A stretch of DNA of 64,000 bases. Source: an uncultured Actinomycetes bacterium (GTDB taxonomy: Bacteria > Actinomycetota > Thermoleophilia > UBA2241). A program made the translations under genes and the position numbers. Below are positions 1-64,000 of this stretch, one piece after another (within the stretch, counting starts at the first letter, position 1; every line of letters begins with the position of its first letter). The notes under the pieces are model-generated. The model worked only from the letters and a program-made list of their open reading frames with translations, was not told the DNA's origin and made no database searches. The DNA is taken from positions 224,001 to 288,000 of the forward strand of contig CAVRZA010000011.1 of assembly GCA_963725665.1 (NCBI GenBank), given 5' to 3'.

Positions 1-441
1 CGGGCCCTTCATGTCGTTGGCGCCCCGCCCGTGGAGCAACCCGTCGCGCACCTCCGCGCGGAAGGGGTCGCTCAGCCACCGCTCGCGCGGCTCGACGTCG
101 ACGGCGTCGATGTGACCGCAAAGGAGGAGGGAGCGGCCGGACGGGGCGCCCGCGAAGCGAGCGACGAGCTGCGGCCGCCCCACGAAATCGAGGCCGGCCG
201 GGCCGTAGGGGTCGCCGGCCTCCGTGGTCTCGGCCTCCCAGAGGTCGATCTCGCCCCCGGCCGCGGCGAGACGGCGCGCGACGGCGGCCTGCAGCGCGGC
301 TTCGTCGCGCGGCGGCTGGCCGCCGTCGCGCGCCGTCGTGTCGTACGCGACGAGCTCCGCGGCGAAGCCGACGAGCTCGTCGCGCGCCGCGCGCGCCGCC
401 TCGATCACCTCGAGCTCGAGCTCGTCGAAGGGGCCGCTCAC
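1..441 (-). CDS. M20 family ArgE/DapE-like deacylase/peptidase, N-terminal part (runs off the window)
   Basis: Hand translation from GTG at 441 (GGAG RBS upstream) gives ...GRPQLVARF..GRSLLLCGHIDAV..W.SDPF...DGLLHGRGANDMKG, the M20 metal-binding motifs. Not in the ORF track because it has no stop in the window. Confidence 0.85.
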   Translation of the reverse strand, partial: MSGPFDELELEVIEAARAARDELVGFAAELVAYDTTARDGGQPPRDEAALQAAVARRLAAAGGEIDLWEAETTEAGDPYGPAGLDFVGRPQLVARFAGAPSGRSLLLCGHIDAVDVEPRERWLSDPFRAEVRDGLLHGRGANDMKGP

Positions 442-549
442 CTGTCTCCATCGCCTTGGGGTTGGATTCGTGGGAAGATTCTACAGGAGCACCCAGTGGG
501 CGAACGCCCGCCAGCCATCGGCCGGCGCAACGAGCGAACGGAGGTCACG

Positions 550-900
550 ATGAGCACCGACGTCAGCACCGCGATCAGGGTCGTGAAGCCGAGCGACGTG
601 ACCTGGAGCGAGGCCTATCGCGGCCCCGAGGAGAAGGAACCGCCGGGCGTGCAATTCACCGCCTTCGAGGCGGGTCCCTTCAGCACCGGCTTCTGGCAGC
701 GCGACGAGCAGGCGCGTCCCTTCGAACGCCCTTACCACGAGATCGCCTACATCATCGAGGGCGAGGTCGAGGTGACGATCGAGGATGGGACGGTCATCCA
801 CGCCGGTCCGGGCGACATCATGGTCACCCCCAAGGGGAGCAAAGGGTACTGGAAGAACCTGTCGCCCGTGCGCAAGTTCTGGGCCATCTTCGAGGAGTGA
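550..900 (+). CDS. cupin domain protein (DUF861/EutQ-like)
   Basis: ATG 550 after GGAGGT RBS; motifs GFW, YHEIAYIIEGEV, GPGDIMVTPKGSKGYW, VRKFW. Confidence 0.8.
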   Translation: MSTDVSTAIRVVKPSDVTWSEAYRGPEEKEPPGVQFTAFEAGPFSTGFWQRDEQARPFERPYHEIAYIIEGEVEVTIEDGTVIHAGPGDIMVTPKGSKGYWKNLSPVRKFWAIFEE

Positions 901-980
901 TCACGCCGACGATCTTCGTCGGTCGGCGCGCCTGACGGCTGGCCGGACCTCGGGCGCTGCCCGCGGCGCATCTTTCGCTT

Positions 981-2552
981 CTAGCGCACGGTCACGCGGA
1001 GGCGGTCGACGCCCTTGCCGCCGTGGCTGTCGACGACGGTCACCGTCACCGTGTAGGTGCGACCGCGGGTGCGCGGGAAGGCGTGGCGAAGCGTGAAGCG
1101 CTTGCCGCTCAGAGCCAGGTGGCGCTTTCCTGAGCCGTCGCCCCAGGTCACGCACGCCTTGTAGGTCTCGATACCCGGGTCGGTGAAGCTCCCGCGCCGC
1201 GCGAAGACGACGCCGGCGCGAATGCTGGCGTTCGCGCCGGCGTAGACGCGCGGCGCCCGGTTGACCACGGTGATCACCGCGCGAGCCGTGCCGTGACCGC
1301 CGTTGTCGCCACTGACCGTCACGACCACCACGTGTCGCCCGGCGCGGCGATAGCGATGCAACAGTGAGAACGTCTGGTCGGCCGCCAGGGCGAGAGGCTG
1401 GGCGCCTGCGCCGCCGCCGTAGTCGACGCTGCCGGTCCAGCTCGTCGCCCCGACCGTCTCGTCCTTGAACCAACCGGCCGGCGAGTATGTCCCTCCCTCG
1501 AGCACGCGGACGTCCGCCAGGCCACCCACTGTGAGCGCCCCGGGACGCGGCAGCGACGAGGTGTCCACGACCTCGAAGTCGGTCCCCTTCACCTGGCTCA
1601 GGGCGTGCAAGGCGTCGTCGTCCCACCTCGAGTCGGGGGCACCAGACAGGTACCAACTGCTGCCGTTGTCGGCCACCAGCATGCCGTAGGTCTTCAGCGC
1701 CTGCAGGATCACCTGGTCACAGGCCGGAAAGCCCGAGATATCGAAGCCGGCCTTGAGACGCAGACGAAGACCCATGGGCGGCAGATCGGGGTCGCTGCTG
1801 CTGCTGGCGAAGTGGGTCGCGGGGTAGACGTAGGCGCGCTGCGTCGCGTTGACGGTGAAGCGCAGGGCGTGGTCGATGACTCCTTCCTGCACCTCGTCGT
1901 AGCGCACGAGGCCGGGGAGCATCGGCAGGCCGGCGGCGTCGGCCGAGGTCCAGCCGTCGGGGCGCAGGGCGTTGGAGCCCAGGTCGAACACGGCGCCCGA
2001 GCCGGCCGTCCAGCCCTGGCCGCTGGGGTGCGCGTCGAAGAGCTCGTAGAGCAGGAGGTTGTCGGCGTCGAGGACCAGCACGTGGCGGTCGCCGCTCGCG
2101 TTTGGGCCGCCCTCGATGGGCGCGTCGGGCGGTATCGGGTAGGGGCCGGGATCGCTCTCGTCGGCGTAGTAGAAGGAGACGGGGACCTTGGGCTGCGCGG
2201 CGCCCACGACGACGTAGGGGATGCCGTTCGGAGCGCCGTTCCACACAGTGCCGAAGTCGGGATGCAGGCCGCCGGAGGATCCAATGCGGGCGATGTAGTC
2301 GGCGGAGTTGGGATCGACCGGCAGGGTATCGACGGGCGTGTTCCAGGCGTTGTCGGCGGGGAACAGGGAGAAGGGGATGGGCGCCCCGGGGCCGTACGAG
2401 GCGGCGCTCGCGGCGGCGGGCAGCGCCAGCAGCGCCGCCGCCGCGAGCGCCGCCGGCAGCAGGCGTCGCAGCCTCGCGGCCGCAGTGATCGCCGAACACC
2501 AGTGCCGTCTTCTCACACCATCCCTATCGGCGCGCCGGACCTCCCGCTTCAT
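981..2552 (-). CDS. secreted protein with a conserved N-terminal domain of unknown function and C-terminal PKD-like repeats
   Basis: Ala/Leu signal peptide (ALPAAASA); conserved block FPADNAWN..GDRHVLV..WTSADAAGLP..HALRFT; two C-terminal Ig/PKD-like units (DYGGG/TWGDG, YTVTVTVVD). Start position uncertain. Confidence 0.7.
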   Translation of the reverse strand: MKREVRRADRDGVRRRHWCSAITAAARLRRLLPAALAAAALLALPAAASAASYGPGAPIPFSLFPADNAWNTPVDTLPVDPNSADYIARIGSSGGLHPDFGTVWNGAPNGIPYVVVGAAQPKVPVSFYYADESDPGPYPIPPDAPIEGGPNASGDRHVLVLDADNLLLYELFDAHPSGQGWTAGSGAVFDLGSNALRPDGWTSADAAGLPMLPGLVRYDEVQEGVIDHALRFTVNATQRAYVYPATHFASSSSDPDLPPMGLRLRLKAGFDISGFPACDQVILQALKTYGMLVADNGSSWYLSGAPDSRWDDDALHALSQVKGTDFEVVDTSSLPRPGALTVGGLADVRVLEGGTYSPAGWFKDETVGATSWTGSVDYGGGAGAQPLALAADQTFSLLHRYRRAGRHVVVVTVSGDNGGHGTARAVITVVNRAPRVYAGANASIRAGVVFARRGSFTDPGIETYKACVTWGDGSGKRHLALSGKRFTLRHAFPRTRGRTYTVTVTVVDSHGGKGVDRLRVTVR

Positions 2553-2612
2553 CGCAACGCGTCGCCGGGGCTGGTCACAGCTCGGCGGAAGCAGGGGTAC
2601 GATACGGCGAAC

Positions 2613-3854
2613 GTGAGCGAGAACACCCGCCTTCCCATGCGCCGCTTCGCGCGCCTGCGCTCGCTCGACCGCAACGTGACGGCCCTCGGCATCGTGAGCC
2701 TGGTCGCCGACCTGAGCTCGGAGATGGTCTATCCGCTGTTCCCGGTGTTCGTCACGACGGTGCTCGGCGCGCCGGTCGCCGTGCTCGGCCTCATCGAGGG
2801 CATCGCCGAGGCGACGGCGAGCCTCACGCGCTATCCCTTCGGGCGCGCCTCCGACGAGCTCGGCCGCCGGCGTGTCTTCGTCGTCTCCGGCTACGGCCTG
2901 AGCGCCCTCGGCAAGCTGGTGCTCGCGCTCGCGGCCGGCTGGCCGGTCGCCCTCGCCGGGCGCTTCGTCGACCGCGTCGGCAAGGGCGTACGCACCGCGC
3001 CGCGCGACGCACTGCTCGCCGCCGGCGTCCCCGACGCCGACCGTGGCCTCGCCTTCGGGCTGCACCGCTCGCTCGACACACTGGGCGCGGTGCTCGGGCC
3101 GCTTGCCGCCCTGGTCCTCGTCGACCTCGGTCTGTCGATACGCAGCGTGCTGCTCGTGGCCGTCGTGCCCGGCGTCGTGAGCGTGCTGGTGATCCTCGTC
3201 GCCGTGCGCGAGCGGGCGCCGCAGGCGCCCGCTCGCGCACGGCGACGTCTGCACCTGCCGGCCTCGCCGGCCTTCCGCTGGCTGCTGGCCGCCTCGCTCG
3301 TCTTCGCCGCCGGCAACTCCAGCAACGTCTTCATCCTGCTCAGGGCCAAGACGCTGGGCTACGGAGTGACCGCGGTGATCCTCCTCTACGTGCTCTACAA
3401 CGTCACCTACGCCGGCGGCTCACTGCCGCTCGGCGGCCTCTCGGACCGCGTCGGTCAGCTCCCGGTCGTCACCGCCGGCTTCCTCGTGTTCGCCGCCGTC
3501 TATCTCGGCTTCGCCGTCGCCCAGGGCGGCTGGGCTCTGGCGCTCCTTTTCGCCGTGTACGGCCTCTACATCGCCGCCACGGAGGGGACGACCAAGGCCC
3601 TGCTCAGCCGCGCCGCTCCCGACGAAGAACGCGGCTCTGCCATGGGCCTCTACGACACCCTGGTCGGCATCGCCGGCTTCGCGGCGAGCGCGCTGGGCGG
3701 CGTCCTGTGGTCGGCCGTCGGACCCTGGGCGACCTTCGCCTACGGCGCCGCGTGCGCGCTCGCCGCCGCAGTGCTGCTTGACGGCCGGCTGGCGACGCCT
3801 CCGCGGCGGCGTCGCTTGAGGAGTCGGTGCGGCGCATCTATCATTCGAGCGTAA
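2613..3854 (+). CDS. MFS transporter
   Basis: About 12 hydrophobic segments; GRASDELGRR, DRVGKGVRTAPRDALL, GGLSDRVG motifs. Confidence 0.9.
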   Translation: MSENTRLPMRRFARLRSLDRNVTALGIVSLVADLSSEMVYPLFPVFVTTVLGAPVAVLGLIEGIAEATASLTRYPFGRASDELGRRRVFVVSGYGLSALGKLVLALAAGWPVALAGRFVDRVGKGVRTAPRDALLAAGVPDADRGLAFGLHRSLDTLGAVLGPLAALVLVDLGLSIRSVLLVAVVPGVVSVLVILVAVRERAPQAPARARRRLHLPASPAFRWLLAASLVFAAGNSSNVFILLRAKTLGYGVTAVILLYVLYNVTYAGGSLPLGGLSDRVGQLPVVTAGFLVFAAVYLGFAVAQGGWALALLFAVYGLYIAATEGTTKALLSRAAPDEERGSAMGLYDTLVGIAGFAASALGGVLWSAVGPWATFAYGAACALAAAVLLDGRLATPPRRRRLRSRCGASIIRA

Positions 3855-4124
3855 CTCAGTGACGACCAGGGTGGCCGCGATGGTCAGCTCATCTATCTCG
3901 CGCGCGCCGGCGCCCGGCTCCGCCCGGGGCGCCTTCGACACCTGGCGTCCTCACTGCCACGCCTGGACGAGCGAGCCGATCTTCCACACCTAAGACCCGC
4001 GCGTCCCCCCTTCCGCCCCTCACCGGATCAACCATCGGCCGCCGCTGACGGGCGGTGAGCGCGCACTCTCGTCGCCCCCGCAGTGCCGCTGGTGTTTTGG
4101 CCACTTTCTGACGACAAGGAGACC

Positions 4125-6143
4125 GTGGAGCTCGATCCATTCATCGATGTCGACCTGACCACCGGCGCGGTGACGAGACGCCCCGTCGATCCCGACCAGG
4201 CGCGCCTCGTGCTCGGCGGCCGCGGGCTGGTCGCGCTCGGACTGCTCGACCAGCCCGCGGCCGACCCGTTCTCGCCCGACAACCCCTTGTTGGTCTTCGC
4301 GGGGCTGCTCACCGGCACCGCCGTGCCCGCCTCGTCGCGCGTGCACATCGGTGCACGCTCGCCGTTGACCAGCCTCTCGGGCAGTTCCAACGTCGGCGGC
4401 AGGGTGGGACGGGCGCTGCGGCGCGTCGGCGCGAGCGGCATCGTCGTGCGCGGCGCGGCGCAGCGCCCGTCGTACCTCCTGCTCTCCGAGGACGAGCTGG
4501 AGATCCTGCCGGCCGGCGAGCTCTGGGGGCTCGATACGGCGAGCGCCGGTGAGCGGCTGGCCGGCTCACACCCGCGCTCTTCGGCGCTGCTGATCGGCCC
4601 GGCCGGCGAACGCCGCGCGCGCCTCGCCTGCGTGGTGACCGAGCACGGGCATGCGGCGGGGCGCACGGGCATGGGCGCCGTCATGGGGTCGAAGTTGCTC
4701 AAGGCCATCGTCGTCGTCCCGCCGCGGGCGGCCGCGGCGACCTACGGCCGCAGGAGACCTGCCGCCGTCGAGAGCGACGACGGACGAGCCAGCGCGCGAG
4801 TCTCCGGAGGAAGCGACGAAACACGGACCCGCGCGCACGGGGCCGCACAACGCTATCTCGCCAGCATCATGGCCGCACCGTCGTTCGCCGAATGGGCCAC
4901 ATGGGGCGCGACCGCCTCAGTCAAGTGGTGCAACGACGAGGGGATCCTCGCCACGCGCAACTTCGCCACCGCCGTCTTCGACGGCGCGGCCGCCACCGAC
5001 GGCACGGCTCTCGCCCCATGGCTCGCCGGCAGCCACGGCTGTCCCGGCTGTCCTGTGCGCTGCAAGGCCGAACTGCGCCTCGCCGGACGGCTCGTGGAGC
5101 GCCCCGACTTCGAGCCCCTCGTCGCCTGGGGCGCCAAGGTGGGCGTCGACGACCCCGAGGCAGTCGTGCTGCTGCACGAGCGCTGCGACCGTCTCGGCCT
5201 CGACTCCGTTTCCGCCGGTGCGGCCTGCGCCTTCGCCCTTGACCTCTTCGAGCGCGGCATCATCGACGAGTCCGACACCGGCGGCCTGGCCCTCCACTGG
5301 GGCGCGGTCGAACCCCTGGCACGGCTTGTCGAGCAGATGGGATCGGGCGAGGGGTTCGGCGGCCTTCTCGGCGACGGCGCGCTGCGCGCCGCGGCCGCCA
5401 TCGGCCGCGGCGCGGAGCGCTACGCCTACCACGTCAAGGGTCTCGAGCTGACCGCCTACGATCCCCGCGGTGCGTTTGCCACCGCCCTGGGCTACGCGGT
5501 CTCCAACCGGGGGGCGGACTTCGCCAACGTATACGCGCGGCACGAGTTCGACGTGACGCCGCAGGTGGCCGTGCGGCTCTACGGCGACGAACGCGCCGCC
5601 GAGGCGACGGTCACCGACGGCAAGGCCGAGATGGTGCAGCGCAGCATGATCGTGAGCGCCGTGCTCGATGCGCTCGGCATCTGCAAGGTCCCGGCCCTCA
5701 GCCTCATCAACGACTACGAGCTCGAGGCAGAGGCCGAGCTCGTGCGCGAGGCAGCCGGACTCGAGGTCTCGGCCGACGACCTGTGGCTCGTGGGCGAGCG
5801 CATCGTCGCCGCCGAGCGACTCTTCAACCTCGCCTGCGGGGCCGGCGCGGCCGACGACCGACTGCCGCGCCTGTTCGGCTCGCAGCCGCTCGCGGACGGA
5901 CCCGCGCGCGGCGTGACCGTCCCCATCGCCGGGATGCGCCGCGAGTTCTACCGGCGCATGGGCTGGTCGAGCGACGGCCGTCCGACCAGGGCCACGCTGC
6001 AGCGTCTGGGACTGCTGTCGCGGGCCGGTGCTACGAGTCCGCCACTGCGACGCCGCACCGGCCCACGACCCCGAGCCCAGGAGGCCGCGAAGAGGGTACC
6101 TTCCGCGCACTTCACTGACACCGTCCCCAGGAGCACGCCGTGA
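4125..6143 (+). CDS. aor: aldehyde:ferredoxin oxidoreductase family (W/Mo-pterin)
   Basis: GTG 4125 after AAGGAG; SPLT, IGPAGE, AAGRTGMGAVMGSKLLKAIVV, CPGCPVRC, CDRLGLDSVS, VKGLE, ERLFN, DDRLP. Confidence 0.88.
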   Translation: MELDPFIDVDLTTGAVTRRPVDPDQARLVLGGRGLVALGLLDQPAADPFSPDNPLLVFAGLLTGTAVPASSRVHIGARSPLTSLSGSSNVGGRVGRALRRVGASGIVVRGAAQRPSYLLLSEDELEILPAGELWGLDTASAGERLAGSHPRSSALLIGPAGERRARLACVVTEHGHAAGRTGMGAVMGSKLLKAIVVVPPRAAAATYGRRRPAAVESDDGRASARVSGGSDETRTRAHGAAQRYLASIMAAPSFAEWATWGATASVKWCNDEGILATRNFATAVFDGAAATDGTALAPWLAGSHGCPGCPVRCKAELRLAGRLVERPDFEPLVAWGAKVGVDDPEAVVLLHERCDRLGLDSVSAGAACAFALDLFERGIIDESDTGGLALHWGAVEPLARLVEQMGSGEGFGGLLGDGALRAAAAIGRGAERYAYHVKGLELTAYDPRGAFATALGYAVSNRGADFANVYARHEFDVTPQVAVRLYGDERAAEATVTDGKAEMVQRSMIVSAVLDALGICKVPALSLINDYELEAEAELVREAAGLEVSADDLWLVGERIVAAERLFNLACGAGAADDRLPRLFGSQPLADGPARGVTVPIAGMRREFYRRMGWSSDGRPTRATLQRLGLLSRAGATSPPLRRRTGPRPRAQEAAKRVPSAHFTDTVPRSTP

Positions 6144-7591
6144 CCGCATCAACCCCGCCCTCGGCCGTCGGCCGCCTCACCTTCCTCTCCGACGACGCAC
6201 GCCAGGCGATCTTCGACACCGCCGTCGACATCATCGGACGCGTTGGCATGCGTGTCCTACACCCCGAGGCGCTGGCGCTGCTGCGCGACGCCGGCGCCGA
6301 GGTCGCCGGCGCCGACCTCGCCCGCCTTCCGCGGCAGCTCGTCACCGACGCGCTCGCCGCCGTGCCGCACTCCTTCCCCGTCTACGACCGCGCTGGTGAG
6401 CCCGCCTTCGTGCTGGGTGGCTTCACGAGCGTCTTTGGCACCGGCAGCGACCTCATGCGTCTCTTCGACCTCGAGACCGGGCAGCGGCGTACCAGCGAGC
6501 TCGCCGACGTCGGGCGCGCGGCGCGGCTGTGCGACGCGCTCGACAACATCGACTTCGTCATGTCGAGCGCCTATCCGCACGAGGTCGACGCCCACCGCGC
6601 CTACGTCGAGAGCTTCCGCCAGATGGTCGCCAACACGGTCAAGCCAATCGTGGTGACGGCCGAGAACGGCGCCGACCTGCGCGTGATGTGGAAGATCGCG
6701 GCGGCGCTGCGCGGCGGCGAGGAGGAGCTGCGCGCCAAGCCCTACTTCATCATGTACGGACAGCCGTCGAGCCCCCTCGAGCACCCCTTCGACAGCCTCG
6801 AGAAGCTGCTCCTGTGCGCCGACACGGGCGTCCCGACGATCTACTCGCCGGCCCCTCTCGCCGGCGCGACGGCCCCCCTCACCGTGGCTGGCCACGTGGC
6901 GCAGGGCGTGGCCGAGTCGCTGTACGGCTTGGTGATCCACCAGCTACGCCGGCCGGGGGCGCCGTTCATTACCGGCATCGGCCCCGCCGTGCTCGACATG
7001 GCGACGGCGCAGTCCTCCTACAACGCCCCCGAGTACCTGCTGGCCTACATGGGCGCGGTCGAGATGGCGAAGTGGCTCGACATCCCCAACTGGGGCTACG
7101 CAGGGACGACCGACTCGCAACTCCTCGATGCACAAGCCGGCATGGAGATCGCCGAGCTGACGCTCCTGGCGCTGCAAGCGGGCTCCAACCTGAACCACGA
7201 CGTGGGCTATCTCGACTTCGGCATGACCGGCTCGTTCGAGCAGATCGTGCTCTCCGACGAGCTGATCGCCTTCAGCCGCCGTCTTCTGGCCGGCATCACG
7301 GTCGACGCCGATACCCTCGCCGCCGACGTGATCGCCGCGGTCGGTCCCGGAGGCCACTTCATGGGGACCAAGCACACGCGACGGCACCTGCGCGACGGCC
7401 AGTGGCGACCGACGGTGCTCAACCGCAAGGGCTACGACGCCTGGCTGGAGGAGGGCGGGCTCGACGCTCGCGAGCGCGCTCGGCGCAGGGCGCTCGAGCT
7501 GCTCGCGACCCACGAGCCCGCCCCGCTGCCCGACGGCATGCCCGCCGAGATCGACCGGCTCATCGCGGAGTTCGCCGCCGGACGAGACTAG
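6140..7591 (+). CDS. mttB: trimethylamine methyltransferase (MttB) superfamily protein, pyrrolysine-free
   Basis: SSPL, AGATAPLTVAG, AGTTDSQLLDAQAG, VGPGGHFMGTKHT motifs; no in-frame TAG; overlaps the aor stop. Confidence 0.9.
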   Translation: MTASTPPSAVGRLTFLSDDARQAIFDTAVDIIGRVGMRVLHPEALALLRDAGAEVAGADLARLPRQLVTDALAAVPHSFPVYDRAGEPAFVLGGFTSVFGTGSDLMRLFDLETGQRRTSELADVGRAARLCDALDNIDFVMSSAYPHEVDAHRAYVESFRQMVANTVKPIVVTAENGADLRVMWKIAAALRGGEEELRAKPYFIMYGQPSSPLEHPFDSLEKLLLCADTGVPTIYSPAPLAGATAPLTVAGHVAQGVAESLYGLVIHQLRRPGAPFITGIGPAVLDMATAQSSYNAPEYLLAYMGAVEMAKWLDIPNWGYAGTTDSQLLDAQAGMEIAELTLLALQAGSNLNHDVGYLDFGMTGSFEQIVLSDELIAFSRRLLAGITVDADTLAADVIAAVGPGGHFMGTKHTRRHLRDGQWRPTVLNRKGYDAWLEEGGLDARERARRRALELLATHEPAPLPDGMPAEIDRLIAEFAAGRD

Positions 7592-7914
7592 TCGGGACGG
7601 AGCCTCCACGCGCAGCAGGCGCGTAGACCGCAGACCCGGACTCCGGCCGGATCTCACGCCAGACCGCACGGCAGCCGGTCTCCCGACGTGCACGCAGCGA
7701 GGGACTCGGGGAAGAATCCTCCTATGACCTTCGCTGAGCGATCCGGACAGCGTGCGGCCCGACAGACAGCACCTCGTGCCGGGCCGTTGGCTCGCGGGAC
7801 GGGTGATGTGACCGTGACCAGCGCGCCCAGCACTGTCGAGATGGGCGAGCCCATCTTGCCGCCCGTCTGCCAGCTCGCCACGGCGCACCCCACCGCCGGC
7901 GCAGGCGGCCAGTT

Positions 7915-9381
7915 GTGAGCGTCGTCCTTGACGGCCTGAGCCTCACGATCGAAGACGTCGCGCGCGTCGCGCGGCACGGCGAGGCCGTATCGCCGGCGCC
8001 GCGCGCCCTCGCGCGCATGCGGCGCGCTCGCGATCTCGTGGAGGAGGCTTTACAGGAGGGGAGGTCCGTGTACGGGCTGACGACCGGGGTCGGCGCCCTC
8101 AAGCGGGCGCACATCGATCCGGCTGACGAGGTAGCCTTCAACCGCCGTCTCATCGGCACGCACCTCGTGGGCCAGGGCGCGCACGCGCCGCACGACGTCG
8201 TGCGCGCCCAGGCCCTGCGACTGGCCAACTTCTTCCTTTCCGGCGACCCCGGCGTCCGCCCCGAGCTCGCCGAGCGCCTCATCAGGCTCCTGAACGACGA
8301 CTTCCTGCCCGACGTGCACACGCTGGGCTCTCTCGGCCAGTCAGACCTCGCGCCCAACGCGGATCTCGCGCGCAGCCTGTTCGAGGGCTTCGACCCCGCC
8401 GCAGGTGAGACCCTCGCCACGCTCAACAACAACGCCTTCGCGACGGGATGGGCGGCTCTCGCCCTGGACGATGCGCGCCGCCTCGTCGACGCCGTCGAGG
8501 CCGGCGGCGCGCTAGCCCTGGAGGCCTTCGCCGCCAACCTCACCATGCTCCACCGCGCGATCGCCCGCCGGCGGCCCTACCACGGCTTGCAGACATCGCT
8601 TGATCGCCTGCGCACCCTCCTCGAGGGCAGCTTCCTGTGGCAGGAGGGGGCGGCCCGCAACCTGCAGGACCCGCTCACCTTCCGCAACCTCGTGCAGCTC
8701 CAGGGCGCCGCGCGCGACGCGCTCGACCACGCTCTGGACCAACTCGCCGTGGAGCTCAACGCCGCCCAGGGGAATCCGCTCGTCGTGCTCCGCGAGGAAC
8801 CGCACGCCGAGGCGAACGACGAGATGATCGGCCCCATCTCGGTCGGCGCCTACGACGTTCTCCCCCTGGCCGCCGCCCTCGACTACGTGCGCCTCGCCTT
8901 CGCCTCGATGCTCACCAGCGCCCACGAGCGCAGCCTCAAGCTCCTTGACACGCCCTGGTCGGGGCTGCCCACCGGCCTCGTGCCCGAGTCCGGCCCGCCC
9001 GAGAGCGGTCTCAGCCACTACGCCATCGCCGGCGAGGCGCTGGTCGCCGAAGCACGGCTGCTCGGCCACCCTGTATCGTTCGAGCTCGCCAGCTCGGCCG
9101 GCGCCGAGGGCATCGAGGACCGTGCCACGATGGCTCCACTGGCGGCGCGTCAGCTCGCCCAGCAGGTCGAACTCGGGGAGCGCGTCGCCGCCATCGGGCT
9201 CCTGGTCGCGGCGCAGGCCGTCGAGCTGCGCGGCATGACGCCGCTCGGCCGAGGCACGGTCCGCCTACTCGAGCTGGTGCGCGAGCAGGTGCCCTTCATG
9301 AGGGCCGGCGATCCCATGCCGAGCGACGTCGAGCCGCTCTTCCAGCTCGTACGCTCAGGGGCTCTCTCGGCCCTACCCTAG
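7915..9381 (+). CDS. aromatic amino acid lyase (HAL/PAL) family protein lacking the MIO-forming ASG motif
   Basis: VYGLTTGVG, LQDPLTFR, ELNAAQGNP, GLPTGL, IEDRATMA. GSLGQSDLAP replaces the canonical GSVGASGDLAP. Confidence 0.88.
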   Translation: MSVVLDGLSLTIEDVARVARHGEAVSPAPRALARMRRARDLVEEALQEGRSVYGLTTGVGALKRAHIDPADEVAFNRRLIGTHLVGQGAHAPHDVVRAQALRLANFFLSGDPGVRPELAERLIRLLNDDFLPDVHTLGSLGQSDLAPNADLARSLFEGFDPAAGETLATLNNNAFATGWAALALDDARRLVDAVEAGGALALEAFAANLTMLHRAIARRRPYHGLQTSLDRLRTLLEGSFLWQEGAARNLQDPLTFRNLVQLQGAARDALDHALDQLAVELNAAQGNPLVVLREEPHAEANDEMIGPISVGAYDVLPLAAALDYVRLAFASMLTSAHERSLKLLDTPWSGLPTGLVPESGPPESGLSHYAIAGEALVAEARLLGHPVSFELASSAGAEGIEDRATMAPLAARQLAQQVELGERVAAIGLLVAAQAVELRGMTPLGRGTVRLLELVREQVPFMRAGDPMPSDVEPLFQLVRSGALSALP

Positions 9382-9383
9382 CC

Positions 9384-9872
9384 AGCTCGGCGCCGGCCAG
9401 GGTCGGGACACCCTCTACTTCGCCGGCAGTGGGCTCCAGGTCGAGGCGCTCGACTACGCTGAGAGCGCGGTCGCGGCCGTGCGCGTCAAGGCGCGAACGG
9501 CCGGTCTTCAAGCGAACATCACGTCGCTGCAGCACGACGCGCGCGCCCTTGCCCTTCGGCGACGGGAGCTTCGACGCCTGCTACGCCCACATGCTCTTCT
9601 GCATGGCGTTCACGACCCGCGAGATCGAGGCCATCGCCGGCGAGGTCCGTCGTGTGCTGCGCCCACGCGGGCTCGTCCTCTATACAGCGCGCACCACGGC
9701 CGATCCCGACTTTGGCCGCAGCGTCGCAAGAGGCGAGGACATGTACGAGGTCGGCGGCTTCATCGTGCATTTCTTCAGTCTGGCTCAGGGATTCGAGCTC
9801 GTCGACGTGGTCGAGTTTGAAGAGGGGCCTCTCCCGCGGCGCCTGTTCAGAGTGACGATGCGCAAGGCGTAG
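9384..9872 (+). pseudogene. class I SAM-dependent methyltransferase remnant
   Basis: Motif I LGAGQGRD begins immediately after the lyase stop with no start codon; frameshift near 9548 into PLPFGDGSFDACYAHMLFC..RRVLRPRG. Confidence 0.7.
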
Positions 9873-9890
9873 AAATGGACGCGCCGGCCT

Positions 9891-10463
9891 TCAGTGCGCC
9901 GGATAAGGGAAGAACTCATCCTTTTCCCCTGCCTCCCAGCGCCGGCGCATCTCCGGGTCCGAGAGGTCCCAGTCAGGACGGATGCGGCGTGAGATCGCCC
10001 GGAAGTCCTGCCGCAGCTCCTCTGGCGTAGGGCGCCCCCAATACCAGTAACCGTTGTAGATCCTGTACACCACGAGGCCCGGCTCCAGCATGACCGTGTA
10101 CGGCACGATCGGCTCGTGGTGCGGGTCGGTGTACTCGACGATGTCGAGCTCACGCTGCACGACCTTGCGCAGGTCCGAGAGGAACGGCCAGTGCGCGCCC
10201 AGGCTCTGTTTCCACTCCAGACAGCCGAGCACGCTGTCGGTCGACGAGATCGTGACGATCTTCGAGTAGGCCACGTCGATCTCGGGCTCCATCGCTGCCA
10301 GCAACACGTGCTGGCGGTGGTCTTTCGGTCAGTAGCTCCCTCGCGAGAGGACGAGGCACAAGGGGTCGTTTCCCTGGATCTCCGAGAGGCGATGCCTGTT
10401 GCCCGTCTCATCGGGCAGCTCGAAGTCGGGGAACGCGGAACCGGGCACGATGTCGGGGCGCAT
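9891..10463 (-). CDS. peroxiredoxin-like (AhpC/TSA, redoxin) protein, probable selenoprotein (U45)
   Basis: ATG 10463 after AGGAGG. FPDFELPDETG..LSE..LVLSRGSY-[TGA 10329-10331]-PKDHRQH continues in frame to ..WPFLSD..YNGYWYWGRP. The TGA sits at the redoxin CP cysteine position. Confidence 0.8.
10297..10315 (-). promoter_or_regulatory. candidate bacterial SECIS hairpin
   Basis: Perfect 7-bp stem GCCAGCA/TGCTGGC with loop CGTGT, starting 13 nt downstream of the in-frame TGA. Confidence 0.6.
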
Positions 10464-10669
10464 CGATCCTCCTGTTCGGACCGGGCCTCGCCCAGGGCAA
10501 GGCCTCCTTCGATAGACGAGTACCTCGCCGATGGCGGCTTCGAAACCGGCAGCGCCCTTGACCACGCACCGCTACCCCATCTCATCGTTCGCCGTCCTCA
10601 GGCCGATACGTATGACACCGGCAGCGTTCACACCCGACACGGCTGGAAGAGAGGTCGCAGACGCAGACG

Positions 10670-11053
10670 ATGAAGCCAGGGGATGCGCGAGAACACGCTG
10701 ATCGCCGCGGCCCGCAACCAGATCGAGACGCCGTGAGCGGCACGCCACGCGATCGAGTGCTCTTCTGGCTTCTGCTCGGCCTCTGGGCCTTCAACGCCAC
10801 CGACCTGCTGCTCACGCGGCGCGCCATCGCCCTCGGCCGGGCGCAAGAGGCCAACGGGGTGATGAGGGTGCTGTTGCAGGCCGGCAGCCTACCGGCGTAC
10901 ACCTTCAAGATCGGCTTCGTGACCCTCGGCGTAGTCCTGCTCTGGCGGCTGCGGTCGCATCACGCCGTGCTGCTTGCCGCCACACTCCTCGCCGCATCCT
11001 TCGCCGTTGTAGTCAGCTACGAGGCTCTCTGGGTCTGGAGCCTCATGCGCTAG
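10670..11053 (+). CDS. small membrane protein, DUF5658-like
   Basis: NATDLLLT..G.AQEANGVM..K pattern with three hydrophobic segments. Confidence 0.65.
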   Translation: MKPGDAREHADRRGPQPDRDAVSGTPRDRVLFWLLLGLWAFNATDLLLTRRAIALGRAQEANGVMRVLLQAGSLPAYTFKIGFVTLGVVLLWRLRSHHAVLLAATLLAASFAVVVSYEALWVWSLMR

Positions 11054-11144
11054 GATCGCGAACCTGCTTCGCACGTGCGGCCGCGCGACCGTCGTCCATC
11101 GTCCGAGCCGGCGTTGCCCCACGCCTCGTTGTGTGGCGCCGCCT

Positions 11145-11220
11145 CACCCCAGCGCTGTCTCACCCCTCAGCGCCGTCTCACCCCTCAGCGCTGCCCCACC
11201 CCTCAGCGCTGCCCCACCCG
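11145..11220. repeat. 18-bp tandem repeat (about 4 copies)
   Basis: CACCCCTCAGCGCTGCCC-like units overlapping the 3' end of the ABC ATPase gene. Confidence 0.8.
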
Positions 11221-13382
11221 GCGCGCTGCAGCTCGCGCAACTCGTCGGGAGGGATGTGGCAGAGGTACCGATGGCCGCCGCCTGCATCACGCCACGGCGG
11301 CATCACGTTCACACAGATGTCGCCCAGGAAGCGGTGGCAACGCGTGTGGAAGCGGCATCCACTGGGCGGCTCAGCCAGGCTCGGCACCGGCCCGCCGAGC
11401 GGGATGCGCTCGTGGGGATGCTCAAAGTCGAGCGTGGGAATGGCCGACATGAGCGCCTCGGTATAAGGGTGCTGCGGCGGGGTGAACACATCTTCGGCCG
11501 ACCCGATCTCCATGAGCTTGGCGAGATACATGACGGCGATCCGGTCGGACAGATAGCGCACTACTGCCAGATCGTGCGAGATGAAGATGTAGGAGACACC
11601 CTCTGTCGCCTGCAGCTCCGCGAGCAGATTGAGGATGCTGGCCTGCACCGAGACGTCGAGGGCCGACGCCGGCTCGTCGCAAACGACCAGCGTCGGCCGG
11701 CCGGCGAACGCGCGCGCGATGGCGATGCGCTGCTTTTGGCCGCCCGACAGCTCGGTCGGCTTCGCCTCGAGGTGCTGCCTCTCTACCCGGACACGCTCGG
11801 CGAGCTCCTCGACGCGCTTGCGGCGCTCGTTCCCGCTCAGACCGCCGAGCCGACCGACGGCCCGGCTCAGGATCCCACCCGCCGACCACGCGGGGTTGAG
11901 CGTGGCATCGGGGTTCTGGAAGACCATCTGGATGGCGCGCAGCGTGTCGAAGCCACGCTTCGACACGCTGTCGGCCAACAGATGGTCGCGGAAGCGCAGC
12001 TCGCCGCTATCGGGAGAAAGGAGCCCGGTGACGCAGTTGGCGAGGGTGGTCTTGCCGCTGCCGGACTCGCCGACCAGACCCAGGATCTCGCCGGCGCCGA
12101 CCTCGATGCTGACGTCGTCGACCGCACCGACGCGTCGACGGCCGTCCTTGAAGACCTTCGAAAGGCCGCCGACGACCAGGGTGCTGCCGCCGGACGGCGG
12201 TCCCGCCACTGGCCCGGCGGCTGCGGCAGGCACTGCCGTTTCGGCCGACGCGCCGGCTGCCGCCGGCCGCACAGGTGCCGCCGGTCGGGCGGCCGCCGCT
12301 CTCATACTCGGCACCAGCTCCGAGAAGTAGCAGCGCGCGCGTCGCGCTGACACGTCGGTCGCACTGCTCCCGGGATCGAGCGCCGGTCCAGGCCACGCGA
12401 ACAGATCGGGCTCGCGCGCGCGGCACTCCGGCTGCACGAGCTCGCAGCGCGGCGCGAAGACGCAGCCCGGCAGCTCGCTGCCGAGCCGCGGCAGGAACCC
12501 TGGGATGGGCACCAGTGTCGACTGGTCCTTGCGCGCGCCGAAGCGCGGCACGCAGCGCAGCAGGCCCATCGTGTAGGGGTGGCGCGGGTCGGTGAACAGG
12601 TCGCGGGCCGGCCCACCTTCGACGATCCGGCCCGCGTACATCACACCGACCCGCTCGCACAGTCGCGCCACGAGGCCGAGGTTGTGGCTGATCAGAAGGA
12701 TCGCCGCGTCGATACGCTTGCGCAGCTCCTCGATGAGGTCGAGCACCTCGGCCTCGACCGTGGCGTCGAGTCCGGTCGTGGGTTCGTCGAGCACGAGCAG
12801 GCGCGGGTCGCCGGCCAGCGCCATAGCGATCACCACCCGTTGCTGCTGGCCGCCCGAGAGCTGGAACGGGTAGCGCCGTAAGACCACGCCGGGGTCGGGC
12901 ATGGCGACGCGCTCGAGCGCGCCGCGGGCGCGCTCGAGCGCGTCGCGCTTGGACAGCCCGAAGTGGAAGCGGTAGACCTCGGCGACCTGGTCGCCGACGC
13001 GGATCGACGGGTTGAGCGCGGTGGCGGGGTCCTGGTAGACCATGCCGAGCTTGGTCCCACGAAGCTCGCGCAGCCGTTCCGCGGGCAAGCTCAACATGTC
13101 GTCGCCATCGAAGGTGATACGCCCCCGGTCGACGCGCCCGTTCAGCGGCAGATAGCGCATCAGCGCCAGGGCCGTCGTCGTCTTGCCGCAACCCGACTCG
13201 CCGACCAGACCGTAGGCCTCGCCGGCACCGATCTCGAGCGACACGCCCGTCACGACCGGCAGCTCGCGGTCGCGGCGCACGAAGGTCACGTGCAGGTCGT
13301 CGATCTCGAGGACCGGGACGCCGGCCCGCCGCACGGGATCAGGAACGTCGCGCATGTGCGTCATGGCGCCGTCCCCTGTCAT
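11178..13382 (-). CDS. peptide/nickel ABC transporter, fused double ATPase (DppD-DppF-like)
   Basis: Two Walker A motifs (GESGCGKT, GESGSGKT), two LSGGQ signatures, HPYT and Cys-rich oligo_HPY C-terminal domains. Confidence 0.92.
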   Translation of the reverse strand: MTGDGAMTHMRDVPDPVRRAGVPVLEIDDLHVTFVRRDRELPVVTGVSLEIGAGEAYGLVGESGCGKTTTALALMRYLPLNGRVDRGRITFDGDDMLSLPAERLRELRGTKLGMVYQDPATALNPSIRVGDQVAEVYRFHFGLSKRDALERARGALERVAMPDPGVVLRRYPFQLSGGQQQRVVIAMALAGDPRLLVLDEPTTGLDATVEAEVLDLIEELRKRIDAAILLISHNLGLVARLCERVGVMYAGRIVEGGPARDLFTDPRHPYTMGLLRCVPRFGARKDQSTLVPIPGFLPRLGSELPGCVFAPRCELVQPECRAREPDLFAWPGPALDPGSSATDVSARRARCYFSELVPSMRAAAARPAAPVRPAAAGASAETAVPAAAAGPVAGPPSGGSTLVVGGLSKVFKDGRRRVGAVDDVSIEVGAGEILGLVGESGSGKTTLANCVTGLLSPDSGELRFRDHLLADSVSKRGFDTLRAIQMVFQNPDATLNPAWSAGGILSRAVGRLGGLSGNERRKRVEELAERVRVERQHLEAKPTELSGGQKQRIAIARAFAGRPTLVVCDEPASALDVSVQASILNLLAELQATEGVSYIFISHDLAVVRYLSDRIAVMYLAKLMEIGSAEDVFTPPQHPYTEALMSAIPTLDFEHPHERIPLGGPVPSLAEPPSGCRFHTRCHRFLGDICVNVMPPWRDAGGGHRYLCHIPPDELRELQRAGWGSAEGWGSAEG

Positions 13383-14296
13383 TCCGCCAGCGCCTTGCGC
13401 AAGCCGTCGGCCACCAGGTTCGCGCCCACAACGAGGGTGGCGAGAGCGAGTGCGGGAAACGTGACCGCCCACCACGCTACCTGGATCACTTCCTTCTGCT
13501 GCGAGATGGTCAGCCCCCAGTCGGCGGAAGGCGGCTGGACGCCAAACCCGAGGAACGACAGCGTCGCAGCGGTGAAGACCGCGTAGCCGAGTCGCACTGT
13601 GCCTTCGACGATGACCGGCGAGAGGATGTTGGGCACGATCTCCGCGGCCATGATGAAGCCGGCCCGCTCGCCCCGCAGGCGCGCGGCCTGTACGTACTCC
13701 TTCTCGCGCTCCGACACGACGGCCGCGCGGATGGTACGCGCGACCGGGGCCATGAAGAGGATGCCGATCGTCACAGTGATGGCTGCCAGAGAGTGGCCGA
13801 GGGCGGAGACGACGACGATCGCCGCGACAATGATCGGCAGGGCCAGCAGCACGTCGACGCCGCGCATCGTGACCTCGTCCGTGTACCCCTTGTAGAAGCC
13901 GGCGATCAGGCCGAGGGCTCCGCCCATGAGCAGCGCCAGGAGCGTGGCGAGCGGCGCGATGACCAGTACCGTGCGAGCCCCCGCGAGCGTGCGCGAGAGC
14001 ACGTCGCGGCCCAGGTTGTCGGTCCCGAACCAGTGCAGCGAGCTCGGCGGCTTGAGGACGTTGAAGAGGTCGGTCTCGAACGGACCCCAGCGCGTGATGT
14101 AGGTCGAGAACAGCGCCATGAAGATCCAGAAGAGAAGGATCCCGAGACCGATGAGGAACGTGGGGCTGCGCCGCAGAGCGCGAACCACGTAGCGGCGGCG
14201 GAGCTGCCGTTCCGTCGGCTCCGCGGCCAGCTCGATGGCGGCCAGGTCCTCGAAGGGACTGGGCTCGGGCAGTGGCTCGGGGGTTCGGAGGGCCAT
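13379..14296 (-). CDS. peptide ABC transporter permease (DppC-like)
   Basis: HWFGTDNLGRDV, EYVQAARLRG, LSFLGFGVQPPSADWG. Confidence 0.92.
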   Translation of the reverse strand: MALRTPEPLPEPSPFEDLAAIELAAEPTERQLRRRYVVRALRRSPTFLIGLGILLFWIFMALFSTYITRWGPFETDLFNVLKPPSSLHWFGTDNLGRDVLSRTLAGARTVLVIAPLATLLALLMGGALGLIAGFYKGYTDEVTMRGVDVLLALPIIVAAIVVVSALGHSLAAITVTIGILFMAPVARTIRAAVVSEREKEYVQAARLRGERAGFIMAAEIVPNILSPVIVEGTVRLGYAVFTAATLSFLGFGVQPPSADWGLTISQQKEVIQVAWWAVTFPALALATLVVGANLVADGLRKALAE

Positions 14297-14302
14297 CGGC
14301 CC

Positions 14303-15250
14303 CTACCGCCCGTACCTGACGCGCGGGTCGAGCAGTGCAACGATCAGGTCGGCCGCGAGGTTCGAGAACATGTAGATGGCGGCGATGACGAGCACGGTCG
14401 CCTCGAGGGTCTTGACGTCCTTGAGCGTGGCCGAGTCGATCATGAGCTTGCCGATGCCGGGGTAGCCGAAGAGCGTCTCGACGACGACGAGGCCGCCGAC
14501 CAGCCAGCCGACCTGAGTACCGATGACGGCCACTGTGGGTGCCATGGCGTTGCGCAGCGCGTGGATGAGCACGACGCGGCGTCGTGGCAGCCCCTTGAGC
14601 GTCGCCGTCCTCACGTACGGCATCTCGAGGGCCTCGATCATGCCGTACCGGGCCATCCGCGCGATGTACCCCAGCTCGACGAACATGAGCGGGATGGCGG
14701 GGAGGATCATGTAGTGGATGCGGGTCAGCGGATCGGCGCCCGCCGGCGGCGTCGCCGGGTACGGGAACCAGTGCAGCGCGACGGCGAACAGGACGATCAA
14801 CACGACGCCGCTCACGAACTCGGGCACCACAGTAAGGGACAGGCTCGTCACGGTCACGGTGCGATCGACCACCCCGTCGCGGCGCAGCGCCGCGACCACG
14901 CCTAACACGATCGACAGAGGCACGATGATCACCAGCGCGAGCGCCGCCAGTTGCAGCGAGTTCCAGAGCCGCTGCATGGTGATCGAGAAGATCGGGACCT
15001 GCAGGATGGGCGACTGACCCCAGTGCCCCGTGATGAAGCCGCCGAGCCAGTCGACGTAGCGTTGCAGGAGCGGCTTGTCGGCGCCGAGCTGGTGGTCGAG
15101 CTGGGCGACCGCCTCAGGCGAGGCGTAGGGCCCCAGGATCTCGCGGCCGATGTCGCCCGGCACGATCTCCTCCATGAGGAAGATCAGGATCGAGACGACC
15201 AGCAGCGTCGGGATGATGAACAACAGGCGGCGACCGATGAGACGAGTCAT
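14303..15250 (-). CDS. peptide ABC transporter permease (DppB-like)
   Basis: VPGD, YVRTATLKGL, HALRNA, VETLFGYPGIG. Confidence 0.92.
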   Translation of the reverse strand: MTRLIGRRLLFIIPTLLVVSILIFLMEEIVPGDIGREILGPYASPEAVAQLDHQLGADKPLLQRYVDWLGGFITGHWGQSPILQVPIFSITMQRLWNSLQLAALALVIIVPLSIVLGVVAALRRDGVVDRTVTVTSLSLTVVPEFVSGVVLIVLFAVALHWFPYPATPPAGADPLTRIHYMILPAIPLMFVELGYIARMARYGMIEALEMPYVRTATLKGLPRRRVVLIHALRNAMAPTVAVIGTQVGWLVGGLVVVETLFGYPGIGKLMIDSATLKDVKTLEATVLVIAAIYMFSNLAADLIVALLDPRVRYGR

Positions 15251-15311
15251 GTCGCCACCGTCACTGCCATGTGACGCAGGGTACCACCTATGTCGGTCGG
15301 GCGCGTCCCGG

Positions 15312-16965
15312 CTAGCTGAGGTACGTGGTCGTCAGGTCGAGGAACTCGGCCGGGTCGGAGGTGAGCCCCTGCACGTTCTTCTTCATGGCCCGGTTGACGC
15401 TGATCCAGTACGCGATGATGTACGGCGTCTCGTCGGTGAGGATCGAGGCCGCCTGCTCCGCGTACGTGCGTCGTTTCGCCTCGTCGATCGTGCCGTCGTA
15501 GTTCTTGGCGGCGGCGTCGAACTGCGGGTTCTTGAAGTGAGCCGAGTTCCAGACGCCCTTCGAAGTGCTGGTGGGTAGGAAGTACTGCGTCGGGCACGCC
15601 GCGGAAGGTCCAGTCGGTGATGCCCATGGGCACCTCGAGCCAGGGTTGATTCTTGCCGGAGCCGTACTAGTATGTGACGGTCACCTGGTTGAGGTTGAGC
15701 TTGATGCCGGCCTTGGCCGCCATCTGCTGCAGGAGCTGTGCGTACTGCGGGATCTCTTCGTACTCCTCCACGTTGAGGTTCATGGTGACGCCGTTCGGCA
15801 TGCCGGCGTCGCTCAGGAGCTGCTTGGCCTTGGCGATGTCCTGGGTGCGCTGTGGGATGTTCTTGGGCGCAAGCGGGTAGAGCGGACAGAAGACGTTGTC
15901 GTTGCCCACGATCGCCTTGCCGCTGAACAAGGCGGAGACGAGCGCTGGGCGGTCGATCGTGTAGGCGAGCGCCTGCCGCACGCGCTTGTCGGTGAACGGC
16001 GCCTTGTCGACCTGCATGTGCAAGAAGCGGCTCTGCGTCGAGGGCGTCGTGAGCACCTTGACGTTGGGGTCGGAGAAGAGGGCCTGCGCGCCCTGCACCG
16101 GCGTGACGAGCATCACGTCGACACTGCCGGACTGGAGCGCCAGCGCCTGGGCCTGGGTCTCCTCGGTGAACGTCACGTCGACGCCGTCGAGGTAGGGCCT
16201 GCCGGTCTGCCAGTAGGTGGGGTTCTTGACGAACGTGGCGCTCTGCTTGGCCACGTAGTTCGTCATCTTGAACGGGCCGGTGCCCACGGGGTTCTTCTGC
16301 CAGGTGCCGGCCTTGAAGGTCGAAGGCAGGATGAGGCAGTCGTAGTTGGTCGAGGCGACGAAGTAAGGGAAGTCGGCGAACGCTTGGTCGAGGTGGAAGG
16401 CGACCGTGGCGTCGTCGACCTTCTGCACGCCGCCCTGCGAGAGGACCCCCTGGAACGACGACAGGGCGGCCGACACCGTCTTGGGGTCGAGCAGGATGTT
16501 CATCGTCGACACCACGTCGTCGGCGCCGAACGGCTTGCCGTCCTGGAACGTGACGCCTTGGCGCAGGTTGAACGTCCACACGGTGCCGTCGGCGTTCGGT
16601 GACCATTTCTCGGCTAGCACCGGCCGCAGCGAAAGGTCGTTGTTGACCCAGATGAGGTATTCGGCGACCTGCTGCGCGATGGCGATCGAGCCCGTGTCGT
16701 ACATCGTCGTGGGATCGACGGCCACGATCGGCGACGCCATGGTGATCTTGAGCGTGCCGCCGGCCTTGGGCACCGCGGAGGCACTGGCTGACGCGCTGGT
16801 CTCAGTGGTCCCGCCGCCGCAGGCGGCCAGCAGCCGGCCGATGGCGGTGGCGGACAACCCGACCACCGTAGCCCGCACGAGGAGCTGCCGTCGTGTCATG
16901 CGCCCCTTCACCACCTCTTGAAGAAGGTGGTCGGCGTACTCTTGCTGGAACGGCGTGTCGGTCAT
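15312..16965 (-). CDS. peptide ABC substrate-binding protein (family 5, Tat lipoprotein), interrupted by an in-frame TAG and a frameshift
   Basis: RRQLL Tat motif, LAAC lipobox, WTFNLRQGVTFQDG, GTGPF. TAG at 15667-15669 (TY*YGSG) and an extra base near 15592, after which the frame continues ..WNSAHFKNPQFD..TYLS*. Confidence 0.82.
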
Positions 16966-17115
16966 GCGTGGCCCCCAGACTGTCCATCGTCCCCGTCGGC
17001 TGCCGTGGGTACCGCACGGCGCTTCGGCGCGGGACGTACCGAACCAGGTGTCCTCGGACGAGCGGAGCAGGGAGCTATCAGGTACCGTCCCGGCGACCGC
17101 CCCTCCGTGGCTCGC

Positions 17116-17144
17116 ATTGTACGCGCGGCCAAACGGTCCTACAA
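17116..17144 (-). promoter_or_regulatory. sigma70-type promoter of the ABC operon
   Basis: TTGTAG-N17-TACAAT about 150 nt upstream of the SBP start. Confidence 0.55.
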
Positions 17145-17231
17145 CGGAACGCAGGCCTGCGGACGCAGGCTCTGCGGACGCAGGCCGTTGGCGCAACGTT
17201 ACGCGGCGTCTCGCGCGAGCGACCAGCGCCG

Positions 17232-18584
17232 TCACACCGACAGCGCCGCAAGAAGCGCTCGCCTTCCCTTCTTGAACTCGTCCACTTCCGGCCAGTCGAC
17301 GCTGTCGTCGGCGTAGCGAGCCCGCTCGTAGAGCGTGACGAGGCGGGCGACGGCCCCACGCGCGAGGCCGCCGTCGCCCGCCTCCCCCGGCAGCGAGCCC
17401 AGATAGCGCCGCACGCTCCACGACGGCTCGCGCACGTATCCGTTCCTTCGCAGCGACCGTTCGAGCCGACGGTACTCCGCGCGTAGCGCCTCTGTCGGCG
17501 TCCGCGGACGGGCCCCACGCACGAGCCGTGACAGCCGATCGACCAACCTGCGGCCGGCGGCCCGCACCTCGGCCGCCGGCCGCACGAGCTGCTCGCGCTC
17601 CTCCACGGCCGTCTCGTCCTCGGTGTCGCGCTCGATCCTGAACGAGCGCAGCAGGAGACGCAGCGCCAGCATCGCGAGGACGACCAAGAAGACCAGACCG
17701 AGGACCTCGGGCACCGCAGACCGTGGGTGCGCCTGCGGCTGCTTGATGATCCTGAAAGCCGTCGTCGACGGCGGCCGCATCTCCGGCAGGTGCGGGTGCA
17801 GGTTGAAGACGCTGGCGAGGGAGGCAAGCCCGCGTAGGACGAGATAGCCGACGGCGGCGATGACGTAGCCGACAGCGTCCAGCAGCCCGTGAAGCGCCAC
17901 CAGCACGAGCCCGCCCAGCCACGCCAACGGTCCTCCCGCCGGAACGGCCGCGACGAGCGCGGCCAGCGCCAGGGCGAACAGGCCGGCGGCCACGACGCCC
18001 GCGGTCCAGCGCCAGACCGAACGGCCGCCCTCGATGGCGCGCAGTGTCACCAGCGCACGCGCGACAGCGATCAGCGCGAGCCCGGCGAGGACCACGAGAG
18101 CGACGATAATCCCCGACCCGGCCAGAGGCTCCCGGGCGCCGTACGAGACGAGCACAAGGGCGAAGATGAGGACGAAGGCGCGCACCGCGCGCCTGAACGC
18201 CCGCTCGGGATCGATCTCGGCGCGACCGGCGAGCAGGCCGAGCTCCAGCGACACACCAATGAAGACAGTGCTGCGCACGACCACGGCCACTACTTGCCCC
18301 AGCCCCTGCGGCGACGCGACGGCGATCAGGGCGGCGGCGGCGGCAAAGCCCAGGGCGAGCAGCAGCAGGCGGTAGGGCAGCGGCGCGGGCGCGGTGCCCA
18401 CGGCGCCGCCGGCGCCGCGTGCCGCCGCCGCCAGTAGCGCCGCGCCCGCCACGACCGACCAGCAGACCAGGATGACGGGCGCCGGCGGCGCTGCCACGAG
18501 CAGCGCCGCCAGCGCCCCCAACCACAGCGCCTCAAGGAACGTCGCCAGGAACAGGCGGACGAGGTCAGGCCAGCGGGAGCTCAT
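17232..18584 (-). CDS. DUF4129-type membrane protein
   Basis: Multi-TM N-terminus; C-terminal YRRL..LVTLYERARY motif; lies downstream of DUF58/MoxR. Confidence 0.7.
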   Translation of the reverse strand: MSSRWPDLVRLFLATFLEALWLGALAALLVAAPPAPVILVCWSVVAGAALLAAAARGAGGAVGTAPAPLPYRLLLLALGFAAAAALIAVASPQGLGQVVAVVVRSTVFIGVSLELGLLAGRAEIDPERAFRRAVRAFVLIFALVLVSYGAREPLAGSGIIVALVVLAGLALIAVARALVTLRAIEGGRSVWRWTAGVVAAGLFALALAALVAAVPAGGPLAWLGGLVLVALHGLLDAVGYVIAAVGYLVLRGLASLASVFNLHPHLPEMRPPSTTAFRIIKQPQAHPRSAVPEVLGLVFLVVLAMLALRLLLRSFRIERDTEDETAVEEREQLVRPAAEVRAAGRRLVDRLSRLVRGARPRTPTEALRAEYRRLERSLRRNGYVREPSWSVRRYLGSLPGEAGDGGLARGAVARLVTLYERARYADDSVDWPEVDEFKKGRRALLAALSV

Positions 18585-19782
18585 CCGCCTTCCTCCAGTC
18601 GAGGTCCCTGGCCACGCGCAGGTCGACGAGCTCGGTGTAGGCCGCGGGCGGCTCGCCCACGAAGACGACGTGTGTCGTCGCCTCCCCACGCAGCGCGGCG
18701 ACGACCCGTGCGAGCGCTTCATCGAGCGTCGCCGTGACCACCACGTAGTCGGTCGAGTCGCGCGGGGTCGCTGCCTCGAGAGCGAGCAAGACCTCGAATG
18801 GCGATGGCGGGAAGAGCACCACGCGCGCCAGCGTCTCGAGGATCTCGTCCAGCGCGCCCGGGGCGGGGTCGATGGCGACGCCGCCGGGCGCGTTCGTGAG
18901 GTAGGCGTTCGAGAGCAACCCCACGCCGAAGCCGAGCGCTGAAAGACCCGCGGCGAGCGAGGCGGCGACCGTGCAGAGCAGCTCAATGACCTCGGCGTCG
19001 AACCCCTCGTAGAAATAGCGCACCGTGCGCAGGTTGAGGGCGATCAGCGCCTGCGCCGTCACTGTCGGTTCGAAGCGGTTGCTCACCAACCGCTGCCGGC
19101 GCGCCGTAGCGCGCCAGTTGATGACCCGCAGCGGATCGCCGGGCCGATAGGGACGAGCACCGACGAGCCCCGTCGGATCGCGTGCAAGGGAGACACGGGC
19201 CGGCGCGTCGACCTGAGGTCGGCCCACGAGCAGCGGCAGACCCGGCATCTCCAGGACCTTGGGCAGCACGATGAGCTCATCCACGGCGGGCAGCTCGCAG
19301 TCCACCGCGGCGACGCCGAACGGGTCGCCAGCCTCAGCGAAGGCGGGACCGAACTGATGCACACCGCGCTCGCGACACACGCCGCGACGCCGCCGGCTCA
19401 CCCGTTCCCACCAGCGCACCGAGTAGCTTTGGTCGAGGATCTCGCTCACCTGGTATCCGGAGGGACGCAGCGAGAAACCGAGCGGCTCGACGGCCACCGG
19501 CCAGCGGTCGCGCACCTGCAGCCAGATCACGGGCAGCCACTTGCGGTTCGTCACCTCGAGTCGTACCTCGATCTCGCCGCCCCACCCGATAACGCGCTGA
19601 GGGAACGAGCGCGAGTACACGAGGCGATCGAGGACGTGGGCACGCGCGTACACGACGACGACCCCGAGGAGCAACGCCGCCAGCGAGGCGACCACGAGGG
19701 GACGAGAGCCCACGAGGCCGCCGGCGACCACGCCGGCAAGCGTGAGGAAGAGGACGATGCGCAGCGTCACGGAGTGCGGCAC
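18565..19782 (-). CDS. DUF58 domain protein
   Basis: RGVHQFGP..GDPFG, RPYRPGDPLRVINWRATAR. Confidence 0.88.
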   Translation of the reverse strand: MPHSVTLRIVLFLTLAGVVAGGLVGSRPLVVASLAALLLGVVVVYARAHVLDRLVYSRSFPQRVIGWGGEIEVRLEVTNRKWLPVIWLQVRDRWPVAVEPLGFSLRPSGYQVSEILDQSYSVRWWERVSRRRRGVCRERGVHQFGPAFAEAGDPFGVAAVDCELPAVDELIVLPKVLEMPGLPLLVGRPQVDAPARVSLARDPTGLVGARPYRPGDPLRVINWRATARRQRLVSNRFEPTVTAQALIALNLRTVRYFYEGFDAEVIELLCTVAASLAAGLSALGFGVGLLSNAYLTNAPGGVAIDPAPGALDEILETLARVVLFPPSPFEVLLALEAATPRDSTDYVVVTATLDEALARVVAALRGEATTHVVFVGEPPAAYTELVDLRVARDLDWRKADELPLA

Positions 19783-19803
19783 GGCGGTCGCGACGGCCGG
19801 CGA

Positions 19804-20802
19804 CTAGTCGCCGGCCGTCGCCTCCACGGGCGTGGGCACCTCACCCAGCAGGCGTTCGACGACGCCCTCCGGCTGGCGCCGTGCGACGACGGCATCGCGC
19901 GCGAGCAGCAGCCGGTGCGCCAGCACGCGCACGGCAAGCCCGGTGACGTCGTCCGGAATGACGTAGGGCCGCCCCGCCAGGGCTGCCGACGCCTGGGCGA
20001 CCTTCATGAGGGCCAGCGCCGCGCGGGGGCTCGCGCCCAGCAACAAGTCGCGCGCCGCGCGTGTCGCGCGCACGAGGTCGACGATGTAGCGCTCGACATC
20101 GGCGTTGACGTGCACGGCGCGCGCCGCATCGCGCGCCGCCAGCAGGTCGTCCGCGCCGGCGACGGGCCTGACCCCTGTCAATGGGTCGCCGGCGCGAAAG
20201 CGTGTGAGGATCGCTACCTCCTCCTCCTGCGTCGGGTAGCCCATGCGCAGCTTCATGAGGAAGCGGTCGAGCTGCGCCTCGGGCAGTGGGAAGGTCCCCT
20301 TGAGCTCAACGGGGTTCTGCGTCGCCAGGACGAGGAAGGGGCGGGGCAGGGGATACGAGGTTCCCTCGACCGTCACCTGGCGCTCCTCCATCGCCTCGAG
20401 GAAGCTCGACTGGGTCCGCGGCGTGGCCCGGTTGATCTCGTCGGCCAGCACGAGATTGGCGAAGATGGGGCCCGGCCTGAACTCGAACTCACTCGTGCGT
20501 TGGTCGAAGACCTCGCTGCCGGTGACGTCGCCGGGCAAGAGGTCCGGCGTGCACTGCACGCGAGAGAAGCGCAAGCCGAGCGAGGCGGCGAGGGTGCGCA
20601 CGAGAAGCGTCTTGGCGACGCCGGGGACGTCGTCGATGAGCACGTGGCCCTCGGCGAGCAGCGCCACGAGGAGCAGGCGGATCTGCTCGTGCTTGCCGAC
20701 GATGACCTGCTCGACCGCGCCGGCCACGTCGCGGCCGAGCCGCTCGACACTCTGCACGGCGCCGCTGGTCTGGGCGCGCTCGTCGACAGGGACGGCGTCC
20801 AC
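19804..20802 (-). CDS. moxR: MoxR family AAA+ ATPase
   Basis: GHVLIDDVPGVAKT, RVQCTPDLLPGD, LADEINRATPRTQS, ATQNP, LPEAQLDRF; GTG 20802 after GGAGGAGG. Confidence 0.93.
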   Translation of the reverse strand: MDAVPVDERAQTSGAVQSVERLGRDVAGAVEQVIVGKHEQIRLLLVALLAEGHVLIDDVPGVAKTLLVRTLAASLGLRFSRVQCTPDLLPGDVTGSEVFDQRTSEFEFRPGPIFANLVLADEINRATPRTQSSFLEAMEERQVTVEGTSYPLPRPFLVLATQNPVELKGTFPLPEAQLDRFLMKLRMGYPTQEEEVAILTRFRAGDPLTGVRPVAGADDLLAARDAARAVHVNADVERYIVDLVRATRAARDLLLGASPRAALALMKVAQASAALAGRPYVIPDDVTGLAVRVLAHRLLLARDAVVARRQPEGVVERLLGEVPTPVEATAGD

Positions 20803-20900
20803 GAGTCCTCCTCCGGGAGTGGGGCTCATGCCCCGGGGCTAATCCTCTTCCATCGCGCTGAGGCCCGCAAACGGAGCCCGTGCGACATCGCACGCTGCCG

Positions 20901-20972
20901 GCGGCTGCGCGGCCCTCACGAGAAGGCGTGGCGGCAGCGCGGCCCTCACGAGAAGGCGTGGCGGCAGCGCGG
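20901..20972. repeat. 30-bp tandem repeat (about 2.4 copies)
   Basis: GCGGCWGCGCGGCCCTCACGAGAAGGCGTG repeated, just downstream of tRNA-Asp. Confidence 0.85.
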
Positions 20973-21024
20973 GTACCCTCAGGAGCGAGAAGAGCCCGGC
21001 GGGAGGAGACGACCGGTGAGGGTG

Positions 21025-21101
21025 TGGCGGGAGCGACGAGACTCGAACTCGCGACCTCCGGCGTGACAGGCCGGCGTTCTAACCAGCTGAACTACGCCCC
21101 C
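21025..21101 (-). tRNA. tRNA-Asp(GTC)
   Basis: GGGGGCGTAGTTCAGCTGGTTAGAACGCCGGCCT-GTC-ACGCCGGAGGTCGCGAGTTCGAGTCTCGTCGCTCCCGCCA; cloverleaf with encoded CCA. Confidence 0.97.
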
Positions 21102-21286
21102 GCGTAAAGGAGCCTTCCCGCCGTGCTATCGACAGCGGCGAGAGGCGAGTCGGTAGTGTAGCAAATCGGGGCGCGGCCGGGAAAGTAGCGGGCAGCTGTC
21201 ACGGAGCCGGGCGGCGGCGCGCGTCGCTGCGCGACGCGCGCCGCCGCCCCGGGCACAAAGAACACACCGGCGAACAAGGAGCCGCC

Positions 21287-21870
21287 ATGCCCACGTCGCC
21301 AGCCGAGATGATGGCCGCCATCATCCGCAACCTGCCGCAGAAGACCGGCAAAGACATCCAGGAGTGGATGACCATCGCACGCTCCGACGCCGTAGGGCGG
21401 CTTGCGAGCCGGAAGGAGAAGATCGCCTACCTGCAGCGCGAGTACGGTCTCGGGCACGGGCAGGCGCAGACGATCCTCTGGGAAGCCGAGAAGCCCGACG
21501 ACTACGTGCCCCCGGCGACGAGGAGCTGCTTGCCGGGCAGTACGCTGGAGAGAAGCACCAGCTCCTCCCCATAGCCCAGAAGCTTATTGCGACCGCACGG
21601 TCCCTCGGCGACGACGTGTCGGTCGAGATGCGCCAGACCTACGTCTCGTTTGTCCGCCAACGACAGTTCGCCCTCGTGCAGCCGACGACGCGCGCCACCG
21701 TCGACCTCGGGCTCGTGCTGCCCGGTCACGAGCCGGCCGAGCGGCTCCGCCCGGCCGGCTCCTTCGGTAGTGGGCGCACGACGCACAGGGTCACGTTGGG
21801 CTCCCTCGACGAGATCGACGACCAGGTGCGCGAATGGCTGCGCGCTGCCTACGCGGGCGACGCAAGCTAA
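21287..21870 (+). CDS. DUF4287-DUF5655 family protein (single frameshift near 21510)
   Basis: AAGGAG RBS; NLPQKTGK..EW..L..EYGLGHGQA, then a shift in a C-run to YAGEK..QTYVSF.RQRQFA..THRV....DEIDD.V..WLRAAY. Confidence 0.75.
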
Positions 21871-22081
21871 GCAAGCGCCGAGCTCGACGAGTCGGTCTCC
21901 GATCTCGCGCGGTGCTCCTCTGCCCACGCCGCGCGCGAGAGGTGACAAGCGACGCGGGCCGAACCGTAGAGTGGACCCGGGGTGTCACCGAACTCGCATC
22001 CGCCCATCGACAGGTCCCGGGCGTGTTGAGCGTCCAACAGGTTTAGGGAGGCGGCACACGGTGGTAAGCCGGTCAAGGGTC

Positions 22082-22933
22082 ATGGGAATCGATTGGCGGC
22101 ATGGTCTTCGACTCGACAGTCGGGTGCGCGCGTACGCGTGGCCCGTTTTCTTCGTCTCCGTGGTGGTCGATCTTGCCCTCGTCGCCCTGTTCCGCGACTA
22201 CACGTCGTCGGTGGGGGCCGCGCAGCTCCTCGAGCCCGCCCTGACCATCGCCGTGCTGGGGGTGGCCCTCTTCGCCGGTCCGCTGTTCGGCCTGACGGCG
22301 GCCCTGTTCCTGGGCACCGTCTTCTACTGCTTCCTCGCGTCGCTCCCGGGAGCGTCTGAGATCGGCTTCACCTTGGGCGCGATCGCCCTCTGGTCGGGCG
22401 CCGCCGTGGCGCTGGGTGTGCTCGCCGACAGGCGGCGGGGGAGGACCGAGGAGATCGAACGTACACTGGGACGCAAGGTGGTCATCCCCTTGCCGGTGAG
22501 CAGCGCCGTCGAACTGCGCGCCGCGCTACGCGCCCTGCTCCGCAGCCACGAGATGGACGAGGGCCAGGGCGAGATGGTGGTCCTGGCCACGCAGGAGGCC
22601 TACAACAATGCCGTCGTCCATCCCCCCGGCGTCGTCGAGGTCTCGGCGCAGGTGTTCGAGCAGGTCGTGGATGTCGAGGTACGCGACAAGGGACCGGGCT
22701 TCGAGCCCGCTGCCGTCGTGACAGCGGCGGAACCGGAGCTGCTCGAAGACCACGGCAGGGGCCTCTTTCTCATACACAGGCTCATGGACCACGTCGACAT
22801 CGACTCCGGCCGTCAGGGCACCACAGTGAGAATGAGCAAGCAGCTCGGCCGCCCGGACGATGGGGTACCGCAATCCGATCGCTCGCGCTTGCGACCGCTC
22901 GGCCGGCTGCTCTCGCGCGAACGCACGGCGTGA
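22082..22933 (+). CDS. membrane-anchored RsbW/HATPase_c_2-like (anti-sigma-type) ATP-binding protein
   Basis: Four N-terminal TM segments; LATQEAYNNAVVH, VRDKGPGF, GRGLFLIHRLMD, GTTVRM. Confidence 0.8.
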   Translation: MGIDWRHGLRLDSRVRAYAWPVFFVSVVVDLALVALFRDYTSSVGAAQLLEPALTIAVLGVALFAGPLFGLTAALFLGTVFYCFLASLPGASEIGFTLGAIALWSGAAVALGVLADRRRGRTEEIERTLGRKVVIPLPVSSAVELRAALRALLRSHEMDEGQGEMVVLATQEAYNNAVVHPPGVVEVSAQVFEQVVDVEVRDKGPGFEPAAVVTAAEPELLEDHGRGLFLIHRLMDHVDIDSGRQGTTVRMSKQLGRPDDGVPQSDRSRLRPLGRLLSRERTA

Positions 22934-22990
22934 GATACGGGATGGCGAGGGGGACGAGGCGGCCACGCGCGACCGCCGCACATGGGGTCG

Positions 22991-23066
22991 TGGTGGGCGA
23001 TGGTGGATTTGAACCACCGACCCCTTGCTTGTAAGGCAAGTGCTCTTACCCCTGAGCTAATCGCCC
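22991..23066 (-). tRNA. tRNA-Val(TAC)
   Basis: GGGCGATTAGCTCAGGGGTAAGAGCACTTGCCT-TAC-AAGCAAGGGGTCGGTGGTTCAAATCCACCATCGCCCACCA; TATAAT upstream at about 23145-23150. Confidence 0.97.
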
Positions 23067-23193
23067 TGCAGACCGCGGCGTCGCTGACCCCGGGACCGTG
23101 CGAAGCGGCTCGCCGATCGACGACGGCGCTTGGACCCGGAGCCGATTATACAGGGGGCCAGAGTCGCGGCCGACTCGTTCCGCTGGGTCGAGG

Positions 23194-24045
23194 GTGACCG
23201 CAGAGGCGGTTTACGCGGGGCCTCGAACCAGGGATGCTACAGGCACCGTGGGACAGCCGTCACAGGAGAGCGCCGCGCCGACGCCGACCGTCGCCGAAGG
23301 CAAAGTCGGCGTCGAGAACCTGACCTACATCGCCGCGCGTCCGGGTGAGGCTTCGCGTACTATCCTCAGCGACGTCACCTTCAGCGTGCCCGCGGCGCGC
23401 ATCTTCACCGTCCTCGGCCCCTCGGGCTCCGGCAAGAGCACCCTCCTGCGCTGCGTCAACCGCCTCCTCGAACCGACCTCTGGGCGCGTGCTCCTGGACG
23501 GGCAGCCCGTCGGCGGACTGCCCGTCCAGGAGCTCCGGCGCCGCGTCGGCATGGTCTTCCAGACCGCGGCGCTCTTCGAGGGCACGGTCGCCGACAACGT
23601 CCTCTTCGGTCCGCGCCTGCGCAAGGAGCCGGCGACGACCGATGCCACCTCGGCGCGCGCGCTGGCGTGCGACCTGCTGCAGCGCGTGGGCCTGCCGCAG
23701 GACTTCTACGCCAAGCCCACCGCAGAGCTATCGGGCGGCGAGGCCCAGCGCGTGTCGCTGGCGCGCGCACTCGCCAACCGTCCCGAGGTCCTGCTGCTCG
23801 ACGAGCCCACGGCGTCACTCGACCCCAGCGCCAGCCTGCACGTCGAGCGTCTGCTCCTGCAGCTCGCCGACGAGACCGACCTCACCTTCCTCTTCGTCAC
23901 CCACAACCTCGAGCAGGCCCGTCGCATCGGCGACACGGCTCTCCTGCTCGTGGACGGGCGCGTCGTCGAACAGGGACCCCTGGTGGACCTGATGGGCGAT
24001 CCCGAGAAGGAGACGACGAGACTCTTCATGGAGGGAAAGCTGTGA
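23194..24045 (+). CDS. ABC ATPase (FetA/PstB-like)
   Basis: GPSGSGKS, LSGGEAQRV, LLLDEPT; start uncertain. Confidence 0.88.
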   Translation: MTAEAVYAGPRTRDATGTVGQPSQESAAPTPTVAEGKVGVENLTYIAARPGEASRTILSDVTFSVPAARIFTVLGPSGSGKSTLLRCVNRLLEPTSGRVLLDGQPVGGLPVQELRRRVGMVFQTAALFEGTVADNVLFGPRLRKEPATTDATSARALACDLLQRVGLPQDFYAKPTAELSGGEAQRVSLARALANRPEVLLLDEPTASLDPSASLHVERLLLQLADETDLTFLFVTHNLEQARRIGDTALLLVDGRVVEQGPLVDLMGDPEKETTRLFMEGKL

Positions 24046-24061
24046 ACGCGAAGGAGATGCC

Positions 24062-24874
24062 GTGAACCTGCTCGCCAACGTGGCAGCCGCCACCCCCGGA
24101 AGCACCTCGCACTTCAGCTTTCTCAACGTCGCCACGGCGATCGTCATGGTGGCCGTGGCGGTGGCGCTCTCGCTGTGGCAGGGCCTCGACCTCGAGCGCG
24201 ACATCCTCGTCGCCTCGCTGCGCGCCTTCCTGCAGCTGATGGCGATCGGCTACGTCATCGACTTCATCTTCGGCACGGAGAGCCTCGCTCTCGTGCTCCT
24301 CATGATCGTGGCCATGGTCGTCTTCGCCGGCTTCACGTCGGGGCGCCGGCTGCGCGGCTTGCCGCACAACTACTGGATCGCGACCGGCGTCATCGGCGCG
24401 GCGTCGGCGCTCACGCTGGTCCTTATGGTCGTGCTGGGCATCATCTCGACCGAGGCGCGCTACCTCATCCCCATCGGCGGCATGGTCGTGGGCAACAGCA
24501 TGAACGTGGCGTCGGTGACGGGGGTGCGCCTGCTGGAGGACTCTTCCTCTCAGCGGGCCCTGATCGAGGCGGCGCTTGCCCTCGGCGCGGCTCCGCGTCA
24601 GGCGGCCCACCCGGTGCTGCGGCGCTCGATACGGCTGGCGATGATCCCCATCGTCGACAACACGAAGACGATGGGGATCGTCTTTCTGCCCGGAGCCATG
24701 ACGGGGATGATCATCGCCGGCGCCCAGCCCCTCGACGCCGTGCGCCTGCAGGTGGTGATCATGTACATGCTGCTCGCCGCCGTCGCGGTCACGGCCACTC
24801 TCATCGGGCTCGCCGTCGTCGGCCGCCTCTTCACCGAACACCAGCAGCTGCGGCGTATCGAGAGCGCCGCCTGA
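24062..24874 (+). CDS. fetB: ABC permease, FetB/UPF0014 family
   Basis: RAFLQL..IGY, YLIPIGGMVVGNSM, GIVFLPGAMTGMIIAG..P..AV..Q. Confidence 0.85.
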   Translation: MNLLANVAAATPGSTSHFSFLNVATAIVMVAVAVALSLWQGLDLERDILVASLRAFLQLMAIGYVIDFIFGTESLALVLLMIVAMVVFAGFTSGRRLRGLPHNYWIATGVIGAASALTLVLMVVLGIISTEARYLIPIGGMVVGNSMNVASVTGVRLLEDSSSQRALIEAALALGAAPRQAAHPVLRRSIRLAMIPIVDNTKTMGIVFLPGAMTGMIIAGAQPLDAVRLQVVIMYMLLAAVAVTATLIGLAVVGRLFTEHQQLRRIESAA

Positions 24875-24896
24875 GCAGCGTGGTGGCCAAAGAAGA

Positions 24897-24926
24897 GGGC
24901 GGGCGGCCCCTTCGGGCCGCCCGCCC
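24897..24926. terminator. bidirectional intrinsic terminator
   Basis: 13-bp stem GGGCGGGCGGCCC-CTTC-GGGCCGCCCGCCC with T-rich tails on both strands, between convergent genes. Confidence 0.8.
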
Positions 24927-24972
24927 CATTTTGCCCGCTCGCGGATCCCGCGGATCAGTCGTCATCCCGCGA

Positions 24973-27565
24973 TCAGTGCAAGGGCAGCTGCTGCCACGAT
25001 CCCGGGACGATCTGCGTGGTGGTGGTTAACGTGGTGATCGCGGTGTTCGTCACCGCGTCGATGATCGACTGCTGATAGGCGACGCTCGCGGCGCCTCTCA
25101 GCCAGATGTCGTACACCGACGGGCTGGTGCCGCTCTTGTAGGGCGTCCCGTTGAACACCGCGCCGCGGACCTGCGGCGTATTCGCGTTGGTGCCGTAGAT
25201 CTCCATGCAGGCCTCCATGACGACCATGAGCCCGTTGAACGTGCCCAGAAAAGGCCTGCTGGTGTCGTAGTCGCCCAGAAGCATTGTGTTCGAGTAGAGC
25301 GAGTCGTTGTCGCACATCATGTAGTAGACCATGGGCTTCGCGTCTGTACCGAAGTCGACCTTGCCGGTGATCTCCGTCTTCTCGGTGGTGGCCAGGAGCG
25401 GGCACATGATCGTGCACGCGGTGCCGGAAGTCGGTCCCGTGACCTGCCACGCCACGTCGCTGGTGCCGGCGTTGCCCGTCAACCACACGTCGCCGTAGAC
25501 GTCGTTGAACGTGCCGCTGCGATCGAGGATCGTGAGCCACATCGGGCCGGGCGCCGCGAGGCCGTTCGTGTAGTCGGTCGTCCGCACCGACGCGGTGCCG
25601 CTCCAGGTGGTAATGGCGGAGTCGCCGCCCGCCCAGATCTTCCCGAACTGGTCGATGACGGCCGAGGTGGCGCCGCTGATCGTGAAGTCACCGAACACGA
25701 CGAGAGCCGTGGCCCTGGCCGTGGTGTTGCCCGTCAGGCTGAGGTTGCCGGCCGCGTAGAGGAGGCCGGTCTGGGTGAGGGTGTTGCTGAACGTCAGGGG
25801 CCCAGCCGCGTAGATTGACGACGCGGCGTTGAGCGTCACGGTGCCCGACACGCTGCTGGCGCCCGTGCCCGCCACATAGAGGAGTCCGTTGATCTGGTCG
25901 GTGACCGCCGAGGTGGCGCCGCTGATGGTGAGGGCCCCGCCCGCGTAGACGAACGTCGCTGTGAGCGCCGTGTTGCCGGTCAGGCTGAGGGCGCCGGTGG
26001 TGTAGAGGGGCGCGGTGGTCGTGGCGGTGTTGCTCAACGTCAGCGCTCCGGCTCGCGTAGATGGACGACGCGACGTTCAGCGTCACGGTGCCCGACACGC
26101 TGCTGGCGCCGGTGCCGGCCACGTAGAGCGACCCGACCTGGTCGGTGACCGCCGAGCTGGCGCCGCTGACCGTCAGAGTCCCGCTGCAGTAGGCGGACCC
26201 GGCGACGGTGACCGCCGAGTTGCCCGATACAGCGAGGTTGCCCTTCACGTACAGCTGCGCGGCCGACGTGGCCGTGTTGCTGAGCGTGAGGGCGCCGTTG
26301 GTGAAGAAGGACGACCCGACGTTGAACGTCACCTTGTTCGCCACGCTGCTGGCGCTGGTGCTGCCCACGTAGACGGCCCCTGAGATCTGGTCCGTGATGG
26401 CCGTGGCCGTGGTGTTGTTGAAGGTGATGGTGCCACCCACGCGCAGGAACCCGGTCACCACGAGTGTTACCGGGCCAGTGACGGAGAGGTTACCCGTGAC
26501 GTAGAGGTCCTTGAAGTAGAGCGTGCGGGCGGTCGCGCGGTTGATGGTGATGTTCGTGGCTGCTGGCGGTCTTCACACTCGTGTTCTGGTAGGTCGTGTA
26601 GGCCGTGGTCGTACTGGAGTTTTGGATGTTGGTGATGTCTGTCGCTGTCAGCGTCGTGGTAGGCGTGGGCGACGGCGTCGACGGCTGCGTCGGCGCCGTC
26701 GGCGCCGTCGGCGCCGCCGGCGCCGCGGCGTGCGACTCGCCCACCTGCGCCTCGTCTCCCAGGTCGGCCTGGGCTGCCTGGTCGAAGTAGTCGCTGAGCA
26801 GGCCGATCCCTCCGATCAGCGTCCCGGCGAACTTGCCCGTCGGTGTGACAGAGCCGTTCACGTCGATGTTGACCGACTGGACGGTGGAGCTCGGCACGGC
26901 CAGGTTCGCCGTCGAGTTGGCCTTGAAGTCCTGGGCGCCGGAAGCGCTGTACTTGCCGCCGCCCGCCATGACGGTGGTCGCCCACGCGCCGCCGTAGTTC
27001 GCGGGCAGGTAGGGCGTGGTGCCATCGTTCTCCACTGCGAACACGTCGCTTGTGCCGTCGAGCTAGATCCCCGTGTCGCTGTACACGATGGCCTTCGGGA
27101 ACGACTTGACCACCGATTCTGTGTCGACTGGCGCACGAGCACGCGCATGCGGGTCGTCCTGCCCTGGTACGTCACCGTGACCTCGACCCAGACGATGCCG
27201 TCGCCGTTCGAGTCCCACCAAATACCGGTGTTGACCGGCGTCAGGTTGTCGTACACCGCGAACCCGGTCAGCGTCGCCCCCGCCGGGAACCCGGCGGCCA
27301 CCAGGGCGGCCTGGACCTCGGACTCCGGCAGCCACTCACCACCCGCGCTGGTCACCGGGATGGTCTTGGTCTTCGCCAGCGTGACGGCGGCGTCCAGCGC
27401 GCCTTCCGCGTAGTACAGCGAGGTCTTGCGCGTCCGCTCCATGGCCGTGGCCCCCTGCTGGTTGCCGATGGCCATGACGAGGGTCGCCGCGATGATCGCC
27501 AGCGTGGCGATGATGCCGAGCAGCAAGATGAGCGCGGCCCCCGTTTCCCTCCCATGCCTCTCCAT
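24973..27565 (-). CDS. large PilX-like pilus-associated protein with internal beta-rich repeats (about 860 aa; three frameshifts and one in-frame TAG)
   Basis: N-terminus ETGAALILLLGIIATL..AEGALD of PilX type. Segments join across shifts near 27120, 26558 and 26050 and across a TAG at 27063-27065. Roughly 82-aa Thr/Gly/Ala repeats. Confidence 0.65.
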
Positions 27566-27574
27566 TGCTGCCCC

Positions 27575-28294
27575 CTAGTTGCTGTTGCGCAGGCGCACTG
27601 TGGTCGTGAGGTCGACGGCGACAGGCGGCCGTTGCAGGTTGGCGTCTACGATGACCCGCACCTGTACCGCCTCGATGGCGACAAGATCGCCGCCCGTCAC
27701 CGTGTCAGTCCTGGTGAAGCCGGAGGTGGTGAGGTACCAGTAGGTGAAGATGGCCGTGTACGCAGTGGCCGGAGTCACGTGGGTGTTCGCGATGCTGCGG
27801 TTCACGACGTTGGTCCCCAGGACTATCTTGCGGTCCGCGGCGTCGATCGCACCGTTGCCGTTGGTGTCGCGCTGCCAGTACAGCGTCTTCTGCGGCTTGG
27901 ATCCGCTCGTGTCAAGCCAGATCCGGGTCAGCAGCAAAGCTCCCGTACCGCTCCCCTCGTTGGAGACTCCAGGCTGGTTGTACGCCGAGTAGAACAGCGC
28001 CTCCATCGGCTGGGCTGTGACGAACAGTGCCGGGGAGGCGGTGGGAGTGGGCGTCGCGGTAGGCAGGGTCGTGGGCTGGCAGTCGCGCAGCTCACTCGAG
28101 ATGCGGCTTATCGCATCGCGCGCCGTTCCGCGTGCCGAATTCGACGTCAGCGCGTAGACGGAGGACTTCTGCAGGTTGATCCACCCCATGATCAGCATGG
28201 CGGAGACGATCCCCATGATGGTGATCGCGATGAGGAGCTCGACGAGCGTAATGCCCGTCTGGGACGCACGCTTCTCTTCTAGCGAGGGATACAT
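27575..28294 (-). CDS. type IV prepilin-like protein (PilW-like)
   Basis: Class III signal G|ITLVELLIAITIMGIV; ISSELR; YW; C-terminal TVRLRN. Confidence 0.85.
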   Translation of the reverse strand: MYPSLEEKRASQTGITLVELLIAITIMGIVSAMLIMGWINLQKSSVYALTSNSARGTARDAISRISSELRDCQPTTLPTATPTPTASPALFVTAQPMEALFYSAYNQPGVSNEGSGTGALLLTRIWLDTSGSKPQKTLYWQRDTNGNGAIDAADRKIVLGTNVVNRSIANTHVTPATAYTAIFTYWYLTTSGFTRTDTVTGGDLVAIEAVQVRVIVDANLQRPPVAVDLTTTVRLRNSN

Positions 28295-28301
28295 GGCCGC
28301 C

Positions 28302-29108
28302 TCACGATCCGCCGGGGTTGGTGTCGAACTTGAGGCGGGCGCTCTTGAGCAAGTGGAACGGAGGTGACGTGAAGGGGGTGCTACCGCTCTGCCACTTGCT
28401 GCTGTAGCAGGTCACCGTGTACGTGTAGGTTGCTCCTCCGGTCAGCCCTGTGAAGCTCACCGTCTGGCTGCTGCTGGTCGGCCATATGTGGGTCGAGGTG
28501 ACGGTATTGCCAGCGGTGTCTACCCGGGTCCAGTAGACGCCCTTGCTGGCGCTCTGGATGACATCCGCCCAGTTCTTGAACGACACGGTGATCGACAGGT
28601 TGGTGGTCGGCAGGGGACCTGTAGGGCCCCCCGTGTCGACGGAGACGATGCCGGGCGCGGGATCCTTGACGATGGTCTCCATGGTCGTTGTAAAGCCGTG
28701 ATCGGCCGGCGTCACGCTGATCGCGATCTTCTGAGCGTTGACCTGTGGCTGGACAACGTACTGGACCGTGTAGGGCCTCTGGCCCGTCAGGGTGTAGGAG
28801 GTCCCGAAGCGGCCGTCACCGAAGGCGCTCGCCGGACTTGGGGGGTTGTTCAGGTTCGAGTGCGATATGTCCGCGTAGTTCAGCAGGCGCACCTGTTCGA
28901 TGCGGTCTTGCGCGATGAGCTGGGCGTCGTTGCGCCGCGCGTCGCGCGCCGTCGTGCTCAAGGCGTTGACGAAGAACGGCACCATGGCTGCGAAGACGAT
29001 CCCCGCGACGACGAGCGTGATCAGCAATTCGATCAGGCTGAAGCCTGCCGCAAGGGTGTGGCTCAGCGCAGCCTTTGAGTGTGGCGCCCGCATGACCCGT
29101 CCGTCCAT
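28302..29108 (-). CDS. type IV prepilin-like protein (PilV-like)
   Basis: G|FSLIELLITLVVAGIV; A..IAQDRIEQVR; start at 29108 or 29093. Confidence 0.85.
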   Translation of the reverse strand: MDGRVMRAPHSKAALSHTLAAGFSLIELLITLVVAGIVFAAMVPFFVNALSTTARDARRNDAQLIAQDRIEQVRLLNYADISHSNLNNPPSPASAFGDGRFGTSYTLTGQRPYTVQYVVQPQVNAQKIAISVTPADHGFTTTMETIVKDPAPGIVSVDTGGPTGPLPTTNLSITVSFKNWADVIQSASKGVYWTRVDTAGNTVTSTHIWPTSSSQTVSFTGLTGGATYTYTVTCYSSKWQSGSTPFTSPPFHLLKSARLKFDTNPGGS

Positions 29109-29231
29109 CTCCGCCTCTCTTGCCCCCTGATCGCCCAACACAGGCTCGATCATCTCCGCATCGCCTCCGAGATCGGTGCGCCCTTTCCCAGAAACACTGC
29201 GTCGGCTAAGGGATCGTCCCTGCCAGGATAG

Positions 29232-29259
29232 ATATCGGCCGCTGAGCGCCATATGTTGA
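29232..29259 (-). promoter_or_regulatory. sigma28 (FliA/WhiG)-type promoter, proximal
   Basis: TCAA-N16-GCCGATAT. Confidence 0.6.
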
Positions 29260-29339
29260 CGCCCGGCACAGGCTTCTGTAGGCGGTCTTGACGACATGCA
29301 GCGACCGTGCCTCCGATGCAAGGGAGAGTCCCAAAAGAG

Positions 29340-29366
29340 ATATCGGCAGGCGAGTGGCCGACCTGA
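29340..29366 (-). promoter_or_regulatory. sigma28 (FliA/WhiG)-type promoter, distal
   Basis: TCAG-N15-GCCGATAT. Confidence 0.6.
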
Positions 29367-29526
29367 GGTGCGGGGTGGAGTTGTGTTGCCTGAAGCGGCG
29401 TCGAGGCACGGCGGCTCGCGGAGCCGCCGAGACGCCGCCTTCAGGCGAGTGGCGGCAGGCTCGGCCTGAGCGCGGCGGCAGCGACTTTCAGGCCGGGCAG
29501 TCGCCGGCCGGCGGTTCGCGCGAACG

Positions 29527-32382
29527 TCAGGGCAGCGAGCGGAGCTGCGAGAGCGTCTGCTGCAGAGCCTTGATCTGGCGCCCGTACTCGGCGAAATCGC
29601 CGGCCTTGATCGCCGTCTGCGCCGCCTCGAACTGCTGGTTCGCCTGCGCGATGAGGGCCTTGAGCTGCGCCGACGGCGTCGTCGTGCCGGGCGTGGTCGT
29701 CTGGCCGGGCGACGGCGACGGAGTGGGTCCGGCGACGCTCGGCGAGGCGCCGAAGATCTCCGTGAGCGCCTCGCCGAGCGTCGGCGCCATGACCACGGCC
29801 TGCGTCTGCCCGTTGGGCAGCGTGCCGCCTTGCGGCGAGCGATAGAAGACGATGACGCGCTTGAGCTGCGGCAGCTGCGTCTGCTGCGATTCCAGGTACA
29901 GCGGCTGCACGTAGAGCAGCGAGTCCGTGATGGGCACGACGAGCAGGTTGCCGAAGATGACCGTCGAGCCCTCTTGGCCCCAGAGGGTGCGCTGCGAGGA
30001 GATCGTGGGGTCCTGGTTGATGGCCGCCTCGACCTGCGCCGGACCGTAGACGTTGAGGCTCGAGGGGAAGCCGAAGCTCACGCCCTTGCCGTAGTTGGGC
30101 GGATCCGATTGGCCACCGAGCCAGGCGATCATGTTGGAGCGCCCGTTGGGCACGAACGGCAGGATGAGCACGAACTCCTCCTTGGTCTGTGCCGGAAGCC
30201 GCATGATCACGTAGTAGGGATCCATCTGCCCGCTGCCTGAGATCGACACGTTGGTCGGGATCTGCCACTGGTTGCCCTTGTTGTAGAGGAGACCGGGCTC
30301 CGTCACGTGGTAGGTCGCGAACAGCTCCGTCTGCAGCTTGAAGTAGTCCTCGGGATAGCGGACGTGCACCAGGAGCGCCGTCGGCATGGCCGTGAACGGC
30401 TTGAACATGCCGGGGAAGATCTTCTCGTAGGTGCGGATGATGGGGTCGCCGGGGCTGAAGTCGTAGAACGTCATCGTGCCGTTGTAGGCGTCGATGACGG
30501 CCTTGACCGAGTTACGCACGTAGTTGATGGAGCCCTGGCGCTCCGAGTACGGGTAGAGGTCGGTGGTCGTGTAGGCGTCGGCGATCCAGTAGAGGCGGCC
30601 GTCGGCGATGACCATGTAGGGGTCGTGGTCGAAGGTCAGGAAGGGCGCCGCCGCCGTGAGCCGCGCCACGATGTTGTTGCGGATGATGATGCGGCTGTCG
30701 GAGTCGATCGACGAGGCGGTCCAGAACTTGATGGTACCGAACCTGATGTTGAAGGCCGTGCGGTTCAGGAATGAGCCGATGGGGATACCGCCGCTGCCGT
30801 CGTAGGAGCGGTAGACGTCCTGGCCACCCGGCCCGGGGTAGTCGAACTCCTGGTCCTTCGTCTTGACCAGCGTGTACTGCGTACCCGTCTCGCCGTAGTA
30901 GATGCGCGGCTGCGTGATCTGCAGCGAGGACGCCGAGCTCGTCACCGGGATGTCCTGCACGAGGAAGTCGGGCGATCCGTCGGAGGCCACCTGGTTCACC
31001 GCCGACAGGGCGACGCCGAAGCCGTGCGTGTAAGTGATGTGCTGGTTGACCCACGTCTGGGCGTTCGCCGGCAGGCCGCCGATGTTCAGCTCGCGCGCGG
31101 AGAGCATCGTCTGCCGGTAGGTCCCGCTCACGTTGTAGCGGTCGACGTCGGCGTCGACGAACGAGTAGTAGGGCCGCAACTCCTGCAACTGCTGGTAGCT
31201 GCGCGTAAGCGTCGCGGGGTCCCAGAGGCGGATGTTGCGCACGGTGGTCTGGTTGGCGACCAGCTTGGCCGAGGTCAGGTCACCCTTCAGCGGGTAGGGT
31301 GTCTCCTTGAGCAGGTCGAGGTTGTAGGCGGCCCGCGTCGCGGCGATGTTGCGCGCGATGTAGGGCGCCTCTTTGGAGCCCTGGTTAGGGGAGACGACGA
31401 GGGCCTGCGTGATGGCCGGCCAGATGCCGAGGAGCACGACGAGCGCCGCGATCCAGACCCCCACGGCGGCGACGGGCAGGATGTTGCGACGCCACCACAC
31501 GTTGGCCAAGAGCGCCGCGGCGATGACCCAGGCCAGCACCATGAGGATGCGCATGGCCCACAGGCGCGCGTGCAGGTCGGTGTAGCCGGCGCCGAAGACG
31601 ACCCCGTTGGTCGAGAACAGTAGCTCCCACGCCCTGAGGATGTAACCGAACCCGGCGACCACGAAGATCGCCGCGAGGAGCACCGAGACGTGCGCGAGCG
31701 CGCCGCGCTCGATGTGGAACCCGGTGACGCGGCGCGCTCGCGGGCCGGCACCCTCGACTCCCGGCTCCTGCTCGATCACGACGCCGCCGAGGATGAGGTG
31801 CACGATCACCGAGATGACCAGGGTCGCAACGAGCGAGCCAAAGAGGAACGAGTAGACGTACTGCCAGAGCGGCAGCCGGAAGACGTAGAAGCCGACGTCG
31901 TGATGGAACACGGGGTCGGTGACGCCGAAGTCGACGCCGTTGAGGGCGCGCAGGAAGGTGAGCCACGAGCCCGCGGAGCCGGCGCCGACGATGATGGCGA
32001 TCACGATGGAGACGCCCAGGCCGGCGAGGCGGGTGAGCCGCTGCGCCCTCTCGCGCAGGGGCTCGACCAGGTCGACGCCCTCGAAGGCGCGGAAGCGCGG
32101 CGCGAGGCGGCGGGCGATCTCGATGTTGCTGTAGAGGATGGCAAAGAAGATCGCGCCGAACACGACCCCGACGACGAGAGACGTCCAGATGCGCCGCCAG
32201 AACACGACCCTCAGGTCGACTTCGCCGAACCACAGCCAGTCGATGTAGTAGCGGGACAAGACGGCCAGCACGACGAGGACCACGACGACCACGGCGGCGA
32301 TGATGCCGAGCCGCAGCCTGGGAGGCCGTGCCTGAGCAGGAGGGCCCCGTCGAGCCCTGGGGAAGGGGGTGACGTTGCTCAC
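29527..32382 (-). CDS. UPF0182 family membrane protein
   Basis: DWLWF, DPVF..D.GFY.F.LP, NIRLWDP, DVDRY, YTHGFG, NYVRNSVK, RYPEDYF, GNLLVVP. Confidence 0.93.
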   Translation of the reverse strand: MSNVTPFPRARRGPPAQARPPRLRLGIIAAVVVVVLVVLAVLSRYYIDWLWFGEVDLRVVFWRRIWTSLVVGVVFGAIFFAILYSNIEIARRLAPRFRAFEGVDLVEPLRERAQRLTRLAGLGVSIVIAIIVGAGSAGSWLTFLRALNGVDFGVTDPVFHHDVGFYVFRLPLWQYVYSFLFGSLVATLVISVIVHLILGGVVIEQEPGVEGAGPRARRVTGFHIERGALAHVSVLLAAIFVVAGFGYILRAWELLFSTNGVVFGAGYTDLHARLWAMRILMVLAWVIAAALLANVWWRRNILPVAAVGVWIAALVVLLGIWPAITQALVVSPNQGSKEAPYIARNIAATRAAYNLDLLKETPYPLKGDLTSAKLVANQTTVRNIRLWDPATLTRSYQQLQELRPYYSFVDADVDRYNVSGTYRQTMLSARELNIGGLPANAQTWVNQHITYTHGFGVALSAVNQVASDGSPDFLVQDIPVTSSASSLQITQPRIYYGETGTQYTLVKTKDQEFDYPGPGGQDVYRSYDGSGGIPIGSFLNRTAFNIRFGTIKFWTASSIDSDSRIIIRNNIVARLTAAAPFLTFDHDPYMVIADGRLYWIADAYTTTDLYPYSERQGSINYVRNSVKAVIDAYNGTMTFYDFSPGDPIIRTYEKIFPGMFKPFTAMPTALLVHVRYPEDYFKLQTELFATYHVTEPGLLYNKGNQWQIPTNVSISGSGQMDPYYVIMRLPAQTKEEFVLILPFVPNGRSNMIAWLGGQSDPPNYGKGVSFGFPSSLNVYGPAQVEAAINQDPTISSQRTLWGQEGSTVIFGNLLVVPITDSLLYVQPLYLESQQTQLPQLKRVIVFYRSPQGGTLPNGQTQAVVMAPTLGEALTEIFGASPSVAGPTPSPSPGQTTTPGTTTPSAQLKALIAQANQQFEAAQTAIKAGDFAEYGRQIKALQQTLSQLRSLP

Positions 32383-32471
32383 CGCGCTATTATGGCAGAA
32401 GTGCGGGGCAAGGTGGCGATGGTCGGCGCAAACCTCAGCGCCGGGCGCCGCCGCCCGGTCGGCCTAGTCGG

Positions 32472-34604
32472 TCAGAAGGCTGCGGACGAGCGCACCCGAG
32501 ACGCCCGCTGGCCGGGTATCCAGGCGTCCTCCGTGTCCTTGAGGAACGACAGGAGCCTGTCCACGTAGCGGGGGTCGAACTCTCGGCTCGCTCCCGCTCG
32601 CAGCCGCTCTCGCGCCGCCTCCCCGCTCCCCATAAGAACGAACGCGCGCACGACCGCGAACGCTCGCGCCACGCGCGGTATCCGCTCCCCGCTCAGACCC
32701 TCAGGATAGCCCGCGCCGTCCCAGCGCTCGTTTGCGGAGAGCAGCGCCGCCAGCGCCGCGCTGTGCCGCGACACCGCCGTGATGCGACCGCGACGGTGCT
32801 GTGACCCTGGGGTCTCTGCGGCACCCCCGGGCATCGCCTCGGCGTCGGGACCTAAGGCGCCCCGCGAATCGATCACGCCGAGCGCGGCGGCGAGACCGGT
32901 AGCCTCCTCGTCGCTCATGCCGACGTAACGCGCAAACTCGTGCCCCAGCGTGGCCAGACGATGCTCGCCGCCGCGCTCGGCCAGCGCTTCACGCTCACCG
33001 TAGTCGCAGACACGGTCGCGGCCCAACGCCTTGGCGCGCAGCAGGGCGCTGTCAGCCGCGCCGAGCAAGGCGTCCTTGTCGCGGGCCGACTCGGGAAAGG
33101 CGGCGATGCCGATCGACATGCTCACGCGCACGCCCGGCGCCCCGGGTTCGATCTCGCGCACTTGGTCGCAGATGCGCTGCGCCACCGGCCGCGCCTCGGT
33201 CCGCGTCGTGCGCGGCAGGATGACGGTGAACTCCTCGCCGCCGTAGCGCGCCAGGTAGTCCGACTCGCGTGAGCAGCGCTTGAGCACGGAGGCGACCTCG
33301 CGCAGCACCTCGTCGCCGCGCTGATGGCCCACCGTGTCGTTGACGCTCTTGAAGTGGTCGAGGTCCATCATCAGGAGACAGAACTCCTCGTCGTAGCGCT
33401 CGGCCCGGCTCACCTCAGCCGCCAAAGACTCCTGGAAGTGGCGGTAGTTGTGCAGCCCCGTCAGGCCGTCGCTGATGGCTTGCAGCTCCATCTCCATGTA
33501 GGAGCGCGCGTTCTGGAGGGCGATGGCCGCCTGGTTGGCGAACAGCCGCGCCAGCTCGAGCTCGCGCTCGTCGAAGGTGCGCCCCCCGAGGCGGTCCAGG
33601 GTGAGGACCCCGCTCACCTCGCCCATCACCTGCAGGGGGACGATTATCGAGGCCTGCGGTTCGGTCGGCGTCTCGGGAATGACATACGCGCGCGGGTCGA
33701 CGTTCATGTCGTTGATGAGCAGCGCCTGCTTGTGGGCCACGGCCCAGCCGCAGACACTGCCCTCGACCGGCACGCTCGCGGCGAGCATCTCCTCGGCGTT
33801 GGTGTCGCGGGCGAAGATCGCCACCAGCGCGCCGCGCGCCTCGTCGAGCACGCGGATGTCCATGGCGTCGTAATCGACGAGCGTCTTGAGCATCTCGGCG
33901 ACCTGCTCCAGCACCGCCCGCTGATCGAGCGTCGAGAGCAGCACCTCGGAGAGATCGAAGAGGTCGTGGCGCACCTCGAGCTGCTGCTCGAGCTGCCTCG
34001 TCGTCGCCTCGAGCTCCTCGTAGTGCTTGGCGTTGATCACCGCCAGGGCCGCGTGGGCGGCGAAGACCTCGAGCGGCCTGATGTGCTCGAGCGTCGGGAT
34101 CTTGTGGTCCTGCGGGTCCCACAGGTCCAGGACGCCCATGACCCTGTCCTGCTTGTCGTGGAGCGGCACGAAGAGGCTGTCGTCGGGATGCCACTCCCCC
34201 TCGTCCTCCGACGGTTGCAGATCGGGCACGGGGAAGTAGCGCAGGTCCTCGGGGCTCCACGAGTAGTCGCGGTGGTCGATGAAGTACGCCCGGCCCACCT
34301 GGAAACGCTCCGACATGAGGCGCTCGAACACCTCGGCGGGGACGGGCGTCTCGAGCACCTTGCGGTCGACGTCGGGGAACCGCCCCACCGTCGCGTAGGC
34401 GCGAAAGACCCCTTTTTCGGGCTCGAGCAGGTAGATCGACGCCTCGTTGAACCCGAAGGCGTCGACGGTCGTCGCCACGATGGCGCGTACCACGTCACCG
34501 AGACGCGAACCCGCGCGCAACTCCTCGCCCAGGCGTCCCAGCCCGGCGAGCAGCGCGCCGCCGTCGTCCGGCGGCTTCGGCTCCTTGAAGAAGAGATGGA
34601 CCAG
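32472..34604 (-). CDS. GAF-GAF-GGDEF diguanylate cyclase with degenerate HD-GYP tail
   Basis: DGLTGLHN, DLDHFKSVND..GH..GD, RESD I-site, RYGGEEF; ERWDGAGYP tail without the HD/HHE residues. The frame is open upstream of TTG 34520 to a CTG at 34604. Confidence 0.88.
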   Translation of the reverse strand: MVHLFFKEPKPPDDGGALLAGLGRLGEELRAGSRLGDVVRAIVATTVDAFGFNEASIYLLEPEKGVFRAYATVGRFPDVDRKVLETPVPAEVFERLMSERFQVGRAYFIDHRDYSWSPEDLRYFPVPDLQPSEDEGEWHPDDSLFVPLHDKQDRVMGVLDLWDPQDHKIPTLEHIRPLEVFAAHAALAVINAKHYEELEATTRQLEQQLEVRHDLFDLSEVLLSTLDQRAVLEQVAEMLKTLVDYDAMDIRVLDEARGALVAIFARDTNAEEMLAASVPVEGSVCGWAVAHKQALLINDMNVDPRAYVIPETPTEPQASIIVPLQVMGEVSGVLTLDRLGGRTFDERELELARLFANQAAIALQNARSYMEMELQAISDGLTGLHNYRHFQESLAAEVSRAERYDEEFCLLMMDLDHFKSVNDTVGHQRGDEVLREVASVLKRCSRESDYLARYGGEEFTVILPRTTRTEARPVAQRICDQVREIEPGAPGVRVSMSIGIAAFPESARDKDALLGAADSALLRAKALGRDRVCDYGEREALAERGGEHRLATLGHEFARYVGMSDEEATGLAAALGVIDSRGALGPDAEAMPGGAAETPGSQHRRGRITAVSRHSAALAALLSANERWDGAGYPEGLSGERIPRVARAFAVVRAFVLMGSGEAARERLRAGASREFDPRYVDRLLSFLKDTEDAWIPGQRASRVRSSAAF

Positions 34605-34709
34605 GGCTCCGCCTTCCCTGAAACGAGCTCGCTCGCCTCTAGTGTACCCCCGCGTGCAGGGTGAGAAGGAGTGCCGCCGTAACGAGAGTTGTCTGGATTG
34701 CCTACTGGC

Positions 34710-34756
34710 GAGGGGGCGGGGGAGCGGGCCCTCCCGGCGCGCTCCCCCGCCCCCTC
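34710..34756. terminator. 17-bp hairpin, terminator-like
   Basis: GAGGGGGCGGGGGAGCG ... CGCTCCCCCGCCCCCTC downstream of the aminotransferase. Confidence 0.6.
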
Positions 34757-34822
34757 ACATCCCTTCCGTCGCTCGCTCCGCGACCGGGAGTCCCGGCGCG
34801 GTCCGCCAGGACCAAGGCGCGC

Positions 34823-36214
34823 CTAGGCGGTCAGCTCGTCCGCCATCTCGGCGAAGACTTCCACGTACCTGTCGGCCTCCGCCAGCGTGTGCTGCACCGA
34901 GATCGTGAACTCCTGGTCCCGTCCCGGGGCTGCGAAGATGCCGCGATTGGCGAGGTAGAGCCAGGCCAGGTCCATCACCTCCGCGTCCTGGTGCATCACG
35001 TAGCTCTCGTAGTCGGTCACCTTGGTGTCGGAGAACGTGATGCACCCCTTGGCGCCGATGGCCACCGGATACGCGGGAAGACGGTGCGCGTCGATGACCT
35101 CCTGGCAACCCTGCTTGAGCCGCTCGCGCACGCCGGCAAGCTGCGCGTACCCTTCGGGCGTCAAGACCTCGAACAGCGTCGCGCGGGCCGCCGCCATCGT
35201 CAGCGGGTTGCCGTTGAAGGTTCCGACCTGCCACACCTTGTCGTTCTCGACGACCGCGAACACCTCATCGCTGCCACCGATAGCGCCGGAAGGCACGCCG
35301 CCGCCGAGGCTCTTGGCGAGAGTGACCATGTCGGGCAGCACGCCGAAGTACTCGGTCCCGCCTCCCGGAGCGACAGTGAGACCTGTCTTGACCTCATCGA
35401 ATACCAGCACGACGCCGTGCTTCTTCGTGAGCTCGCGCACCCGCTCGAGGTAGCCCGGCTCGGGCAAGACGACGCCGATGTTCATCATCGCCGGTTCCAT
35501 GATCATGCAGGCCGGTACACGCCCCTCCGCCGCCAGCGTCTCCAGACGCCTCTCCATCGCGTCGGCGTCGTTGAAGGGCACGGCGACGGTCATGTCGACG
35601 ACCGCTTGCGGGATCCCTTCGCCGTAAGGGAGCGAGAAGTACGCATCACGTGGGCCCAGGTCGCCGTAGTTGCCCGGCACCGACACCATCACATAGTCGT
35701 GATGGCCGTGATAGGAACCGAAGATCTTCATCACGGTGTCACGTCCGGTGAGGGCGCGTGCGATCCTGATGGCGTCCATGGTCGCCTCGGATCCTGAGTT
35801 CGTGAACCGCCACTTGGGGAGCCCCCAGCGCCGGGCCAGCTCCTCGGCGACCTCGACCCCCGCCTCGGTGGGTTCGCAGTACTGGGTGCCGTGGGTCACT
35901 TGCTCCTGTATCGCCTTGACGATGGCGGGATGCGCGTGGCCGTGCACCATGCAGCCGAAGCCGTTGAGATAGTCGATGTACTCGTGGCCGTCGACGTCCC
36001 AGATGCGCGATCCCTTCCCGTCTTTCATGTAGATCGGCCAGGGGTCGCGCCAGTGGTACGACGACCCGATGCCCTTGGCGAGGGACTTCCGCGCACGCTC
36101 GTACATCGCCGCCGATCCGGGCGTGCTGTCGTTGAAGCGCGTCAGCTCGCGGGCACTCAACTGTCCCACGCGGTCGCGATCGAGCGGCCGCGATCGGATC
36201 TCCTGGGTCTGCAT
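34823..36214 (-). CDS. class III PLP aminotransferase (GSA-aminomutase-like)
   Basis: WDVDGHEYID, FTNSGSEA, YHGHHD, FDEVKTG, AKSLGGG, GTFNGNP. Confidence 0.9.
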   Translation of the reverse strand: MQTQEIRSRPLDRDRVGQLSARELTRFNDSTPGSAAMYERARKSLAKGIGSSYHWRDPWPIYMKDGKGSRIWDVDGHEYIDYLNGFGCMVHGHAHPAIVKAIQEQVTHGTQYCEPTEAGVEVAEELARRWGLPKWRFTNSGSEATMDAIRIARALTGRDTVMKIFGSYHGHHDYVMVSVPGNYGDLGPRDAYFSLPYGEGIPQAVVDMTVAVPFNDADAMERRLETLAAEGRVPACMIMEPAMMNIGVVLPEPGYLERVRELTKKHGVVLVFDEVKTGLTVAPGGGTEYFGVLPDMVTLAKSLGGGVPSGAIGGSDEVFAVVENDKVWQVGTFNGNPLTMAAARATLFEVLTPEGYAQLAGVRERLKQGCQEVIDAHRLPAYPVAIGAKGCITFSDTKVTDYESYVMHQDAEVMDLAWLYLANRGIFAAPGRDQEFTISVQHTLAEADRYVEVFAEMADELTA

Positions 36215-36368
36215 CTCGCTCCCTCCCTCTGCTGCCCGGCCCGGCGGACGTGCGCCGAGCGTCACCTTCTCGGCGAAGTCATCCTCCGGCTGCATACTTC
36301 GCGCCTGCTCGCACACCCCTCACCACCAGCGAGTGGTCATAGGTCTCGCCCGTGATCGACGATGCCTC

Positions 36369-37715
36369 TCATCGGCAGCGCCTGTCATCGACCCGGTGGC
36401 AGGCCGTCTTGCCGTCTCCGCTGGTCATCCTGGGCAGCGACATCGGCTCCGCCAGCTCGATACGCGGGGTGACGCCGATGGTCCCCTTCGTCGCCTTGGC
36501 AAGCTTCTGCGAGAGCTTCTCCCGCGCCTCTTCGTCCAGCTCGCTGAGCTCGCAGATCTCCACTTGAAGAGTGAGCTGGTCGCGGTTCATCGAGGTCTCG
36601 AGGACCATGCAGAAGTTGTTGCCGACCTTGTCGAACTGCGCCAGGACCTCCTCGATCTGGCTCGGGAACACGACGTACGCGCCGATCGACAGGGCCTCGT
36701 CACTCCGACCGGTGATCTTGCCTATTCTTGGATGCGAGCGGCCGCAGGCACACGGGCTCCACGTTAGCGACGACAGGTCGTGGCTGCGAAAGCGGATCAT
36801 CGCCATGGAATCGCTCGAGAGAGAGGTCCAGACGAGCTCGCCCGGCGCGCCGTCATCCACCCATTCGCCCGTCGCGCGATCGATGCACTCCACCAGGAAG
36901 GAGTCTGACCACACGTGCATGCCGTCCCTCTCCGGGCACTCACAGGCCATGCCGGGCCCCAGGAACTCGCCCATGCCGAACTCGTTGAAGGCCTCAACGC
37001 CCAGGCACGATTCGAGCCGTCGGCGCCCTGACTCGGGCCAGGGCTCGGCGCCGAACAAGCCCACCCGCAGGCTCGAGTCCCTGGCGAGATCGACGCCGCG
37101 CTCGCGCGCCCTGTCTGCGAGGTAGAGCCCGTAGGAGGGCGTCGTGACGATGGCGGTGACACCCAGGTCGACGATCAGGTCGATCTGCAGCTCGTACCGG
37201 CCGATGCCGGCAGGGACCACGCCGACGCCCATCTTCTGGGCGCCGTAGTGGAATCCGATCCCGGTGGCCAGCCCGTACGAGAAGCAGTTCTGGAGAAGGT
37301 CTCCCGGACGCAAGCCGACCATCCACAGCGAGCGCGCGTTCAGCGAGGCCCACTCGTCCATGTCGTGCCGCGTGGCGAAGATGGGGATGGGCTTGCCGGT
37401 GGTCCCCGACGTGGTGTGCACCTCGAGGACCTCGTTCCGCTCGCACGTCATCAGGCCGTGGGGATACGCCTCGCGGGCGGTCTGCTTCTCGAGGAAGGGC
37501 AACTTGCGCACATCCTCGAGCGCCGTGATGTGCCGGGGCTCGACGCCCGCTGCGCGGCACAGGTCCCGGTAGGCGGCGCTGCGCTCGTACGCCGTGGAGA
37601 CTCTGCTCTTGAGTCGCTCCAACTGCAGCTCCCGGAGCGCGCGAACGTCGAGCGTCTCAGCCCGCAAATCGAAGTAGGTCCGCAGCTCCTCGGTGTTGCC
37701 GATCGCCTGTCTCAT
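36369..37715 (-). CDS. paaK: phenylacetate-CoA ligase family protein
   Basis: HTTSGTTGKP, FSYGL, FGAEPW, GRSD, GKTA.RV.D. Confidence 0.88.
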   Translation of the reverse strand: MRQAIGNTEELRTYFDLRAETLDVRALRELQLERLKSRVSTAYERSAAYRDLCRAAGVEPRHITALEDVRKLPFLEKQTAREAYPHGLMTCERNEVLEVHTTSGTTGKPIPIFATRHDMDEWASLNARSLWMVGLRPGDLLQNCFSYGLATGIGFHYGAQKMGVGVVPAGIGRYELQIDLIVDLGVTAIVTTPSYGLYLADRARERGVDLARDSSLRVGLFGAEPWPESGRRRLESCLGVEAFNEFGMGEFLGPGMACECPERDGMHVWSDSFLVECIDRATGEWVDDGAPGELVWTSLSSDSMAMIRFRSHDLSSLTWSPCACGRSHPRIGKITGRSDEALSIGAYVVFPSQIEEVLAQFDKVGNNFCMVLETSMNRDQLTLQVEICELSELDEEAREKLSQKLAKATKGTIGVTPRIELAEPMSLPRMTSGDGKTACHRVDDRRCR

Positions 37716-37748
37716 ACGAATCCCCGATCCCCTACGGTACTCATCCGA

Positions 37749-38357
37749 TCAGACACGTGCGGGTGCGGGCGGGAGCCCTGACCGCCGCCCCACCGCGAAC
37801 GCCGCCAGGTTGACCTGCAGCCAGTCCGTGTTCACCGAGTTCTCGATCGCCCGTCGCCATGCCTCGTCTGCGAAGGTCAAGTGGTTGGCGAGCACGCCCA
37901 AGAGCACGACCCCTGCCACCTTGCCGCTCCCGGCCTCCTCGCCGAGCCTGTTGCCGTCCACCGCGATCAGGCGGTAGCTCTGACCGCGCATCCGTTCGAG
38001 CGCGGCGTCGGGGTAGGAGTGTGTGCCCGTCGCGGCTATCGGGGGGACGATCCTCTCGGTGTTGACGATGGCCACGCCATCGTCGGCGACGGAAGGAGCC
38101 CAGCGCAGCCCTTCCGCGATCTCGAACGCGAGGAGATAGTCGACCTCTCCCGGGGTGATGGCCGGAGCGATCACCCTCGTGCCGATCCTGACGTGCGCCT
38201 GCACGCTGCCGCCGCGCTGCGACATCCCGTGCGTCTCGCTCTCCTTGACTTCGAGACCCCCGTGAAGAAGCGCCGCCTCGGCGACGATCGTGGCGGCCAG
38301 TATGACGCCTTGGCCCCCGACACCGACGATCAGGATGTCCGCGTGTCCGTCGCCCAT
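37749..38357 (-). CDS. iorB: indolepyruvate:ferredoxin oxidoreductase beta subunit
   Basis: GVGGQGVILA, ETHGMSQRGGSV, NLAAF. Confidence 0.93.
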   Translation of the reverse strand: MGDGHADILIVGVGGQGVILAATIVAEAALLHGGLEVKESETHGMSQRGGSVQAHVRIGTRVIAPAITPGEVDYLLAFEIAEGLRWAPSVADDGVAIVNTERIVPPIAATGTHSYPDAALERMRGQSYRLIAVDGNRLGEEAGSGKVAGVVLLGVLANHLTFADEAWRRAIENSVNTDWLQVNLAAFAVGRRSGLPPAPARV

Positions 38358-40138
38358 CACGCCCTCGCCTTCGAGATCGCCTGAGGCCGGCAGACCTGAG
38401 CGCATATCGAGCAACCCGTGCACGCACTGGCGTCGATGGCGATCTTGTGCCGGTTCTTCACCATGGAGTCGGTCCAATGGAGGGCGGGGCAGGCGAGCTT
38501 CATGCACTGCTGGCAGGCGGTGCAGGCCTCCTCGTCCACCTCGTAGACCTCGTCGGCCCTTACCTTGCGCGGGAACAGGACGCACGGCCGGTTGGTGATG
38601 ACGACCGAGGGTCCCTCGAAGTCCAGAGCGGCCCTCAGAGCGGCCGTGCAGGCGTCGAGATCATACGGATCGACGGTCTGGACGCTCTTCACGCCGAGCG
38701 CCCGGCACAGCGCCGGCAAGTCGACGGGGGGTGTCTCGACGCCCGAGAGGTTGCGCTCGGAGCCGGGGTGCGTCTGCCCTCCGGTCATGGCCGTGATGTT
38801 GTTGTCCTGGATCAGGAGGGTCACGTTCGTCTTCTGATGGACGGCGTTGAGCAGACCCGAGACACCTGAGTGGAAGAAGGTCGAGTCCCCGATCACAGCG
38901 ATGGAGCCTTTCTCGTAGCCCCCCGCCCGCCCGACCCCCTGCGCCATGCCGATGCTGGCGCCCATGGCGACGACGGTGTGCATGGCCGACATGGGCGGCA
39001 GACAACACGAGTCGTAGCAGCCGATGTCACCGTTCACGTAGAGGCCGAGACGCTTGATGGCCGTCACCATGCCGCGGTGCGGGCAGCCGGCGCAGAAGAT
39101 CGGCGGCCGCGGGATGACGCTCGTGTCGCGCGCGACGCGAGGCTTCTGCCACCGCGGCAGAGCGACACCGGCCTCGTCGAGGCCACGGCCGACGACCTGT
39201 GGAGTCAGCTTCCCCTGCGCTGGGAAGAACGCCTTTCCTTCGACGGCGATGCCGTCGGCGAGGATCTGCTCCTCGAGGAAAGGCTCAAGCTCCTCCACCA
39301 CGAAGAGGCGTTCGACTTGCTGCGCGAACCGCCGAACGGCGCCGATCGGGAGCGGGTTCACAAGACCGAGCTTGAGGAAAGCGGCGTCCGGCACGGCCTC
39401 CTTGGCGGCGAGGTAGGCCGCCCCGGAGGTGATGATGCCGAGTCTCTCGAGATCGCCTACGCCCGGCTCCACCCGGGCGAGGGGGGGTCCCTCGGCATAC
39501 TCGCACAGGCGGGCCAGCCTCGCGGCCAACCCGCGATGAAGCTCCCGCGAGAACACCGGGACCAGGCAGTACTTGGCGGCGTTCTTCTCGAGGTCCTTGC
39601 GCTCACGCTCGACGCGCTCGCCGAGCTCGACCAGGGATTTCGAGTGCGCGATGTCGGTCGTCACGCGCACCATCACCGGGATGTCGTAGGTCTCGCTGAG
39701 CTCGAGCGCGATGCCGACGAAGTCCTTGCATTCCTGGCTGTCTGAGGGTTCGAGTATCGGGATGCCTGCGAGCCGGCCGAAGTAGCGATCGTCCTGCTCG
39801 GTCGACGAGCTGTCCATGCCCGGGTCGCTGCCGCAGACGACCACTAGGCCGCCGTTCACTCCCGTATACACGGAGCTGATCATGGGATCGGCGGCCACGT
39901 TGACGCCGGGGCTCTTCATCGCGGTCAGGGCCCGCACGCCGCCGACCGCGGCGCCGAAGGCCACTTCGTAGGCCACCGCCTCGTTGGTGGACCACTCCGC
40001 GTACACCGGGTCGTAACGAGCGATGTTCTCAAGGATCTCGCTGCTGGGGGTGCCCGGGTAGGCAGCCGCGACCCGCACCCCGTGTTCGTAGGCTCCGCGC
40101 GCGATGGCCTCGTTGCCGAGCATGAGCCGCCTCGTCAT
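38357..40138 (-). CDS. iorA: indolepyruvate:ferredoxin oxidoreductase alpha subunit
   Basis: LGNEAIARG, YPGTPSSE, FCAGCPHR, GDIGCY, IGDSTFFHSG, TAMTGGQ, two C-terminal ferredoxin Cys motifs. Confidence 0.95.
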   Translation of the reverse strand: MTRRLMLGNEAIARGAYEHGVRVAAAYPGTPSSEILENIARYDPVYAEWSTNEAVAYEVAFGAAVGGVRALTAMKSPGVNVAADPMISSVYTGVNGGLVVVCGSDPGMDSSSTEQDDRYFGRLAGIPILEPSDSQECKDFVGIALELSETYDIPVMVRVTTDIAHSKSLVELGERVERERKDLEKNAAKYCLVPVFSRELHRGLAARLARLCEYAEGPPLARVEPGVGDLERLGIITSGAAYLAAKEAVPDAAFLKLGLVNPLPIGAVRRFAQQVERLFVVEELEPFLEEQILADGIAVEGKAFFPAQGKLTPQVVGRGLDEAGVALPRWQKPRVARDTSVIPRPPIFCAGCPHRGMVTAIKRLGLYVNGDIGCYDSCCLPPMSAMHTVVAMGASIGMAQGVGRAGGYEKGSIAVIGDSTFFHSGVSGLLNAVHQKTNVTLLIQDNNITAMTGGQTHPGSERNLSGVETPPVDLPALCRALGVKSVQTVDPYDLDACTAALRAALDFEGPSVVITNRPCVLFPRKVRADEVYEVDEEACTACQQCMKLACPALHWTDSMVKNRHKIAIDASACTGCSICAQVCRPQAISKARA

Positions 40139-40383
40139 GGCCTCATCTCACCGTGCCCCTCCACCAGACAGCAAGCCGACTCCATTATCATCCAGGATAC
40201 CGGACGGGCTTCTTCACGGCACGCATTGTGTGAACGGACTCAAAGGCCTGCGTCACGGTCCTCGGCGTCGGTCACGGCGCCCAGTGCGGGTGTCGCCTGC
40301 CAAAGAACGGGGTGTCCCTCCCACGCGCATGGTGCGTTCTCTGTCGCTTGACGTATCACGCCCTCACCAGAAAGATGTGCACC

Positions 40384-41091
40384 ATGGGCGAACAGACACC
40401 ACCTAGAACGGGAGCGAACCACGCGGTCGCTCCGGACGTACCTCTGGGGGCACTGGGCGGTGTCCTACGCCGGGCGCGTGAAGCCGCTGGCATCGGCGTA
40501 CGGGAGATGGCCAGCAGACTGGGCTGCTCCCCCAGCCACGTCTCCCAGGTCGAGCGCGGCGTGACGAGCCCCTCAGTGCACACGCTCTTCAGCATGGTCA
40601 GAGAGCTGGGCGTGTCGCTCGACGACTTGCTGGTCGCGGCGTCGGCGGACATGGTACCTCCGAGCACGGGGGAGATCGGACCGTGGCCGGGGCGCATCGT
40701 CCGTTCTGCCGACCGCCGTTGCATCGCGCTGCCCGGCGGTGTCAAGTGGGAGATGCTCATCCCCGCCGTCGAGGAAGGCTTTGAGTTCGTCGAGTACGTC
40801 TACGAGGTCGGCGGTCGCGACGGCGACGATTTCTTCAGACGAAACGGTTGGGAGTACGGCCTGGTACTCGAGGGACGGCTGAAGGGCGCCATTGGTTTCG
40901 CGGAGTTCGTTCTCGAAGCTGGTGACTCGATCGCCTTCGACTCCAGCGCCCCGCACCGCTTCTCCAACGCGGGCGATATCCCGGCTCGGGCTGTCTGGGT
41001 CTGGCACAGCCCGGCCATCGCGGGCGACAAGCCCGCCCAGGCCCTCGATGCTCGACGGGCCCACAACGAGCCCGACCGCAACGAGCCGTGA
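40384..41091 (+). CDS. XRE-family HTH-cupin transcriptional regulator
   Basis: SHVSQVERGVTSPS; G.EYGLVLEG.L..LEAGDSIAFDS..PHR. Confidence 0.9.
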   Translation: MGEQTPPRTGANHAVAPDVPLGALGGVLRRAREAAGIGVREMASRLGCSPSHVSQVERGVTSPSVHTLFSMVRELGVSLDDLLVAASADMVPPSTGEIGPWPGRIVRSADRRCIALPGGVKWEMLIPAVEEGFEFVEYVYEVGGRDGDDFFRRNGWEYGLVLEGRLKGAIGFAEFVLEAGDSIAFDSSAPHRFSNAGDIPARAVWVWHSPAIAGDKPAQALDARRAHNEPDRNEP

Positions 41092-41299
41092 GCAGACGGG
41101 GCGCTCGCAAAGAGTACCCCGAGCGGAGAGGGGGTGAGGGCCACCCAGGGCATCCACCGCACGTCCACGTGGTCTCGGCTGGCTGAGTGCGACCGGGAGC
41201 GGTCGCCAAAGCGACGTCGGCACGGGCAGATCGCCCACCGGCAGTCTCCAGGCGGCGACCGCGTTTCATCGGCAGGCGTCAGATGGAGGTGTCGTCGCA

Positions 41300-41938
41300 G
41301 TGAGTTTCTTCACCGAAATGAAGGATGCGGTGGTCAGGGGGGACAGCCAGGCGTGCATCGACCTGGCGACAAAAGCCGTCGAGTCCGGCGTCGATCCCCA
41401 GCAGGCCATCCAGGAGGGGTTCGCCCCGGGTATGGAGGTCGTGGGCCGGGGGTTTGAAGAAGGAAGCCTGTTCCTCCCCGACATGATACTCGCAGCCGAG
41501 GCTATGACAGCCGGAGTGAGCGTCCTCGAGGCGGCGATGCCCGCGAACGAACTCGAGGGAAGGCGAAAGGCGAAGGCCGTCGTCGCCACCGTCCAGGGCG
41601 ACGTGCACGACATCGGCAAGAACATCCTGCGCATCGTGCTGTCGACGTCCGGCTTCGACGTGGTGGACCTCGGCCGCGATGTGAAGGTGGCGACCATCAT
41701 CGCGCGGGCGAGGGAGGAGCGGGCAGACATCATCGGCGCATCGGCCTTGATGACGACGACGATGATGTACATGAAGGAGCTGCTCGAGGAGCTCTCCGAG
41801 GCGGGGATCCGCGAGGAGTTCAAGGTCATGGTGGGTGGCGCGCCGGTCACTGACGCCTGGGCGCGGGAGATCGGCGCCGACGGGTACGCCAAGGACGCCT
41901 TCGCCGCGGTCCAGCTGGCCAAGCAGCTGGTGAAGTGA
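41300..41938 (+). CDS. methyltransferase cognate corrinoid protein (MtmC/MttC-like)
   Basis: GDVHDIGKN B12-binding motif, SALMTTTM, MVGGAPVT, GADGY..DA..AV. Confidence 0.95.
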   Translation: MSFFTEMKDAVVRGDSQACIDLATKAVESGVDPQQAIQEGFAPGMEVVGRGFEEGSLFLPDMILAAEAMTAGVSVLEAAMPANELEGRRKAKAVVATVQGDVHDIGKNILRIVLSTSGFDVVDLGRDVKVATIIARAREERADIIGASALMTTTMMYMKELLEELSEAGIREEFKVMVGGAPVTDAWAREIGADGYAKDAFAAVQLAKQLVK

Positions 41939-42037
41939 CGCGGCCGTTTCGGCCGTTGATGCGACGACCGGATGTCCACGCCGCGCGCGCTGAGGCGGGC
42001 ACCATCCGGCATCAGCACTGATGGGAGGAGCAACGAA

Positions 42038-43420
42038 GTGATCACCTTCTGGGACGTAGTGGAGCGCTGCGACCGCGGCGAGCGCATGTCGGAGTCCGAC
42101 TTCGACAGGATGCTGTGGGAGAACGTGCGAGCGCTGACCGAGAAGTACGACATCCACTTCGACGGTGAAACGCCCGTGCCGAGCGACGACGGCCTGGCCG
42201 ACAGGGCCTATCAGGCAGCCCTGGAGCTGTTCCTGGCCACCGGCTTCTACTGCACGAGCACACAGCGGGCGGTGCGATTCTCGCGTGAGGAGGTCGAGGA
42301 GGCCGTCCGGCACGCCAAGACGTCCTACACGTTTGGAGAGGGGCGAGACCAGCACACCATGCGACCGCGGGTCGTCGAGGACGAGCGGCCGCCGACCTGC
42401 ATCTTCTCGGGCCTGGGCGTACCAGTCGACGAGGCGGTGTTCCCGAAGGTCTGCCAGGCGATCGCGGCGGAGCCGTTGGCCGACGCCTTCTGCTGCGTGT
42501 CACTGCACGACACCTTCCGCGGCATCCCTATCAAGTCGGGACATCCCATCGAGGTGGCCGCGTGCATGTGGGACGTCACCAAGCGCCGCGAGGCAGCCCG
42601 ACTGGCTGGACGGCCGGGCCTGGGCCTCTACGCGATGGTGTCCGTCGGCGAGAGCACAGCTTCGATCATCGCCGCGTCGCACCCGGCGTTCGGAGCGTTG
42701 CCGAGAGACGTGCCGCAGGTCGGCGCCATCGCCGAGCTGAAGGTCGATTACGAGCGGATGAACAAGGTCGCCTTCGAACGCGAGTGCGGGATCGGGCTCG
42801 CCGGGCTCTACGGGCCGCTCATGGGCGGGTACGCCGGCGGTCCCGAAGGGACGATGCTCGTCCAGATAGCCCACTTCTTCCTCGGCCTGCTCGCCTACAA
42901 CGTCGAGTACCACATCTGCTTCCCGATCGACATCAATCAGACGTGCAGCACGACGGTGCCGCTGCTGTGGCTCGTCAGCGTGTACTGCCAGGCGATCGCC
43001 CGCAACTCGAGGATGCTCAACATCTGCACCACCATGGCGGCCGGCGGCCCGTCGAGCGAGATGCTCTTCTACGAGATGGCCGCCGGCGCCATCGCGCACA
43101 CGGTCTCTGGGGCGAACCACGTCCAGGGCGGGATAGCGCGCGACAAGTACCCCGAACGGGTGTCGACGCTGGAGCTGAGGCTCGGCGCCGAGACGGCGCA
43201 CGCGGTCGCGGCCATGAGGATGACCCGCGCGCAGGCAAACGACGTGGTGAAGGAGCTCGCCAGCCGCTACGTGGCCGACATTCCCAGGGCGCCCCTCGGC
43301 AAGACCTTCACGGAGCTCTACGACCTGGAGCGTGTCAGGCCGCTGGACGAGTACATCGATGTCTATCGGAAGATGAAGAAGAAGGTGTCCGAGGCCGGGG
43401 TCGACTACTCCGTTCTCTAG
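42038..43420 (+). CDS. mtmB: monomethylamine:corrinoid methyltransferase (MtmB) family protein, pyrrolysine-free
   Basis: GTG after GGAGGA; 460 aa; VPSDD.LAD, GFYC..T.R...F, AGRPGLG, ELKVD, GGYAGGPEG, AGGP, GKTF.E.YD; Tyr (TAC) at the Pyl position. Confidence 0.88.
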   Translation: MITFWDVVERCDRGERMSESDFDRMLWENVRALTEKYDIHFDGETPVPSDDGLADRAYQAALELFLATGFYCTSTQRAVRFSREEVEEAVRHAKTSYTFGEGRDQHTMRPRVVEDERPPTCIFSGLGVPVDEAVFPKVCQAIAAEPLADAFCCVSLHDTFRGIPIKSGHPIEVAACMWDVTKRREAARLAGRPGLGLYAMVSVGESTASIIAASHPAFGALPRDVPQVGAIAELKVDYERMNKVAFERECGIGLAGLYGPLMGGYAGGPEGTMLVQIAHFFLGLLAYNVEYHICFPIDINQTCSTTVPLLWLVSVYCQAIARNSRMLNICTTMAAGGPSSEMLFYEMAAGAIAHTVSGANHVQGGIARDKYPERVSTLELRLGAETAHAVAAMRMTRAQANDVVKELASRYVADIPRAPLGKTFTELYDLERVRPLDEYIDVYRKMKKKVSEAGVDYSVL

Positions 43421-43485
43421 ATCACGCTGGAGTGACCGGCCGGCTCTCGTGGGCCGGCGCTGTCCGGGCCGATCGCGAAGGAGCC

Positions 43486-44856
43486 ATGAGCACCATGACG
43501 GACGCACTGACGCTGGATCATCTCATCGACGACGCCCACCTCGAAAGGACGCGCGAGCTGTTCGCCAAGTGCCAGGAGGTCGTCTCGGGCGGCGAGAGCA
43601 GCTACGCGCGACTGATCGGCACGCGTCCGATCGTGATGGAACGCGGCGAAGGAGCCCGCTTCTACGACGTCGACGGCAACGCCTACATCGACTGGTGTCT
43701 CGGCTACGGACCGATGATCTTCGGGCACCGGCCCAAGCCCATCCTCGATGCGATCATCGCGCAGATCACCTCGGGCGGGATGCTCTACACGTTCCCGCAC
43801 GAGCTCGACTACGAGGTGGGCAGCAAGATCGTGCAGACCGTGCCCGGCATCGACCAGGTCCGCTTCGCCAACTCCGGCAGCGAAGCCACACAGGCGGCCA
43901 TCCGTCTGGCTCGCGCCTATACCGGCAAGGACAAGATCCTCAAGTGGGAAGGTAGCTACAACGGCTTCCTCGACTGCCACGCCTTCTCGCACATGCCGGC
44001 GCTCGAGGCCGCGAGCACGGAACGTTTCCCCCGCACGCTGCCGTCGATGGCTGGCATCCCAAGAGCCGTCGAGGAGACCGTGATCGTCGGTTGCTTCAAC
44101 GACCTCGACAGCGCCGAGGAACTCATCAGAAGGAACGCGGGCGAGCTGGCCGCTGTGCTCAGCGAGCCCATCCTCGCAGACGCCGGCATCATTCCACCGG
44201 AGCCGGGCTTTCTCGAGGGGTTGCGTCGCCTTTGCGACGAATACGGGGTCCTGCTCATCTTCGACGAAATCATAACGGGCTTCCGCGTGGCGCTCGGGGG
44301 CGCCCAGGAGCTGTACGGCGTCACCCCCGACATCACGTGTGTAGCCAAGGCGGTCGGCGGGGGCACACCCGGGGCGGCAGCCTTCGGGGGTCGCAAGGAC
44401 ATCATGGAGCTCGAAGCCGAGGGTGTGGTGCTGCACGGCGGCACCTACAGCGGCAACCCCATGACCCTGGCGGGGATGAACGCCGCGCTCGACATCCTCA
44501 TCAACGATCGCGAGCGCGTGTACGGGCACCTCAACGCGATCGCCGATGCTATGGTCAAGGGCATGCGCGGCATCTTCGCCGAGCTCGGTGTGCCCGCCTA
44601 CATCGGTCAGGTCGGGCCGATGTGGCAGGTGTTCTTCGGGCACGAGGCCCCAGTCACCCGCTATCGCCAAGCCCGGGCCAGCGACACCGACTTCTTCAGC
44701 CACCTTCAGACCGAGTGCCAAGCGCGCGGCGTGTACTTCCACAACTTCAACTTCGAGCGCTTCTTCGCCAGCACCGCGCACACGATGGCCGAGGTCGACC
44801 GCAGTCTGGAGGTGATCGAGACGGCGACCAAGGCCGTCAACACGCGCAGCGGTTGA
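43486..44856 (+). CDS. class III PLP aminotransferase (GSA-aminomutase-like)
   Basis: YDVDGNAYID, RFANSGSEA, FDEIITGFR, AKAVGGG, GTYSGNP; AAGGAG RBS. Confidence 0.9.
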   Translation: MSTMTDALTLDHLIDDAHLERTRELFAKCQEVVSGGESSYARLIGTRPIVMERGEGARFYDVDGNAYIDWCLGYGPMIFGHRPKPILDAIIAQITSGGMLYTFPHELDYEVGSKIVQTVPGIDQVRFANSGSEATQAAIRLARAYTGKDKILKWEGSYNGFLDCHAFSHMPALEAASTERFPRTLPSMAGIPRAVEETVIVGCFNDLDSAEELIRRNAGELAAVLSEPILADAGIIPPEPGFLEGLRRLCDEYGVLLIFDEIITGFRVALGGAQELYGVTPDITCVAKAVGGGTPGAAAFGGRKDIMELEAEGVVLHGGTYSGNPMTLAGMNAALDILINDRERVYGHLNAIADAMVKGMRGIFAELGVPAYIGQVGPMWQVFFGHEAPVTRYRQARASDTDFFSHLQTECQARGVYFHNFNFERFFASTAHTMAEVDRSLEVIETATKAVNTRSG

Positions 44857-44999
44857 GACGAAAGCGGCATTACGGCGTGGGCCAGCTTCGAGACTGTGTC
44901 TGGCGCACGCCGCGACCCGCCCCAACGACCGCGATACATGTCGTCGCACAGCCTCAGAGCCAGCACCCCGCTACACCTGCGACCCGGATGGTGAGTGCC

Positions 45000-45668
45000 A
45001 TGCCACAGCTGTTCACACTGCACGAGCAAAGCGAGACGCACATCAAACTGCAGAGGCAGATCCAGGAAGTGGACATCACGGTCGACGTGTCGACTGCCTT
45101 CGACCCGCATCTCGGCCCGCACACGACCATCGACTTCCTCGACCACCTCGTCGCCACCCTGGCCTGGGGCCTCTGCATGTCGGTGGGCTGCACGGTCGCC
45201 GAAGGGCGATGGCGCTCGACCCACACGATAGCTGAGGACGCTGGGCAGACCATCGGAGCGGCGCTCAAGAGCTTCTTCTATCGCAGGATGGTCGCGGAGG
45301 GCATCAACGGCTGCGGCTCGGCCGTCTTTGGCCTCGACGAAGCCTTGGCGAGGGCGATGGTGGGCGTAGAGGGCAGACGGAACTCGTTCATCACTGTGGC
45401 CGCTGACTGCCCCGGTGGCCGCCTCGAGTCCGTCGAGGACATGCGATCGGCCGACTGCGTCGCTTTCGTCGAGGGCTTCGCCCAAGGCTTCCCGGCCACC
45501 GTCCACCTGGACCTGCTCACTGGTCGGGACCCGCACCACGTCTGGGAATCGGCGTTCATGGCCTTGGGCGAAGCCCTGCGGATGGCTTTCCAGACCAATC
45601 CCTGGAGGATCGCGAAGAACAACCCCTACTACGCCGACGAGGGCCTCGCCGACGCGTCGCTCGCATAG
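45000..45668 (+). CDS. divergent imidazoleglycerol-phosphate dehydratase (HisB)-fold protein
   Basis: TTIDFLDHL, HTIAEDAG..G, LDEALA, GRDPHHVWESAF..LG.ALR.A. Confidence 0.75.
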   Translation: MPQLFTLHEQSETHIKLQRQIQEVDITVDVSTAFDPHLGPHTTIDFLDHLVATLAWGLCMSVGCTVAEGRWRSTHTIAEDAGQTIGAALKSFFYRRMVAEGINGCGSAVFGLDEALARAMVGVEGRRNSFITVAADCPGGRLESVEDMRSADCVAFVEGFAQGFPATVHLDLLTGRDPHHVWESAFMALGEALRMAFQTNPWRIAKNNPYYADEGLADASLA

Positions 45669-45693
45669 CGACGCAGCCGATCGCGGGGGGACT

Positions 45694-46800
45694 TCAGACC
45701 GCCGCCTGCAACACGCCTTCCAGCGTCTCGATCAGACGCGCGTTCTGTGCCGCATCACCGACCGTGATGCGCAGGAACTCGGGCAGGTCGTAGCCGTCGC
45801 ACGGCCGCACGATTATCCCTCTGGCGAGTAGCGCCTGCGCGATCCTCTCCGCCTCGGGTCCGATTCTGACCAGGAGGAAGTTGGTGTGGCTCTCGACATA
45901 GCGCAGGCCCATGCGGTCGAACTCGCGGTACAGGTATCGTCGTCCAGCGGCGTTCAACGCGATCGAGCGCTGGACGTACTCCGCGTCCTGCAACGCTGCC
46001 GCCCCCGCCGCCTGCGCCAGGATGTTGACGGCAAAGGGCTCCTTGATCTTGTTCAGCGGCGCGAGCACGTCGGGGTCGGCGATCGCGTAACCCAAGCGGA
46101 CGCCGGCCAGTCCGTAGACCTTCGAGTAGGTGCGCATGACCATCACGTTCTTGCGCCCGGCGTGCACGTACTCCGTGGTCTTCGGGTAGTCGGGTGAGTC
46201 CACGAACTCGTAGTACGCTTCGTCGAAGATGACGAGCACGTCCTCGGGCACCGCCCCCATGAACGCCTCCACTTCGCTCCCCGTCACCACGGTGCCGGTT
46301 GGGTTGTTCGGGTTGCAGACGAAGATCAGCTTCGTCCTCGGCGTGATCGCCGCCCGCATCGCATCGAGGTCAAGCCGGTAGTCCCTGAGCGGCGTCTTGA
46401 TCAGCCGAGCACGCATCGCCGTCGCGAAGACGTCGTACACGGGGAAGGACGAGCGGCTGACGATGACCTCGTCGTCCTGGTCGAGATACGCCATGCAGGT
46501 CTGCATGATCAACCCGTCCGCGCCGTTGCCCACCGCGATCTGCTCCGGCTTGAATCCGAGGTGTGCCGCCAAGGCATGGCGAAGGTAATAGCACTCGCCG
46601 TCAGGGTAGGAGTTCAACTGCGGCAAGGCTGCTTGCATCGCCGCCACGGCCTTGGGCGCCGGTGGCATCGGATTCTCGTTGGAGGCCAGCTTGATGACGT
46701 CGCCGAGACCGAGCTCCCGCTGCACCTCTTCGACCGGTCGACCGGGCACGTAGGCCGCGATGTCGGCCAACGCCGACTGCGGCCTGACCAGCCTCACCAT
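45694..46800 (-). CDS. hisC: histidinol-phosphate/aromatic aminotransferase
   Basis: YVPG, KLASNENP, CNPNNPTG, DEAYYEF, RTYSKVYGLAGVRLGY, LRITVG. Confidence 0.92.
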   Translation of the reverse strand: MVRLVRPQSALADIAAYVPGRPVEEVQRELGLGDVIKLASNENPMPPAPKAVAAMQAALPQLNSYPDGECYYLRHALAAHLGFKPEQIAVGNGADGLIMQTCMAYLDQDDEVIVSRSSFPVYDVFATAMRARLIKTPLRDYRLDLDAMRAAITPRTKLIFVCNPNNPTGTVVTGSEVEAFMGAVPEDVLVIFDEAYYEFVDSPDYPKTTEYVHAGRKNVMVMRTYSKVYGLAGVRLGYAIADPDVLAPLNKIKEPFAVNILAQAAGAAALQDAEYVQRSIALNAAGRRYLYREFDRMGLRYVESHTNFLLVRIGPEAERIAQALLARGIIVRPCDGYDLPEFLRITVGDAAQNARLIETLEGVLQAAV

Positions 46801-47029
46801 TGTCCCCTCTGCTCCTTATATCCACCACGCGGGCCACCGACGGGCCTCCGACCTGCGCCGAGAGCACCCACGATGGCCAACTGCGCGCTCAACCTCTGCG
46901 TATCCTTCCCCGACCTCACGTCGCTGCCGAGCGACCCGTCGGCGGCGCGCCTGCTGCTGGCGTCCATCGGCGCCTCGATCGAAAAGGCGCCCATCGTGTC
47001 CAGCCCTGTGCTAGCTGCAGCCACTCGAC

Positions 47030-47057
47030 GGGGCCGGGAGCCCTGGCTCCCGGCCCC
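47030..47057 (-). terminator. hairpin downstream of the APC permease
   Basis: 12-bp stem GGGGCCGGGAGC-CCTG-GCTCCCGGCCCC. Confidence 0.55.
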
Positions 47058-47071
47058 TCGCGATCACGAGA

Positions 47072-48703
47072 TCACTCAGGCGGCAACTCGCCGTACGTCA
47101 TGGAGAGGTCCACGCCGACGGAGCGGCTGCGCGCTTTCCAGATGTAGTACCAGATGACGCCCAGCACCCAGACGCCGACGAACAGGTAGATCGATTCCGT
47201 GGTGAACTGGCGGGCGGCCTCGTTGAAGATGAACACGTAGAGCAGGATGAGCAGGTAGGCGATGTCGACCAGCGCCCCCCACACGATCACGGGCAGACCG
47301 AGGAAGCTCCACTTCTGGTAGGGCGAGGAGTCCCAGATGCCGCGCGCCCGCTTCATGTAGGGGAAGAGCAGGGCGGCGAACGCCGTGGGCAGGAAGACCG
47401 AGGTGACCTGCAGCCCCGTGACCACGACGTTCTGCATCACGGCGAAGCTGGAGAACGAGTAGATCACCAGGAGGATCTGGCTCAGCCCGAGGCAGAGGAT
47501 GTGGTTCTTCACCGGGCTGGCGAAGCGTGGGTTGATGTCGGTGAACCACTTGGGCCCCATGCGGTCCATGCCCCAGGCGAAGAGGATGCGCGGGAAGGCC
47601 AGATAGGAGAGCGCTAGCCACCACAGCGTGAAGCCGATGTAGGAGAGCGCCATCCACGCGGCCAGCACCTTGCCGAAAGCGCCGAGCGCCGCCGAGCTCG
47701 CCCCGAGGCAGTAGACGCCGAGCGAGATGAAGTCGCTCGCGAACGGCATGTTGTAGGTGTCGATGGCGCCGTTGTTGTCCATCCACGAGGCCGCCTGAAT
47801 GAACTGGTAGCCGGTCGTCTTGTTGACCACGATTGCGGTCCAGAACATGAAGATGAAGGGCACCACGATGGCGAACACGTTGGCCCAGATGATGGTCTTG
47901 TCGGGGCGCTTGACCTCGCCGGCGATGAACGAGATCGAGTAGGCGTAGGCGAACAGCCAGCTCATGACGACCATGGTGCCGAATGTCGCCCCCCAGCTCC
48001 AGCTGGTGGGCATGGCCTGCCCGGCCGCGTCACCGATCTGCTTGATGAACTCCGCGTAGCGCGGCGACTGCGTGGCGTCGGCGGCAGCGTTCCAGTTGGC
48101 GATGAAGGTGGCCTTGCTGGTGAAGGTGAACACCAGGGCGATGACGACGGCGCCGCCGATCGAGAAGAACATCACGAACTTCTGCGTGATGGCGAAGATC
48201 CGGATGCCGAAGACGACGAACAGGAAGCCCACGAAGTTGAAGAGGCTGGCGACCACGAAGATCAGCCAATTGCTGTTGGCGAGCTTGTCGGCCGCGCTCG
48301 TCCAGCCGATGTAGCTGAACATCACGGAGAGGCCCGTGTTGGCGATGAGCGGCGCCAGCACGTAGAGCCACATCAGCCAGATGACGGCGTCGCCGAAGCT
48401 CTGCGCGATGCCGAAGATGGGATGGATGATGCGCGAGTTGTAGATGTACTCGCCGCCCGAGCGCGGCATGCTGCCGCCCAGGACGCCCCAGACGATGGGG
48501 AAGCCGATACCGGCCATGATGAGCGAGATGACGGCGGCGATGACCAGGTTGCCGCCCAGAAAGACACCCAGGCCAAGCGTGAAGATCAGCCAGATGCTCG
48601 GCGTGATCCCCTGGTTCATGAAGCCGACGGCGAACGCGTCCATCATCGAGAGGCCGCGTACGAGTCCGCTGGCCTTGCGCGCGTAGGCAAACTCTTGAGG
48701 CAC
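47072..48703 (-). CDS. APC family amino acid/amine permease
   Basis: YARKASGLVR, MPRSGGEY, R.LFAWGMDR; about 12 TM segments; AGGAAGGGGG RBS. Confidence 0.9.
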   Translation of the reverse strand: MPQEFAYARKASGLVRGLSMMDAFAVGFMNQGITPSIWLIFTLGLGVFLGGNLVIAAVISLIMAGIGFPIVWGVLGGSMPRSGGEYIYNSRIIHPIFGIAQSFGDAVIWLMWLYVLAPLIANTGLSVMFSYIGWTSAADKLANSNWLIFVVASLFNFVGFLFVVFGIRIFAITQKFVMFFSIGGAVVIALVFTFTSKATFIANWNAAADATQSPRYAEFIKQIGDAAGQAMPTSWSWGATFGTMVVMSWLFAYAYSISFIAGEVKRPDKTIIWANVFAIVVPFIFMFWTAIVVNKTTGYQFIQAASWMDNNGAIDTYNMPFASDFISLGVYCLGASSAALGAFGKVLAAWMALSYIGFTLWWLALSYLAFPRILFAWGMDRMGPKWFTDINPRFASPVKNHILCLGLSQILLVIYSFSSFAVMQNVVVTGLQVTSVFLPTAFAALLFPYMKRARGIWDSSPYQKWSFLGLPVIVWGALVDIAYLLILLYVFIFNEAARQFTTESIYLFVGVWVLGVIWYYIWKARSRSVGVDLSMTYGELPPE

Positions 48704-48933
48704 GTTTCCCCCTTCCTACGTTCTCCCCTTGCCGGCCCGCCGCAGCCAGCGGTCCGACGGCTGTGCGACGTGCGCGAAGGAACGACAGGTCAGCCGATCA
48801 GCCTCCCTTCCTCGGTCACCCCGACCTGCACCGGCGACCGGTCAGACAGTACCGGAGCCTCCGCGGCACCGTCGTGGTCCCCGGTGCAGGCATGACGCAG
48901 CACGCCCCGGGCCCCCTGGCGGCCGCCCCCATC

Positions 48934-48954
48934 GATACCCTTGGTATCCATACC
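48934..48954. promoter_or_regulatory. candidate operator (overlapping inverted ATACC half-sites)
   Basis: GATACC-CTT-GGTATC and GGTAT-CC-ATACC in an AT-rich patch upstream of the permease. Confidence 0.4.
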
Positions 48955-49068
48955 TGTAGTAAGCCACTCAATGCAAGCCTTCGCACCAAGTCGCTTCGCA
49001 GTCAAGCACGTGAGCGTCCGTCTCGCATACGAGACGGAACGGCCGCCGCCTCACAGGCGCGGCCTGCG

Positions 49069-49902
49069 CTAGGCGCTCGTGTACCGCCCCAGCCGCAGGA
49101 TCTGCCGCGCCTCGTCGGGGGTGGCCGGCTCGCGGTTCCACTCGCGGGCCAGACGCACTACGCGCTCGACCAGCCGCGCGTTGCTCTCGGCGAGCACCTT
49201 CCTATGCAGGAAGATGTTGTCCTCGAACCCGAGACGCACGTTGCCGCCCAGGGCGAGGGCCGTCATCGTCACCGGCATATGCCAGCGCCCGATGCCCGTG
49301 CAGGTCCAGGTCGAGCCCTCCTTGGGTATCGAGTCGACGAGGAACATCAGGTTGCGCGGCTCTCCGCTCATCGAGCCCGGCACGCCGAGCACGAAGTCCC
49401 AGTGCAGCAGGGGGCCGGCCGGGCCCAGCCTCTCGACCAGCCGCAGCGCGTTGTCGATCTGTCCGGCCTCGAAGATCTCGAACTCGGGACGTACGCCGGC
49501 CGCCCGCTCGCGCTCATAGAACTCGCTCATGAGCGCCTGGTCGTTGAAGAAGACCTCGTCGCCGAAGTTGGCCGTGCCCGTCGTCAGCGAGGCCATCTCG
49601 GGCCTTAGTTCAAGCGGCTGCAAGCGCTCATCGGCCGTCATGCCCATGGCCCCGCCCGTCGAGGCCTGGATGATGATGTCGGTGCGCTTGCGGATCTCCG
49701 CGATGGCGGTGGCGAACACCTCGCGGTCCTGTGTGGGCGTGCCGTCGGGGCGCCGCACGTGCAGGTGGTACATCGCGGCGCCGGCCTCGCGGCAACGCGC
49801 CGCGTCGACGCCGATCTCCTCCGCAGTCACGGGGAGGTTGGGCTGCGCCTGCTTGGTCGTCTCGGCCCCCACGCCGGCGACCGTGATGATCAGGTCCCCC
49901 AT
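49069..49902 (-). CDS. kce: 3-keto-5-aminohexanoate cleavage enzyme (BKACE)
   Basis: LIITVA..GAE, GAAMYHLHVR, STGGA, PEMASL, RPEFEIFE.G, FVLGVPG, GGNVRLGFEDN. Confidence 0.9.
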   Translation of the reverse strand: MGDLIITVAGVGAETTKQAQPNLPVTAEEIGVDAARCREAGAAMYHLHVRRPDGTPTQDREVFATAIAEIRKRTDIIIQASTGGAMGMTADERLQPLELRPEMASLTTGTANFGDEVFFNDQALMSEFYERERAAGVRPEFEIFEAGQIDNALRLVERLGPAGPLLHWDFVLGVPGSMSGEPRNLMFLVDSIPKEGSTWTCTGIGRWHMPVTMTALALGGNVRLGFEDNIFLHRKVLAESNARLVERVVRLAREWNREPATPDEARQILRLGRYTSA

Positions 49903-49937
49903 GGCTTCTCCTTTGCGCGAAATGGCCGACGCGATTG

Positions 49938-51208
49938 CTAGCTCCCGGCCGGATACCGCTGCGCGACCACGCCTAGCGCCTCCTCGACCACCTCGAGGGC
50001 CCGCGTGAGGTCCTCCTCGGTGTGGCGGTAGGCGATGTACCAGTGATGATACGGCTGCACGAACAGACCGCGACGGATGCATTGCGTGTAGAACTCCGTG
50101 CGCCGCTCCCGGTAGTGCGTGTCGACCTTGTCGAAGGTGAGGAAGGGCATGGGCGGGATGCCGCTCTTGGTCACCGGCACCCCCGACTCGTCGACGATCG
50201 CGCCCAGCCGGTCGAGAAAGCGCGTGCCGCGCTCCCAGATAGCGTCCTGCACCTTCTCGCGCTCGAGGATGTCCATGCACGTCATCGCGGCGACCATCTC
50301 GAGGCTGTTGGGGAAGAAGGTCGAGCTCAGGAAGGCGTCCTTCAGATAGACGGAGAGGATCTCGCGCTTGCCCACCAGGGCGGCGATCGGGTAGCCGTTG
50401 GCCATCGCCTTGCCGACGCACGTCGCGTCGGGCACGATACCGTAGCGCTCCTGGGCGCCGCCCATGGCGACGCGGAAGCCGGTGCGGATCTCGTCGAAGA
50501 TCAGCACGGCGCCGTTCCTGTGGGTGATCTCCTTGACCTTCTCGAGATAGCCGTCCGGCGGCGCGACGACGGGAGCCGCCAGCGGGTGACCGACGGGGTG
50601 ATGATGACGCAGGCGACCTTGTCGGGGTTCTCGGCGAAGACGCGCTCGAGGTCGGCGACGTCGCCGTACTTGAACTCCTTGGTCAACTCGACCAGGGCGT
50701 GCGGCACGCCGCCGTGGTTCTCGACGCACCAGTCGCCCCAGCCGTGGTAGCCGCAGCGGGCGATGACGTCGCGGCCGGTGTAGGCGCGCGCCGCGCGCAC
50801 AGCGGCGTTGGTGGCATCGGAGCCCGTCTTGACGATGATCGTCTGCTCGCCGCAGGGCATCGTGTTCGCCAGCCGCTCCTCAAGCTCGTTCTGGACCGGC
50901 TGCACGAGGCTGAAGCAGAAGCCCTTGTCCATCTGCGCCTTGACGGCGTCGTTGATCTCGGGCTCGACGTAGCCGAGGATGATCGGCCCGTAGGCGCAGA
51001 GCATGTCGATGTACTCGTTGCCGTCGACGTCGAAGATGTGGCCGCCCTTGCCGTGGGTGATAAAGACGGGGTACTCGCCGATGACGAAGTTGTAAGGCCG
51101 GCGGATGCCGCCCACGCCGCCGGGGGTGAGGCGCTGCGCGTCCTCGAGCATGGCCATCGACCTATCGAGCTTGAGATGCGGCGCGCTGGGCACGGTTCTC
51201 TCGGCCAT
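49938..51208 (-). CDS. kat: 3-aminobutyryl-CoA aminotransferase-like class III aminotransferase (one frameshift near 50594)
   Basis: GIRRPYNFV.GEYP, KTGSDAT, GYHGW.DWC, FDEIR.GFR, GKAMANGY, FLSSTFFPNS, TEFYTQ.IR...VQPYHH. Resembles my recollection of the Cloacimonas Kat enzyme; adjacent to kce. Confidence 0.75.
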
Positions 51209-51540
51209 AAGACTCCTTTCCGCGAGGCGATCGGATTGCTCGTGGCGCCCCGCCTCATCCACCTTGCGCTGGCTAGTGGCGCCCACTCCCGCGGCCGCGC
51301 GGAGCGGGTGGCGCCAGGCCTGTCTCTGGGAGGCCGCAGGGCCGTCGCCGGTCGCCGGGATCGCGGCCGTGCGGCAGGTTGGACTCTACCTCATTTCACC
51401 GAGCGGTGTCTGCCGTCGTGGCCACAGCACCGGCACCCAGCCTGCAGCCGGTGCGCCAATCTGGCCATGCGTGCGCGCTCTTACCTCCATCGCTCTATGG
51501 ACCATCGCCGCCGCGGGCGCCCCCCAAGATGCACTTGGGC

Positions 51541-52461
51541 TCACGTCGGCGGGATCTCCTCTGCTGGTCCGCCGCGCACGACGATGAGGACGCCGGCGGC
51601 GATGATGAGCGCGCCGCCGGCGACGGTCCATGCCGACGGGACCTCGCCGAGAAGCAAGTAGGCGTAGAAGGGCCCCACCACGGGAGCCAGGTAGCCGAGG
51701 ATCGAGGCCTGCTGGACGGGGATGTGACGTACGCCCTCGAACCAGAGCGTGTAGGGGAACGCCGTGCAGCACAGGCCGAGGATCAGGCCGATGACGAGAT
51801 CGCGCCCGGTGAGCCTATAGTCCTGCGCACCGACCTGCCACAAGGCGAGCGGCAGCACGATCAGGGCGTCGAGCCCCATCTCGCTCAGCACGAGCATCGC
51901 GTTGCCGACCCGCGGCGTGAGCGCCTTCACGAGGATCGTATACAGGCCGAAGAGCGCGCCGGCGGCGACCCCGGCGAGGATGCCCGCCGTCGTGGCGTCC
52001 GCGCCGTGGCCGAGCAGTTCGGGCAGCACGATGGTAACCATGCCCACCAGGGCGATGGCCAGGGCCAGGTAGACCGTGCGGTCGCTCGGCTCGCCCAGGA
52101 GGCGCGGCGCGAGCAGCGCCACATACACCGGCGAGGTGTAAAGGAGAAACAGGCCCAACGCGACGTTCGTGCCGCGCACCGCGATGAAGAACAGCAGCAC
52201 CGCCGCCGCACTGCAGGCGCCCATGAGGAGCAGCCGCGCCGGCGTGCCCGGCCGGAACGCCTGCGCCAGTGTGCGGCGGCGCGCGAAGAGCGCCGCGACG
52301 ACGAGCACGCCGCTCCCCATGCGGAGCACCACGAGGACGCTCGCGGGAGCGTCGGCCATGCGCACCAGCACGCCCGAGAGGCCGACCACCAGCCAGGATC
52401 CGGCGACCAGGAGGTAGCCGCGGCGCGAAGAGGGGCGCGTCGGCGCTCCGCGCGCCGTCAC
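51541..52461 (-). CDS. DMT/EamA family transporter
   Basis: About 10 TM segments; LLYTSPVYVA, ASILGYLAPV, LLGE. Confidence 0.88.
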   Translation of the reverse strand: MTARGAPTRPSSRRGYLLVAGSWLVVGLSGVLVRMADAPASVLVVLRMGSGVLVVAALFARRRTLAQAFRPGTPARLLLMGACSAAAVLLFFIAVRGTNVALGLFLLYTSPVYVALLAPRLLGEPSDRTVYLALAIALVGMVTIVLPELLGHGADATTAGILAGVAAGALFGLYTILVKALTPRVGNAMLVLSEMGLDALIVLPLALWQVGAQDYRLTGRDLVIGLILGLCCTAFPYTLWFEGVRHIPVQQASILGYLAPVVGPFYAYLLLGEVPSAWTVAGGALIIAAGVLIVVRGGPAEEIPPT

Positions 52462-52490
52462 CGTGCCGTCCTGGACCGCCGCTTGGCTTC

Positions 52491-53492
52491 TCACGGCGGC
52501 ATCCCCTGGCCGGCGACGCCCGAAAGGAGGGGGCGCGCAGAGGCGCCTTCCTCGACCGCCGGCGTGGGCTCGGGTGCCCCGAAAACGATGATGAGCACTC
52601 CCGCGGCGATGATGAGGGCGCCGCCGGCGACGGTCCACGCCGAGGGACGTTGTCCGAGGAACACCAGTGCGAAGAGGGGCGCGCTCACAGGCTCGATGTA
52701 GCCCATGATCGAGGCGTGCTGCACCTTGACGTAGTGCATGCCGTCGAGGAACAAGCTAAACGACAGGGCCGTCATGACGAGACCCAGCAGGGCGGCCAGG
52801 AGCAGGTTGCGGGCCGTGAAATCGGCTGCCGGCGTCCGCCACAGCCCGAACGGCACCAGCACGACCGCCGTCACCACGCAGAGGGAGAAGACGATGCTGG
52901 TGCTGTGCAGGCCGCGGCGTCGCAGCTGCTTGGTCTGGAGCAGGTAGAGCGCGTAGAAGACGCCGGCGGCGAGGCCGGCGGCGAGGCCCCCGGCCGAGAG
53001 GCGGGCGCCGTCGCCGGCGAGCCCGGGCACGAGGATCAGCGCCATCCCGCCGACGGCCGCCGCCAGGGCGCCGTACACGACGCCCTCGGTGCGGCCGCCC
53101 TCGAAGCGGGGTCCCAGGAAGGCGACGTACACCGGCGCTAGATACGAGGTGAAGATGGCCACCGCCACCCCAGTCTCGCGTATGGCGACGAAGTAGAGCG
53201 AGAGGTTGGCGGCCAGCGTCAGCCCAGCGAGCAGCAGCCGCAGCGCGACACGCCGATCGCCGATCGAGGGCCAGTCGTGGCGCAGCGCGACGACGAGGCC
53301 GAGGGCGGCGGCGGCGAACACCATGCGCAAGCCGACGAGCATGACGACCGGCATCGTCGCCCACGTCACGACGACGCCGATGGCGCCGTTGATCAGCGCT
53401 CCCGTTCCCACCTCTGAGAAGCCGCGCAGACGGTGACCCCCCGGCCGTCCTCGCGATCTCAAGCGGGACCCCGTCGCGCCGCCATCCGTCAC
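52491..53492 (-). CDS. DMT/EamA family transporter
   Basis: YLAPVYVA, ASIMGYIEPV; paralogue of the adjacent gene. Confidence 0.88.
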   Translation of the reverse strand: MTDGGATGSRLRSRGRPGGHRLRGFSEVGTGALINGAIGVVVTWATMPVVMLVGLRMVFAAAALGLVVALRHDWPSIGDRRVALRLLLAGLTLAANLSLYFVAIRETGVAVAIFTSYLAPVYVAFLGPRFEGGRTEGVVYGALAAAVGGMALILVPGLAGDGARLSAGGLAAGLAAGVFYALYLLQTKQLRRRGLHSTSIVFSLCVVTAVVLVPFGLWRTPAADFTARNLLLAALLGLVMTALSFSLFLDGMHYVKVQHASIMGYIEPVSAPLFALVFLGQRPSAWTVAGGALIIAAGVLIIVFGAPEPTPAVEEGASARPLLSGVAGQGMPP

Positions 53493-55270
53493 GCGAAGGT
53501 CAGCGCCTGCGTGAACACCTCGTGGAACTTGGCGTGCGTCGCCAGCTCGAGGAAGGCGATGCGCCGGCGAAGCTCGGCGATGCGCTCGCGCTGACGCGTA
53601 TCGACGAGGGCCATCTGCGCCCCGACACCGGCCGCGTTGCCGACGAACGCGACACGCGACTTGGGCACCGGAGGCAGCAGGTCGATGGCGAGGGCGTTCT
53701 CGAGGTCGAGGTAGTTGCCGAAGGCCCCCGCGACGTAGACGTGGCGCAGGTCGTCGGGCGTCAGACCCTCGTGCTCGAGCAGCAGCGTCCAGCCGGCGCC
53801 GATGGCACCCTTGGCGAGCTGCAGGTTGCGCACGTCGTGCTGCGTGAACACGATCTCCCCGTGGGCTCCGTCGGTGAGCACGTACTCGAGCCCGTCGTCA
53901 GCCTCGCGCACGCGCTCGTGATCCGAGAGCATGCGCCCGCTCTTGTCGACGATGCCGCGCGCCACAAGGCCGGCGAGGATGTCGACCACACCCGAGCCGC
54001 AGATGCCGACCGGAGTCACGCCGCCGATCGTGCCGATGGCCGTGGGCATTCCTTCGGCGTCGAAGCTCACACGCTCGATGGCGCCCTCGGCCGCCTTCAT
54101 GCCACACTTCATCTGGTAGCCCTCGAAGGCGGGGCCCGAAGCGCAGCTCGTCGCGACAAGACGTCCCTCGTGCACGAGCACGATCTCGGTGTTCGTGCCG
54201 ATGTCGATCGCCGCGGCCGGCTCGCGTTTCGCTTCGAGGTGCGTCGCGGCGATCACCGCCAGACAGTCGGAGCCAACGAAGCCGGCGATGGGCGGCAAGA
54301 AGTAGACGCCGCCCTCGGGGTTCATGTCTATGCCGAGCTCGGCGGCGCGCAGGAGGAGCGGCCGATCGACGGCGGGCGCGAAAGGCGCGCCACCGAGGCC
54401 GACCGGAGAGATGCCCAGAGCCAGATGGTGCATCGCCGTGTTGCCCACGACGGTCATGTCGTAGACGTGGCGCGCCTCGATCCCCTGGCGCGCGTACAGG
54501 CTCGCGAGAGTCTCGTCGATCCCCTCGCGCGCCGCCCGCGCCAGGTCGCCGAGGCGCCCCTCGCGCATGGCCATGGTGATGCGCGTGATGACGTCTTCGC
54601 CGAAGCGCATCTGCGGATTCTCGACCGCCTCCTGGTCGACCTGGGCCCCGGCCGTCAGGTCGAACAGGTAGGTGATGATCTTCGAGGTGCCGATGTCGAC
54701 GGCGGCGCCGTAGACGTGCGGCGCGGCGCCGTCGGGCTCGACGTCGATCAGTGTGTCGCCGTAGCGTGTGACGACCGCCTCCCAGTCGCTCTCGCGCAAC
54801 GTGTCCGGGAGCGTGCGCAGCACCGTCAGCGGCACCTGACTTACACCGAGCTGCGTGCACAGGCGTTCGTCGTCGGAGGCCGCCGAGCCGAGCTCGGGCG
54901 GCGTCAGGCGCACGGCCTCCCTGACGACCGCCGAGCGCACCTCGCCGTGGTGCAGCCGGGAGGTCGTAAGGATCTGACGCCGCCCCTTCGCTTCACGCAC
55001 CTCGACGCTGACACGCTCACCACGCGCATACGCCTGGCAGGCGAGACGCCAACCTTCAGCGAGCAGCTTGGGCGAGAGGCGCTTGGCCTCCTCCTCGGTG
55101 GGAGAGCTGAGGTCGCCGGCGCCCAGCCGGACGAGGCACTTGCCGCAGGTGCCGCGGCCGCCGCAGGTCGCCGGCACCTCGATGCCGACCTTCGTGACGG
55201 CCGCCAGCAGGGGCTCGTCGGCGTCGAGCTCGACGGTGACGCCGATGGGCTCGATGAAGACCTTCGTCAC
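53489..55270 (-). CDS. RamA/RACE-type ATP-dependent corrinoid reductive activator ([2Fe-2S]-ASKHA)
   Basis: CGGRGTCGKC..RLACQ, VDIGTS, NPQ..FGEDVITRI, GFVGSD, DIGTNTE, GPAFEG, GICGSG, AGAFGNY, GNAAG.GA. Confidence 0.92.
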   Translation of the reverse strand: MTKVFIEPIGVTVELDADEPLLAAVTKVGIEVPATCGGRGTCGKCLVRLGAGDLSSPTEEEAKRLSPKLLAEGWRLACQAYARGERVSVEVREAKGRRQILTTSRLHHGEVRSAVVREAVRLTPPELGSAASDDERLCTQLGVSQVPLTVLRTLPDTLRESDWEAVVTRYGDTLIDVEPDGAAPHVYGAAVDIGTSKIITYLFDLTAGAQVDQEAVENPQMRFGEDVITRITMAMREGRLGDLARAAREGIDETLASLYARQGIEARHVYDMTVVGNTAMHHLALGISPVGLGGAPFAPAVDRPLLLRAAELGIDMNPEGGVYFLPPIAGFVGSDCLAVIAATHLEAKREPAAAIDIGTNTEIVLVHEGRLVATSCASGPAFEGYQMKCGMKAAEGAIERVSFDAEGMPTAIGTIGGVTPVGICGSGVVDILAGLVARGIVDKSGRMLSDHERVREADDGLEYVLTDGAHGEIVFTQHDVRNLQLAKGAIGAGWTLLLEHEGLTPDDLRHVYVAGAFGNYLDLENALAIDLLPPVPKSRVAFVGNAAGVGAQMALVDTRQRERIAELRRRIAFLELATHAKFHEVFTQALTFA

Positions 55271-55309
55271 GGCGTCGCCGCTGTCGCCGCGACCCTCGTC
55301 ACCGCAGTC

Positions 55310-56608
55310 TCAATGCGCGACATGGAACGGCTCCGTGTGGATGTCGGCCATCAACGCCTTGCGGTCCGTGACCTTCTGCCAGCGAGCCGCCCAGACGTCC
55401 TCGAGCGTCGGCCCGGGCGTATCGAAGAGCTTGGCCACGCCGAGCCGCTGGCGTTCGGCTTCGCAGTCCTGGCAGTGGCACTCGAACTGGTAGTCTTCGG
55501 GCTCGGTGTACTTCGAGATGATGCCCTCGTAGTTGCGCAGGATGACCTGATGGTCGGCCTGCGAGATCATGTAGGTCGGGATGACCGGCGTCTTCCCGCC
55601 GCCGCCGATGGCGTCGATGATGTAGGTCGGGACGGCGAAGCCGGTGGTGTGCCCGCGCAGGCTCTCGTAGATCTCGACGCCCTTGGCGACCGAGGTGCGG
55701 AAGTGGGCGGTGCCCTCGGCGAGATCGCACTGGTAGTAGTAGTAGGGCTTGACGCGGATCCTCACGAGCCCGTGCACGAGCCGCTTCATCACCTTGGCGC
55801 AGTCGTTGACGCCGCGCATCAGCACCGACTGGTTGCCGAGGGGGATGCCGGCGTCGGCCAGCATGGCGCAGGCGCGCTCCGAGTCGGGCGTGATCTCCTT
55901 CGGGTGGTTGAAGTGGGTGTTGAGGTAGAGCGGGTGGTACTTCCTGAGCATGGCGCAGAGCTCGGGGGTGATGCGCTGCGGGCAGACCACCGGCATACGC
56001 GAGCCGATGCGCACGATCTCGACGTGGTCGATGGCCGTTACGCGCTGCAGGAGCCACTCGAGCTTCTCGTCGGAGAGCGTCAGAGGGTCGCCGCCCGAGA
56101 GGAGCACGTCGCGCACCTCGGGGTTGCGCTGGATGTAGGTGAAGGCGTTCTCGTAGTCCTGGTCGGACACCGCGCCCTCGTGCTCCCCCACGATGCGCCG
56201 CCGCGTGCAGTGCCGGCAGTACATCGAGCACATCTCGGTGGTGATGAAGAGCACGCGGTCGGGGTAGCGATGCGTGATCAGCGTGGTCGGCGAGTCGATC
56301 GTCTCGGCGATGGCGTCCTTCATGTCGGCCGCCCCGACGATCAGCTCCTTCGTCGTCGGGACGCCCTGCTGGCGCACGGGGCACGACGCGTCGTCGGGGT
56401 CCATGAGCGACGCGTAGTAAGGGGTCACGGCGACCCTGAACTTGCCCATGCAGGCCTCGAGGTCGGTGCGCTGCTCGTCGGTCAGGTCGAGCACCTGGTC
56501 GAAGTCCTCGCCGATGGTCAGGCGGTTGCGCACCTGCCAGCGCCAGTCGTTCCACTGGGCCTCGGTGACGTCCTTGAAGAGGGGGATCTCGTTCCACTGT
56601 CGTGCCAT
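55310..56608 (-). CDS. kamA: lysine 2,3-aminomutase (radical SAM/PLP)
   Basis: WNDWRWQ, THRYPDR, CSMYCRHCTRRR, LSGGDPL, THFNHP, YQCDL, DAIGGGGK. Confidence 0.93.
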   Translation of the reverse strand: MARQWNEIPLFKDVTEAQWNDWRWQVRNRLTIGEDFDQVLDLTDEQRTDLEACMGKFRVAVTPYYASLMDPDDASCPVRQQGVPTTKELIVGAADMKDAIAETIDSPTTLITHRYPDRVLFITTEMCSMYCRHCTRRRIVGEHEGAVSDQDYENAFTYIQRNPEVRDVLLSGGDPLTLSDEKLEWLLQRVTAIDHVEIVRIGSRMPVVCPQRITPELCAMLRKYHPLYLNTHFNHPKEITPDSERACAMLADAGIPLGNQSVLMRGVNDCAKVMKRLVHGLVRIRVKPYYYYQCDLAEGTAHFRTSVAKGVEIYESLRGHTTGFAVPTYIIDAIGGGGKTPVIPTYMISQADHQVILRNYEGIISKYTEPEDYQFECHCQDCEAERQRLGVAKLFDTPGPTLEDVWAARWQKVTDRKALMADIHTEPFHVAH

Positions 56609-56745
56609 GTCGTCGTCTCCTATCTCGCGGGAGCCTCGCCCTCGGCTCCGCTGCCCTGGCCCGAATCTCTCTCATACGAGGCGTGCCGGCGTAAGAAGTG
56701 GGTCAGCACGCAGAGGTCGTCAGGGGCCGCGAAGGCCCTTTGGGG

Positions 56746-58276
56746 TCACAGACCGGAAGTGGCGATGATGCGCGCCAGGGTCTCCGCCTTCTCGGCTTCG
56801 AGGGGCGGGACGCGGTGCTCCGCAAGGATGCGCGCCGCGAGCTCCTCCGCCTTGCGCTCGGAGCCGACCCTGCCCTCGCGCTGCCACGCTTCGAGCGAGC
56901 TGCGGTCGAAGACGCGCGGACGCCACACATCGCGCATGTGGCGGCGCGTGTGCCTCTGCGCGAGGGCGTTGCCCCCGATCCCGACGGCGGCAATCGTCTC
57001 CTGCGCCATAGTCTCCTCGTCGACCTCTATGCCTTCGGCGATGCGCGCGCACACGGCGCGCGACTCGCAATCCAGAACGAGCTGCCCCGGCGAAAAGGCG
57101 CGGCCACCGGCGAGCAGGCCCGCGCCCATCAGCAAGGCTGGGATCCCCAGGGCCGTGATCAGTGTGGCGAACGTAGTCTCCACCGACGAGCGCCACCCCG
57201 GCTGTGCCGCCCCTGCGGTCGCCGGCGCGATCAGCGACGGCAGCCCGAACGAGCTCATCAGCTCATTGTACGCCAGCGCGAGGAGCCAGGCGCGGGGGGC
57301 GTCGGTGAGGTCGGCCGGGGGCGACCACGGGGCGTCCTCCGTAGGGCTCGCGATGAAGGTCGTGCCTGGCGCGACGAGCTGCACGACGGCGCAGGCGGCG
57401 AGGGCGCTCGCGGCCCGCCGGGCGAGGCGCTCGCCGAGGCCGCCGGCCGCGGCGAGCGCCTCGCCCCCGGTCGTCGCTGGAGCTGATCCTGCGGCGCCGG
57501 ACGTATCGCCCAGCGCGAGCGCGAAGCCCACCGGCAGGCCGCGCCGGGCGGCCACGAGAAGCGCGTCGACCGCCGACGCGGCGGCAAGCTGGCCCGGCGC
57601 TACCAGCGACACGGGTGGTCGGCGGCGCAGCACCTCGTCGCCAGCGACCGCCGCCGCCATGGCGGCCACCGCCTCGGCCTGCGCCGGCGAATCGACCGTC
57701 GTCAGCATGACGTGCTTCGTCGTGTTGGCGAGGCACACCTCCAGCTCTTCGGCGACGGCTCTGCCAGGCCTTCGGGCGGCGAGAGGCGCGCCCGCCGCCG
57801 CGCCACCGCGCGCAAGGGCGAGCGGCGGCCCGGCGACGAGGGCGACCTCGGGCAGCCCGTCGGCAAGTCGACAGGCCTCGGCGAGGTCGCTGCGCTCGGC
57901 GGGCCGCCGCTCGCCGCCGGCGGCAAGCAGCTCGGCCGCCGGTCCGCCGGTCGCCAGCAGGGCAGCTCCGCCCGAGCACGACGTCGCACTCCGGCACCCG
58001 TCCGCCGAGCACCGGGGTGGTCGACGCGAGCGCGAGCGCCTCTTCGATCAGGCGCGCCGGAGGCCGGGCGAGACCCGTCAACTGATCGAGCGGCACGCCG
58101 GCGTCGGCGAGGGCCGCGCGCGCGCGCTCGCCGGGCACGACGACGCCGCGTGTCTCGAGCAGGCGCAGCGCCTCGGCGCGCAGCCACGCGAGCTCCGCCG
58201 AGCCGAGGGCGCGCAGGGCCAGACGGCCCTGCGCGCCCACGGCCGCCGTCTCCGCTCGCGACCCGTTCCCGGTCAC
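56746..58276 (-). CDS. degenerate MttB-superfamily paralogue (frameshift near 57965)
   Basis: GTG overlaps the upstream stop; CLANTTKHV, FSPGQLVLDCE, VGIGGNALAQRHTRRH; very Ala-rich with an eroded core. Confidence 0.7.
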
Positions 58277-59745
58277 GTCGCCGCCAGAGCCTCCGCGTCG
58301 GCGCGCGCCACGATGCGCGCAAGCTCGGCTTGCGCGTCGTCGGGCAGCGGCTCCGGCCGGTGGTTCTCGAGGATGTCGGCCGCGACGGCCGTCGCCCTCT
58401 CGAGGGCGCCGGCCTTGCCGGCCGCGAGCCACTGGTCGTAGGTCGAGCGGTCCCACACCGCCGGGCGCCAGATGTCCTTCATGTGCCGTCGGGTGTGCTT
58501 CTCGGCCAAGTAGGTGCCGTTGGGGCCGATCTCCTTGATGACGTCGAGGGCCAGCGTCTCGTCGTCGACGACGATGCCCTCGGCCATCCTCTGCACGATG
58601 CCGTATATCTCGCACTCCATCACCATGTGCGGATACGAGAGGATCTTGGAGCCGTTCAGAAGACCCGTCCCGTTCATCATGTCGGCCACCGTCATGACGC
58701 TGGCGAAGGTCGAGAGCGAGTCGTCGACGGCGGCCTGCCAGTCGGGCTCCTTGGCGCCCGTCGCCATGGTGCCAATGGCCATGGGTAGACCGTAGAAGTG
58801 CGCCAGCTGGGTCGCCGCGGCGGCAAGGAGGTAGTCCTCGGGACTGCCGCCGGTGTAGCCGCCGGTCTTGAGGTCGATGACGCTGGGGGCGCCGGAGAAG
58901 AACGCCGGACAGCCCGGGTAGGCCAGCTCGAGGAGCACCACGCCTGAGAGGGCCTCGGCGTTCTGCACGACGAGGTTGCCGGCGAGCGTCGCCGGCGCCG
59001 TTCCGCACGACAGGGGCATGGGCATGAAGCCGCTGGCGAGGCCGTATTCGGCCGCGACCAGGTTGGCGTCGAGGTTGGGTCCGTCGTGGGCCAGGGGATC
59101 GACCGCGCACTGCATGAAGCTCACGATGGGCCGCCGCCGCAGCTCGTCGGTGCCGCCGACGATGGCGGCGGCCATCTCGACCACGGCGCGAGCCGCCTTC
59201 TCGCCGACCGTGGTCACCGCCTGATAGTGCTTCGTCGTGTTGTTGAGCACCGCCTCGGAGTCGTGCAACGCCTTGGTGGCGGGTGGCACGTCCTGCGAGG
59301 TGACGATCGGTCCCCAGTAGTAGGAGACGTTGGGCAGCGCGTCCACGAACCGAGCTGACTCGGCGGCGTCGGCCTTCGTCGAGGGGCGCTTCTCACCGCT
59401 GCGCGGATCGAGCACGAAGACACCCGAGGCGTCGTTGGAGAGGTAGCAGTGCCGGCCGTCGATGAGCAGGTCGCAGGCGCGATCGCGGGCCGCGAGCACG
59501 TACTCCCTGGGCGCCCATGACGCGGCCTCCATGACGATCGCGCGCGGCAGGCGCACGACACTCGTCGCGCGGTCGACGCGGCAGCCGCCCTTCTCGAGTG
59601 CGTCGAGCGCGCGCGCCGAGGGGAAGTGGACACCGGTCTCCTCGAGGACCTCGAGAGTGGCGTCGTGGATGCGTTCGATGTCGGACGGCGAGAGCACCTC
59701 CCAGCGGAGGCGGGGGACGATGGGGTTGATCCTCGGGGCAGTCAT
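58273..59745 (-). CDS. mttB: MttB superfamily methyltransferase, pyrrolysine-free
   Basis: IHDATLEVLEETGV, NTTKH, GTAPATLAG, TGAKEPDWQA, IGPNGTYLAEKHT; no TAG. Confidence 0.92.
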   Translation of the reverse strand: MTAPRINPIVPRLRWEVLSPSDIERIHDATLEVLEETGVHFPSARALDALEKGGCRVDRATSVVRLPRAIVMEAASWAPREYVLAARDRACDLLIDGRHCYLSNDASGVFVLDPRSGEKRPSTKADAAESARFVDALPNVSYYWGPIVTSQDVPPATKALHDSEAVLNNTTKHYQAVTTVGEKAARAVVEMAAAIVGGTDELRRRPIVSFMQCAVDPLAHDGPNLDANLVAAEYGLASGFMPMPLSCGTAPATLAGNLVVQNAEALSGVVLLELAYPGCPAFFSGAPSVIDLKTGGYTGGSPEDYLLAAAATQLAHFYGLPMAIGTMATGAKEPDWQAAVDDSLSTFASVMTVADMMNGTGLLNGSKILSYPHMVMECEIYGIVQRMAEGIVVDDETLALDVIKEIGPNGTYLAEKHTRRHMKDIWRPAVWDRSTYDQWLAAGKAGALERATAVAADILENHRPEPLPDDAQAELARIVARADAEALAAT

Positions 59746-59961
59746 CGGACGGCGACCTCATATCTCGGACAGGCGGACGCGTCGGAACGGGGCACGGGCT
59801 GCGGCCGCCGCGCACGGCCGGGCGCGGCGGCCCTCGCCGCTACGCGGCGAAGGTGCGGTAGATGTGGCTGATCGAACCGGCGACCACGGCCGTCACTCTA
59901 CCATGTCAGCGGGCCGCACGCGTGTGCGGTACAGTACCCAGAGGACCCCCGGGAGGATGGC

Positions 59962-61050
59962 ATGAAGCTGGTCGCCGACTGCGAGAAGATCCGTCAAAAC
60001 GCCCGCGCCGTCGTCGAGCTGTGCGCCACGCACGGCATCGAGGTCGCCGGGGTGACGAAGTGCTGTTGCGGCGAGCCCGAGGTGGCCCGCGCCATGCTGG
60101 CGGGGGGCTGCACCATGCTCGCCGACTCCCGCCTCGCCAACGTGGCGCGCATGCGCGACGCCGGCATCGACGCTCCCATCATGCTCCTGCGGCTCCCGTC
60201 GCTGAGCGAAGCCGACGAGGTGGTCAGGCTCACCGACTACAGCCTCAACAGCGAGGTCGAGACGGTCAGGGCGCTGTCGCACGCGGCGCTGCGGGCCGGC
60301 GCGACGCACGCCGTCGTCCTCATGGTCGACACGGGCGACCGGCGCGAGGGCGTGCAGCCCGAGCGTGTCGTCGGGGTCTGTCGCGAGCTCCTCGAGCTGC
60401 CGGGAATCGACCTCGCCGGTCTGGGCACGAGCCTCAACTGCCTCTGCGGCGTCTGCCCGACGCCGGAGAACCAGCAGCGCTTCGCCGACATCGTCGAGGA
60501 GACCGAGGCGGAGCTGAGCGTCCGCTTCCGCCTTGTGTCGGGTGGCCACACCGGCAACCTGCACCTGGTGCAGAAGGGTCTCGTGCCGGCGCGCTTCAAC
60601 CACTTCCGCGTCGGCGAGGCCATCCTCACCGGCACCGATTTCTCCACCTGGGCCGAGCTGCCCGTGCCCTACATGGACACCTTCAAGGTCTACGCCGATG
60701 TCGTCGAGCTGCAGGACAAACCCTCCGCACCCGAGGGCACGATCGGGCCCGATGCCTTCATGGAGGTGCACGAGTGGCCCGACCGCGGCGTGCGCCGCAG
60801 GGCCATCGTGGCTCTGGGCGAGATCGACCTGCGCACGCGGAGCCTCATCCCGACGCGCCCCGGGATCGAGCTCGTAGGGGCGAGCTCCGACCACCTCGTG
60901 CTCGACGTGACCGAGGCGGAGCCCCCGATACGCCTGGCCGAGGAGCTCGAGTTCGACACCATCTACCCGGCCGTCTCCACGGGCTGGGCGAGCTCCTGCA
61001 CGACGAAGATCGTGCTGCCCATCAAGGAGTCGGCGACGCTACAGCGCTGA
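59962..61050 (+). CDS. alanine/ornithine racemase family PLP enzyme (Orr-like)
   Basis: GGAGG RBS; GVTK, DSR..N, SLNSE, GDRREG, VSGG, FRVGEAIL.G, GASSDH. Confidence 0.88.
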   Translation: MKLVADCEKIRQNARAVVELCATHGIEVAGVTKCCCGEPEVARAMLAGGCTMLADSRLANVARMRDAGIDAPIMLLRLPSLSEADEVVRLTDYSLNSEVETVRALSHAALRAGATHAVVLMVDTGDRREGVQPERVVGVCRELLELPGIDLAGLGTSLNCLCGVCPTPENQQRFADIVEETEAELSVRFRLVSGGHTGNLHLVQKGLVPARFNHFRVGEAILTGTDFSTWAELPVPYMDTFKVYADVVELQDKPSAPEGTIGPDAFMEVHEWPDRGVRRRAIVALGEIDLRTRSLIPTRPGIELVGASSDHLVLDVTEAEPPIRLAEELEFDTIYPAVSTGWASSCTTKIVLPIKESATLQR

Positions 61051-61085
61051 CGGCCGGGCGGGGGCGGGCGCGCCGCCGCCGTGAG

Positions 61086-61994
61086 TCACTGCCCCGTGAG
61101 CTGCGCGATGGCCTCCTCGAACTCGGGCACGCCGCTGGCGGGCGGCTGCGACGCGTCGAGGCCGTACCACTCCTTCGTCATCGCGGTCAGCGACCCGTCC
61201 GCGCGCATCTTCTTCACAGCGTAGTTGAGAAGCGCGAGGAGATCGGCCTCGCCCTTGCGGGTCGCGAAGCACATCGCCTCGTAGTAGAAGGCCTGACCGG
61301 AGAGCTGCACAGGCTTGCCGCTCGCGATCGCCCGCTGCGCTGTGAGATCAGCGGTCATGACGCCATCGACGCGACCCGAGACGAGGGCGTGCAGGGCGCC
61401 GGCAGAGGTGTCGTAGGTCGCGATCTGCACCCCGCCCACCGCCTGCAGGAAGGTCTGGTAGGTCGTGGCCGCGCCCACGCCGATGCGCGCGCCTTTCAGC
61501 GCAGCGACGGTAGTGATAGCGGCAGAGCCCTGGCTCACGACGACCTGGCCCTGCGCGTAGTAGTAGGGGTCGGCCATGGCCACCTGCTTCAGATTGTCGG
61601 CCGTGCGTGTCATCGAGCCGATCGAGACGTCGAAGCTGCCACCCTTGAGACCCGCGGGCACGCCGGCCCAAGCCGGGTGGACGAACTTGAGCTGCACGCC
61701 CAGCAGCTCGGCGACCTTCTCGGCCACATCGACGTCGAAGCCGATGAGCTTACCGTCCTCTTCGTAGCTCTGCGGCGGATAATCGGCATCGTTGGCGACG
61801 ACGATCTGCCCGGTCCGCGCGATCTTCGCCGCCGCCCCCCTCGGCGCGTGGCCGAGGATCTGCTCGACGGTGCTGCCCTCTGCCTTGGGCGAGCTGCTCG
61901 TGCCCGGGATCAAGCTGCACGCCGCCAGCGCCACGGCGGACCCTACGACGCCGGCCAGCACGGCCACCGCCATGAACGCCCTACTCTTCTTCAT
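61086..61994 (-). CDS. polar amino acid ABC substrate-binding lipoprotein (family 3)
   Basis: LAAC lipobox; DADYPP, GFDVDVA, MRADG....KEWYG. Confidence 0.9.
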   Translation of the reverse strand: MKKSRAFMAVAVLAGVVGSAVALAACSLIPGTSSSPKAEGSTVEQILGHAPRGAAAKIARTGQIVVANDADYPPQSYEEDGKLIGFDVDVAEKVAELLGVQLKFVHPAWAGVPAGLKGGSFDVSIGSMTRTADNLKQVAMADPYYYAQGQVVVSQGSAAITTVAALKGARIGVGAATTYQTFLQAVGGVQIATYDTSAGALHALVSGRVDGVMTADLTAQRAIASGKPVQLSGQAFYYEAMCFATRKGEADLLALLNYAVKKMRADGSLTAMTKEWYGLDASQPPASGVPEFEEAIAQLTGQ

Positions 61995-62203
61995 GATCCT
62001 TTGCTTTCGTTGCGATGCCTCCACCCGGTCCGCGCGGCGAGGACTGCCGGTGATGAACCCCCCCAGACTCCACTGAGTCGATGTCGCGTCCGCTCGTTAG
62101 ACGCAGCCAACGCGTGTCATCATGCGGGACTCTTACACCCACAGATCGATGTGACAAGCAGGGCGGCACCCCTTCGCCAGCGCACGAAGATGCGAAAGTC
62201 CCG

Positions 62204-63559
62204 CTATGCCACACCTTCGACCAAGCGTCTCAGCTCCTCGTCGAGCGCTTCGTCGAGCCGCGGCGGCAGGTGCGTGGCAAGGAGGTCGCGGACCCATTCC
62301 TCCGGTCCCTTCGACCCTTCGGCGCGCCCGGCCGCGCCCTCCCCGAAGTCTCGCGCGTAGACCACGAGGCGCGGCGCGACTGACGGACGATCGGTCGCGC
62401 CGGAGACCAAGGCGCGCGCCAGGCCGGCGATCTCGGCGCCGAGCAGCATCTCGGAGTATGAGAAGACACGGCCGCCGGCCACCATGCCGACCCCGGTGAG
62501 CATGTCGACGCCGGCCATCATCGAGACGAAGGTCGTGGTCACATCCTCCATGGCGGTCTGCCACCCCGGCTCCTTGGCTCCTGAGGCGTTGACGCCGCAC
62601 TGCGTGGGCAGCCCGTAGAACTCACCGATGTCGGCGGCGGCGGCGCCCATCAGGGTGTCCTCAGGGGCGCCGCCGGTAAAGTCGCCGGTCTTCAGGTCCA
62701 TGATGCTCGGGATCAGACAGATGAAGACGGGACACCCCGGGTGCGCCGCCTGCACCACGGCCACGCCGGCGAGGGCCTCGGCGATGCCGACGACGAGCGA
62801 ACCCGCCATCGTGATCGGCGTCGTCGAACCCCCCATCGGCATGGTGACGAAGCCGACGGGGATACCGGCGGCGGCGAAGACAAGCGCCGCCTCGAGAGTG
62901 CCTTCGTCGTTGCCCAGTGGCGTGACCGTGCCCAACAAGGCCGAGATTGGCGGGTGCTCGCGCGCCTCGCGCTCGCCGCCCACCACGACGCGGGCGATCT
63001 CGACCGCCGCGCGCGCCTGGACCAGGTCCACGACGGTCACCGTCTGCACGTGCTTGCCGGTGTTCGCCAGGGCCAGGTAGAGCTCGTCTAAGCCGCGGCG
63101 CTCGACCGGCCGATCCTGGGCGCTCACCGCCGGCCAGCAGAAGTCGACCTCATCGAGCGCGTCGGCGAGGCGGGCGATGGCCGCCACGTCGGCCGCGGCC
63201 GTCGCCCGCCTCACGCCGCTCTCGAGGTCGTAGATCTCGCTAGGGCAGCCGTCGGTCGTGACGAGCGCACCCCCGGCGGTCGACAGGTGGCGGCCGGAAC
63301 GCGCGCCGAGGGTAAGGTGACGGGGCGCCCGCCCCACGAGCTCGCGCGTCAGTTCCGGCGGGAAGAGGACCCGCTCGCCGTCGACGCGCGCCCCGGCCGC
63401 CGCCACCGCCTCACGGGCGCGTGCCGAAGGGACGGCGATGCCGGTCGTCGAGAGGACCTCGAGGGCGGCCGCATCGAGCTGCTCGAGGTCTGGCCGCGCC
63501 AGGATGTGCAGACGTCGGAGCCGCACGTCACCGAAAGGGCGCGGTGGTCTCGCGGTCAC
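62204..63559 (-). CDS. mttB: MttB superfamily methyltransferase, pyrrolysine-free, shortened C-terminus
   Basis: NTGKH, VTPL, STTPITMAG, SGAKEPGWQ; lacks the usual GPGG.FL..HT segment; start uncertain. Confidence 0.85.
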   Translation of the reverse strand: MTARPPRPFGDVRLRRLHILARPDLEQLDAAALEVLSTTGIAVPSARAREAVAAAGARVDGERVLFPPELTRELVGRAPRHLTLGARSGRHLSTAGGALVTTDGCPSEIYDLESGVRRATAAADVAAIARLADALDEVDFCWPAVSAQDRPVERRGLDELYLALANTGKHVQTVTVVDLVQARAAVEIARVVVGGEREAREHPPISALLGTVTPLGNDEGTLEAALVFAAAGIPVGFVTMPMGGSTTPITMAGSLVVGIAEALAGVAVVQAAHPGCPVFICLIPSIMDLKTGDFTGGAPEDTLMGAAAADIGEFYGLPTQCGVNASGAKEPGWQTAMEDVTTTFVSMMAGVDMLTGVGMVAGGRVFSYSEMLLGAEIAGLARALVSGATDRPSVAPRLVVYARDFGEGAAGRAEGSKGPEEWVRDLLATHLPPRLDEALDEELRRLVEGVA

Positions 63560-63606
63560 TGTCCCGACGACGCAGCCGCACGCGGGCCGCGTGCGCGCCT
63601 CGACGC

Positions 63607-64000
63607 CTACGTGCCGGCGCGCCCGCGTGCGGGCGCGCCACGGCCTGTCCGACCCTCCGCTGGCTCGCCTTCGCCAGCCCCCCCGACCGCGGCCGGCTCC
63701 ACAGCCTGCGTGAGCGACGCGACCAGCGGCTGCGCGAGACGGAGCAGGTCCTCGCTGCGCATCTTGAGCATAGTGGTCGTCGTACCGCCGCCGCAGTAGA
63801 CGATGGGGCGCGTGAACACCTCGGGGTCGGCGAACGTCACGATCTCCACGGCGAGGCCGCACGGCGGCAGGGCGCCGGCCCTGAAGCCGGTGATCTGCAA
63901 CACCTCGAAGGGCCGGGCCAGGACCACATCGGAGCAGCCGCTCACGCTGCGGATGAGCTCCGGGCTCGCCTGGCGGTCGCCGGGGACGAGCACGAGCGCG
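63607..64000 (-). CDS. YbaK/EbsC aminoacyl-tRNA deacylase-like protein, C-terminal part
   Basis: LVLVPGDR, LA...EV..ITGF..GALPP.G, VYCGGG. Confidence 0.8.
   Translation of the reverse strand, partial: ALVLVPGDRQASPELIRSVSGCSDVVLARPFEVLQITGFRAGALPPCGLAVEIVTFADPEVFTRPIVYCGGGTTTTMLKMRSEDLLRLAQPLVASLTQAVEPAAVGGAGEGEPAEGRTGRGAPARGRAGT

Follow-up and report, generated by a model that had tools for sequence, protein, structure and literature searches.

The sole kamA gene of an uncultured Thermoleophilia bacterium (a single tblastn match in the genome) sits among methyltransferase genes of the MttB family and does not adjoin kamDE, and the same pairing is found in a second phylum. We tentatively read this locus as one in which demethylation of methylated lysine feeds lysine fermentation, the substrate being deduced from gene neighbourhood only. 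Finding MttB paired with kamA in an anaerobic actinobacterium and again in an unrelated Firmicute lineage suggests that methylated lysine is a substrate not yet described for the MttB family; our literature search found no description of methyl-lysine demethylation feeding lysine fermentation.

Layout of the mttB-kamA locus

The window (the whole 64,000-nt stretch of DNA that was analysed) contains the locus, which consists of the following genes.

62204-63559, minus strand: mttB3 (PF06253, 227.8 bits, profile positions 27-403)
61086-61994, minus strand: SBP_bac_3 solute-binding protein, SBP (PF00497, 112.6 bits)
59962-61050, plus strand: Orr-like racemase, divergent from mttB2 (PF01168, 104.9 bits)
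58273-59745, minus strand: mttB2 (PF06253, 329.5 bits)
56746-58276, minus strand: mttB', frame broken once (PF06253, 109.4 bits for the C-terminal part)
55310-56608, minus strand: kamA (Pfam LAM_C and Radical_SAM; TIGR03820, 573.6 bits)
53489-55270, minus strand: RACo-type activator (Fer2, RACo_linker, Raco_middle, RACo_C_ter)
52491-53492, minus strand: first EamA/DMT transporter (PF00892, 100.5 bits, two stretches)
51541-52494, minus strand: second EamA/DMT transporter (PF00892, 105.3 bits)
49938-51208, minus strand: kat-like HemL-type class-III aminotransferase (PF00202 in two frames)
49069-49902, minus strand: BKACE, kce-like (PF05853, 322.1 bits)
47072-48703, minus strand: APC-family amino-acid permease (PF13520, 49.3 bits)

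Gene order, strands, the junctions at 58273/58276 and 53489/53492 and the divergent racemase are all as in the original prediction. The GTG start of mttB' (58276) overlaps the mttB2 stop codon, the start of the first EamA gene overlaps the RACo stop, and the second EamA gene starts with a GTG at 52494 that overlaps the stop of the first. Gaps of 137 and 39 bases separate mttB' from kamA and kamA from the RACo gene, respectively; the SBP gene starts with ATG at 61994, with AAGGA upstream.

Two genes are frameshifted in this assembly, which weighs against the methyl-lysine reading. The divergent MttB paralogue mttB' runs for ~95 codons from its GTG, switches frame near 57970-57995 and continues in another frame from ~57969 on; its N-terminal piece aligns to residues 13-87 (E 1e-8) and its C-terminal piece from residue 97 onward of the orthologue in the related locus L020, which is an unbroken ORF of 457 aa (PF06253, 180.6 bits). 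In the kat-like gene, the frame is broken at a C run near 50597, which is one base short in the alignment with four orthologues; both pieces are 82-84% identical to the intact L020 orthologue (422 aa). The gene that follows kce in L020 is a GGDEF gene, which is found at 32475-34754 in the window.

KamA and the lysine fermentation genes

KamA exceeds the equivalog cut-off for lysine 2,3-aminomutase (TIGR03820, 573.6 bits against 525.4) and carries the radical-SAM Cys motif. Alignment with structure 2A5H (545.8 bits) shows that the equivalents of Asp293, Asp330 and Lys337 are kept, bearing out the earlier claim that both lysine-binding Asp residues are retained. Beside the Asp330 equivalent there are only conservative V-to-I/C changes, and the lack of a clear specificity change counts against the methyl-lysine reading.

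The genes for KamD (776 bits), KamE, a KamB-like protein, a thiolase and a Kdd that shares 58% identity with that of C. ihumii lie 48 kb from the locus (C11:328-334 kb); in the relatives sampled, kamA and kamD are likewise on one contig, separated by 35-75 kb. Neither kce nor kat occurs in the kamDE-thiolase-kdd operon, which therefore requires those of the mttB-kamA locus. The locus BKACE scores just under the Kce cut-off (NF052387, 374.8 against 382 bits), a point against the methyl-lysine reading, and is 50.5% identical to C. ihumii Kce, compared with 37-42% for the other three BKACE proteins of the genome. The kat-like product is HemL-like, as is the aminotransferase of PMC3149608, and it is 60-66% identical to the kat products of the kat-kce-kamA-kamDE-kdd clusters L081 and L096; by this analogy, it is a candidate 3-aminobutyryl-CoA aminotransferase. 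By their probable family assignments, Kce and Kat would, together with the thiolase beside kamDE, complete the route to acetyl-CoA. Since KamA is an equivalog, kamB, kamD, kamE, thiolase and kdd are present and no kal was found in the genome search, the organism is equipped for the Kat variant of lysine fermentation; the assignment of kamA, kce and kat to lysine fermentation stands (PMC3149608).

MttB paralogues and corrinoid activator

No in-frame stop occurs in mttB3, mttB2 or mttB', confirming that the three paralogues are Pyl-free. The full-length mttB2, founder of the KamA-linked clade, encodes the best-conserved methyltransferase of the cluster, with orthologues 75-93% identical in relatives; its TIGR02369 score is below the cut-off (458.8 against 525 bits). 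In the tree, MttB2 is sister to the KamA-linked MttB of Bacillota (SH-aLRT 99), and the genome's 26 other placed paralogues fall outside the clade that the two form. The residues Y97, R312, H348 and F356 of MtgB align with A, A, N and S in MttB2, and those at the last three positions (A, N, S) are invariant in the MttB2 clade; R312 is conserved in MtcB, MtpB, MthB and MtyB according to PMC13080624. In keeping with the original prediction, the MttBs differ from MtgB, the one enzyme compared, at its four glycine-betaine-binding positions, which favours the methyl-lysine reading. In mttB3, the C-terminal region is shortened, with ~35 residues around the HTRRHM segment missing from the alignment; its orthologues (52-82% identity) adjoin an SBP gene in L028, L029, L041, L105, L124, L126, L133, L143, L148, L149, L159, L161 and L168.

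The run does encode a corrinoid activator, as predicted, but not RamA: its domain architecture (Fer2 followed by RACo linker, middle and C-terminal domains) and sub-cut-off RamA score (124.4 bits, cut-off 500) led us to reject that assignment. The gene at 53489-55270 is predicted to encode an ATP-dependent reductive activator of the RACo type, which would act on corrinoid proteins and has a 2Fe-2S domain at its N-terminus (AcsV model, 408.8 bits, cut-off 800). The genome, a MAG with about 29 MttB genes, PylD and acetyl-CoA synthase, contains just one further PF14574 gene; with two RACo for so many MttBs, the one in the locus is probably a general activator, and it may be a housekeeping one merely residing in the locus.

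Genome-wide, 31 PF06253 matches are spread across six of the 12 contigs, and six MttB genes are of the Pyl type with an in-frame TAG; a PylD match scores 211.6 bits. Another MttB gene of the window (6146-7567) lies between genes for AFOR and an HAL-type lyase. No corrinoid protein or methyl-corrinoid:THF methyltransferase is encoded in the gene run; roughly a dozen or more corrinoid-protein candidates occur among the 27 B12-binding-domain matches of the genome, and the ACS/CdhC and pterin-binding methyltransferases encoded there could accept the methyl groups. The predicted demethylation-fermentation system is upheld in its fermentation genes and its recurrence, but the lack of these two partners in the run and the probably general activator speak against its being self-contained, and they weigh against the methyl-lysine reading.

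Recurrence of the MttB-kamA linkage

In a search for conserved synteny, the linkage turned up across one Thermoleophilia family and, a second time, in a Bacillota lineage, as the original prediction implied; the refuting outcome named there, no recurring linkage in relatives, was not observed. An MttB gene lies within 5 kb of kamA in 27 of 30 Actinomycetota KamA loci, RACo directly follows kamA in 28 of the 30, and KamA is present in all 18 metagenome loci with an MttB2 orthologue and at least 4.5 kb downstream. The content of the relatives' clusters varies in MttB and EamA copy number and in the presence of racemase and SBP.

The seven Bacillota loci read transporter-GNAT-KamA-MttB-corrinoid protein-MttB. 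KamA lies 182-329 nt upstream of the MttB2-like gene, which is followed in 7/7 by the corrinoid protein and then the second MttB; the GNAT is directly upstream of KamA in all six loci that extend that far, and a pterin-binding methyltransferase is found about 5 kb downstream. In one such genome (G001), the only KamA over the cut-off is the MttB-linked one, while kamD and a BKACE gene lie on different contigs from it. The MttB2 groups of the two lineages are sisters whereas their KamA groups are not, which implies that the linkage arose or was kept twice. Each lineage has several MttB genes with its KamA (at most about five in Thermoleophilia, two in Bacillota), as a need for sequential demethylation would predict, and we count this in favour of the methyl-lysine reading. 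Against it, the Thermoleophilia loci all belong to one family and so represent one evolutionary event, bringing the known independent events to two; three MttB2-like loci (L170, L181, L184; identity 52-55% with MttB2 and 61-65% with the Bacillota MttBa) lack KamA in an upstream stretch of at least 1.3 kb; and among about 29 MttB genes, some should neighbour amino-acid genes by chance.

Transporters and racemase

By sequence, the SBP belongs to family 3, polar/cationic amino-acid type, and its N-terminus resembles a signal peptide; it scores 132.8 bits with the Lys/Arg/Orn model TIGR01096 (cut-off 256), and the solved structures closest to it are those of Gln/Arg-type and arginine-binding proteins. 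Its predicted alpha-amino-acid-binding type favours the methyl-lysine reading; no ABC permease or ATPase gene lies beside it in the window. The EamA protein of 52491-53492 is of the 10-TMS type with two EamA domains (TIGR00950, 110.3 bits, sub-cut-off), and relatives have 2-7 tandem copies. The APC permease, without a match in the NCBIfam search, is co-oriented with the cluster as predicted but falls outside its conserved part, with no counterpart in 160 (80 + 80) related loci. The racemase, with an alanine-racemase fold and ornithine-racemase-like (NF040742, Orr, 327.9 bits, cut-off 480), is probably a basic-amino-acid (Lys/Orn) racemase; it lies beside the cluster in L020, L021, L023 and L024 (63-88% identity) and between kamE and kamA in L025.

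Proposed function and alternatives

The locus would be the entry module of a two-operon, Kat-variant lysine fermentation, fused with a corrinoid-dependent demethylation module. Side-chain-N-methylated lysine (tri-, di- or mono-) would be taken up, possibly by way of the SBP and EamA proteins, and the MttB paralogues, MttB2 leading, would move the methyls onto a Co(I) corrinoid protein encoded elsewhere and kept reduced by the locus RACo. Tetrahydrofolate and the acetyl-CoA synthase pathway, for which the genes are present, would then take over the methyls. KamA, by its family assignment, would convert the freed lysine to beta-lysine, KamDE and Kdd (encoded 48 kb off) would act next, and the locus Kce and Kat with the distant thiolase would probably yield acetyl-CoA; the racemase would feed in D-lysine. 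Two points of background speak against this scheme: the characterised non-Pyl MttB enzymes take one methyl group off a quaternary amine, and we know of no demethylation of tertiary or secondary amines described for the family.

The MttBs might instead demethylate unrelated methylamines (betaines, choline-type) and share with kamA no substrate but a co-regulated amine and amino-acid catabolic island, in which a general corrinoid activator happens to sit. The scatter of the 31 PF06253 matches over six of 12 contigs, the amino-acid enzymes that adjoin other MttBs too (e.g., at 6146-7567), the two RACo genes serving all systems, the locus without a corrinoid protein and the relatives' variable MttB, EamA, racemase and SBP content all fit such an island. 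We nevertheless consider it unlikely: a second phylum also has this MttB clade tied to KamA, there with a phylogenetically distinct KamA and other transporters, the only true kamA of the genome sits with MttB genes and away from kamDE in both phyla, and the start/stop overlaps (mttB2-mttB', RACo-EamA, EamA-EamA) and gaps of 137 and 39 bases argue for a common function. Rather improbable is that the skeleton is processed before the methyls are removed, KamA and perhaps the aminotransferase and BKACE acting on still-methylated lysine, with N6-methylation in the role that N6-acetylation has in the acetyl-beta-lysine route and the MttB2 clade demethylating a beta-lysine derivative or a downstream gamma-butyrobetaine-type trimethylammonio acid. 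Streptothricin acetyltransferases acetylate a beta-lysine amine, and the small GNAT paired with the Bacillota KamA weakly resembles them (35-46 bits, far below cut-offs), in a cluster without nearby kat or kce. The BKACE and class-III aminotransferase families include members with other substrates, the Kce score is just below the cut-off, and PMC3149608 notes a Kat homologue, 60% identical, in an organism without lysine fermentation. The same paper, on the other hand, reports Kat to be active only on CoA esters; the kamDE-thiolase-kdd operon depends on the locus kce and kat, the locus BKACE is the paralogue nearest to true Kce, and KamA keeps the canonical active site and groups in the tree with L025, an ordinary paralogue linked to kamE.

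That KamA-made beta-lysine modifies or equips MttB, in the form of a pyrrolysine-like adduct or a cofactor, and is no catabolic intermediate would agree with the derivation of pyrrolysine from lysine and with the GNAT (an acyl-transferase fold) beside the Bacillota KamA. The GNAT is absent from the Thermoleophilia clusters, KamA shares its operon with kat and kce and is the only one available to a complete fermentation pathway, and a Pyl system is already present; we regard this analogy as very improbable.

Comparison with known systems

KamA-acetyltransferase pairs for beta-lysine are AblA/AblB of methanogens and yodP-kamA of Bacillus subtilis. The Bacillota-type cluster resembles them in its GNAT directly upstream of KamA; it differs in that this GNAT is short (147-161 aa), with weak generic GNAT matches only and no AblB model in NCBIfam, and the window cluster has none.

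Described non-Pyl MttB systems typically carry BCCT transporters, whereas the neighbours here are lysine-fermentation genes and EamA, APC or NhaC-type transporters. Those systems include MtgB (glycine betaine), MtcB (carnitine), MtpB (proline betaine), MtyB (gamma-butyrobetaine) and the choline enzyme of Eubacterium limosum (PMC13080624, PMC8604678, PMC12155760). Shared with them are PF06253 proteins without an in-frame UAG, a corrinoid activator in the locus and, in the Bacillota version, the classic MtxB-MtxC pairing. The present locus departs from them in its several tandem paralogues, in lacking a corrinoid protein in the window cluster and in retaining 0/4 MtgB substrate-binding residues, including the Arg that the other characterised members keep (PMC13080624).

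Kat-variant lysine fermentation (Perret et al. 2011, PMC3149608) likewise involves kamA, kamDE, kdd, kce and thiolase, with a HemL-like kat replacing kal; here, the genes are divided between two operons with 48 kb between them. Genes for MttBs, RACo and EamA transporters are, moreover, interspersed in the kamA-kat-kce half. In other phyla, five of 50 non-actinobacterial KamA loci contain kat (L081, L089, L091, L095, L096), and in these kdd and kamDE adjoin and no MttB is present.

Methanogens demethylate methylamines stepwise with MttB, MtbB and MtmB, assisted by RamA. This is partly described in PMC13080624. The proposed system would be similar in that separate methyltransferases strip one nitrogen successively, with a reductive activator; here, however, every candidate enzyme is a pyrrolysine-free member of one family (MttB), the methylated nitrogen would belong to the side chain of an amino acid, and the demethylated product would itself be fermented. 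As in the methanogen system, the genome also encodes Pyl-type MttBs (six, with in-frame TAG) and PylD.

Organisation of the locus

Pfam and NCBIfam scans of the open reading frames bear out the order and the identities of the genes in the originally described run, which are listed here from its upstream end.

Genes of the MttB-kamA locus (window positions)
62204-63559, minus strand: mttB3 (PF06253, 227.8 bits, profile positions 27-403, C-terminal part shortened)
61086-61994, minus strand: family-3 amino-acid SBP (Pfam/NCBIfam scan)
59962-61050, plus strand: divergent racemase, like ornithine racemase, Orr (Pfam/NCBIfam scan)
58273-59745, minus strand: mttB2 (PF06253, 329.5 bits, profile positions 30-498)
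56746-58276, minus strand: mttB' (PF06253, 109.4 bits, C-terminal piece only)
55310-56608, minus strand: kamA (TIGR03820, 573.6 bits)
53489-55270, minus strand: RACo-type corrinoid activator (PF14574 275.8, PF17651 170.8, PF17650 45.8 and Fer2 51.3 bits)
52491-53492 and 51541-52494, minus strand: two EamA transporters (Pfam/NCBIfam scan)
49938-51208, minus strand: HemL-like class-III aminotransferase, kat-like (Pfam/NCBIfam scan)
49069-49902, minus strand: BKACE, kce-like (374.8 bits, just under the Kce cut-off of 382)
47072-48703, minus strand: APC permease (Pfam/NCBIfam scan)

At three junctions, mttB2/mttB', RACo/EamA and EamA/EamA, the stop codon of one gene overlaps the start codon of the next. 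The cluster ends at 63559, since a sortase gene, moeA, thiamine genes and dnaA/dnaN come beyond. The APC permease had been counted as part of the run; its position and orientation agree with this, but a counterpart is absent from every related locus. In L020, a relative with intact orthologues, a GGDEF gene follows directly after kce, while the same gene lies 14 kb further on in the window. Relative to L020, there is an insertion between kce and the GGDEF/UPF0182 genes. It comprises the genes at 40-47 kb and, at 34826-40147 on the minus strand, those for a class-III aminotransferase, a PaaK-like AMP-binding enzyme and a protein like indolepyruvate/pyruvate:ferredoxin oxidoreductase. The G+C content of the window is 66-73%, the host genome amounts to 3.73 Mb in 12 contigs, and Thermoleophilia MAGs are the source of the nearest KamA loci.

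Two genes of the run are broken. The aminotransferase gene occupies two frames, being one base short in a C run near 50597 when aligned with four orthologues. In mttB', the first ~95 codons correspond to residues 13-87 of its intact counterpart in L020; the remainder, in another frame, corresponds to residues from 97 onward, which is why the PF06253 match of mttB' is confined to the C-terminal piece. Split genes are common in long-read relatives and affect 3 of the ~29 MttB genes of the source genome; besides mttB', there are two more MttB genes in two frames, at C2:256560-257952 and C6:547665-548898. These split copies elsewhere suggest assembly indel errors rather than decay specific to the locus, and for the same two reasons we lean towards assembly error for both kat and mttB'. 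The 20 public sequencing runs that match the stretch each contain only a small share of it (at most 0.17) and none is listed as an RNA run; no contig from four of these runs bridges either break, only short contigs of related strains being recovered.

With Rfam at gathering thresholds, the window yields two tRNAs only, and no lysine or cobalamin riboswitch; a scan for promoters and terminators was uninformative, as the seven terminator-like sites all lie inside genes. The operon structure is thus refined by neither a riboswitch nor a clear terminator. About 1.6 kb from dnaA, a single minus-strand ORF (L001 4003-5439, i.e., C11:291003-292439) carries Thia_YuaJ (thiamine transporter) and thiamin pyrophosphokinase domains; it represents a fusion or else a further artefact of reading frame.

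Lysine fermentation genes

KamA reaches the cut-off of the lysine 2,3-aminomutase equivalog TIGR03820 (573.6 bits against 525.4) and stays under those of the glutamate model (483.8 against 650) and the arginine model (432.4 against 600). The two lysine-binding Asp residues noted from the sequence are there: in an alignment to 2A5H (545.8 bits), D293 and D330 are kept, as is K337, and the CxxxCxxC cluster motif is present. We take Asp293 and Asp330 of 2A5H to be the binders of the epsilon-ammonium group and K337 to be the PLP lysine.

By tblastn, kamA is a single-copy gene in the source genome. The same tool, with proteins of the C. ihumii cluster as queries, located four further genes 48 kb away from the locus, at C11:328-334 kb: kdd (58% identical), kamD (55%), kamE (50%) and a gene resembling kamB. 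The order there according to Pfam is YheO-type regulator, kamB-like gene, kamD, kamE, thiolase and kdd. KamD matches PF09043 with 776 bits, and KamE consists of OAM_dimer and B12-binding domains. The idea that the locus does not belong to lysine fermentation, for lack of kamDE and kdd, was rejected because both are present there. In sampled relatives with both genes on one contig, kamA and kamD are 35-75 kb apart.

A genome search gave no match to kal. Perret et al. (PMC3149608) showed that a HemL-like enzyme, the 3-aminobutyryl-CoA aminotransferase Kat, takes the place of Kal; its gene lies beside a thiolase gene in ‘Ca. Cloacamonas’; the same pattern, a HemL-like aminotransferase without kal, is seen in the source genome. 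The best NCBIfam matches of the kat-like gene are GSA-aminomutase models, all under their cut-offs, and it is 60-66% identical to kat of two kat-kce-kamA clusters that also hold kdd and kamDE (L081 and L096). As a HemL-like gene in the absence of kal, with kamA, kamDE, kdd and kce all present in the genome, it is a putative kat. Of the four BKACE paralogues in the genome, the one in the locus most resembles C. ihumii Kce, at 50.5% identity; the other three reach 37-42%. The lysine part of the locus is, in sum, well supported.

Methyl-transfer genes

The MttB genes of the run had been described as free of pyrrolysine, and we found no stop inside any of the three PF06253 matches, whereas six MttB genes elsewhere in the genome are each interrupted by a single TAG. 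The pyrrolysine position aligns with Ala in MttB2, and the cut-off of 525 for trimethylamine methyltransferase (TIGR02369) is reached by none (MttB2 458.8, mttB3 281.8 and the mttB' orthologue 220.8 bits). Genome-wide there are 31 PF06253 matches in ~29 genes, including the six with a TAG in frame, along with 27 B12-binding matches, PylD at C6:343844-344635, and an acetyl-CoA synthase (C2:411109-411567) adjoining a second RACo and a pterin-binding methyltransferase. From this MttB set, the B12-binding matches, PylD and acetyl-CoA synthase, we read the organism as an anaerobic methylotroph, predicted from its gene content to be a pyrrolysine-using, methyl-group-specialised anaerobe within Thermoleophilia. 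This fits observations from a thawing mire (a wetland), where Actinobacteriota are reported to express Pyl-type mttB and mtbB (PMC10805028).

The activator, named RamA at the outset, is a corrinoid activator of RACo (corrinoid-protein reductive activator) architecture with a 2Fe-2S domain, but it is not RamA by score: it stays under the cut-off of both the AcsV (408.8 of 800) and RamA (124.4 of 500) equivalogs. Neither a corrinoid protein nor a methyl-corrinoid:THF methyltransferase occurs within 47072-64000 or the next 20 kb, the nearest corrinoid protein being that at 41138-41935, paired with an MtmB homologue. Both kinds of gene occur alongside MttB in the Bacillota-type loci described below.

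Recurrence of the MttB-kamA linkage in two phyla

The anticipated recurrence of the linkage in relatives was found. In a survey of 80 genome loci retrieved with KamA, the closest 30 comprise 29 from Actinomycetota/Thermoleophilia and one from Chloroflexota, and 27 of these 30 have an MttB gene within 5 kb. RACo is next in 28, EamA is found in 26, kat in 19 and kce in 17, with many contigs ending early. Three loci have no MttB within 5 kb: in L025, kamA is an additional copy, next to kamE and a racemase gene, in a MAG that also has an MttB-type cluster (L026); the contig of L039 starts inside kamA; and L046 is the canonical cluster of the Chloroflexota genome. The Actinomycetota MAG of L025 and L026 thus carries two kamA genes, one after kamE and the racemase gene and the other in an MttB-RACo-EamA-kat-kce cluster. 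Among the other 50 loci, MttB lies within 5 kb in one (L088, Bacillota) and 9 kb off in another (L059), while kamD occurs in 29 and kdd in 35.

A converse survey, with an alignment of MttB2 orthologues as query, covered 80 metagenome loci. Sixty-five are at least 66% identical to MttB2, and KamA is present in all 18 that have at least 4.5 kb of downstream sequence. At 51-55% identity (n = 12), KamA lies 182-329 nt upstream in six loci (L176-L179, L182 and L183) and is absent from the at least 1.3 kb seen upstream in L170, L181 and L184; the flank is too short to score in the remaining 3 of the 12. These six and L088 share a Bacillota-type cluster: a transporter (APC or NhaC-type), a GNAT protein of 147-161 aa with weak similarity to streptothricin acetyltransferases, KamA, a first MttB (MttBa), a corrinoid protein and a second MttB (MttBb), often with another corrinoid protein after it. 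A pterin-binding methyltransferase gene lies downstream in L183. In L183 and L177, a sigma-54 activator and two NhaC-type transporters are encoded upstream.

A quick maximum-likelihood tree of 27 MttB sequences from the source genome and nine from the loci places MttB2, together with its orthologue in L020, as the sister group of the Bacillota MttBa pair (SH-aLRT 99) and leaves all other paralogues of the genome outside this clade; mttB3 and mttB' join the same broader grouping, though weakly supported (81-84). In the KamA tree, the Thermoleophilia sequences, including the kamE-linked L025, form a long-branched clade of their own, and the MttB-linked Bacillota KamAs nest among canonical Bacillota and Chloroflexota sequences. 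Since MttB2 and MttBa are sisters but the KamA groups are separate, a single MttB clade is linked with two KamA lineages. Among sampled genomes, KamA at an E-value of 1e-60 or better occurs in 29 of 35 from the window's family, in 2 of 35 from one other family of the class and in 0 of 130 from the remaining families; this distribution indicates a single family-level event for the Thermoleophilia linkage, the Bacillota lineage being the second. In the window's family, 66 of 81 genomes have a KamD that exceeds the cut-off. A Bacillota genome (G001) repeats the arrangement of a kamA that is linked to MttB and apart from kamD: no KamA other than the one linked to MttB exceeds the cut-off, and kamD (850.8 bits) and a BKACE gene are on other contigs.

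Clues to the substrate

The glycine betaine methyltransferase MtgB holds its substrate by cation-pi contacts of Y97 and F356 and by R312 and H348 at the carboxylate, and R312 is stated to be conserved in MtcB, MtpB, MthB and MtyB (Picking et al. 2026, PMC13080624). We read the positions of D. hafniense MtgB through a HMMER alignment to 2QNE (index = MtgB number + 16). None of the four is kept in MttB2, which has Ala, Ala, Asn and Ser at Y97, R312, H348 and F356, respectively; the residues at R312, H348 and F356 do not vary within the MttB2 clade, its Bacillota members included. Arg at the R312 position is in no other paralogue of the cluster either, the residue being Q in mttB3, L in the mttB' orthologue, F in the middle paralogue and H in Bacillota MttBb. 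The absence of the MtgB binding residues argues against a short carboxylated betaine as the MttB substrate, without identifying that substrate. The SBP belongs with those that bind alpha-amino acids, Gln/Arg and Arg binders being its nearest relatives, and the Orr-like racemase has a counterpart between kamE and kamA in L025; both fit a basic amino acid.

Alternative readings of the locus

The most economical explanation of the linkage, which we advance tentatively and at a little less than an even chance, is that the MttB paralogues demethylate methylated lysine and that the lysine is then fermented through KamA, much as originally predicted. The order might be the reverse: demethylation would come only after KamA, or after the whole skeleton route. 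We regard this reversed order as quite improbable. An altered specificity of KamA was considered and rejected: only three positions differ in both MttB-linked groups, two of the changes are conservative ones beside the Asp330 equivalent, and their directions disagree. KamA itself thus has no convincing change in specificity. A link to pyrrolysine biosynthesis was likewise rejected, KamA being a lysine 2,3-aminomutase at equivalog level and PylD lying elsewhere.

The linkage could also reflect co-regulation around a general activator, without any shared substrate. The RACo of the locus probably serves many methyltransferase systems, because the genome has only two RACo-type genes, this one included. 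We consider co-regulation without a shared substrate unlikely, if less so than the reversed order. Demethylation of methyl-lysine ahead of KamA can be carried further: the MttB2 clade may represent the first corrinoid-dependent N-epsilon-trimethyl-lysine methyltransferases, with the tandem paralogues stripping di- and mono-methyl-lysine without pyrrolysine, so that methyl-lysine, whether free or from protein, would in anoxic soils and sediments be a complete substrate for both methylotrophy and fermentation. This fuller version is possible, although doubtful.

To our knowledge, no substrate is known for most clades of the non-pyrrolysine MttB enzymes, a large superfamily, and each clade solved so far has uncovered a further way in which anaerobes use a methylated amine. 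Here, gene linkage in two phyla provides a specific, testable candidate, methylated lysine. Were methyl-lysine indeed demethylated here, it would be added to the substrates of anaerobic methylotrophy, the locus would exemplify the fusion of one-carbon and amino-acid fermentation pathways in one operon, and MttB-family enzymes may prove to act on tertiary or secondary amines. In the fuller trimethyl-lysine version, the MttB family would reach beyond quaternary amines, and anaerobes could consume a trimethylamine precursor without release of trimethylamine. Trimethyl-lysine is a reported dietary precursor of trimethylamine, so a demethylating route would be of interest for the gut microbiome and for wetland carbon and nitrogen cycling. 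Our literature searches found no link between MttB-family enzymes and lysine aminomutase or methyl-lysine (the comma in the aminomutase name may blunt such queries), and nothing relevant on Thermoleophilia with pyrrolysine or on trimethyllysine with corrinoid; methyl-lysine and trimethylamine methyltransferase appeared together only in work on genetic-code expansion. The enzyme families themselves are known; the novelty lies in their combination, conserved in two phyla, and this combination implies a new class of MttB substrate.

Other methyltransferase genes in the window

On the plus strand at 40234-44856, an HTH-cupin regulator gene is followed by the corrinoid protein (41138-41935), an MtmB-family gene (41960-43417) and a class-III aminotransferase gene. 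The MtmB-family gene is full length, without an in-frame stop, and matches PF05369 with 298 bits and no NCBIfam model; a non-pyrrolysine MtmB homologue has reportedly been linked of late to tetramethylammonium and choline use in a methanogen (PMC13044021). Also on the plus strand, at 4059-9378, a Pyl-free MttB gene (6146-7567) is flanked by genes for an aldehyde:ferredoxin oxidoreductase and a histidine-ammonia-lyase-like protein (hutH model, 270.9 bits, under the cut-off). Beside such an amino-acid catabolic enzyme, this MttB could act on an amino-acid betaine such as hercynine.
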